Below, piece after piece: positions 1-64,000 of a DNA stretch of 64,000 nucleotides (position 1 is its first letter; every line of letters begins with the position of its first letter). Location of the stretch: positions 11,284,001 to 11,348,000 of the forward strand of contig CM069164.1 of the NCBI GenBank assembly GCA_035221665.1, given 5' to 3'. Both the position numbers and the translations under genes were made by a program. The notes under the pieces are model-generated. The model had not been told where the DNA came from. It worked only from the letters and a program-made list of their open reading frames with translations, and made no database searches. The stretch is from Okamejei kenojei (lineage: Eukaryota).

Positions 1-49
1 TGGATGTACATGGATAGGAAAAGTTTTGCGTGATATGTGCCAAATGGGT

Positions 50-322
50 GGCACGGTGGCGTAACGGTAGACCTGCTACCTTCCGGCGCCAGAGACCCGG
101 GTTCGATCCTGACTACGGGTGCTTGTCTAACCGGAGTTTGTACCTTCTCCCTGTGACCTGCATGGGTTTCCTCCCAAACTCCAAAGACGTACAGGTTTGT
201 AGGTTAATTAGCTTGGTATCAATGTAAAATTGTTCCTAGTGTGTAGGATAGTATTAATGTGTGGGGATGCGGACTTGGTTGGCCAAAGGGCCTGTTTCCA
301 TGATGTATCTCTAAACTAAAAA
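50..322 (+). mobile_element. tRNA-derived V-SINE (HE1-like); one of about 15 copies (also ~3608-3910+, 11445-11735-, 14300-14595-, 22125-22400-, 27820-28080+, 34495-34800+, 36670-36975-, 39580-39870-, 42050-42312-, 44330-44570+, 52440-52710-, 57073-57387+, 61653-61930+)
   Basis: Pol III A box (GTGGCGCAGCGG-like) and B box (GGTTCGATCC), V-domain GGTTTCCTCCCAC.CTCCAAAGAC, CR1-like tail GGGCCGAAGGGCCTGTTTCC and (CTAAA)n end. Confidence 0.85.
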
Positions 323-1537
323 AATGCAGGCTCATGCAGGGTAATTTAGATGAGGCATCTTGGTCGACATGGACTAGTTGGGTCGAAGGGCCTGATTTCT
401 TGCTCTAAGACTCGATGACTGATTTGAGATAGGAATACCCTTTCAGCTCAGCTCTGCCTCCAGTACTGGTACACCCTTTCTTAAATAAAGTGAGCAGGAT
501 TGAACGCAGTGCCCCAGGTGTGTTCTCACCCTGTGCAACTGTAACAATACTTGCTAACCGCCCACGCCCCTCGCAATAAAATATGCCTACCCCAACTTAT
601 TCACAAGTTCACAAGTTATAGGAGCAGATTTCGGCCATTCGGCCCATCAAGTCTATTCCGCCATTCAATCATGGCCGATCTCTGCCTCCTTCTCCCATTT
701 TCCTGCCTTCTTCCCATAACCCTTGACACCCGTTCGAATCAAGAATTTGTCTACCTCTGCCTTAAAAATATCCACTGACTTGGCCTCCACAGCCCCCTGT
801 GGCAACGAGTTCCACTCATAGCTGCATCGGCCTGCTAATTTAATGTTTTTCATGCACAATGACACTAAGATCCCTTTGTACGTTTTTGAGCCTGTGAATG
901 GCTCGATAATAACCCTGTATTGTCTGTCTGCTGACTGGATAGCACGCAACAAAAGCTATTTCACTGTTCATCGGTACTGGTGGCAACAGACCAAACTAAA
1001 CTAAACTACTTTACTCATCTGCAAACTGCAAATGAAACATAACCATGGCACCAAACGAGGGGAAAGGTGTGGAAGAACAAATTACTGGGATTTGACTGCT
1101 TGATTAACTATAATCTGCAGAAACTAAGTTTCATTGTTTGCCGTGTTCATTGTTAACACCACAAATAACATGTTATTTATCAGTCTTTTTTAATAATGTA
1201 ACACTATAATTGACAACTGTTGAGTTATTTTTTAAAATAATCAGGTAATTTAAAAAATGATTGCAAATTAATTGCTGTTTTAATTGGATTGTTCAACAAA
1301 AATGAAACACCAGTACCGATGGAAACTGTGACGGAGCGGTAGAGCTTCTGTAGTTTGTTCCTAGTGTGTGTGGGTGAGAACTACTGTATCGTATGTGATC
1401 ATCGGTCGGCGTGGACTGGGTGGGCCGAAGGCTCAGTTTCTGAGCTGTATCTCTTAAACGAAAACTAAAAGACTAAATATGGGGGAGGCAATGTTTGGAA
1501 GATTATGAAGCAGTAAGTTTGACTCAGAGTTCCAGCG

Positions 1538-2002
1538 CACACAACCACACCCACACCCACATCCCCACCCTCACCCACACCCACACCCTCACCTACACCC
1601 TCACCCTCACCCTCACCCTCACCCCACACCCTCACCCCCACACCCTCACCCTCACCCACACCCACCCCCACCCCACCCACACCCTCACCCACACCCTCAC
1701 CCACACCCACACCCTCACCNNNNNNNNNNNNNNNNNNNNNNNNNNNNNNNNNNNNNNNNNNNNNNNNNNNNNNNNNNNNNNNNNNNNNNNNNNNNNNNNN
1801 NNNNNNNNNNNNNNNNNNNNNNNNNNNNNNNNNNNNNNNNNNNNNNNNNNNCACCCCACACCCTCACCCACACCCTCACCCACACCCACACCCCACACCC
1901 ACACCCCACCCCACCCACCCTCACCCACACCCCACACCCTCACCCTCACCCTCACCCACACCCTCACCCACACCACACACCCCACACCCCACCCCACACC
2001 CA
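1538..2002. repeat. (CACCCT/CACCCA)n hexamer-like simple repeat with assembly gaps
   Basis: Directly visible; gaps at 1720-1851 and 2003-2450. Confidence 0.92.
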
Positions 2003-2450
2003 NNNNNNNNNNNNNNNNNNNNNNNNNNNNNNNNNNNNNNNNNNNNNNNNNNNNNNNNNNNNNNNNNNNNNNNNNNNNNNNNNNNNNNNNNNNNNNNNNN
2101 NNNNNNNNNNNNNNNNNNNNNNNNNNNNNNNNNNNNNNNNNNNNNNNNNNNNNNNNNNNNNNNNNNNNNNNNNNNNNNNNNNNNNNNNNNNNNNNNNNNN
2201 NNNNNNNNNNNNNNNNNNNNNNNNNNNNNNNNNNNNNNNNNNNNNNNNNNNNNNNNNNNNNNNNNNNNNNNNNNNNNNNNNNNNNNNNNNNNNNNNNNNN
2301 NNNNNNNNNNNNNNNNNNNNNNNNNNNNNNNNNNNNNNNNNNNNNNNNNNNNNNNNNNNNNNNNNNNNNNNNNNNNNNNNNNNNNNNNNNNNNNNNNNNN
2401 NNNNNNNNNNNNNNNNNNNNNNNNNNNNNNNNNNNNNNNNNNNNNNNNNT

Positions 2451-2575
2451 TCGAGGTGGTATGTTTTCCAATAGATCGATTCCATTCACTACCACACTTT
2501 TCTTATCCTTTTTTGGCGGCTTGAAGGCGACATTCGTGGACTTGTAACCTTCCTTCAAAGACATTAGAATCGGAT
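2451..2575 (-). CDS. CORO2B: Coronin-2B exon, 3' end lost in gap: (D)PILMSLKEGYKSTNVAFKPPKKDKKSVVVNGIDLLENIPPR
   Basis: CAG acceptor in phase 1; KKSVVVNGIDLLEN.PPR matches the recalled CORO2B unique region; exon runs into the N gap at 2003-2450. Confidence 0.93.
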
Positions 2576-3074
2576 CTGTCAGGACAAAAACACAGAGGTT
2601 GGGATAACAGCAGAGGAAAATGATCTGTACCCTCACATTGCAAAATATTCATTGCAAATCCTTCTTCCCAACGCCCCATTCGTTGAACAAACTGAAGACA
2701 TTTTATATTAAAGTGCAAAACCTACAGTCAAGCTAAAGTCAGGATGTTATTTTAGGTTAACCAGCAAGAGCATTGTGCTTTTAATAGTGCATGGTGTCCC
2801 ATCAATCCAAATGGTGGCAGCTGCATATGCGATTGCATCGGAAGGAGATGAGTCTTAAAGGAGAAGAGAGCGGAGGGAGGCAGGTAGAGTGAGAAGTAGG
2901 GTGTGGAATTGATATAGGATCTTAACATTGCCTCCCTTTCTTCCTCCAACAAATCCACCTGATCTGCTTGGTTTTCCAGCTGTTTTTATTGTTTTGTTGA
3001 ACATGGGAATTCCTATAGAATCTTAATGTCCTGAAATATAGACACGAGGTTAATCCCCGGGTTGGCTGCCATCC

Positions 3075-3465
3075 TATAGAAATGTCTAAAATTATAAAAG
3101 GATTGGACAAGCTAGATGCAGGAAAAATGTTCCCAATGTTGAGGGAGTCCAGAACCAGGGGCCATAGTCTAAGAATAAAGGGGAGGCCATTTAAAATTGA
3201 GATGGGAAAAAAACATTTTTGCCCAGAGAGTTGTGAATTTGTGGCGTTTTCTGCCACAGAAGGCAGTAGAGGCCAATTCACTGGATGAATTAAAAAAAAA
3301 GAGTTAGATGGAGCTCGAGGGGCTAGTGGAATCGAGGGTTATGAGGAGAAGGCAGGCATGGGTTACTGATTGTGGACGATTGATCAGCCATGATCACAAT
3401 GAATGGCGGTGCAGACACGAAGGGCCAAATGGCCTCATCCTGCACCTATTTTCTATGTTTCTATA
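3075..3465 (+). mobile_element. CR1-like LINE 3' fragment
   Basis: KIIKGLDKLDAGKMFP...TRGHSL, 3'UTR and TTCTATGTTTCTAT tail. Confidence 0.85.
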
Positions 3466-6344
3466 TCACATCCTGCACTGAATGGACTACATGCCTGACC
3501 ATCAGTGTGGTGAGTTACAAAGACCCATCACCAACAGGGTGAAGACATTTCTCATCTCGGTCCTAATTCTGTATAATAAAGGTGGTACGGTGCCCAATTC
3601 TAATAGGATGGTACGGTGGCGCAGAGGTGGAGTTGCTGTCATACAACACCAGAGATCCTGACTGCGGGTGCCATCTGTATGGAGTTTGTACTTTCCCCGT
3701 GACCATGTGGGTTTCCTCTGGGTGCTCCGGTTTCCTCCCACACTCCAGAGGCATACAGGGTTGTAGGTTAATTGGCTTTGGTAAAAATTGTAAATTGTCC
3801 CCACTGTGTAGGGTAGTGTTAATGTGCGGGGATCGCTGGTCGGCGCAGACACGGTGGGCCAAAGGGCCTGTTTCCACGCTGTATCTCTAAACCAAACTAA
3901 ACAAAACTAAATTCTGAGTCTATGAACCCTGTTTCTAAGTTCCACAGGTTACTGTGGTGTTCATATGAGAGTGCAGTTGATACACAGACCAGATCCCAGG
4001 GGAGAACGGCAATGAAGTGTCCTTTATGCAAGAACGGATGTGGTGATGGGTTCACTTTCTATGTGGATGCTGAAGGAATTGTCCCCACACCTGGTCTAAT
4101 AGGGTGAATTGGAAGGAAGGAAGGATGCAAAGCCTTCCCACAAGTGGTGGAGCTCCAATTGTGGAGGACGCAGAGAGATCGGGAGCACGGAGCTGGGATG
4201 TGATCGCTATGAGGGGATAACTGGAGGGACAGGTCTAGATATCAGCTGACTGTGCTGCTCCTTGCGTGAATCAGAAGCGTTCAGGCCTGAATGTGTTGCT
4301 GAACACTAATCCCAGACCCAGATAGAACCAAAACAGGCCCTTCGGTCCACCAAGTCGGTGCTGACCATCAAGCACCCATTCGCACTAATCCTACTTTATT
4401 TTTCCCATGTATCAATCAGCTATCCGCAGTTACTACACACTAGGGACAAGCTGGAGCAGCCAACTCACCTTCCAACCTAGTGTGTAGGAAGGAACTGCAG
4501 ATGCTGATTTGTATCGAAGATAAACACAAAGTGCTGGAGTAACTCAGCGGGTCAGGCAGCATCTCTGGAGCAAAGTAATAGGCAACGTTTCGGATTGGAA
4601 CCCTTCTTCAGACTGAAAGACAGAGGTCGTGGGAAGGGACATGAGAAAAGGCCACCTATTCCATTTTATTCAGAGATGCTGCCTGACCCGCTGCGTTACT
4701 CCAGCACTTTGTGTTCATAAGTTCATAAGTGATAGGAGCAGAATTAGGCCATTCAGCCCATCAAGTCTACTCCGCAATTCAATCATGGCTGATCTATCTT
4801 TCCCTCCTAACCCCATTCTCCTGCCTTCTCCGCACAACCCCTGACATTGTGTCTATCTTCTAACCTAATATGTAGGCTCACACTAAGGTCACGGTCTAGA
4901 GCAAACCACAGGGCTACTGGAGTCAAGGGATATGAGGAGAAGGCAGGCACGGGTTATTGATAGGGGACGATCAGCCATGATCATATTGAATGGCCGTGCT
5001 AGCTCGAAGGGCCGAATGGCCTCCTCCTGCACCTGCTTTCTATGTTTCTATGAGTCAGCAACAAGGTGCAGAATCCTCCCAGAAATTCCATTCGAAGATA
5101 AACACTGATGACGGTCAACTGCGTTAGGCAAAGGCAAACGTGTAGATGAGGAGAGAAAGATGGGGCGGGGAGCGGCTGGCGTGGAGGGTAAACAGCACAG
5201 GATCTCTGAGCCGTATGCTCCATGTGCGGAAGGGAACGCCCTGCCAAGGAGGAAAGAGCTCCTTTTCTGTCTTCACGTAGCTCGATGCCTGGCAGGGAGA
5301 GAGAGCAGCACAACTGATGCTGTAAACAGTGATCTAATCTCTGAATGCAAGCAGCACAGTCAGTCTGCTGCTGAACGGCCCCGTCTTTGCATTTTCATAG
5401 CATTTCCGGCTTTGGCTCCGGGTGTTAGAGCAGATGAACGGTTATCTGGTGAAGCTGCACTGGTTCTTGCTCGATGTAGCCTGTATGTCCACCCCCTGCC
5501 TCCCGCACTGGAGTATGGGCAAGTCTGGCTATGCTGATCATTATATGTTAGCTATTATGTATTGCATTAATAGGCCTGCTGTGCTGCTGTTATAACGTCA
5601 GCTGCAAGAATGTAATTGTTCCATTGTCCGTATGGCAATTAAACAGCCTTGCCTCTCTTGATGTAGTCAGGATCGAACCTGAATCTCTAGCGCTGTAAGG
5701 CAGCACCTCTACCACTTTGGTTTTGCACACCCGTTATATTTTTACTGCCTCATAGCATGTATGTGTAAATTATGTAAGATTTACATGTAATTTATGGTGT
5801 GTGTTGTCTAAGTCCGTGGGTTCAAGGTGAGGTGGAAAAGATTTAATAGGAACACGAGAGGCAACTTTTTCACACAAAGGGCGGTGGGTGTTTGGAACAA
5901 GCTGCCGGAGGAGGTAGTTGAGGCTGGGACTATCCCAACATTTAAGAAAGATTTAGACAGGTACATGAATAGGACGGATTTAGAAGGGTATGGGCCAACC
6001 GCAGGCAGGTGGGACTAGTGTAGATGGGGCATGTTGGTCAGTGTGGGCAAGCTGGGCCGAAGGACCTGTTTCCATGCTCTATAACCCCAATGCACTGTGA
6101 CTGTGATGCAGCTGCTAGCGAGATTTTCATTGTACCTGTACCTCCCTGTACTTGTGCAGACGACAGTAAACTTGACGATTTAACTAGGTCGGAGAGGTAG
6201 GTATTAGAGTTAGTTAAGAGAGGAGTAACAAGGGTCCAGAGCTGAGGGCAAATTTAAAGGGGAGCAGAGAAATGTTCGCTGGCAGAGATTATGGAGATAA
6301 ATAACATTGGAATGAGTCAGAGACAAAACAATGTCTGGGGAGGG

Positions 6345-6935
6345 AACATAGACAATAGGTGCAGGAGGAGGCCATTCGGCCCTTCTTGCCAGCACCGCCA
6401 TTCATTGTGATCATGGCAATCCGTTATCAATAACCCATGCCTGCCTTCTCCCCATATCCCCTGACTCCACTAGCCCCTGGCGCTCTATCCAACTCTCTCT
6501 TAAATCCATCCAGTGATTTGGCCTCCACTGCCCTCTGTGTCAGGGAATTCCATAAATTCACAACTCTCTGGGTAAAAAAGTTTTTTCTCACCTCAGTCTT
6601 AAATGACCTCCCCTTTATTCTAAGACTGTGTGGCCCCTGGTTCTGGACTCACCCAACATTGGGAACATTTTTCCTGCATCTAGCTTGTCCAGTCCTTTTA
6701 TAATTTTATATGTTTCTCTAAGATCCCCCCTCATCCTTCTAAACTCCAGTGAATACAAGCCTAGTCTTTTCAATCTTTCCTCATATGACAGTCCCGCCAT
6801 CCCAGGGATCAATCTCGTGAACCTACGCTGCGCTGCCTCAATCACAAGGATGTCCTTCTTCAAATTAGGAGACCAAAACTGTACACAATACTCCAGATGT
6901 GGTCTCACCAGAGCCCTATACAACTGCAGAAGAGC
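6345..6935 (-). mobile_element. CR1-like LINE 3' fragment
   Basis: LYRALVRPHLEYCVQFWSP...TRGH followed by the same 3'UTR as 25262-25450. Confidence 0.9.
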
Positions 6936-7919
6936 CTGCAGAGGAATGCAGACCAAATTGCATTTCAGAAGAATCGGAATGTATACAGATGCTGTACATT
7001 AAAGACACCTCAGTAAAATAGCAGGTTGATTCCTATAGTATTCAGCTCTGCTTATTATTGAACAGTGAGCTATCCAGAGTGAGCAAGAGAGAGATACAAA
7101 TAAGTAATAATCATTTTTCAAGAAGCAGAGATGGATACAGCATCAAAGGAAGCCATCCAGCCCATTGTAATTGGTAAAGCTGGCTACGGATTTCACTGTC
7201 CTGTTCTTTCCTGTAATTCTTTTGAAGAATTCTTAAAGGGGAAGCACGGTGATATCACAATCGCCTTAATTTAACCACACGTGTCTGGCAGAAGGCACGG
7301 CAAAGCCTCTACTTCCTGAGGAGACTGAGGAAATTCGTCATGTCTCCAATAACTCTTACAAACTTCTACAGATGCACCCTCTGCCCCAAGACTGTAAGAA
7401 ATTGCAGAGAATTGTAGATGCAGTCCAGTCCATCACGCAGCCCGGGCCCAGGCCATTGACTCCACCTACGCTTGGTGTTGCCTTGGAACAGCAGCCAACA
7501 TAATCGCTGACTGGTCCCACCCTGGCCACTCCTTCGTCTCCCTGCTCCTGTCCAGCAGATACAGAAGCTTGAACGTGTGTCACCAACAGCCTCAGGAATA
7601 GCTTCCACCTCTCTTTTATCAGGATTCTGAACAGCCCTTCCATAAGCTAGTGTACTGTCCAATTCACTTTTACCCATTGTTGACATTGACCTATGCCTAT
7701 GGACCAGATATGCCACAAAGCCGAGAACTACATCCTGCACTCTTATCCTTCCCTTTGTTCTATCTATTGTCCTTGAGTTTGAGTTGCCTGTATTTACGTG
7801 TGGTGGATCTAATCTGTTTGGATAGAAAGCTTTCCACTGTACCTCAGTATTGGTGACTGTACTAAACAACAGAACCAAGCTTTTCTTATGGTTTAAAGGT
7901 TAGTTGGTGCTACTGTTCA

Positions 7920-8243
<324 letters not shown>

Positions 8244-9867
8244 TCAGCGATTCAGGCAGCATCTCTGGAGAAAAAGGATAGGTAACGTTTCCGGGTTGGG
8301 ACCCCAGGGTCTGGACCAGGAACGTCATCTATCCTTTTTCTCCAGAGTTGCTGCCTGACTCACAGCTCCAGATTCAGTGACAGTTTCTTTTCAACTGTTA
8401 TCAGGCAACTAAACCATCCTACCACCAACTAGAGAGCAGTCCTGAAGTATAATCCACCTCATTGAAAACCCACGGGCTGTCTTTGATGGCTTTATCTTGC
8501 ACTAAACATCATTCACTTTATTCCCTTTATCATGTATTTTTACACTGCGGACGGCTCGATTGTAATCAAGTATTTGTCTTTCCACTGACTGGTTAGTACG
8601 CAACAAAAGCGTCTCACTGTACCTCAGTGCACGGGACAATCAACTCAACTAAACTCAAACTGGCCCGCTGAGTTACTCCAGCACTTTGTGTCTATCTACA
8701 GTGTAATAGAAGTTGGCACAGGGAAGGTGACCCCATGCCTATATTTTTGAAAAAATCATTCATTTATCTCATTAAAAAATAACCATCCACCACGACCAGA
8801 AACCAATTATTGAGAAGCCCTCAGACAACCCAGCCCAGGGATGGAACTGTCCTATCGTTCAACTAGATCCCAGCTCTGCTGTTGATAGATTCCAGCCACT
8901 TGTTGAACTTTCACACCCTCCGACTGTTGAATTAACCCTTCTTGTTTTATTGTGGGAGGGGGGGGGGGGGATATTCAAGATTCTGCACCGTTACTCCTGT
9001 CGAGAAGTAGGTCTTGATATCGCCCAGGATGATTTTGTTGTACTTTTGAATTATATCTTCCACTAGTTATAGAATGTCAATTCTCCAGTGAATGTAATTC
9101 CACTTCCAATCCGACCCTGCTGATTCCCTCTTTCTGCTTGGCTTCCTCTGCCAGGGATGTTTTGAGCCGTAACCAAGAAGGCCAGAGCGTTGAGGGGTGT
9201 CATTATGAGTCTGGGTTTCTGGCGTTTTATTGACCACTTCAGACTGAAGACAGGTCAGTGAGTGGTCGCTGGGAGGGGGAGAAGAAACCAACGCAGAGGT
9301 CATCTCTGTGTGGAAAGAAACTGCAGGGGCTGCTTTATACCGAAGAAAGGCACAAAGTGCTGGAGTAACTCACGCGGGTCAGTCAGCATCTCTGGAGAAA
9401 ATAAATAGGTGACGTTTCTGGTCGGAACCCTTCTTCAGGCTGCTGGAAGAGTTGCCAGGTAAGCTTGCCAAGTTCAAGTTCAAGCTACATTTATTGTCAC
9501 AGTGGTACAGTGAGATTCGAGTTACCACACCGCCATATGAATAAAAAAATAACACAATACACGATAGAGTTTAACATTAACATCCCCCCACAGCGGAATC
9601 AACTGTGAGGGAAGGCAATAAAGTTCAGTCATCTTCCTCTTTCTTGCCCGATAAGAAAAGGGTCATTAATAATTGTGAAAACTTTTGAAATGTACACATT
9701 TGCAAAATAAAACTCTTTGCCCTGATTCTGACTGAGCTTTCTTTTTGGGGCAAGATGATCATTGTGGCTGTGCGGTGTACCTCACTGCACGTGGTGTACA
9801 TGGCAGTCTCTACTTTATTTGGCGACGCCGGTTTTGGACTGTTACACAGGCACTGGTAACGCCTGTG

Positions 9868-10634
9868 GCCCAGCTTGTCTGGCAAAATGCCTCATCGCCA
9901 GAACTCACCAACAAGAACCAAGACCTGGCTTGGCTGGCGGTGAGGGGAGCCCTCCCAGTCAGATCCTTCCTGCACCGTCAGAACCTCACTGCCAGCGCAC
10001 GCTGCCCTCGAAACCGCTGCTATGGAGAGGAGACGGTTGCCCACCTCTTTACAGAGTGTGGGTTTGCTAAAAGAGTCTGGAGAAAAATGCAAGGGTCCCT
10101 GGTACGCTTTATCCCGAACAGCTCCGTCACAGAGGACTCGGTGATTTACGGACTGTTCCCAGGGACACATTCAGAGGCTGACATCGAGTGCTGCTGGAGG
10201 GTCATCAACTCGGTAAAAGACGCCCTTTGGTCTGCCCGAGCATTGTTCACCACCCAGCAGAGCGAGATGTCCGTCAGGGAATGTTGCCGATTGGCCCGCT
10301 GCAGACTGCAGGAGTACGTGCTGAGGGACGCACTGAAGCTCGGTGCAGCCAACGCCAAGGCTCGGTGGGGGAGGGCCACAGTCTAAGGCCCTTCCGCTGC
10401 TGGACATGGGGGCACGGTATGGTGGAGACGCCCCTCAATATAAGGGAAGGTATCCCACGCCATTGTGGCACGAGTGGGGGACTGATTTGTGGAAATTTGG
10501 GGAAAAGAAATGTCTAAACTGTATTGATCTATTGTACAGCCTCCGAAAATGTCGGATGGATTTTCCGCAAGGTCAATGTATTGTATATATTTATCATTTG
10601 AATAAAGTATATTTTGAAATTTAAAAAAAAAAAA
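9868..10634 (+). mobile_element. 5'-truncated Tx1/L1-clade LINE with intact zf-RVT C-terminus, 3'UTR, AATAAA and poly(A)
   Basis: Open frame to 10386 with LAVRGALP...CPRNRC.GEETVAHLFTEC zinc knuckle; AATAAA at 10601; A-run 10623-10636; AACGCCTGTG duplicated at 9858-9867 and 10635-10644. Confidence 0.88.
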
Positions 10635-12554
10635 AACGCCTGTGACTCAGGCAGTGGTCAGTCGGCGGAAGGGTTGCTTCTCCTCTGGAGCAGACATCCC
10701 CACTGACAGGCACATTTTCCAGGAGAGAGGGCAGGCTTTGGCCCAACACTGGGGGGGCAGCACTGAGTGCTGTAGGCCATAAGGGTTCATAAGACACAGG
10801 AGCTGAATTTTACCCCTTGAGTCTGCTCCGCCACTCAATCACGGCCGATCTATTTTTCCCTCTCAACCCTATTCTGCTGCCTTCTCTCCCTAATCTTTGA
10901 CATCCTCACTAATCAAGAACATATCAATCTCTGCTCTAAAAATACCCAATGACTTGGCCTCCACAGCCATCTGTGGCAATGAAATCCCTCCTCATTAGCT
11001 CACAGGACATGACCAAGACGACGCGTCTCTCAGGACCTTGGCTACTCCGTGCCTGTACTGTGTCCTCAGTGATCAGTTTCTTTCGGATGCAGACGCCTCC
11101 TACACAGACCTCCCTCTGGGATTATTGTCTTGGAAGGGTCTGTAGTCGTTTAGGAAATGACTGCACTGCGTACCAATGTGAGTGAACTCAAGCTGGACAT
11201 TAGAGAGCTCAGCCTTTTGTTATAATCAGCGTGTTGGCATGGCGATGGATTAGGAGGAAGCTTTCCGTAGGCCGATCAGATAATGGGCTGCAACCAGTTA
11301 TCCAGCACTTTGACTTGCGCTTGAAGGGCCTGCAGTCACATTTATATTGGTGAGAGAATCTGGCTGCAAGTACTATGACAACAATAACTTGTATTTGTGT
11401 GGAACCGTTCCATGGAAACAAGCCACAAGCCCCTCCTCAGTAATTTAGTTTAGTTTAGAGGTGCAGCGCGGAAACAGGCCCTTCGGCCCACTGAGTCCGC
11501 ACCGACCAGCGATCCCCGCACATTATCTGCACACGCCAGGGACAATTTACAATTACGCCAAGCCAATTAACCTACAAACCTGTACGCCTTTGGAGTGTGG
11601 GAGGAAACCAGAGCACCCGGAGAAAATCCGCGCAGGCCACGGGGAGAACGTATAAACTGTGTACCGACAGCGCCCGTAGCCAGGATCTAAGCCGGGTCTC
11701 TGGCGCTGTAAGGCAGCAACTCTACCGCTGTACCATATGGTGCCCACGATAGTAATGTTACCAAAACATGTTTTAGTCTCCATGGAAATTTAAGCCATTA
11801 ATAAACGAACAGGTTTTAATTGAAAACACGTTTCAGATTGTGACCCTGCAAACCTTTTTACTTAAGCTTCAGTGAAAAAATGCTTTCTGGGATTGAAGTG
11901 GACATACATGAAACACGTGTTGGCGCGCCTGTTTAGTTTAGCCGTTCATGGATGTGCTTAAAATATCTACCCTGGTAATCCCACGTCCCGTTCGATTCCT
12001 ATAATCCTGCGATCCCTATCCGTCCATTCCCTGCACATCCATGTACCTTTCTCAAAGTCTCTCAGATGCCTGGCCTGGTAGTGCGTTCCAGACACCTCAG
12101 ACTCTGTGTAGAAAACCTGCCTTGCACATCTCCTTTAGCTATTTGCCCATCTCACCTTAAAACTATGTTCTCTAGTCTTTGGCATTTCCACCTTGGGAAA
12201 AAGGTTCTGACTGTTCACGTTATCTAGGCCTAATGCCTCTCATAATTTTATATACTTCCACCAAGTTCCCCCACAACATCCAACACTCCAGAGAAAACAA
12301 TCCCAGTTTGTCCAACCTCTCCTTATAAACTAATCCAGGCAGCATTCCGGTCCTGCCTCCTAAACCCAGAACTTCTACCATTTAGAAGGATAAAGGCCTG
12401 TAAACACCACTGGAGCACATCGCTGAGTTCCCCAGTACGCAGCGTGCTATTTTGAATTGAAACCATATCATTGTTTCTTCATATCTTTCATTCATTGTTC
12501 TTTATCTCTCCACATCACCGTCTATATCTCTCGTTTCCCTGATCCCTGACCAGT

Positions 12555-12582
12555 CTGAAGAAGGGTCTCGACCCGAAACGTC
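12555..12582 (+). ncRNA. Minimal type I hammerhead ribozyme motif in a Penelope pLTR (representative plus-strand copy)
   Basis: CUGAAGA-A-GGGU(CUCG)ACCC-GAAAC-GUC: both conserved core boxes, paired stem II and an NUH triplet; stems I and III are minimal. Activity untested. Confidence 0.68.
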
Positions 12583-13015
12583 GCCTATCTCCTTCGCTCC
12601 TTAGATGCTGCTGCACCCGCTGAGTTTCTCCAGCCTTTTGTGTACCCTCGATTCTCCAGCATCTGCAGTTCCTTCTTTAACACAATGTTTCTTTATTGTG
12701 GTGACACTTCCCAGCCGACAGCGTGGTGGGAGTATTTACTTTATGTGATGCCTTATTATGTAATACTTAAAGTATTAACTCACTGTTAATGTCTCAAGGA
12801 TAACTCAACATGGGATACAGAAACCAGTCAGGCCAGCCACGTCCACATTCCGCAAATGAATAAACAAAAGAAAAAGATTAAAAACTCCCCTTTCGAAAGT
12901 TGCTGTTGAACCTGTTTCTGACCTCCCCTTCCACAGTGCATTCCATTCGAGAACAGGCTCTGTATCCTGGCTCTGATGCTGGAAACAACTGCGGGTGTAT
13001 GTTATCCTCACTCAC

Positions 13016-13128
13016 CCTTCGTGGCACGATCATTGATATTGGCTCGATCACTCCTTTTAGTGTAACCACCTTGTAGAACCGATACACCTCACACATGGAC
13101 ACGTCCAGCCCGTGTTTAGGCATCACAC
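13016..13128 (-). CDS. CORO2B: Coronin-2B exon: (G)VMPKHGLDVSMCEVYRFYKVVTLKGVIEPISMIVPRR
   Basis: 113 nt (97+113 = 210, frame restored); CAG acceptor, GTGAGT donor. Confidence 0.96.
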
Positions 13129-13193
13129 CTGCAACACGTACAAAGAATCCTCCAATGAGCTCCAAAAATTAAAAATATCAAAACATCACGTAT

Positions 13194-13953
13194 AGGGGGC
13201 CGTCCCACTGCGGCGACCAAATCTGCGAGTTTAGAAGAGTTTGCCCTTGACGCAAACTCGCAGCATGGTCCACACGTGGTCCTAGGAGGTCCTATGAGGT
13301 CACTGGAACTCTCCTTCATGCTCGAGGGAAGTTCCCGCATACTCGCAGCCTCAGCTAGGTCGCGGAAAATGTTTCAGCATCTTGGAAAATTTTCAGCGAG
13401 TAAAAATTGGTTGGCATGGTTCTTTTTAACTTGGAGTGCAGTGGAGTGGGGTCGCTATGTATTTACAGGCAGTCGAGGGCAGCCGTAGGTAATCTCCTTT
13501 GCTGACCGGGTATTTTAATTGGCTCATTGGAGTTTTCAGGACCAAGTAAAATGCCCGCTAAACTTTATTATAAGTTGTCTGACTTCTTAAACGTGTCTCC
13601 ACTCCTTCTCCCCCCCTTTCTCTCCCCTTCTCTCCCCTTCTCTCCCCTTCTCTCCCCTTCTCTCCCCCCCCTTCCCCCCCCCGCGCTCTCTAAAGGACTT
13701 ACCGTACACTGTGCAGCCGTCTTTTACCTTCCTGTTTATCGCGGGTGTGAATTTCAGACAGCGCTCCCCCGCTTTCCCTGGTCCCTGCCTTTGCGATGTG
13801 TGTGTGTGTGTGCGCGGTCGGTCGATCCAGCTCGCGGTTTCATCGCTGACGGTCGATCCAGCTCGAGGTTTTCCAGGCAAATGCCCTCGAGCTTGAAGGT
13901 CGAAGACACTCTTCTGAACTCGCGGATTAGGTCGCCGCAGTGGGACAACCCCT
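13194..13953. mobile_element. PIF/Harbinger-type MITE, subfamily A
   Basis: TIR GGGGCCGTCCCACTGCGGCGACC ... GGTCGCCGCAGTGGGACAACCCCT; TAT on both flanks. Confidence 0.8.
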
Positions 13954-38440: not shown

Positions 38441-41323
38441 TTACAGAAATAGAGCGATGGAGGGATACGGTTTGGAAACAGCCCCTTCGACCCAACGCCC
38501 GCACCGACCAACATGTCCCAGCTACACTAGCCCCACCTGCCCGCGTTTGGCCCATATCCCTCCAAACCTGTGCCATCTATGTACCTGTCTAACTGTGTAC
38601 CCGTGACCACGTGGGTTTTCTCCGGGGGCTGCGGGTTCCTCTCACGCTCCAAAGACGTTCGGCTTTGTAAGGGTTTCGGCCCGAAACGTTGCCCATTTCC
38701 TTCGCTCCATAGATGCTGCTGCACCCGCTGAGTTTCCCCAGCATTTTTGTCCACCTTCGATTTTCCCAGCATCTGCAGTTCCTTCTTAAACAGCTTTGTG
38801 GGTTACTTGGATTCTGTAAATTGTAAATTGTCCCTAGTGTGCGTAGGATGTACGGGGTAATTGTTGGTCGACGTGAACTCGGGGGGGGGGGGGCGAAGGG
38901 CCTGTGTCCACACTGTATCTCTAAAGTCATTTGTGAAAGAATGCATCGACTGGGCTTATATTCACTGGAATTTACAAGGATGAGAGGGAATCTTCTAGAA
39001 ACATTCTTAACGGATTGGACAGGCTAGATTCAGGAAAAATGTTCTCGATGTTGGGGGTGTCCAGAACCAGGGGTCACAGTTTAAGGATAAGGGGTAGGCC
39101 ATTTAGGACTGAGATGAGGAAATACCTTTTCTCCCAGAGAGGCCAATTGGACCCTGTCCCTGTCCTCTCCCCTCAGCCCGGCAAATTCTACCCTTTCAGT
39201 TGTATCTGTGCCCACAACTCTCCAACCCACCACAGTAATCACACCAGCTGTGTGAAGATGTGTTTCCTTGTGTAACTTTTGGCTTTTCTGCCAATTCTAT
39301 CCCCTTGAAATCCACTACATCTTGACCTCTGCGCCAACATGAACTCTTTGTCTCCCTCTCTTCTCTCTTCCGTTACTGAAGCAGCAATAAATGTGCACGG
39401 GCTGGTTTGGTGTAAGTGAGTGGGCGGTGTTTTACTTTATTGTCGCAGAGTGGAAACAGGCCCTTTGGCCCACCGAGTCCATGCTGACCCGCGATCACCC
39501 GTGCCCCAGATCTATCCTACGCACTAGGGACAATTTACAGAAGCCAATTAACCTACAAACCTGCCGGTGACTTAAACTTTAGACGTTAGCGATACAGCGC
39601 GGAACCAGGAGCTTCGGCAGATCGAGTCTCCGCTGACCGGCGATCATCCCGCACATTATCCGACACTCTAGGGACAATTTACAACTTTACCGAAGCTAAT
39701 TAACCTGCAAACCTGTTCGTGTTTGGAGTGTGGGAAGAAACAGGAGACCCGGGAATAATCCACGCGCTGGCAGGGAGAACGTAGGAACTCTGTACAGACA
39801 AGCACCCGTAGTCAGGATCGAACCCGGCTCTCTGGCTCTGTAAGGCAGCAACTCGACCGCCGTACTAATGTGCCGCACTGAAGGTGTTTGCAAAGTGTTG
39901 GGTTCAAATGGTTAAATCGGCTACATTTAGTTCTGCGTAGGAAGGAAGTGCAGATGCTGGTTTACACCGAAGATAGACACAGGAATGGTGGAGTAACTCA
40001 GCGGGACAGGCAGCATCCCTGGAGGGAAGGACATTTAGTAATTTACATTTAGTTCTACCTCTATCTGACCCCCCCCCCCCCCCCTCACAACCTCCTCTGT
40101 CCCAAGGAGAACAATCCTGGCATCACCAATCTATCCACAGAACCAGAATCCCTCAAAGCTGGAATCGTTTTAGTAAAATCCGTCTGCACTGTCTTGAAAG
40201 CCTTCACATCTTTCCCAAAGGGCGGTTGCCAGAACTGAACACAATTCTCCAATTGTGGCTGGACTCATGTTTTATACAGATTCTTCCTGAATTCCAGGCT
40301 CTTTCATTCTGTGTGATTGTTCATGAAGCTTGGGGTTCAGTGTGTGATATTTCAGCTATCTCCTCAAGTCTGAACTATGCACACCCCCTCCCCCTCTTCC
40401 CCTCTCCCCCCCTCCCCTTGCTCTTGTACCCCTTTAGGGTGAATGTGCTGCCTCATCGAGATTGCCCCTTCCCATTTTGTTGGCGGTGGCAGAAGCTCCA
40501 GTAGGCCGGGGCTTGTTGGTGGGAAGCCAACAGGCCGAGCTGGCCCCTGCTAGCCCCTCGCGGTGGGACACACTGTAACCCGGCGGGCCGCGATGGGTTG
40601 GGGGGAAGCTGCCGAAACAGACCCTGCTCTTCCCCGAAGACCAGAGACTGGGAGGATGGAGCCGGTGGCGATGGGCGAGGAGCAAGGCCGGTCGGCGAGT
40701 GTCTGGTCTACTGCGCCCTCAAGGTCGGCTGCGGGAGGCATCCCCTGGGCACAACGGTGGACGGGCGAGGAGAGAGTCGCCGGTTCACCGGTCGATCCAC
40801 ACGTCCGAGGAAGGTAATAGCTGGAGGCCCACAGCAGCCTGGGATTCGCCTGGAACGGGCACCGCTCATAACAACTAGAGCGCAGACTAGACTTTGGAAA
40901 CGGCACCAAAACATGGTGCCTCTTGCACGCGGGCTCGGTGCACTATTTCTGTACATTTGAGGTTGACATAAAGAGCTGGAGTAACTCAGCTGGTCAGGCA
41001 GCATCTCTGGAGAAAAAGGATGAGTGACGTTACGGGTCGGGACCTTCCTTCAGACTGTCTGAAGAAGAGTCGCGAACTGAAGCGTCACCCATTCCCTCTC
41101 TGAGATGCTGCCTGTCCCGCTGAGTTACTCCAGCGTTTTGAGTCTAACGAAGAACTGAGAGAGTTTGAGCTTCAAAAACAATCCTCGCCTGGTTCCTTTG
41201 TTTTGAGATCTGTATAAGACGTTGGCAGCGATCCCTACGTCCTGGACACTGCACGGAGCATCCCCTGTCGGCCTGGTCTTGGTGGCCATGGGACACGCAC
41301 GTTGCGGTGGAAACGCCACTTAC

Positions 41324-41524
41324 CTGGTCCAGTGGGATGACCACGAAGGTGCCCCCACCGGCAGACTCGGTGACGATGGCGAGGAACCTGGGGTTGATGG
41401 CACAGAAGTGGTTGTCGTGGACGTTCTTGGTGATGGAGATGCCGTCGAAGCAGTGCTCCCGGCTGGCCGCCTTGCCGTAAACGTTCCGGAACTTGGAGCT
41501 GCGGTACTGCGGGCGCCATGACAT
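41324..41524 (-). CDS. CORO2B: Coronin-2B, first visible coding exon (equivalent of human exon 2): MSWRPQYRSSKFRNVYGK...VVIPLDQ
   Basis: Translation matches the coronin N-terminal signature (SKFRNVYG) as in vertebrate CORO2B; 201 nt; preceded by pyrimidine tract and CAG acceptor, followed by GTAAGT donor. Confidence 0.96.
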
Positions 41525-43039
41525 CTGCGGAGAGAGAGCAGAGCACGGCGGTGAGGGGTTGGGACGCGGGCTCCAGTAGACGGGCAGCACCACGTCCGGT
41601 CGCGGTGCAACCACGCTCCGCTAATCCGGCACGCCTGGCACCTCCATTAGTGCTAACGGACTGGTCCATTTTCTGGATTACCAGATTTAATCCTATTAGT
41701 ACACTGACCCACTTTTAGATTAATTTAATTTAGTTTAATTTAGATTAGTTTTGTTTAGTTTAGTTTGGAGCATAGTCTCACTGCATGGAAACAGGCCCTT
41801 CGGCCCAACTTGCCCACATACCCCATCTACACTAGCCCCACCTGCCTGCATTAGGCCCATATCCCTCTAAACCTGTCTTATCCATGTTCCTGTCTGAATG
41901 TGCCTTATGCGTTGCGATAGTCCCTGCCTTCACTACGTCCTCTAGCAGCTCGCTCCATACACCCACCATCCCTTGTGTGAAAAAGTTATGCCTCAGGTTC
42001 CTATTCAATCTTTCCCTCTTCATCTTTGGTTTAGTTGAGTTTTTTTTAAGATACAGCATGGAAACAGGTCCTTCGGCACGCCATTCTATGCTATCCCACT
42101 TTTCCATCCTACAGACTGGGCACAACTTACAGAAGCTAATTAGACCTACAAATGTACATGTCTTTGGAATGTGGAGGGAAACCGGAGCACCCGGAGGAAA
42201 CCCACACGGTCACAGGGAGAATGTACAAACTCCATACAGACAGCACCCAGAGTCAGGATCGAACCTGGGTCTCTGGGGCTGTAAGGCAGCAACTCTACCA
42301 CTGCGCCACCGTGACACACAATGTTTTCTTACGTATCACATGGTTTATTGGATATTTTCCAGTGAAACAGCTGAGATTTAAGGGGGACAGATTTAAGCGA
42401 CTGAACATGTGGGAATCCTGAGGAAACTGCTGGTGGAATGGTGAGCAGGTCAGGCAGCATCTGTGGAAAGGATGCACCGGTGACGTTTCTGGCCAGGACA
42501 CTTCTTCTGGTTGTGAAACAGTGAGTTTAAGGGAAGTATGGGAATGTGCTCCTGCCGTTTAAAGGGTTAGAGGGGATGGAGCCTAGAGGGGTTTCAAGGG
42601 AATGGGACCTTGGTGATCTTAAAGGGCGCAAGAGGACAGGGCCAGATGTGTTTGAAGGGGATGTGGGATGTGAACGGTGAGTTTAACATTGGAAAAAGAA
42701 CCAGCTGAAGCAGACACTGAATCATTGGGTGGGAACTTCAGAAAACTCAGATAGAGAGTCGTAGAGCATGGTCGCAGGCCCTTTGGCCCACCTTGTCCAT
42801 GCTGTCCAAGTTGGCATTCTGGGCTAGTCCCCTAGACTCTTCCTATCCACAAATCTGTCCAAATGTCTTTTGAAAGGTGTAGTGGTTGTACCGACTTCTA
42901 TAGCTTCTCTGGCAGCTCTTTCTAGATATGACGACCCTCTGAGGGAGAAAAAGTTGCTCCCGAGGTTCCTGGTAAATCTTTCCGCTCAAACCTTAAAACG
43001 TTTGACCTCTAGTTTTAAAAATGCTCTACTCTGGGGGGT

Positions 43040-43081
<42 letters not shown>

Positions 43082-45959
43082 AGCTGTGGGCATTCACTTT
43101 ATGCATGCTCCTCATGATCTTGTAGATCTCGAGAAGGTCACCTCTCAGCTTCCCTAGTGGGTCAATGTGATTTCACTGTACAGGCACCTCGCGTCTTACA
43201 TGGGGCGTACCTGCTTGAAAATAACCTATACGTGACTACGCTGTCAGCGCTCAATTTGAGCACGTTATTCCAAAAATACCAGCGTCTTAATCAAGCTTTG
43301 GTATTAATGGAACACATGCGATATTTCAAAAACACTTTAATCAAACACTCGTAAAGTGTGAGGTGCATGGACCACTATCCCGTACGATTAGTTGGTCCGC
43401 ACGCAACAAAAGCTTTTCACTGTACCTCAGTACACATGACAATAAATGAATGAATGAATGAATGAATAGGTTCATTAGCCAAGTATTCACATACAAGGAA
43501 CTTGCCTTGGTGCTCCGCCCGCAAGTGACAACATGACATACAGCGACAGTTAGGAATGACACATAAAACATGAAGCGTTAACAACAAAACATTATCGATT
43601 AAACATGTGAATTCAATAAGATACCCGAGCAAAAGGAGGCTACAGATTTTTGGTTATTGAGTAGAGCTACTACTCGTGGAACATAAGCTGTTTCTATGTC
43701 TGGCGGTGGCAGCTTTGACAGTCCGGAGTCGCCTTCCAGAGGGAAGTGATTCAAAGAGTTTGTGGCCAGGGTGAGAGGGGTCAGAGATGATCTTGCCCGC
43801 TCGCTTACTGGCCCTTGCAGTTCCCTTGGCCCTTAAACTAAACGGAACTGATTCCTTGGCATGTGTCTGACATAAGTCAAGGTACTGCAGGACTTCAAAT
43901 GCCTTCCATACCACAGAGTGCCCCTTCAACTGCGTTGGGAGTTTGAGATGGAGATTGAGTTTGAGTTTAGTTTATTGTCACATGTACCAAGGTACAGTGA
44001 AAAGCTTGTTGTTGCATGCTAACTAGTCAACAGAAAGGCAATACTTGATTACTGTTGAGCCATCTACAGCAGACAGATAGATGATAAATGCAAGATTAGT
44101 GCAGGATAAAGAGTAGTAGAGTCTGATCACAGATAGTCCGAGGGTCTCCAATGAGGTAGGTAGCATAGAAAGATGACCAGTGCTTCCCGCGCATGGAACC
44201 AGTGCATTCAGCCCAGAATTTCTAATCTCTGACAACAAACCGCAAATCTTAGTCTCTGACACCACAGGGAAAGGCCATTTGACCCCTCTCCTCGGTACAA
44301 GCTCTTTGGAAGAGGGATCTAATTGCAGGGGTGACACAGTGACCCAGCTGGTAGGGCTGCTGCCTCACAGCACCTGAGGCTCAGATTCAATCCTGACCTC
44401 GGGTGCTGTCTGTGTGGTGTTTGCACGTTCTCCCTGTGACCACCTGGGTTTCCCCCCGGGTGCTCCTGTTTCCTCCCACATCCCAAACACAGGTTAATTA
44501 GCCTCTGTGAACTGGCACTGGGATGCGAAGATGGGATAACATAGAACTGGTGTGAATGTGTGATCAATGATTTTACTTCGGAGTCACGTGAGTGACTACG
44601 TGAAGACCCCGCCAGCACGCATGCGCGACATATCGTCGAACGCATTGTGGAAGCGACAGTCGGGAGGAGCGTCGCTCCTCCAGCGTAAGTTTTAAAAACT
44701 TACTGAAGGTAAGTTCTGGTGAGCGTGGCGACTGGGTGTACTTCCTTTTTCAGAACGGAGGAAGCACCATGGAGTCGCGTAAGGGAGAGCAGCGGCTAAA
44801 ACCGCTGCTGTGGAAGCAGCCAGCAGCGTGCCGTCTCTCCAGAGCAGCAGGTGCTGCCAGCAGCTCCCGGCTTCTCGCCGCTACAGACCGCAGGTGCGCC
44901 CGACGGCAGAACCACCCGGAAGTCGGACAGGGCCGTTGACTCGGCTGGATCCGGACCTGAAGACACCCCGTTCCCGGATAGCGACGGCGGGCGTCTTTCC
45001 TGCAGGAGCGGGTGGGGAGCAGTGCTCCAGCGTGACCTGCTTATGCAGGGGCAGAGTCACAGTGGGTCTCCTCGCAGACCCACGGCAGGATCCTTTCAAG
45101 GACTGCCAAATGTCTCACCCTCTTCCCAGGGGAGCATTAGGGGTCAGAGCTGGGCTGACCCTGAAGAAGGGGCAATGGCTGAACAGTCAACTGTGTTAGG
45201 GGTGCCAGAAGAATTGTGGGGCATGGGAAAACATGCTGTACCAAGGACTGCCTATACATCCCAAACTGGCAGCCAGTACAAATTACATGGCTACAAACCA
45301 GCTGCAGGAGCAAGCCATTAACTCTACGGCTGGGAAATACTTCGCTCCAGAGAAAATGCATTCTCTTAAAGTACCAGCAGTCTACAACCCCATCTGGGGC
45401 AACATGAGCCCATCTATAAGGAGCCAGGAGGTGAAGCTCCAGAGAATCCTTAAACTGCTGGCTGCTGTCACAGCAGTACCAGGACAACTGATGGGGTTGA
45501 TTTGCCTGAAGAGCTACGAGATGCTCTAGCAGACTGTGTAATACTCAGTTCGAGATTAACAGTTACAGGAAGAGCATCATCAAGAAGTGCGGGATTATGC
45601 AGGACCAGTCGCACACAGCCGCCAAAATTGCTGTTGGGGACACCTCCCGAAGCAGGTGAAAGACCTGGATGAGGGGGCCAAGGCTATAGGCCTGATCAAG
45701 GTGCCAAACACCTCTAAACCCCACCATCAGCAGCGGCAGCACCCCTACACACCCACCAGACATCGGTACTATGGAAGACCATCTGGTGGTGAAAGCTCGA
45801 AGGCCGGCCCACCTACACAGCGGTCTTTTAGACCATGGCCCAGCCCGGCCTTCATGGAAAGTGCGCCAACCCCACAACGCAGCAACACGATACCAGAAGA
45901 AACAAGGGCAGAGACAACCCACACAACACCGGCGGTAACCATGGAGGTAGGTGGGTCTG

Positions 45960-47720
45960 GTTGCCTCAAAAACATTGCATGTCCGATTCATCAAAGGTTG
46001 GTGGACGGTTGCACTTGTTTCATCATGTGTGCAGCACTTTTACCTCTGATCCTTTACATACTCGGAAGTATTCAGGGTTACAAAATTGAATTTGTATACG
46101 AACTCCCCATCCCAGTTCAGCATACGCCTAGCTGGAAGTTCAAACTTTCACAAAAAGAGAGAACAGCAGGCCATGCTGAACTGATAAGACTAAACACAAA
46201 AGGGATAATTGAGAAGACAATCAGGGAATCTCAAGAGTTCGTATCAAATATATTTACAAAAAACAAAAAAGATGGCGGTTGCCGCATCATTATAGATTTG
46301 ACCGAACTAAATACTTCCGTTCAGTATGCCCATTTCAAAATGGACATGTTTGTCACACACAAGGATCATCGTAAATACCTGAAATTTATCTGGATGGGAC
46401 AGCTATGGCAGTATAAGGCCTTACCCAATGGGTTGTCATCAGCACCAGGTTGTTTACAAAATTATTAAAACCAGCTTTAGCATACTTAAGGAAACATAAC
46501 CATATCGTCATGGCTTACCTTGATGATATTCTCATTATAGGTGAGAATTTGGAGATGGCTACATTGGCAGTATCAGCCACAAAACATCTTTTTCAAAAGC
46601 TGGGATTTAACATACATCCAGATAAATCAAAATTGGAACCCTCCACTACCATGGATTATTTGGGGTTCACTATTGACTCTGTTCATATGTCTATCACCTT
46701 GCCACCAAACAAAGTGACAGACTTGATGGGAGCATGCAAAAGCCTCACTGGCATCAGGGAACCATCCATTCGGCAAGGAGCCAGAGTGATTGGGAAATTG
46801 GTGGCTGCGTTCCCAGCAGCACAATTTGGACCACTCCATTATCAAAACCTGTAAGAGCAAAATTTTAGCTCTCAAAAATCATGCAGGCCATTTCGATAGG
46901 CCTATGGAACTACCAGGGAAAGCAAAATCAGAATTAAACTGGTGGATAGAAATGCTCAGCATTGTTCTAACCCCATCACTATCATATATCCCTCGGTTAC
47001 ATTACAGACTGATGCCAGTGCTAAAGGTTGGGGAGCAACTAATACCACCACAAGTTGTGGTGGCAGATGGAGTGCACAAAAATTAACCCTGTTTAAAGCA
47101 CTAGGGATTAATTATCTAGAAATGCTGGGAGCACTTCATGGACTCAGGGACTACTGCTCAGGTTATGATGCATGTACGGTATAAATTGATAATACCACAG
47201 TGGTGGCCTATATTAATCATCAGGGTGAAATAAAGTCGATATCATGTGATGAATTGGCTAATAATATCTGGCACTGGTGTCTGGGAGAGAGATTTGGATC
47301 TCAGCCACTTACCTTCCAGGTAAGCTAAATGCAGTGGCAGACACCAGGTCACGTAAATTCAACGACAACATTGAATGGATGTTGGATCGGAAAGTGTTTA
47401 CAGATATTATAGAACGGTATGGGACATCAGATATCGACCTTTTTCCATCCAGACTAATTCACCAACTACCAACATATGTTGCTTGGGAACCAGACCCAGG
47501 GGCAGCAGCGATGGACGCTTTCTCGCTGCATTGGGGGGATTTGTTTTGCTATGCATTTCCCCCCTTCTGCCTCATCAGTCGGGTCTTACAAAAATTAAAC
47601 AAGACTCCGCAACGGGTACCATGGTTCCCAGCAGTACAAAGATGGCCGCAGAACCCTGCATCCGGATCAACAAACGGCCGAGTTGTTGGTACACCCCGTG
47701 ACAGGGGAAAGTCATCCGTG
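45960..47720 (+). pseudogene. DIRS pol remnant (RT - RNase H - methyltransferase-like), frameshifted
   Basis: Pieces in ORFs 45587-46468, 46450-46854, 46942-47184 and 47277-47726 carry the motifs in DIRS order. Confidence 0.88.
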
Positions 47721-47744
47721 CCATGACCGCATGAACTTGTTGAT

Positions 47745-48676
47745 TTGCAGATTCTGAACAGGCCATTTCTGGGATACGGACTCTCCGACAGGACGATCAA
47801 TGCCATCTCAGCGTCGTGCAGGGAGTCCACGAGAAGACAGTACCTGACATATGTCAGGAAATGGAAAGTGTTCTGCACCAGGACGAACACTACATATGAC
47901 TCAGCCACCATCACTGAAGTGCTGGAGTTCTGGCCACCCTTCATTTCGATGAAGGATTGAGTTACAGTGTCATTATTGTGGAAGGAGTGCCCTATCTGAT
48001 ATATGGGCAGAGGGAGTGATCACCTGGCTATAGGATCACACCCACTAGTACCTAAACTAATGAGGGGTATTTAACTCTAATCCCCCCAGGCCCAGATACA
48101 CCCATACATGGGATATAGGCGTAGTATTAACTATATTGGGGCTCACTCTGGACAAACTAACATCCTAGATGGGAATGATTATGGCACTTGGATCAGCACA
48201 ACGGGTCCAGTCCTTACACAAGTTAAGTATGGACACCATGTATGTCACAAATGGCAGATAACCTGCTACATACAGGGGTACTTAAACAAGACCGACCCGG
48301 TTTCTCTGGCCAATATTAGAGTTCTGGCCTATCCTGCAGATAGTCGGCTCTGCATAGTGACACATATTTTGCAATATATGGAAGTCACCAAGACACTTAG
48401 GGGCATGGAGAGACCTTTTCTCATAAGCCATAAACACCCTCACCAAAAGGTCACCGTGCAAACCATATCCAGATGGTTAGGGTGGTATTACGTGCAGCGG
48501 TAGATACTAATGTTTTCAAATCTCACTCCACCAGGGCTGCATCTACATCGGCGGCTAGGATGATGGGAGTTCCTAAGGACCACATCCTGGCCACAACGGG
48601 TTGGAGCAATGAACGAATTTCAACGCTTTATAATAAACCCGTGGCCGCTCCTGAGACGTTTGCAGGAAAAATTTAA
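47745..48676 (+). pseudogene. DIRS tyrosine recombinase remnant
   Basis: ORF pieces with the SAM-like N-terminus (RESTRRQYLTYVRKWKVFC), TISRW and catalytic-region HSTRAAS...LATTGWS; frameshifted. Confidence 0.85.
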
Positions 48677-48845
48677 GTTCTGTAAAATAAATTACCCAAT
48701 GTGGCGCATATTATTTTAGGTATGAATAATACCTTTCTTGTTTTTCAGCACAGTGTCGTGTGTGAAATACGTTCATCCTCCTTCCCAGAATGGCAGTGTG
48801 TGAGCATGGACTCGTTCCAGGGCATGAAATCACAGAGCTTTGAAA

Positions 48846-48958
48846 TCTTCACGTAGTCACTCACGTGACTCCGAAGTAAAGTAGTAAGATTAAATGAGAA
48901 CTTACCAGTTTGAAGTTTGATCCTTATTTTATGAGGAGTTACGATGAGGGATTACGTG
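48846..48958. repeat. DIRS internal complementary region (ICR)
   Basis: 48846-48880 is the reverse complement of the left end 44572-44606; 48882-48958 is the near-perfect reverse complement of the right extension 49101-49177. Confidence 0.92.
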
Positions 48959-51416
48959 CCCTCCGCTCCCAAAACCCTCTATTATAAAGTTCAACTGGTA
49001 TGGAAGTTCTCTCTTATCTTATTATATTAGTCTACTCTGGTATCTGTGATTTCACACCACTGCTTTGAAGAATGTTGCGCATGCGTGCTGGCGGGATCTT
49101 CACGTAATCCCTCATCGTAACTCCTCTTAAAATAAAGATCAAACTTCAAACTGGTAAGTTCTCATTTAATCTTACTATCAGCGAAGAGCTTGATTTAATC
49201 TTACAGTAAACTTTCATGTATCTATTATTTATGCACCTGGGATTCTCACCCACCCAGCAAAAGCTTTCTAAGAATCTTTAGGCCATTTCTTTTTTTTCCT
49301 GAAGAAGGGTCTCAACCCGAAACGTCACCCATTCCTTCTCTCCAGAGATGCTGCCTGTCCCGCTGAGTTACTTCAGCTTTTTTTATGTGTGACAGGGAAT
49401 TTTTTAGTTTGTTAACCTTTAGCGATAAGACAGTGGAGTTGTGGGCTGGTTAGCAACAACATCATCTGTGAAGATCTGGCACTCCATCGGTACAGTCCTG
49501 CTTTTGATTTTCTTTTGCTCGAGTTTATCTTAATACTGTTTCATCCTAAAATATAATCTTTTTGTTTTATTTTACATTAGCATTGTTTAGTCTTAAAACG
49601 TAGGATTGCAGTCTCAAAGATTATTATTCAATTGGGTAAGGAGATGACATATATATAGTTCATAAGTGATAGGGGCAGAATTAGACCATTCGGCCCATCA
49701 AGTCTACTCTGCCATTCAATCATGCATGATCTATCTCTGCCTCCTAACCCCATTCTCTGGAATTGTCTGCCATAGAAGGCAGCGGAGGCCAATTCACTGG
49801 ATGTTTTCAAAAGGGAGTTAGATAGAGCTCTTAGGGCTAACGGAATCAAGGGATATGGGGAGAAGGCAGGGAATGGGGATACTGATTTTCGATGATCATA
49901 TTGAATGGCGGTGCTGGCTCGAAGGGCCGAATGGCCTACTCCTGCACCTATTTTCTATGTTTCCCCATAACCCCAGACACCAGTAGTAATCAAGAATTTA
50001 TCTAGCTCTGCCTTAAAGCTAGTTTGTCAATTTATTTAAAGGTTTATGTGTGGAATACCCGTGGGTGATGTGCAGTAATGCGTTTCTTTCAGACATTCAC
50101 ATGCATCTAGCAGCCCACCATTCCCCGCGGGCTATATTGTATTTATGTTCCCCACTTTCTCTCTTTCCATAACATGGCTTTTTTTTTTTCTTCACATATT
50201 CATCTAAATCCATTTGTTAAAAGTCTGTTGAATCCATTGCACTGCTCATTCAGACATAACATTCTAGATGACAAGTGCGAGTGAAAACAATTCTCCGCTG
50301 ACTACTACAGCCTCACAATGGCTCCCTTGTTACTTGGATTTGGTCGAACTCATCTTTTTCCTTAACCTCACAAGGTTAAATGCATTCCCTTTCCCACAAC
50401 CCAGAGGCTCTCAAAACCTAACATCCACCCACAACATAGTATCTTCACTGTCTCCTCCCGTGGTGCAGATGGAAAAGGAATGTGGGAGAAGGCTTTTCGG
50501 CCCTTCGAGCCTGTTCTGTCACTCAATGGGATCCATTTGCAACATCTCCTCACGTACTGTCCTGTCTCAGACCTTTCCATTAAACATAACTGAAGTCTGA
50601 AGAAGGGTCTTGAGCCGAAACTTCACCCATTCCTTCTCTCCAGAGACGCTGCCTGTCCCGCTGAGTTACTCCAGCATTTTTTGTCCATCTTCAGTGTAAA
50701 CCAGCACCTGCAGTTCCTTCCTCCACATAACTATCAATCTCAGGTTTAAAATGCTGGTGATAGACTGGTGAAGAGTGACGATGGCTTCATCAGGACCTCG
50801 ATTCACTGTCGGATTTTTTTGGGCAGGACCTACACAGAGAAGGGTAGGGCTCTGGGAAGTGTTGGAGAGAAGGGGGATTTAGGAGTGCAGGTACATAGTT
50901 CCTTGAAAGTGGCATCACAGATGGTCAAAAAGGCTTTCGGCACAATTGGCTTAATCTGTCAGAGTATTGAGTAGAGAAGTTGGGAGATAATGTTGCATTT
51001 ATATAGGATGTTGGTGAGCCCACATTTGGAGTAATGTGTTGTTTTGGGCACCATGTTATAGGAAAGTTGTTATCAAGATTTGAATGGGTGCAGAGAAGAT
51101 TTACGAGGATGTTGCCAGGACTCGAGGGCCTGATCTATAAGGATTCTATTCCTACTTTTTTACACAAAGGGTGGTAGATATATGGAACAAGCTGCCGGAG
51201 GAGGTAGTTGAGGCAGGTACTATCGCGATGTTTAAGAAACATTTAGACAGGTACATGGATAAGATAAGCGTAGAGCTATATGGGCCAAACGAAGGCAGCT
51301 GTGAGTCAAGTGGATAGGACATATTGGTTGGTGTGGGCAAGTTGTACCGAGGGTAGACACAAAATGCTGGAGGCACTCAGCGGATGAGGCAGCATCTACA
51401 GAGAGAAGGAATTGCC

Positions 51417-51444
51417 GACGTTTCGGGTCGAGACCCTTCTTCAG
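51417..51444 (-). ncRNA. Minimal hammerhead ribozyme motif on the CORO2B-sense strand
   Basis: Reverse complement reads CUGAAGAAGGGUCUCGACCCGAAACGUC, identical to 12555-12582. Activity untested. Confidence 0.66.
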
Positions 51445-52116
51445 ACTGAAACGTCGCCAATTTCTTCTCTCCATAGATGCTGCCTCACCCGCTGAGTATC
51501 TCCATCATTTTGTGTCTACCTTCGATTTTACCAGCATCTGTAGTTCTTTCTTAAACAGTTGGACCGTAGGGCCTGTTTCCACGTTGTATGTCTATAACTA
51601 CGACTAAGTGCAAAGTGGGCCAAGGAATGGCAGAATTTAACTCAAACATGTGCAGAATTATGCCTATTGAGAAGTAAAACCAGGGTAGGACATACACAGT
51701 GAATGGAAGGATCTCGGGGAGTCTTGTAGAGCAATGGGAAGTAGGGGTACATGTACATAGTCCTCTGAGAGTGACGATACAGGTAGAAAGGTTGGTGAAA
51801 AGGGCTTATCATACTCTGGCTTTCATCAGACAGGGCATTGAATACAATAGTTGGGATGCGATGATACAGTTGTACAAGGAGTTGGTGTGACCACACCTGG
51901 AATAGTGTGTGCAGTTCTGGATGCCTTGCTATCGGAGGGATGTGGCTGATCTTCCACAATGTTCACCAGGTATTGCCAGGACTGCATGGCTTGAGTTGTG
52001 AGGAAGGTCTGGATAGACTGGGACCTTTATCCCTGGAGTGGAGGAGGCAGATAAAATCATGAGAGGCACTGATAAGCCGGATTGTCATACTATTTTTCCC
52101 AGGTAGGTAAGTCTAA

Positions 52117-52323
52117 GGAGCCTGTCCCACTTACACAACCTTTACAGGAGACTGCCGGTACCTGTGATAGGTCGTGAGAGGTCTCCAGTGGTCGTGAGTG
52201 GTCTCCAAAGAGTCGTAGCGTCTTTCTGGTCGCCGCTGAATTTCCAACATGTTGAAAATTTCGGCAACCTATGGCGGGTGTCGGCAGTCGCCTGTTAAAT
52301 GTCGCGTAGGTGGGACAGGCCCT
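52117..52323. mobile_element. PIF/Harbinger-type MITE inserted in CR1
   Basis: TAA on both sides; removing it restores CR1 'gtctaaaactagagggcatagg'. Confidence 0.84.
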
Positions 52324-54296
52324 TAAAACTAGAGGGCATAGGTTGATGGTGAGAGAGGAAAAATTCGAAGGGGACCTGAGGGACCGGTTTTTCACGCCGC
52401 GGGTGACAGGTGTATGGAACGAGCTGCCAAGGGAGGGTTAGAGATACAACGCAGAAACAGGCGCTCCGGCCCACCGAGTCCGCGCAGACCAGCAGTCATG
52501 ACGCACACTGACGCTGTCCTACACACATTAGGGGCGATTTACAATTTTGCCTAAACCAATCAACGTACAAACCTGTACGTCCTCGGTGCATGTTAGGAAA
52601 CCAGAGCATCTGGAGAAAACCCACGCAGACACAGGGATAACGCACAAACTCCGTTCAGATATCACCCGTAGTCAGGATCGAACCTGGGTCTCTGGTGCTG
52701 TAAGGGTGCAACGCTGCCCCCGGCCGACCCAAAGCAGTGCCACCCCACCACCACAGGACGTGGCAGAGGATGTCAGCATCAACTGCACCAGAAAACACCC
52801 AAAGTCAATTGCGAGCATTAATTGAGACATCAATTATAAACCACTAAAATATGAGCTCTTCAAAGTCAATTACTGCTGAAATCCCACTTGAGATCTATAA
52901 TGTATAACAATCCCCAGACATGCACAGGATTAGAATCATCTGTGTTTACCCTATAGCCACATTCATCCCTACACTTGCCACTTTTGGGTAAATTGAGAAA
53001 GAATTGCATTCCGATAGCGTCGTTCACAGCCCCAGGACCAAAGCACCTCTGGGACAGTAAAGACACTTTAGAAATGCAGCCACTGTTGTAATGTGGCAGC
53101 CCATCTGGGCAGAACAAGCTCCCGCTAACGAGAACAATGGAAACTAATAATGGGGTGGAAAGTTGTACTTGGCCAGTTGCACATTTCCACCATGGGACGT
53201 ACCCCCTGAAATGTTGCTCCATTACAGCCTTATTTATATTACAGTCCCCGTTACAGTCTTTGTTACGGTAGTCTTCATTCCAGTACAGTCTTTGTTACAA
53301 TAGTCTTCCTTAAGCACAGTCTTTGTTGCAGTTCAGGCTCCATGGCAACACGGCCTTGGTTACAGTACAGTCCCAGTTACTGTACAGTTACAGAATAATT
53401 GCAGTCACGTTACACTTTGATGACAGTTCGGCCCACGGTTACACAGTACACAGTTGTAATCCCGTTCCACCTCAGAGGCACGGAAGCCTCTTTTACCACA
53501 CAGCCTCGGCAAAAAACGTGACACGTTGAATTGTAGTGCTCTTCCTCATCACAGCACAGCGTAAGGGAGAATGTATTGGAATATATAGATGGGCCCAAGA
53601 ATGTTTTTCTCAAGTTTATTGACAATGCAAAAAAAACCCGAAATCAAACTGTTTGTTCAAGGAGGTTTTCATTCACACAAAAATGCAACTATTATCTGTA
53701 GACACAGCTCCTGTCCACTGACCACCACTATACTGGCGTCGTGTAGATATCGCTAAATATATTCCCTACGATTATTCTACTTTTTAATGATACTAGACAA
53801 AGTGGGATCCAATGGGTCCCGTCCAGGTTGAAGACTATTATAATACCCAAGAATTTTCCAAGAATATGCCGTACGTGTATAAATAAAATTACGAATATGA
53901 AATTAAACACAAATATGACTCAAAAATGCATTTACATATGATTAGCCTATTTATCGCTGTTTCTCTCGGAACCTCTAGCGACCTCTCGCGGAACCCTTTA
54001 GTGTTCCGGGGAACCCCAGTTGAGAAAGGCTGCTCTATAGTGTTTTTTTTTCCTTTAGAAATGTAACGATAAATGCACTTATATTTTATGTTCTTTGGTG
54101 TGTCATCCGCTTCTGTGTGTCTGCGATGCTGCTGTCAGCAAGATTGTTAGAGTACCTGTACCTCACCTTATGCACGTTTATGACAATAAACGCAACATTA
54201 CCTAGCCGTACAAGGTGATGTGGAATACCGTGTACAGTTCTGGTCTCTACTATTGGAAGGATGTCATTAAACCTGTTTGTATGCAATGTAGATTTA

Positions 54297-54524
54297 AGGG
54301 CCTCACCCACTTTCACGATCTAATTCATGACCTTTTTTACTCGTGGACATTTTTCAACAGGCTAGAAAAACGCCCCGACCTACTTGATGCCACGAGTACC
54401 TACGACTAGCATCACGACCTACCTACAACCTACCTATGACCTTGTGACGACCATGCTGCGAGTACGAGTCAAGGGCAAACTCGGCAGAGGTCGTGAATTA
54501 GGTCGTGAAAGTGGGACAGGCCCT
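54297..54524. mobile_element. PIF/Harbinger-type MITE (A-related) inserted in CR1
   Basis: TTA on both sides; AGGGCCTCACCCACTTTCACG ... CGTGAAAGTGGGACAGGCCCT. Confidence 0.82.
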
Positions 54525-55073
54525 TTAGTGGAATGTTACTGGGCTGGAAGGTTTCAGTTACAAAGAGATGGGCGAAGGGCTGTTTCCCTGGAGCGTAGGA
54601 AGCCTGGGTTGTATAAAATCACGAGGGTCGAGATAAGGTGACTAGTCACACTTTTTTCTTCAGGACAGGGGAGTCTGAAACTGGAGGACATACTGTAAGT
54701 TTAAGGTAGACAAAAGTGCTGGAAAAACTCAGCGGGTGAGGCAGCATCCATGGAGCGAAGGAAATAGGCGACGTTTCGGGTCGAGAACTTTTTTTTCAGA
54801 TTTTCCAGCATCTGCAGTTCCTTCTTAAACATACTGCAAGTTTAAGATGAGGAGGCAAAGATTAAATTGGGATCTGAGGGGCGACCTTTCCGCTCGTGGG
54901 ATCTGTGCATAAATGGAACAAGCTGCTTGGGGAAGTGTAGGAGAAGGGTGCAATTAACACCTTTTAAAAGACCCTTGGATAAGTAGGATAGGAGATGTTT
55001 TGGGGTATATAGTCCAGGCACAGGCAAGTGGGACTAGTTTGGTTCGGCAACTTTGGTCAGCATCGACTAGTTA

Positions 55074-55386
55074 AGGGCCTGTCCCACTGTACGAGGTAAT
55101 TCAAGAGCTCTCCCGAGTTAAAAAAAAAATCAAACTCATGGTAAGCACGTAGAATTACGTAGCGGGTACGTCGCAGCTCGGGACGTCTCTTAGCGGCTCG
55201 TAACGCTCGCAGGCACTCGGGAAACGTGGTATCCTCGTGAAGACTCGTGAAGATTTTTCAACATGTTGAAAAATGTCCACGAGAGCCCCGAGTACTGACG
55301 AGCGGGCATTACCGTAATTCTCCGAGTTCGAATCCGGGGAAACTCGGGAGAACTCTTGAATTAGCTCGGACAGTGGGACAGCCCCA
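55074..55386. mobile_element. PIF/Harbinger-type MITE, subfamily C, inserted in a CR1 tail
   Basis: TTA on both sides; interior is the reverse-orientation homologue of 33923-34229. Confidence 0.85.
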
Positions 55387-56041
55387 TTAGGCTGAAGTGT
55401 TTGATTCCGTGCTGTACAGCTCTGTGACTCTCTAACTTGATGAAGGAACACTTCCTCAGTTACAAGGCCTGTGCTGTTTCCTAATTCCCAGCTTCTCATG
55501 TGCGAGTGGATCCAATTTCAGCAAAAAAGCTTTTGCAAATGCGAACGTAACAAGATATCCCACGTTCAAAGTACCCCTTTCAGCAGCTACTGAGGCCATT
55601 CAGCCCTTTCACATCTATGCCAGCTCTTTCAAAGAACATACTAATTAATCCCATTCTGCTATTACCCCAGAGCCTTGTCATCTCATTAAATTATTCATCC
55701 AATTCTCTTTTATACTAATTTTGCTTTTCTTATCCACTGCATTCCAGAGATCAGGGTGGCTAATTGAGTTAAATAATGTCTCCATACCAAATCCTTGGCC
55801 TTTATTTACTGATGTCCTTGTTTGTGTGCTGTCCTTGCTTGCGAGTGAAGGGGAATATTCATGCTTGCATTTTGTGCTGTGGTTGTGGCAGCTCCTTCTT
55901 TAATATTTAACAACCCTGGTTCAGGATTGCTGCTTTGTAAACACATAGAAACATGTTACACCTTTGTGCAGGGAGCATTTCCCTTGTACGGGTTTTCAAT
56001 GAATTAAAATAAATTGGCCTCAGTAACTAAATCTGCTGGAG

Positions 56042-56974
56042 CAGGGGTCGGCAACCTTGATCTGCATCGGGGCCGGGCGCATGTCTGTGAGCGGATGGCA
56101 GGCCACATCTATCACGTGTTCACACGGATCGCGCCACTTCGAGGACGCCACCCGGAGCACTGGCCCCCACAGATCCTATAGGGAGCAAGATAGTCCACTC
56201 GACAAAAAAGACGTAGTACGGTCATGGGCGGATTCATGGGTAATTTTTGGCCCCGTTTCCATAACCGGCTTCCGTCTCCGCACCAAAGATCCCATAGGAT
56301 AATAACGCGGAGACGGAAGCCGGTTACGGAAACATCCTCGTAAAAATCTGAGTTATCTGGTAAAAATCTTCTCATTTTCAGAATTTTAATTTATTAACAC
56401 AAACTTTTCCCCTGCAACGTTGATTACACTGTGAGTCGGCTCGGGTCCGGTTACGGAAATGGATGTAAAACAGGCCCATGTTCCGCTCGGTTGCGTTCTA
56501 CATGTCAGCCATTGCATTTAGCAGGAGCGGTCCCTCGTGCTCCACTGTAGGATCTTTGCTGGCCCTTAGTTACGGGCGCTCACCAACATGGCGCATCTAC
56601 GGACCGTTGCCTTGGCTCTGTCCTGAAGGCGGTGGCTCAAATACTCACACTCACTCATCCCCGGCCTACTGACAACCCCGATCCCGACAGTGAAGCCCAG
56701 ACACAGAAGGTGCGCGGCCGTGCCAGCGGCTTTGCGCAGGATGCGGTACAGCCAGAGCTCGGCGCCCGGCCCCGCTTGGCCGCTTGGCGGCTCTGCAACT
56801 GCAGCCACCAGCGTAGGCCTCCTTGTGTCACCGCGCCTGTGTGCCTTGGGCCCGGGAGGTACCAGAGATGTAGTGTGTGGGCCGGAATACTACGGAAAAA
56901 ATATACGCCTGCGGGCTGGATGATTCGGGTTAAGGGCCACTTTCGGCCCGGGGGCCGTAGGTTGCCGGCCCCTA
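56042..56974. mobile_element. Non-autonomous hAT-type element
   Basis: TIR CAGGGGTCGGCAACCT ... AGGTTGCCGGCCCCTA; exact 8-bp TSD TGCTGGAG at 56034-56041 and 56975-56982. Confidence 0.85.
56168..56558. mobile_element. Second hAT-type MITE nested in the element above
   Basis: CACAGATCCTATAGGGAGCA ... TGCTCCACTGTAGGATCTTTG; flanks CTGGCCCC / CTGGCCCT (8 bp, 1 mismatch). Confidence 0.7.
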
Positions 56975-58067
56975 TGCTGGAGTTTAAAAGTGAATGAACG
57001 CCTGACTGATATCGAAAAAATGGTGCAGACCTCATATTTTTCACATCTCCTTAAGGCATGGAAGTATAAGGGTAGCACAGTGATGCAGCAGTAAGGTTGC
57101 TGCCTTACAGCGCCAGAGACCCGGGTTTGATCCTGACGTAGTCTTGTTTGATCACGTAGTCATGTGCCTACAAACATCATGGTCTCCCCGTAACCTGCGT
57201 GGGTTTTCTCCGGGAGCTCCGGTTTCATCCCACACTCCAAAGATGTGCAGGTTTGTAGGTTAATTGGCTTGGTATAATTGCGAATTGTCCCCAGTGGGTG
57301 TAGGATAGTGTTAATGTGCAGGGATCGCTGGTCGTGCGTGGGCCGAATGGCCTGTTTCCGCGCTGTATCTCTAAACTATACTAAACTAGGCCATTTGGCC
57401 CGTCAAGTGTATGCTGCCTCTCAGAGGAATTTCCATCAATCCCGCTCCCCCGCTTATTTCCCTGTGTAAGCCCTCCGCAGTTTGCGATGGGGTTCTGTGC
57501 CTCAGAACTGTTCATAACTCGATCGGTTCGCAAGTTGGAAATGTGGCCGCACATTAAAAGAAACATGGGCCAACCGAGGGCAAGTGCAGGTAAACCAGGG
57601 CGTTTAACTCAACCAATTTGCAGGTATTGCCTGAACTCAGTTCCAACATGGCAGAAGATGCCCACAGCCCTGCAGCAGCGGGCAAATCTATCCCGCCAAC
57701 ACGCCAACACTCGCGGGCATGTAGGCTGTACATACGTTGGGCGATCGTAACTGGGCAGTGCCTGTAGTCTAATCTATCTCACATGTTCATTAACTCCCTC
57801 TTGACTCTCTGCCCACCTACCTGCACTGATGCCAGTACTCGCACAGTGGCGCAACTGGTAGCGTTGCTGCCTCACAACACCAGAGGCCCGGGTTTGATGC
57901 TAACCTCAGGTGCTGCCTGTGTGGAGTCTGCACGTCCTCCTCAGGCCACATGGGCTTCTTCAGGGTGCTTCCGTTCCCCCCCCCCCCCCATCCCAAAGAC
58001 ATGCGGGTTTGTAGGCTCCGTAAATTGCCCCAAATGTGTAAGCAAAGGATGTGAAAAAAGGATAACA

Positions 58068-58400
58068 TGGGGGGGGGGGGGGGGGGAGAAAGGGGGGTGG
58101 GGGAGAGAATAGTGGGAAAGGTGGGGAGAGAAAGGGGGAGTGGAGAAAGGGGAGAGGAACAGGGGAGGGGGAGAAAGGGGGAACGGGAGAAAAGGACGAT
58201 GAGAAAAGGGGGGGAGAGGGGGATAAATGGTGAAGAAAGAGGGGAAGGGAGGGAGGAAAAGGGGGGGGGGAATGGGGAGAGAGGGGGGATTAATGGGTAA
58301 AAAGGTGGGGAGGAGGGAAGGGGGAGGAGAAAGGGGCAGGAAAAAGGGGGTGGAGAGCAAGGAAGATGAAGGTAAAGGGGGAGGGGGAAAGGGGGGAGAA
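58068..58400. repeat. Purine-rich G-run low-complexity tract
   Basis: Almost entirely G/A with many G4 or longer runs. Confidence 0.85.
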
Positions 58401-59664
58401 GCCATTTAGCCCACAAATTCAAGAGCTAATCTTATTAGTCCCACCCGCTTGGTATTTTCCTCAGTCCCTACACAGTTCTGTTTTCTACAAACCCAACCCT
58501 TTTTGGAAGCCATGATGGAACCTACTCTGCCCTCTCAGACCATGAAAACGTACAGCGTGAGGCCTCTGCATCAGCCTCTGGGGACGATGTGCGCTGGGAC
58601 ACACATGGGCCGGGCAAGGCCAACAGATTTCCTTCCCTGACCAACATCAGTGAACCACATGGGTTTGCAGCCGCACGCCTTTAATCTCATGCTTCCAATT
58701 GCTGTTAATTTCAGATTCATTTAATTATCTGTCTTCAAATTCCCCAGCTACAGCACGGAGATTTTACCTTCTGTCTCCATTTAATAGTCTAGGATTCCAC
58801 GCAATGCACATAAATCAGTCCTAAATATAGTGAGCCAGGATCTCAGTCGGGATTCTTCTGATGAACATACATTGGTCTCATTATCCAGGGCTCCAGCTAC
58901 CCTTTCCCAATAGAGTCCTAGAGTCCTAGAGTCATACACTGTGGACTTGGTTACCTTGGCAATAGGTTTGGACGAAATTGGCCCAACGCAGGCAGATGGG
59001 ACTAGTATAGATTGGGGATGTTGGTCGGCGTGGGCAGGTGGGCCTGAAGGAGTCTGTGCACTGTATGACTAGGACTCTATGAGTGCAGGATAGACATTGA
59101 GCCTCTGGACACGGTGGGAGTTTATTTTAAAGAGAAAGCAAAGTTTAACTTTTCAATTGAAACAGGCCCTTCGGCCCAACTTGCCCACACACCAACCAAC
59201 ATGTCCCATCTTCACTTGTTCTACCTGCCTGAGTTTGGCCCATATCCCTCTAAACCTGCCTGTCCTGTCGACATACCTGGCTAAATGTTTCTTAAACGTT
59301 GCGATAGTACCTGCCACAACTACCTCCTCTGGCAGTTCGTTCCATACACCCACCACCCTTTGTGTGGAAAAATGTACCCTTTGTGTTCCTATTAAATGTT
59401 TCCCCCTTCACCTTAAATGATTACACGGATTAACAGGAGATCCTCAATGAAATCTGCCCTCAGCACAGTTAAAGGGTCACATCTTCTTATCTCTGAAACC
59501 AGACACTTAATGGGAGCTTGAATTTATGAACTTCAAGTGCGCTGGTAAAATAATTAGTCCTTAAGAACCTTTAAAAACACACAGCAGCCCTTCTCACCCG
59601 GGTCAGAGGATTCAGGGCTTGAGCTGAAATGTGTGCTACTGTTTCAGTGGAAGAAAACACTATC

Positions 59665-59790
59665 CTCCATTCACATAGCGCCTTTTACATCCCCAGCAGG
59701 GTGACCTGAAGCCCTTTACAGCAAGTGAGGTGCTTTTGAAGTGTGGTCACCGTTGTGTTGGGGGGATACAGCAGCCAATTTCTGCACAAG
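59665..59790 (-). mobile_element. Ancient DeuSINE (SacSINE1/AmnSINE1-like) relic; similar pieces at ~52985-53135(-), 60785-60850(+), 62730-62890(+)
   Basis: Resembles recalled Deu-domain 3' sequence (ATAGCGCCTTT...CTTTTGAAGTGT.GTCAC.GTTGT...CAGCCAATTT); from memory only. Confidence 0.5.
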
Positions 59791-59930
59791 CCTTGGAGAC
59801 AATGACTGGTGGTGTCTATAATTGTACATGGATCGGGCTGCCGGAGGAGGGATGGAATCTGAAGAAGTGTTGCAACCCAAAACATCGCCGATCCTTGTCC
59901 TTGGGAATTGCAGCCTGACCCGTTGAGTTA

Positions 59931-60139
59931 AGGGCCTGTCCCACTTGGGTGTCATTTGCACATCACGCAGATGGCAGGCGAAGATTCTAAAATCCAGGGG
60001 CGTCAATGCCTACATCATCATGCACCATGCGTGGGTAATGCGCACCATGCGCGTGGCACGACACACGCATCGTGCATCGTGACGTGTAAATGATGTCGCC
60101 TATATTACGCTCAAATGATGCCCAAGTGGCACAGGCCCT
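59931..60139. mobile_element. PIF/Harbinger-type MITE, subfamily B, inserted in a Penelope pLTR
   Basis: TTA on both sides; removing it restores the pLTR motif 'tgagttactccagca'. Confidence 0.86.
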
Positions 60140-60877
60140 TTACTCCAGCACTGTGTGTCCTTCACAGGTACCATCCCAACACTTAAGAAACATTGAGACA
60201 CTTACATGGATAGGATAGGTTTAGAGGGATATGGGCCAAAAGCTGGCAGGTGGGACTAGTGTAGAAGGGTCGGCTTCCACGCTGCATGACTATGACTGAG
60301 TCAATGTCGGACCTCAGGCCACAGGGTAGGAAAGGTGCCGTGGGACTTTTTTTGAACAAGCAAGCCGAGTTTAACTTTTCCGTTGAAAGGTCCACCTCTA
60401 ACTATGCAGCAACCCTTCGGCGTGGGACTGGGTTTGCAGGGTGGTGTCAAGGAGTTCAGCTTGTTGGATATTACAGAGAGACCTTTCTGTCTCTGGCTGA
60501 GGAGTCTCCAAGATCCCATGAAGATCTGCTGAAGAAGTGAAGGGTGGCTTCCGGTGGTCCTGTCCTTCATTCCACCCGCATCCAGCACCGAATGGGAATT
60601 ATGCCCTTCAGGGAAACTAGACGTGAGGGAGGTGGAAGGATACGGTGATAGGGTGAAAGGCAGCAGAGCAGGAGGAAGCATGCAGAGAAGACAAAGTACA
60701 GGTGGGCCAACTAGCCTGCCTCCATGCTGCGGGCTCTATGCAGTAAAGGAAAGTGCAATTGCCCAGTTATTTGTCACGCTGTTACTTTGTGGGATCTTGC
60801 TGTGTGTAGGACAACCCCTACACTTGCCTGTATAGCAAGAGTGACTGTGGTTCTCCTACACTTTATATACCGCTGCC

Positions 60878-61652
60878 CAGGCACGGAAATCGCTATCAAA
60901 ATATGAGGGGGACCGNNNNNNNNNNNNNNNNNNNNNNNNNNNNNNNNNNNNNNNNNNNNNNNNNNNNNNNNNNNNNNNNNNNNNNNNNNNNNNNNNNNNN
61001 NNNNNNNNNNNNNNNNNNNNNNNNNNNNNNNNNNNNNNNNNNNNNNNNNNNNNNNNNNNNNNNNNNNGTGAACGGTAATTTCAGCTCAATCCAGCGCTAA
61101 ATGCAGCTCAACTCTGCCTGTCTCGCCTGGTGAACCTACAGCCCTGCCTGGACTGATGACATATTTCCCGTAAGTCCAGGTAGGGCTGTAGGTTAACCTG
61201 GCGGGACAGGCAGTGTTAGCTGGATTTAGCGCTGCATCTCTGTGCTGGCTATGGACCTCGAGGCACCTCTCCCGTCTGACTCCCGACATCTCTGGCCACC
61301 CCAGGGCATGGGGGGCTCTCGGGTGGTGACGGGGAAGGTCCAGTGGCGGTCCGGCAGGGATTGCAGCACCGGAGACCCGGGATCGATCTTGGCTTTGTGG
61401 ATGAGGCACAGGTCTGTGTCCAGGGCTGCCGAGAGTATTTTTCAATTGTGACCCTATGACCTGGGCACGTCTCCCTCCTCCAATCACCGCGCTCTATCCT
61501 CAGTCCCACCCCCACTGTCTCGCGGAAAGCAGAGATTTCACCGGGTTTTAAAATCCGGATTACAAAAAAAGGGGGGGGGGGGTGGGAGGTCGTTCCTCAC
61601 CTCTCAAATCACCTCTCTAATCCCCCCTGCCTCCCCGGGACTTCCACCCATG
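60878..61652. mobile_element. hAT-type element related to 19117-19409 (contains a gap)
   Basis: Shares CACGGAAATCGCTATCAAAA and TCCGGATTACAAAA-G(n) blocks; flanks CCGCTGCC / CTGCTGCC. Confidence 0.6.
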
Positions 61653-64000
61653 CTGCTGCCTCTCAGCGGCAGAGACCCGGGTTTGATCCTGACTACGGGT
61701 GCTGCCTGTACGGAGTTTGTACGTTCTCCCCGTGACCGGGTGGGTTTTCTCCAGGTTCCCCCCCACAGAAGTGCGGGTTTGTAGGTTAATTGGCTTTGGT
61801 AAAATTGTAAATTGTCCCTAGTGTGTGGGATAGTGCTAGTTTACGGTGTATGGGGATCGCAGGTCGGCGCACACTCGGTGGGCCGAAGGGCCTGTTTCGA
61901 CGCTGTATCTCTAAAGCCTAAAGTAAAGTCTAAAGACGCATCTGATGAGCTGCCCTTGCTGACTCCATCAAGTGTTGGATAATCAAGCCTTTACGGTATT
62001 GACCTCTGTGGCAACGACAGCACCTTCCACACTCACGACCTCTCCCAGCTGGGAGAAAGGCAGTAACACCAAGGGGAACGCCACAACCTGGTCACTGTCT
62101 ACCAAGCCCACACCGCCCTGACTTGGTCATCTATCGACCTTCCTTTCACTGTCTCTAGGACGGTCAGAGTCCTGGCAACCCCCTCCCCATCGACATGCCC
62201 GCACCTCAAGGAAGGCAGCGGTTGACAAAGGCAGCTCACCGCCACCTTCTCACGGGCAAACAGATTCCGGCAATTCAATTCTGTCTCAGCCTTCCGGAAT
62301 GAAGCATGAAAAGTGCAAGACGTTTCTGAGAGATGTGACGTGGCTTAGCGTAACGCACAGCGTAATGCCTTGAACTCTCTCGACACGGAACAAGAACAAA
62401 TTCTGAACCATCCTCAGCGACAAGGTTAAATGTAACAACGGGATTCCTTCTGCAAGATGTGTAAAATGGGAGCGAGATAACGGACACATGCAAGACATTA
62501 TCTACCGTGTCTGGAATGGAATCATCAATCTTACTCTATTTAAATGCACTGCAAAGAAAAGTAACTGGATGTCTTCCAAGAGACCAAATACCAAGGTCCA
62601 AACCTCACTTTTACATCAAGTCTTTTATTATTACTTCCAATAGTCTGGATCCTGATATCAAGTCCCTACAACACTTCTGCGTTGTGTCAGTTCTGGCTCA
62701 GAGGCCCAAGGGCTGAGCCAGAAAATTGTGGTCTCACACACCAGAAATTAGACGCGTTATATCTGGGCTGACGCCGGCCCTGTAGAACAAGGAGTGCTGC
62801 TCTTTCTCAGTAACCTCACTGAGTGAGCGAAGTGTGGTCTGCTGATGAGGCACTCAAGAGGACATAGAAGATCTCAGTGCCACCTCATGGAGTGAGTGAA
62901 GTGGACTTTGCCTTGGGAGCAGATAAGGTGCTGCTAAAAGGGGCTAAGGTTAAGGTTTAGAGGGATTTGGGCCAAATGCGGGCAGGTGGGACTAGTGTAG
63001 ATGGAGCATCTTGGTTGGAATGGGCATGTTGGGCTGAAGGGCCTGTTTCCATGCTGTATGACTCTATGCTTCTTGGTGATGTCCTGCACAATGAACTTTG
63101 AACTTTCACCAGGTAACTTTGGATGAAGGCAAAGCTTCCATCACCAACAACCTCGCCGACTTTTCACTTGGGCCAAGTGCTTGAAATCTTAGAATACCCT
63201 CACTACCAAACTCCCTTTTTTTTGTTTCCATCTCATTCTCCTGGCATCCGTATAAATGATCTGGATTTGATCCACATCTCCAGTGATCTGTGGGGTTTCA
63301 CGGAGCTGCAGAGCAAACTGTGGTTGACGGGCCCGCTTCAGAGACGCCCTCAGCATCACGGCTACTCCTGGCTGCCTGACATCAAGGCGAAACCAGGTCA
63401 TCTCTCGCACATCTACTCTCCCACGTCATGGGCAACATCTGCCCACACCTGCACCTTGACAACTGTTGGCCACCCAACAGGTTGACAGCACCTACCTCGC
63501 CGGCAGTGTGGAAACACCCCTCCTCCTGTCGCCACAATCAAACATGCCCAGTTATCACCATGGCAATGCCAACCCACTCTGCACCATGGCAACCTGAAGA
63601 AGGGTATTGACATAGAAACATGGAAAGATAGGAAATAGGTGCAAGAGTAGGGCCATTTGACCCTTTGAGCCCGCTCTGCCATTCAACATGATCATGGCTG
63701 ATCATCCTAAATCGGTACCCCGTTCCTGCTTTCTCCCCATATCCTTTGATTCCGTTAGGCCTAAGAGCTATATCTAACTCTCTCTTGAAAACATCCAGTG
63801 AATTGGCCTCCACGGCCTTCTGTGGCAGAGAATTCCACTCACTGCCTTTGTGGCAGAGAATTCCTTGACCCAAAACGCCACCTATCCATGTTCTCCAGAG
63901 ATGCTGCCAGACCTGCTGGGTTACTCCAGTGCTTTGTGTCCTTCTATGGCAACACCTGCGATAGAAGGTCACAGTCACTACACGGTTGTCACAGATAGAA

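Follow-up and report, generated by a model that had tools for sequence, protein, structure and literature searches.

The window, that is, the whole 64-kb stretch of DNA analysed here, is populated by one short repeat, of which a profile HMM seeded with six window copies retrieved 41 copies at E<=1e-3, and none in the reversed window. A sequence-only reading of the same DNA had recognised the abundance of this repeat, but its count of about 25 copies was too low, and the length of about 130-200 bp that it gave does not hold for the unit itself, which measures about 97 or 134 bp; copies exceeding this length do so because they carry along 3' UTR. Throughout, the unit is numbered from +1, placed 3 nt before the hammerhead core, so that the predicted cut falls after +31. 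The copies are the following.

4475..4717, head-to-head inverted pair (4475-4645 minus, 4647-4717 plus)
8186..8374, both strands, inverted pair
8660..8707, plus strand, fragment +60..+107
9305..9443, minus strand, solo unit +1..+136
12474..12688, plus strand, young copy with 78 nt of 3' UTR and a complete, tailed unit (+1 = 12552); genomic copies reach 99-100% identity
12555..12582, plus strand, intact minimal hammerhead within that copy (core 12555-12561, extra A 12562, stem II 12563-12574, GAAA 12575-12578, CGUC), predicted cut after 12582
17533..17685, minus strand, unit with a short pyrimidine-rich upstream piece
18492..18779, fragment (18492-18567 minus) and inverted pair (18573-18693 minus, 18689-18779 plus)
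19621..19804, both strands, inverted pair
20373..20703, short arm in inverted orientation (20373-20424 minus), attached to UTR pieces plus a unit with tail (20424-20703 plus); stem II has a mismatch
24307..24601, plus strand, copy that includes about 230 model positions from the 3' UTR and stops at +100
27078..27245, both strands, inverted pair, minus arm from +3
27390..27541, both strands, inverted pair, old and diverged, found by the short model only
28347..28437, minus strand, ORF-body fragment of the element, 78% identical to L082
30851..30952, minus strand, unit +36..+137, without the core
31492..31667, both strands, inverted pair
32083..32308, both strands, inverted pair, old
34814..34910, plus strand, solo unit +1..+104
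37408..37613, plus strand, unit +1..+134 of the UUCG/GUU subfamily, directly followed by a +31..+103 piece
37978..38444, plus strand, 5'-truncated element: GIY-YIG C-terminus, stop, 3' UTR, hammerhead with mutated palindrome, unit to +76
38669..38795, plus strand, UUCG/GUU subfamily copy cut at +10, without CUGAAGA
39933..40031, minus strand, unit +38..+135, without the core
40948..41166, both strands, inverted pair, both arms from about +1
42350..42534, minus strand, old diverged copy
49299..49382, plus strand, solo unit +4..+87 that has lost stem I but kept core and stem II intact
50593..50729, plus strand, solo unit +1..+136
51345..51566, inverted pair, minus arm (intact motif) ending at +103, plus arm tailed to +143
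54678..54802, minus strand, solo unit, degenerate
59856..59930, plus strand, solo unit +1..+75, old
63864..63949, plus strand, unit +16..+101

This repeat forms the terminal unit of a Penelope-like element (PLE) of the autonomous type, with RT, a CX4CxxC linker and GIY-YIG, and the Penelope origin proposed from sequence alone is thereby borne out. The order is RT, linker, GIY-YIG and 3' UTR followed by the unit, with the ORF following the unit in partial tandems. Among 20 RT-containing loci, the unit lies at the expected distance behind the endonuclease in 16, is displaced in 2 and absent from 2. Within the window, 37985-38146 codes for the GIY-YIG C-terminus, behind which come a stop, some 225 nt of UTR and then the motif, as had been noticed for 37985-38440. 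Partial tandems forming a pLTR are present: in L077 the unit runs on into the ORF start, and UTR stands ahead of the unit in 9 of 30 ORF-start loci read by eye, 7 others of which begin at +1..+6 with unrelated flank; the likely ATG of the element lies near +168. The frame P0001 comprises the RT thumb, the linker (CNRKKCNTC) and GIY-YIG; it has 217 longer relatives, and among the 120 listed most carry RVT_1 and some GIY-YIG. These frames and relatives point to a single ORF with RT and with GIY-YIG at its C-terminus, and the linker, which fits CX2-5CxxC, would assign the parent element to Neptune or Nematis. GIY-YIG was matched in 3 of 5 natural open frames, with scores below the Pfam cut-off, no complete intact ORF was found among 20 young loci (longest open frames <=393 aa), and the ESM Atlas returned nothing for P0001. 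Where flanks were followed, the subfamilies concerned adjoin copies coding for RT and endonuclease. Extrapolation to the genome yields 0.9-1.3 million units, or a few percent of the genome, in keeping with the very high copy number first suspected, and about 1e5 intact hammerhead motifs.

The motif in the unit is a minimal type I hammerhead that has an ACGU palindrome and in which A9 is followed by an additional base, and as such matches the published one (PMC4209133, in its available parts). Although recognisable at all seven sites cited in the sequence-only reading, it passes the strict pattern in only 3 of the 41 window copies (12555, 49299 and 51417): copy 20566 has a mismatch within stem II, 38372 has lost the palindrome, C11.1 is U in 27146, and 38671, with its UUCG loop and GUU site, is missing the CUGAAGA half of the core. 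When core boxes, the extra base after A9, G10.1-C11.1, the palindrome replacing helix III and the pLTR position were scored, 6 of 7 clusters showed the minimal features in their majority sequence, whereas that of the oldest cluster has A in place of G12, at a CpG. Stem I measures 2 bp, as first described (of 282 copies, U-A in 167 and U-G in 61, G-C in 196, an A-C mismatch in 190). Stem II is identical across all 7 clusters, and the variation with kept pairing that had been described there reduces to a one-sided U-A to U-G change (20/282) with no compensatory change; both sides are altered in scattered copies only (6 and 4), and covariation of helix II, tested on the 282 copies and 7 clusters, was not found. 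The expected excess of core conservation over the rest of the unit is borderline, polymorphic non-CpG sites numbering 0/10 in the core versus 19/59 downstream (p=0.052), and 4/28 for the whole motif (p=0.12). Ribozyme activity is uncertain, as the sequence-only reading held. The minimum-energy prediction gives a structure other than the active one (-6.7 kcal/mol for the dimer hammerhead fold versus -19.7 for the best predicted dimer). An Rfam scan returned no hammerhead family and 7 weak matches, all to microRNA models on fold-backs, since minimal motifs evidently escape Rfam.

Copy ends are concentrated away from the cleavage site. Of 331 unit matches, 118 start at -4..+5, staggered across +1..+4 rather than at one base, whereas only 14 start at +28..+36 and a single one ends at +27..+35. 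The 3' ends form two clusters, 148 of 362 lying at +86..+115 and 128 at +126..+145, and four runs from related organisms show the same unit junctions again. Among 103 solos, A occupies +1 in 58 and G occupies +2 in 67, while -1 is near background; a cap-derived G at -1 was not found (8/43 versus a 21% background). Starts at -25..-5, seen in 42 of the 197 core-spanning copies and partly representing UTRs of other subfamilies that the model covers poorly, together with loose read letters at -1 that are partly UTR-like, mean that the pile-up at +1 is somewhat overstated. The upstream flanks of 71 solos are unrelated to the UTR, and none of their 2485 pairwise comparisons exceeds 60%.

Head-to-head pairs hold 114 of the 331 unit matches, and in 46 of 56 inverted pairs a short arm faces a long one (p=7e-7). 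Flank duplications of >=9 bp accompany 13 of the 56 inverted pairs, versus 0.46 expected, and 14 of the 103 solos, versus 0.85 expected, with only 2 of 48 long-ended solos among them; some insertions bear target-site duplications of about 9-15 bp. An inverted 5' copy and a one-sided tail of 30-40 bp occur as well, L166 showing such an inverted 5' copy/tail arrangement with a 14 bp duplication. Same-strand core-bearing neighbours within 400 bp number only 6 among the 197 core-spanning copies (683 kb).

The fixed start point makes it likely that the short copies reproduce only the opening 100-135 nt of the element's RNA in its uncut form, and are not a separate self-cutting family. We consider it probable that most of them are dead-end retrocopies of this terminal unit, made by reverse transcription from an internal start to the 5' end of uncut RNA. 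The position +1 would then be the transcription start of an internal pLTR promoter, and reverse transcription would begin near +97 or +134 on uncleaved RNA, in either the 5' or the 3' unit copy of the transcript, and run to the RNA 5' end. A start in the 5' copy would give a 97-134 nt cDNA, resembling a strong-stop product and inserted as a solo stub; from the 3' copy, elements with the ordinary 5' truncation would arise, and fold-backs would result when two starts occur on opposite strands of the target. The hammerhead, if active, may be a slow ribozyme acting in master transcripts with the assistance of a dimer or a protein, and would be a mere passenger inside the stubs. Lunse et al. reportedly described dimer cleavage of PLE hammerheads.

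A bolder proposal, which we put forward tentatively and regard as rather doubtful, is that the stubs record a strong-stop-like step of PLE replication. The transcript would start 3 nt before the hammerhead, where reverse transcription would run off, and cleavage by the downstream hammerhead would leave exactly 31 nt at the RNA 3' end; these first 31 nt could act like a retroviral R region, allowing the short cDNA to jump to the cleaved 3' end and rebuild the pLTR. No paper among those listed by a literature search joins Penelope, pLTR and strong-stop.

The same element could also have produced these ends if +1 were not the first base of the RNA, through a stall or template switch of the RT or through RNA processing, for instance at a 3' splice site with CAG before +3. 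The bases ahead of +3 do resemble a pyrimidine tract plus CAG, the intron of D. virilis ends at helix I (PMC4209133, in part), the 5' ends are staggered, and small fold-backs occur at the +1 point. This alternative nevertheless appears distinctly unlikely: over half of the solos retain A at +1 and G at +2, both of which spliced RNA would lose, which disfavours a 3' splice site at +3, and a hairpin stall would be expected 3' of the structure and not 5' of it. In one raw poly(A) short-read run of a related organism, of which about 6% was read, no splice joint at +3 figured among the joints listed; the reads, mostly passengers, covered both strands about equally and showed no pile-up of RNA starts or ends.

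Alternatively, the stubs could constitute a SINE-like non-autonomous family, whose members would themselves be transcribed from the internal promoter, the PLE enzyme then copying them in trans. They contain the putative start site and both RT start sites, some have target-site duplications, and solos outnumber UTR-bearing copies (117 versus at most 80 of 197). Against this, the youngest cluster mixes solos with UTR- and ORF-bearing copies sharing identical diagnostic bases, and the 71 solos have no common flank, which read-through from a few sources might have left; we hold such a family to be improbable. Least credible are non-LTR retrozymes, whose tandem units would self-cleave, circularise and retrotranspose as hammerhead-bounded monomers: the repeat is very abundant, non-coding and of type I, retrozymes are reported from one chondrichthyan and a pLTR derivation has been proposed for them (as far as the available text goes), but the motif is minimal rather than canonical, no circular permutation was seen, and the scarcity of tandem neighbours over the 683 kb, the avoidance of the cut site by both ends and the flanks leading to RT-endonuclease copies largely refute it for the copies studied, so that the label "retrozyme-like" originally attached to the repeat has to be dropped.

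On the ribozyme side, the repeat adds one more family to a hammerhead class described in 2014. The value lies in the scale and in the copy ends, which show to the base where copying begins and where it halts and may bear on both the PLE mechanism and the hammerhead function. If true, the R-like role would give PLE hammerheads a defined job. Direct tests could make use of the young subfamily, whose copies are 99-100% alike.

Minimal hammerheads are known from pLTRs of metazoan PLEs, including the fish Xena, Poseidon and Neptune (Cervera and De la Pena 2014, PMC4209133); no study of elasmobranch PLE hammerheads was listed by the literature searches, though supplements may list the present family. 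According to the available parts of that paper, the two share the CUGANGA core, the extra base between 9 and 10.1, G10.1-C11.1, the palindromic 15.2-16.2 without helix III, the pLTR location and mostly single, dispersed motifs with some opposite-strand pairs. Helices II and I measure 4 and 2 bp here, versus 7-8 and 4-5 bp in schistosome families, helix I being likewise 2 bp in D. virilis, and the extrapolated 1e5 or so intact motifs compare with 4,000-9,000 in coelacanth and Xenopus. The layout proposed here differs from that of D. virilis, where 46 bp separate the start site from a downstream intron that ends right at the hammerhead (PMC2377424, PMC4209133, both in part). With endonuclease-bearing Neptune and Nematis elements, as portrayed in the accessible portions of PMC8557442 and PMC3846280, the parent shares RT, the CX2-5CxxC linker, C-terminal GIY-YIG, heavy 5' truncation, partial tandems, the inverted 5' copy, the one-sided 30-40 bp tail and target-site duplications; here, a large share of copies is the bare 97-134 bp unit with a fixed 5' end, a pile-up not described in those portions (Craig et al. 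2021, Arkhipova et al. 2013). Non-LTR retrozymes carry canonical hammerheads and form head-to-tail arrays of 150-450 bp that are processed at the ribozyme (PMC7229834; bioRxiv 10.64898/2026.07.22.740005, in excerpt); the present copies share with them the abundance, the non-coding nature, the type I hammerhead and the link to PLEs (Cervera and De la Pena 2020, PMC7229834), but are solo or inverted and bounded elsewhere than at the ribozyme. In Anolis Poseidon PAc, two internal RT start sites define the tail and uncleaved RNA is used (Frangieh et al. 2024, PMC11167929, from the sections available). The ORF starts at stem II in PAc, versus a likely ATG near +168 here, and the likeness otherwise extends to two internal RT starts about 100-140 nt behind the hammerhead and to genomic and RNA ends that lie away from the cleavage site.

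A profile HMM seeded on six window copies and iterated to convergence recovered 41 copies of the unit, a terminal repeat of ~97 or ~134 bp from a Penelope-like element (PLE), from the window; the reversed window yielded none. The hammerhead motif quoted by the sequence-only reading matches the window, and a strict pattern of core, paired stem II and palindrome is satisfied by only 3 of the 41 copies. An Rfam scan of the window matched nothing but microRNA models, weakly and on fold-backs. In twenty 10 kb stretches placed at round-number genome positions there were 63 matches; sixty 10 kb stretches, searched with a longer model, held 277 unit matches and 26 intact motifs. Extrapolated to the genome (2.76 Gb in 1141 contigs), which by its repeat types is probably that of a skate or ray, this gives totals of 0.9-1.3 million for the unit and about 1e5 for the intact motif, from stretches that were not strictly random and over-represent small chromosomes. 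The window features are:

9736-10383 (+): fragment of another non-LTR retrotransposon
12474-12680: unit copy, young subfamily
12600-12670 (+): predicted long hairpin
26310-26945 (-): fragment of another non-LTR retrotransposon
37985-38146: GIY-YIG C-terminus
38671: unit copy with the UUCG loop cited for it, but lacking the 5' half of the core
44800-45318 (+): open frame, 173 aa
45560-46465 (+): open frame, 302 aa

Pfam domains in the non-LTR fragments at 26310-26945 and 9736-10383 are RVT_1 (E 2e-15) and zf-RVT (E 7e-11). Neither open frame has a Pfam match, and each could represent the antisense strand of a repeat or gene. Repeat families D9, D11, D12, D15, D17 and D20 of the window are abundant tRNA-like SINE and LINE 3'-end repeats, which we take to resemble cartilaginous-fish HE1/HER elements.

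Copy ends were surveyed over 683 kb (the window, its two flanks and the 60 sampled stretches) with a model that covered about 450 upstream and 340 downstream positions, yielding 362 matches, 331 of them on the unit. Numbering from the A that lies 3 nt 5' of the core (+1), cleavage is predicted between +31 and +32, near which 14 of the 331 matches start and 1 ends; copy ends thus avoid the cut site, the retrozyme label proposed from sequence is not borne out, and our verdict is that the repeat is one more PLE hammerhead family. 5' ends fall instead at -4..+5 in 118 matches. This boundary is real, because the upstream flanks of the 71 such copies without a 5'-side partner match neither the element's 3' UTR nor one another. 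Another 42 copies that span the core begin at -25..-5, and several of them carry the UTR of a different subfamily. At their 3' ends, copies fall into two clusters separated by about 35-40 nt, the one-sided tail already known for PLEs. Reads and contigs from four runs of related organisms stop at -1/+1, +97 and +134; these breaks mark where element meets flank rather than the ends of RNA, and UTR divergence accounts for part of the -1 pile.

Solo copies account for 190 of the 331 matches, head-to-head pairs for 114 and direct contact only for 22; a short arm faces a long one in 46 of 56 inverted pairs. Flank duplications occur in 13 of 56 pairs (0.46 in shuffled controls) and 14 of 103 solos (0.85 in controls), mostly short-ended solos (12/53) and rarely tailed or long-ended ones (2/48).

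The GIY-YIG C-terminus is encoded where first claimed, and the RT and N-terminal regions of the parent element were recovered by stepping upstream through genomic relatives. The unit lies at the expected spacing downstream of the endonuclease in 16 of 20 RT-bearing loci, and at L077, a partial tandem, it runs on into the ORF start. Among 30 loci chosen for the ORF start, the UTR precedes the unit in 9, the first base falls at +1..+6 beside unrelated flank in 7, and 14 begin further in, partly due to a query starting at +129. A natural 393 aa frame joins RT thumb, CX4CxxC linker and GIY-YIG, and its relatives contain RVT_1 and GIY-YIG. Such a linker marks the Neptune or Nematis clade (PMC8557442), and the parent element probably belongs to one of these. 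One subfamily is young, at 3% divergence, with copies that match its window member at 99-100% identity. Among them, L166 shows the classic insertion layout: a short arm in inverted orientation, a direct arm that bears the tail, and a duplication of 14 bp. None of 20 young loci holds an intact full-length ORF. Two small scaffolds (L179, L180) share one young inverted insertion and its flanking layout, through either segmental duplication or redundancy in the assembly.

A site strongly resembling a splice donor overlaps the likely ATG of the ORF (L077:2260-2275, unit +163..+175; L094-L123), and another, at about +50, resembles an acceptor. PLEs are known to retain introns. No matching joint appears among those listed from related-organism reads.

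In PAc, the Anolis Poseidon PLE, reverse transcription begins on uncleaved RNA at two internal sites defining the tail (PMC11167929). Applied here by analogy, a transcript with a unit at both ends would offer two start places: the 3' copy would give ordinary truncated elements, and the 5' copy would run out of RNA after 97-134 nt, leaving stubs. In a bolder step, the short cDNA would jump to the hammerhead-cut 3' end. The predicted hairpin, pairing +51..+58 with about +109..+116, may be an RT-binding stem-loop, because the two 3' end clusters flank its 3' arm on either side. Transcription presumably starts at +1, in an initiator-like context; no cap-derived G at -1 of copies, and no RNA start in one poly(A) run of a related organism, were seen, and both count against such a start. 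The Penelope promoter is internal to the pLTR (PMC2377424). A splice junction at the unit start is disfavoured, as more than half of the solos retain the +1 and +2 bases.

Stem II is identical across seven clusters at 3-17% divergence (282 copies), with variable loop and cut-site bases. One subfamily couples the UUCG loop, a U-G wobble, a GUU site and G1.1 (p=5e-6 to 4e-13); there the proposed stem II variation does keep pairing, but its changes are one-sided. Outside CpG sites, subfamily-level polymorphism is absent from the core, whose excess of conservation over downstream sequence is borderline (p=0.052). Predicted stem II pairing within the full unit is 0.01 for the young copy, 0.3 for the genomic copy L100 and 0.8-0.9 for the UUCG copy, and the predicted dimer hammerhead fold lies 13 kcal/mol above the best dimer. 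These predictions fit reports in PMC4209133, PMC11167929 and a review that minimal motifs of this type have low activity which depends on a dimer or on protein. The minimal hammerhead published for PLEs (PMC4209133) is identical in anatomy to the motif of the unit.
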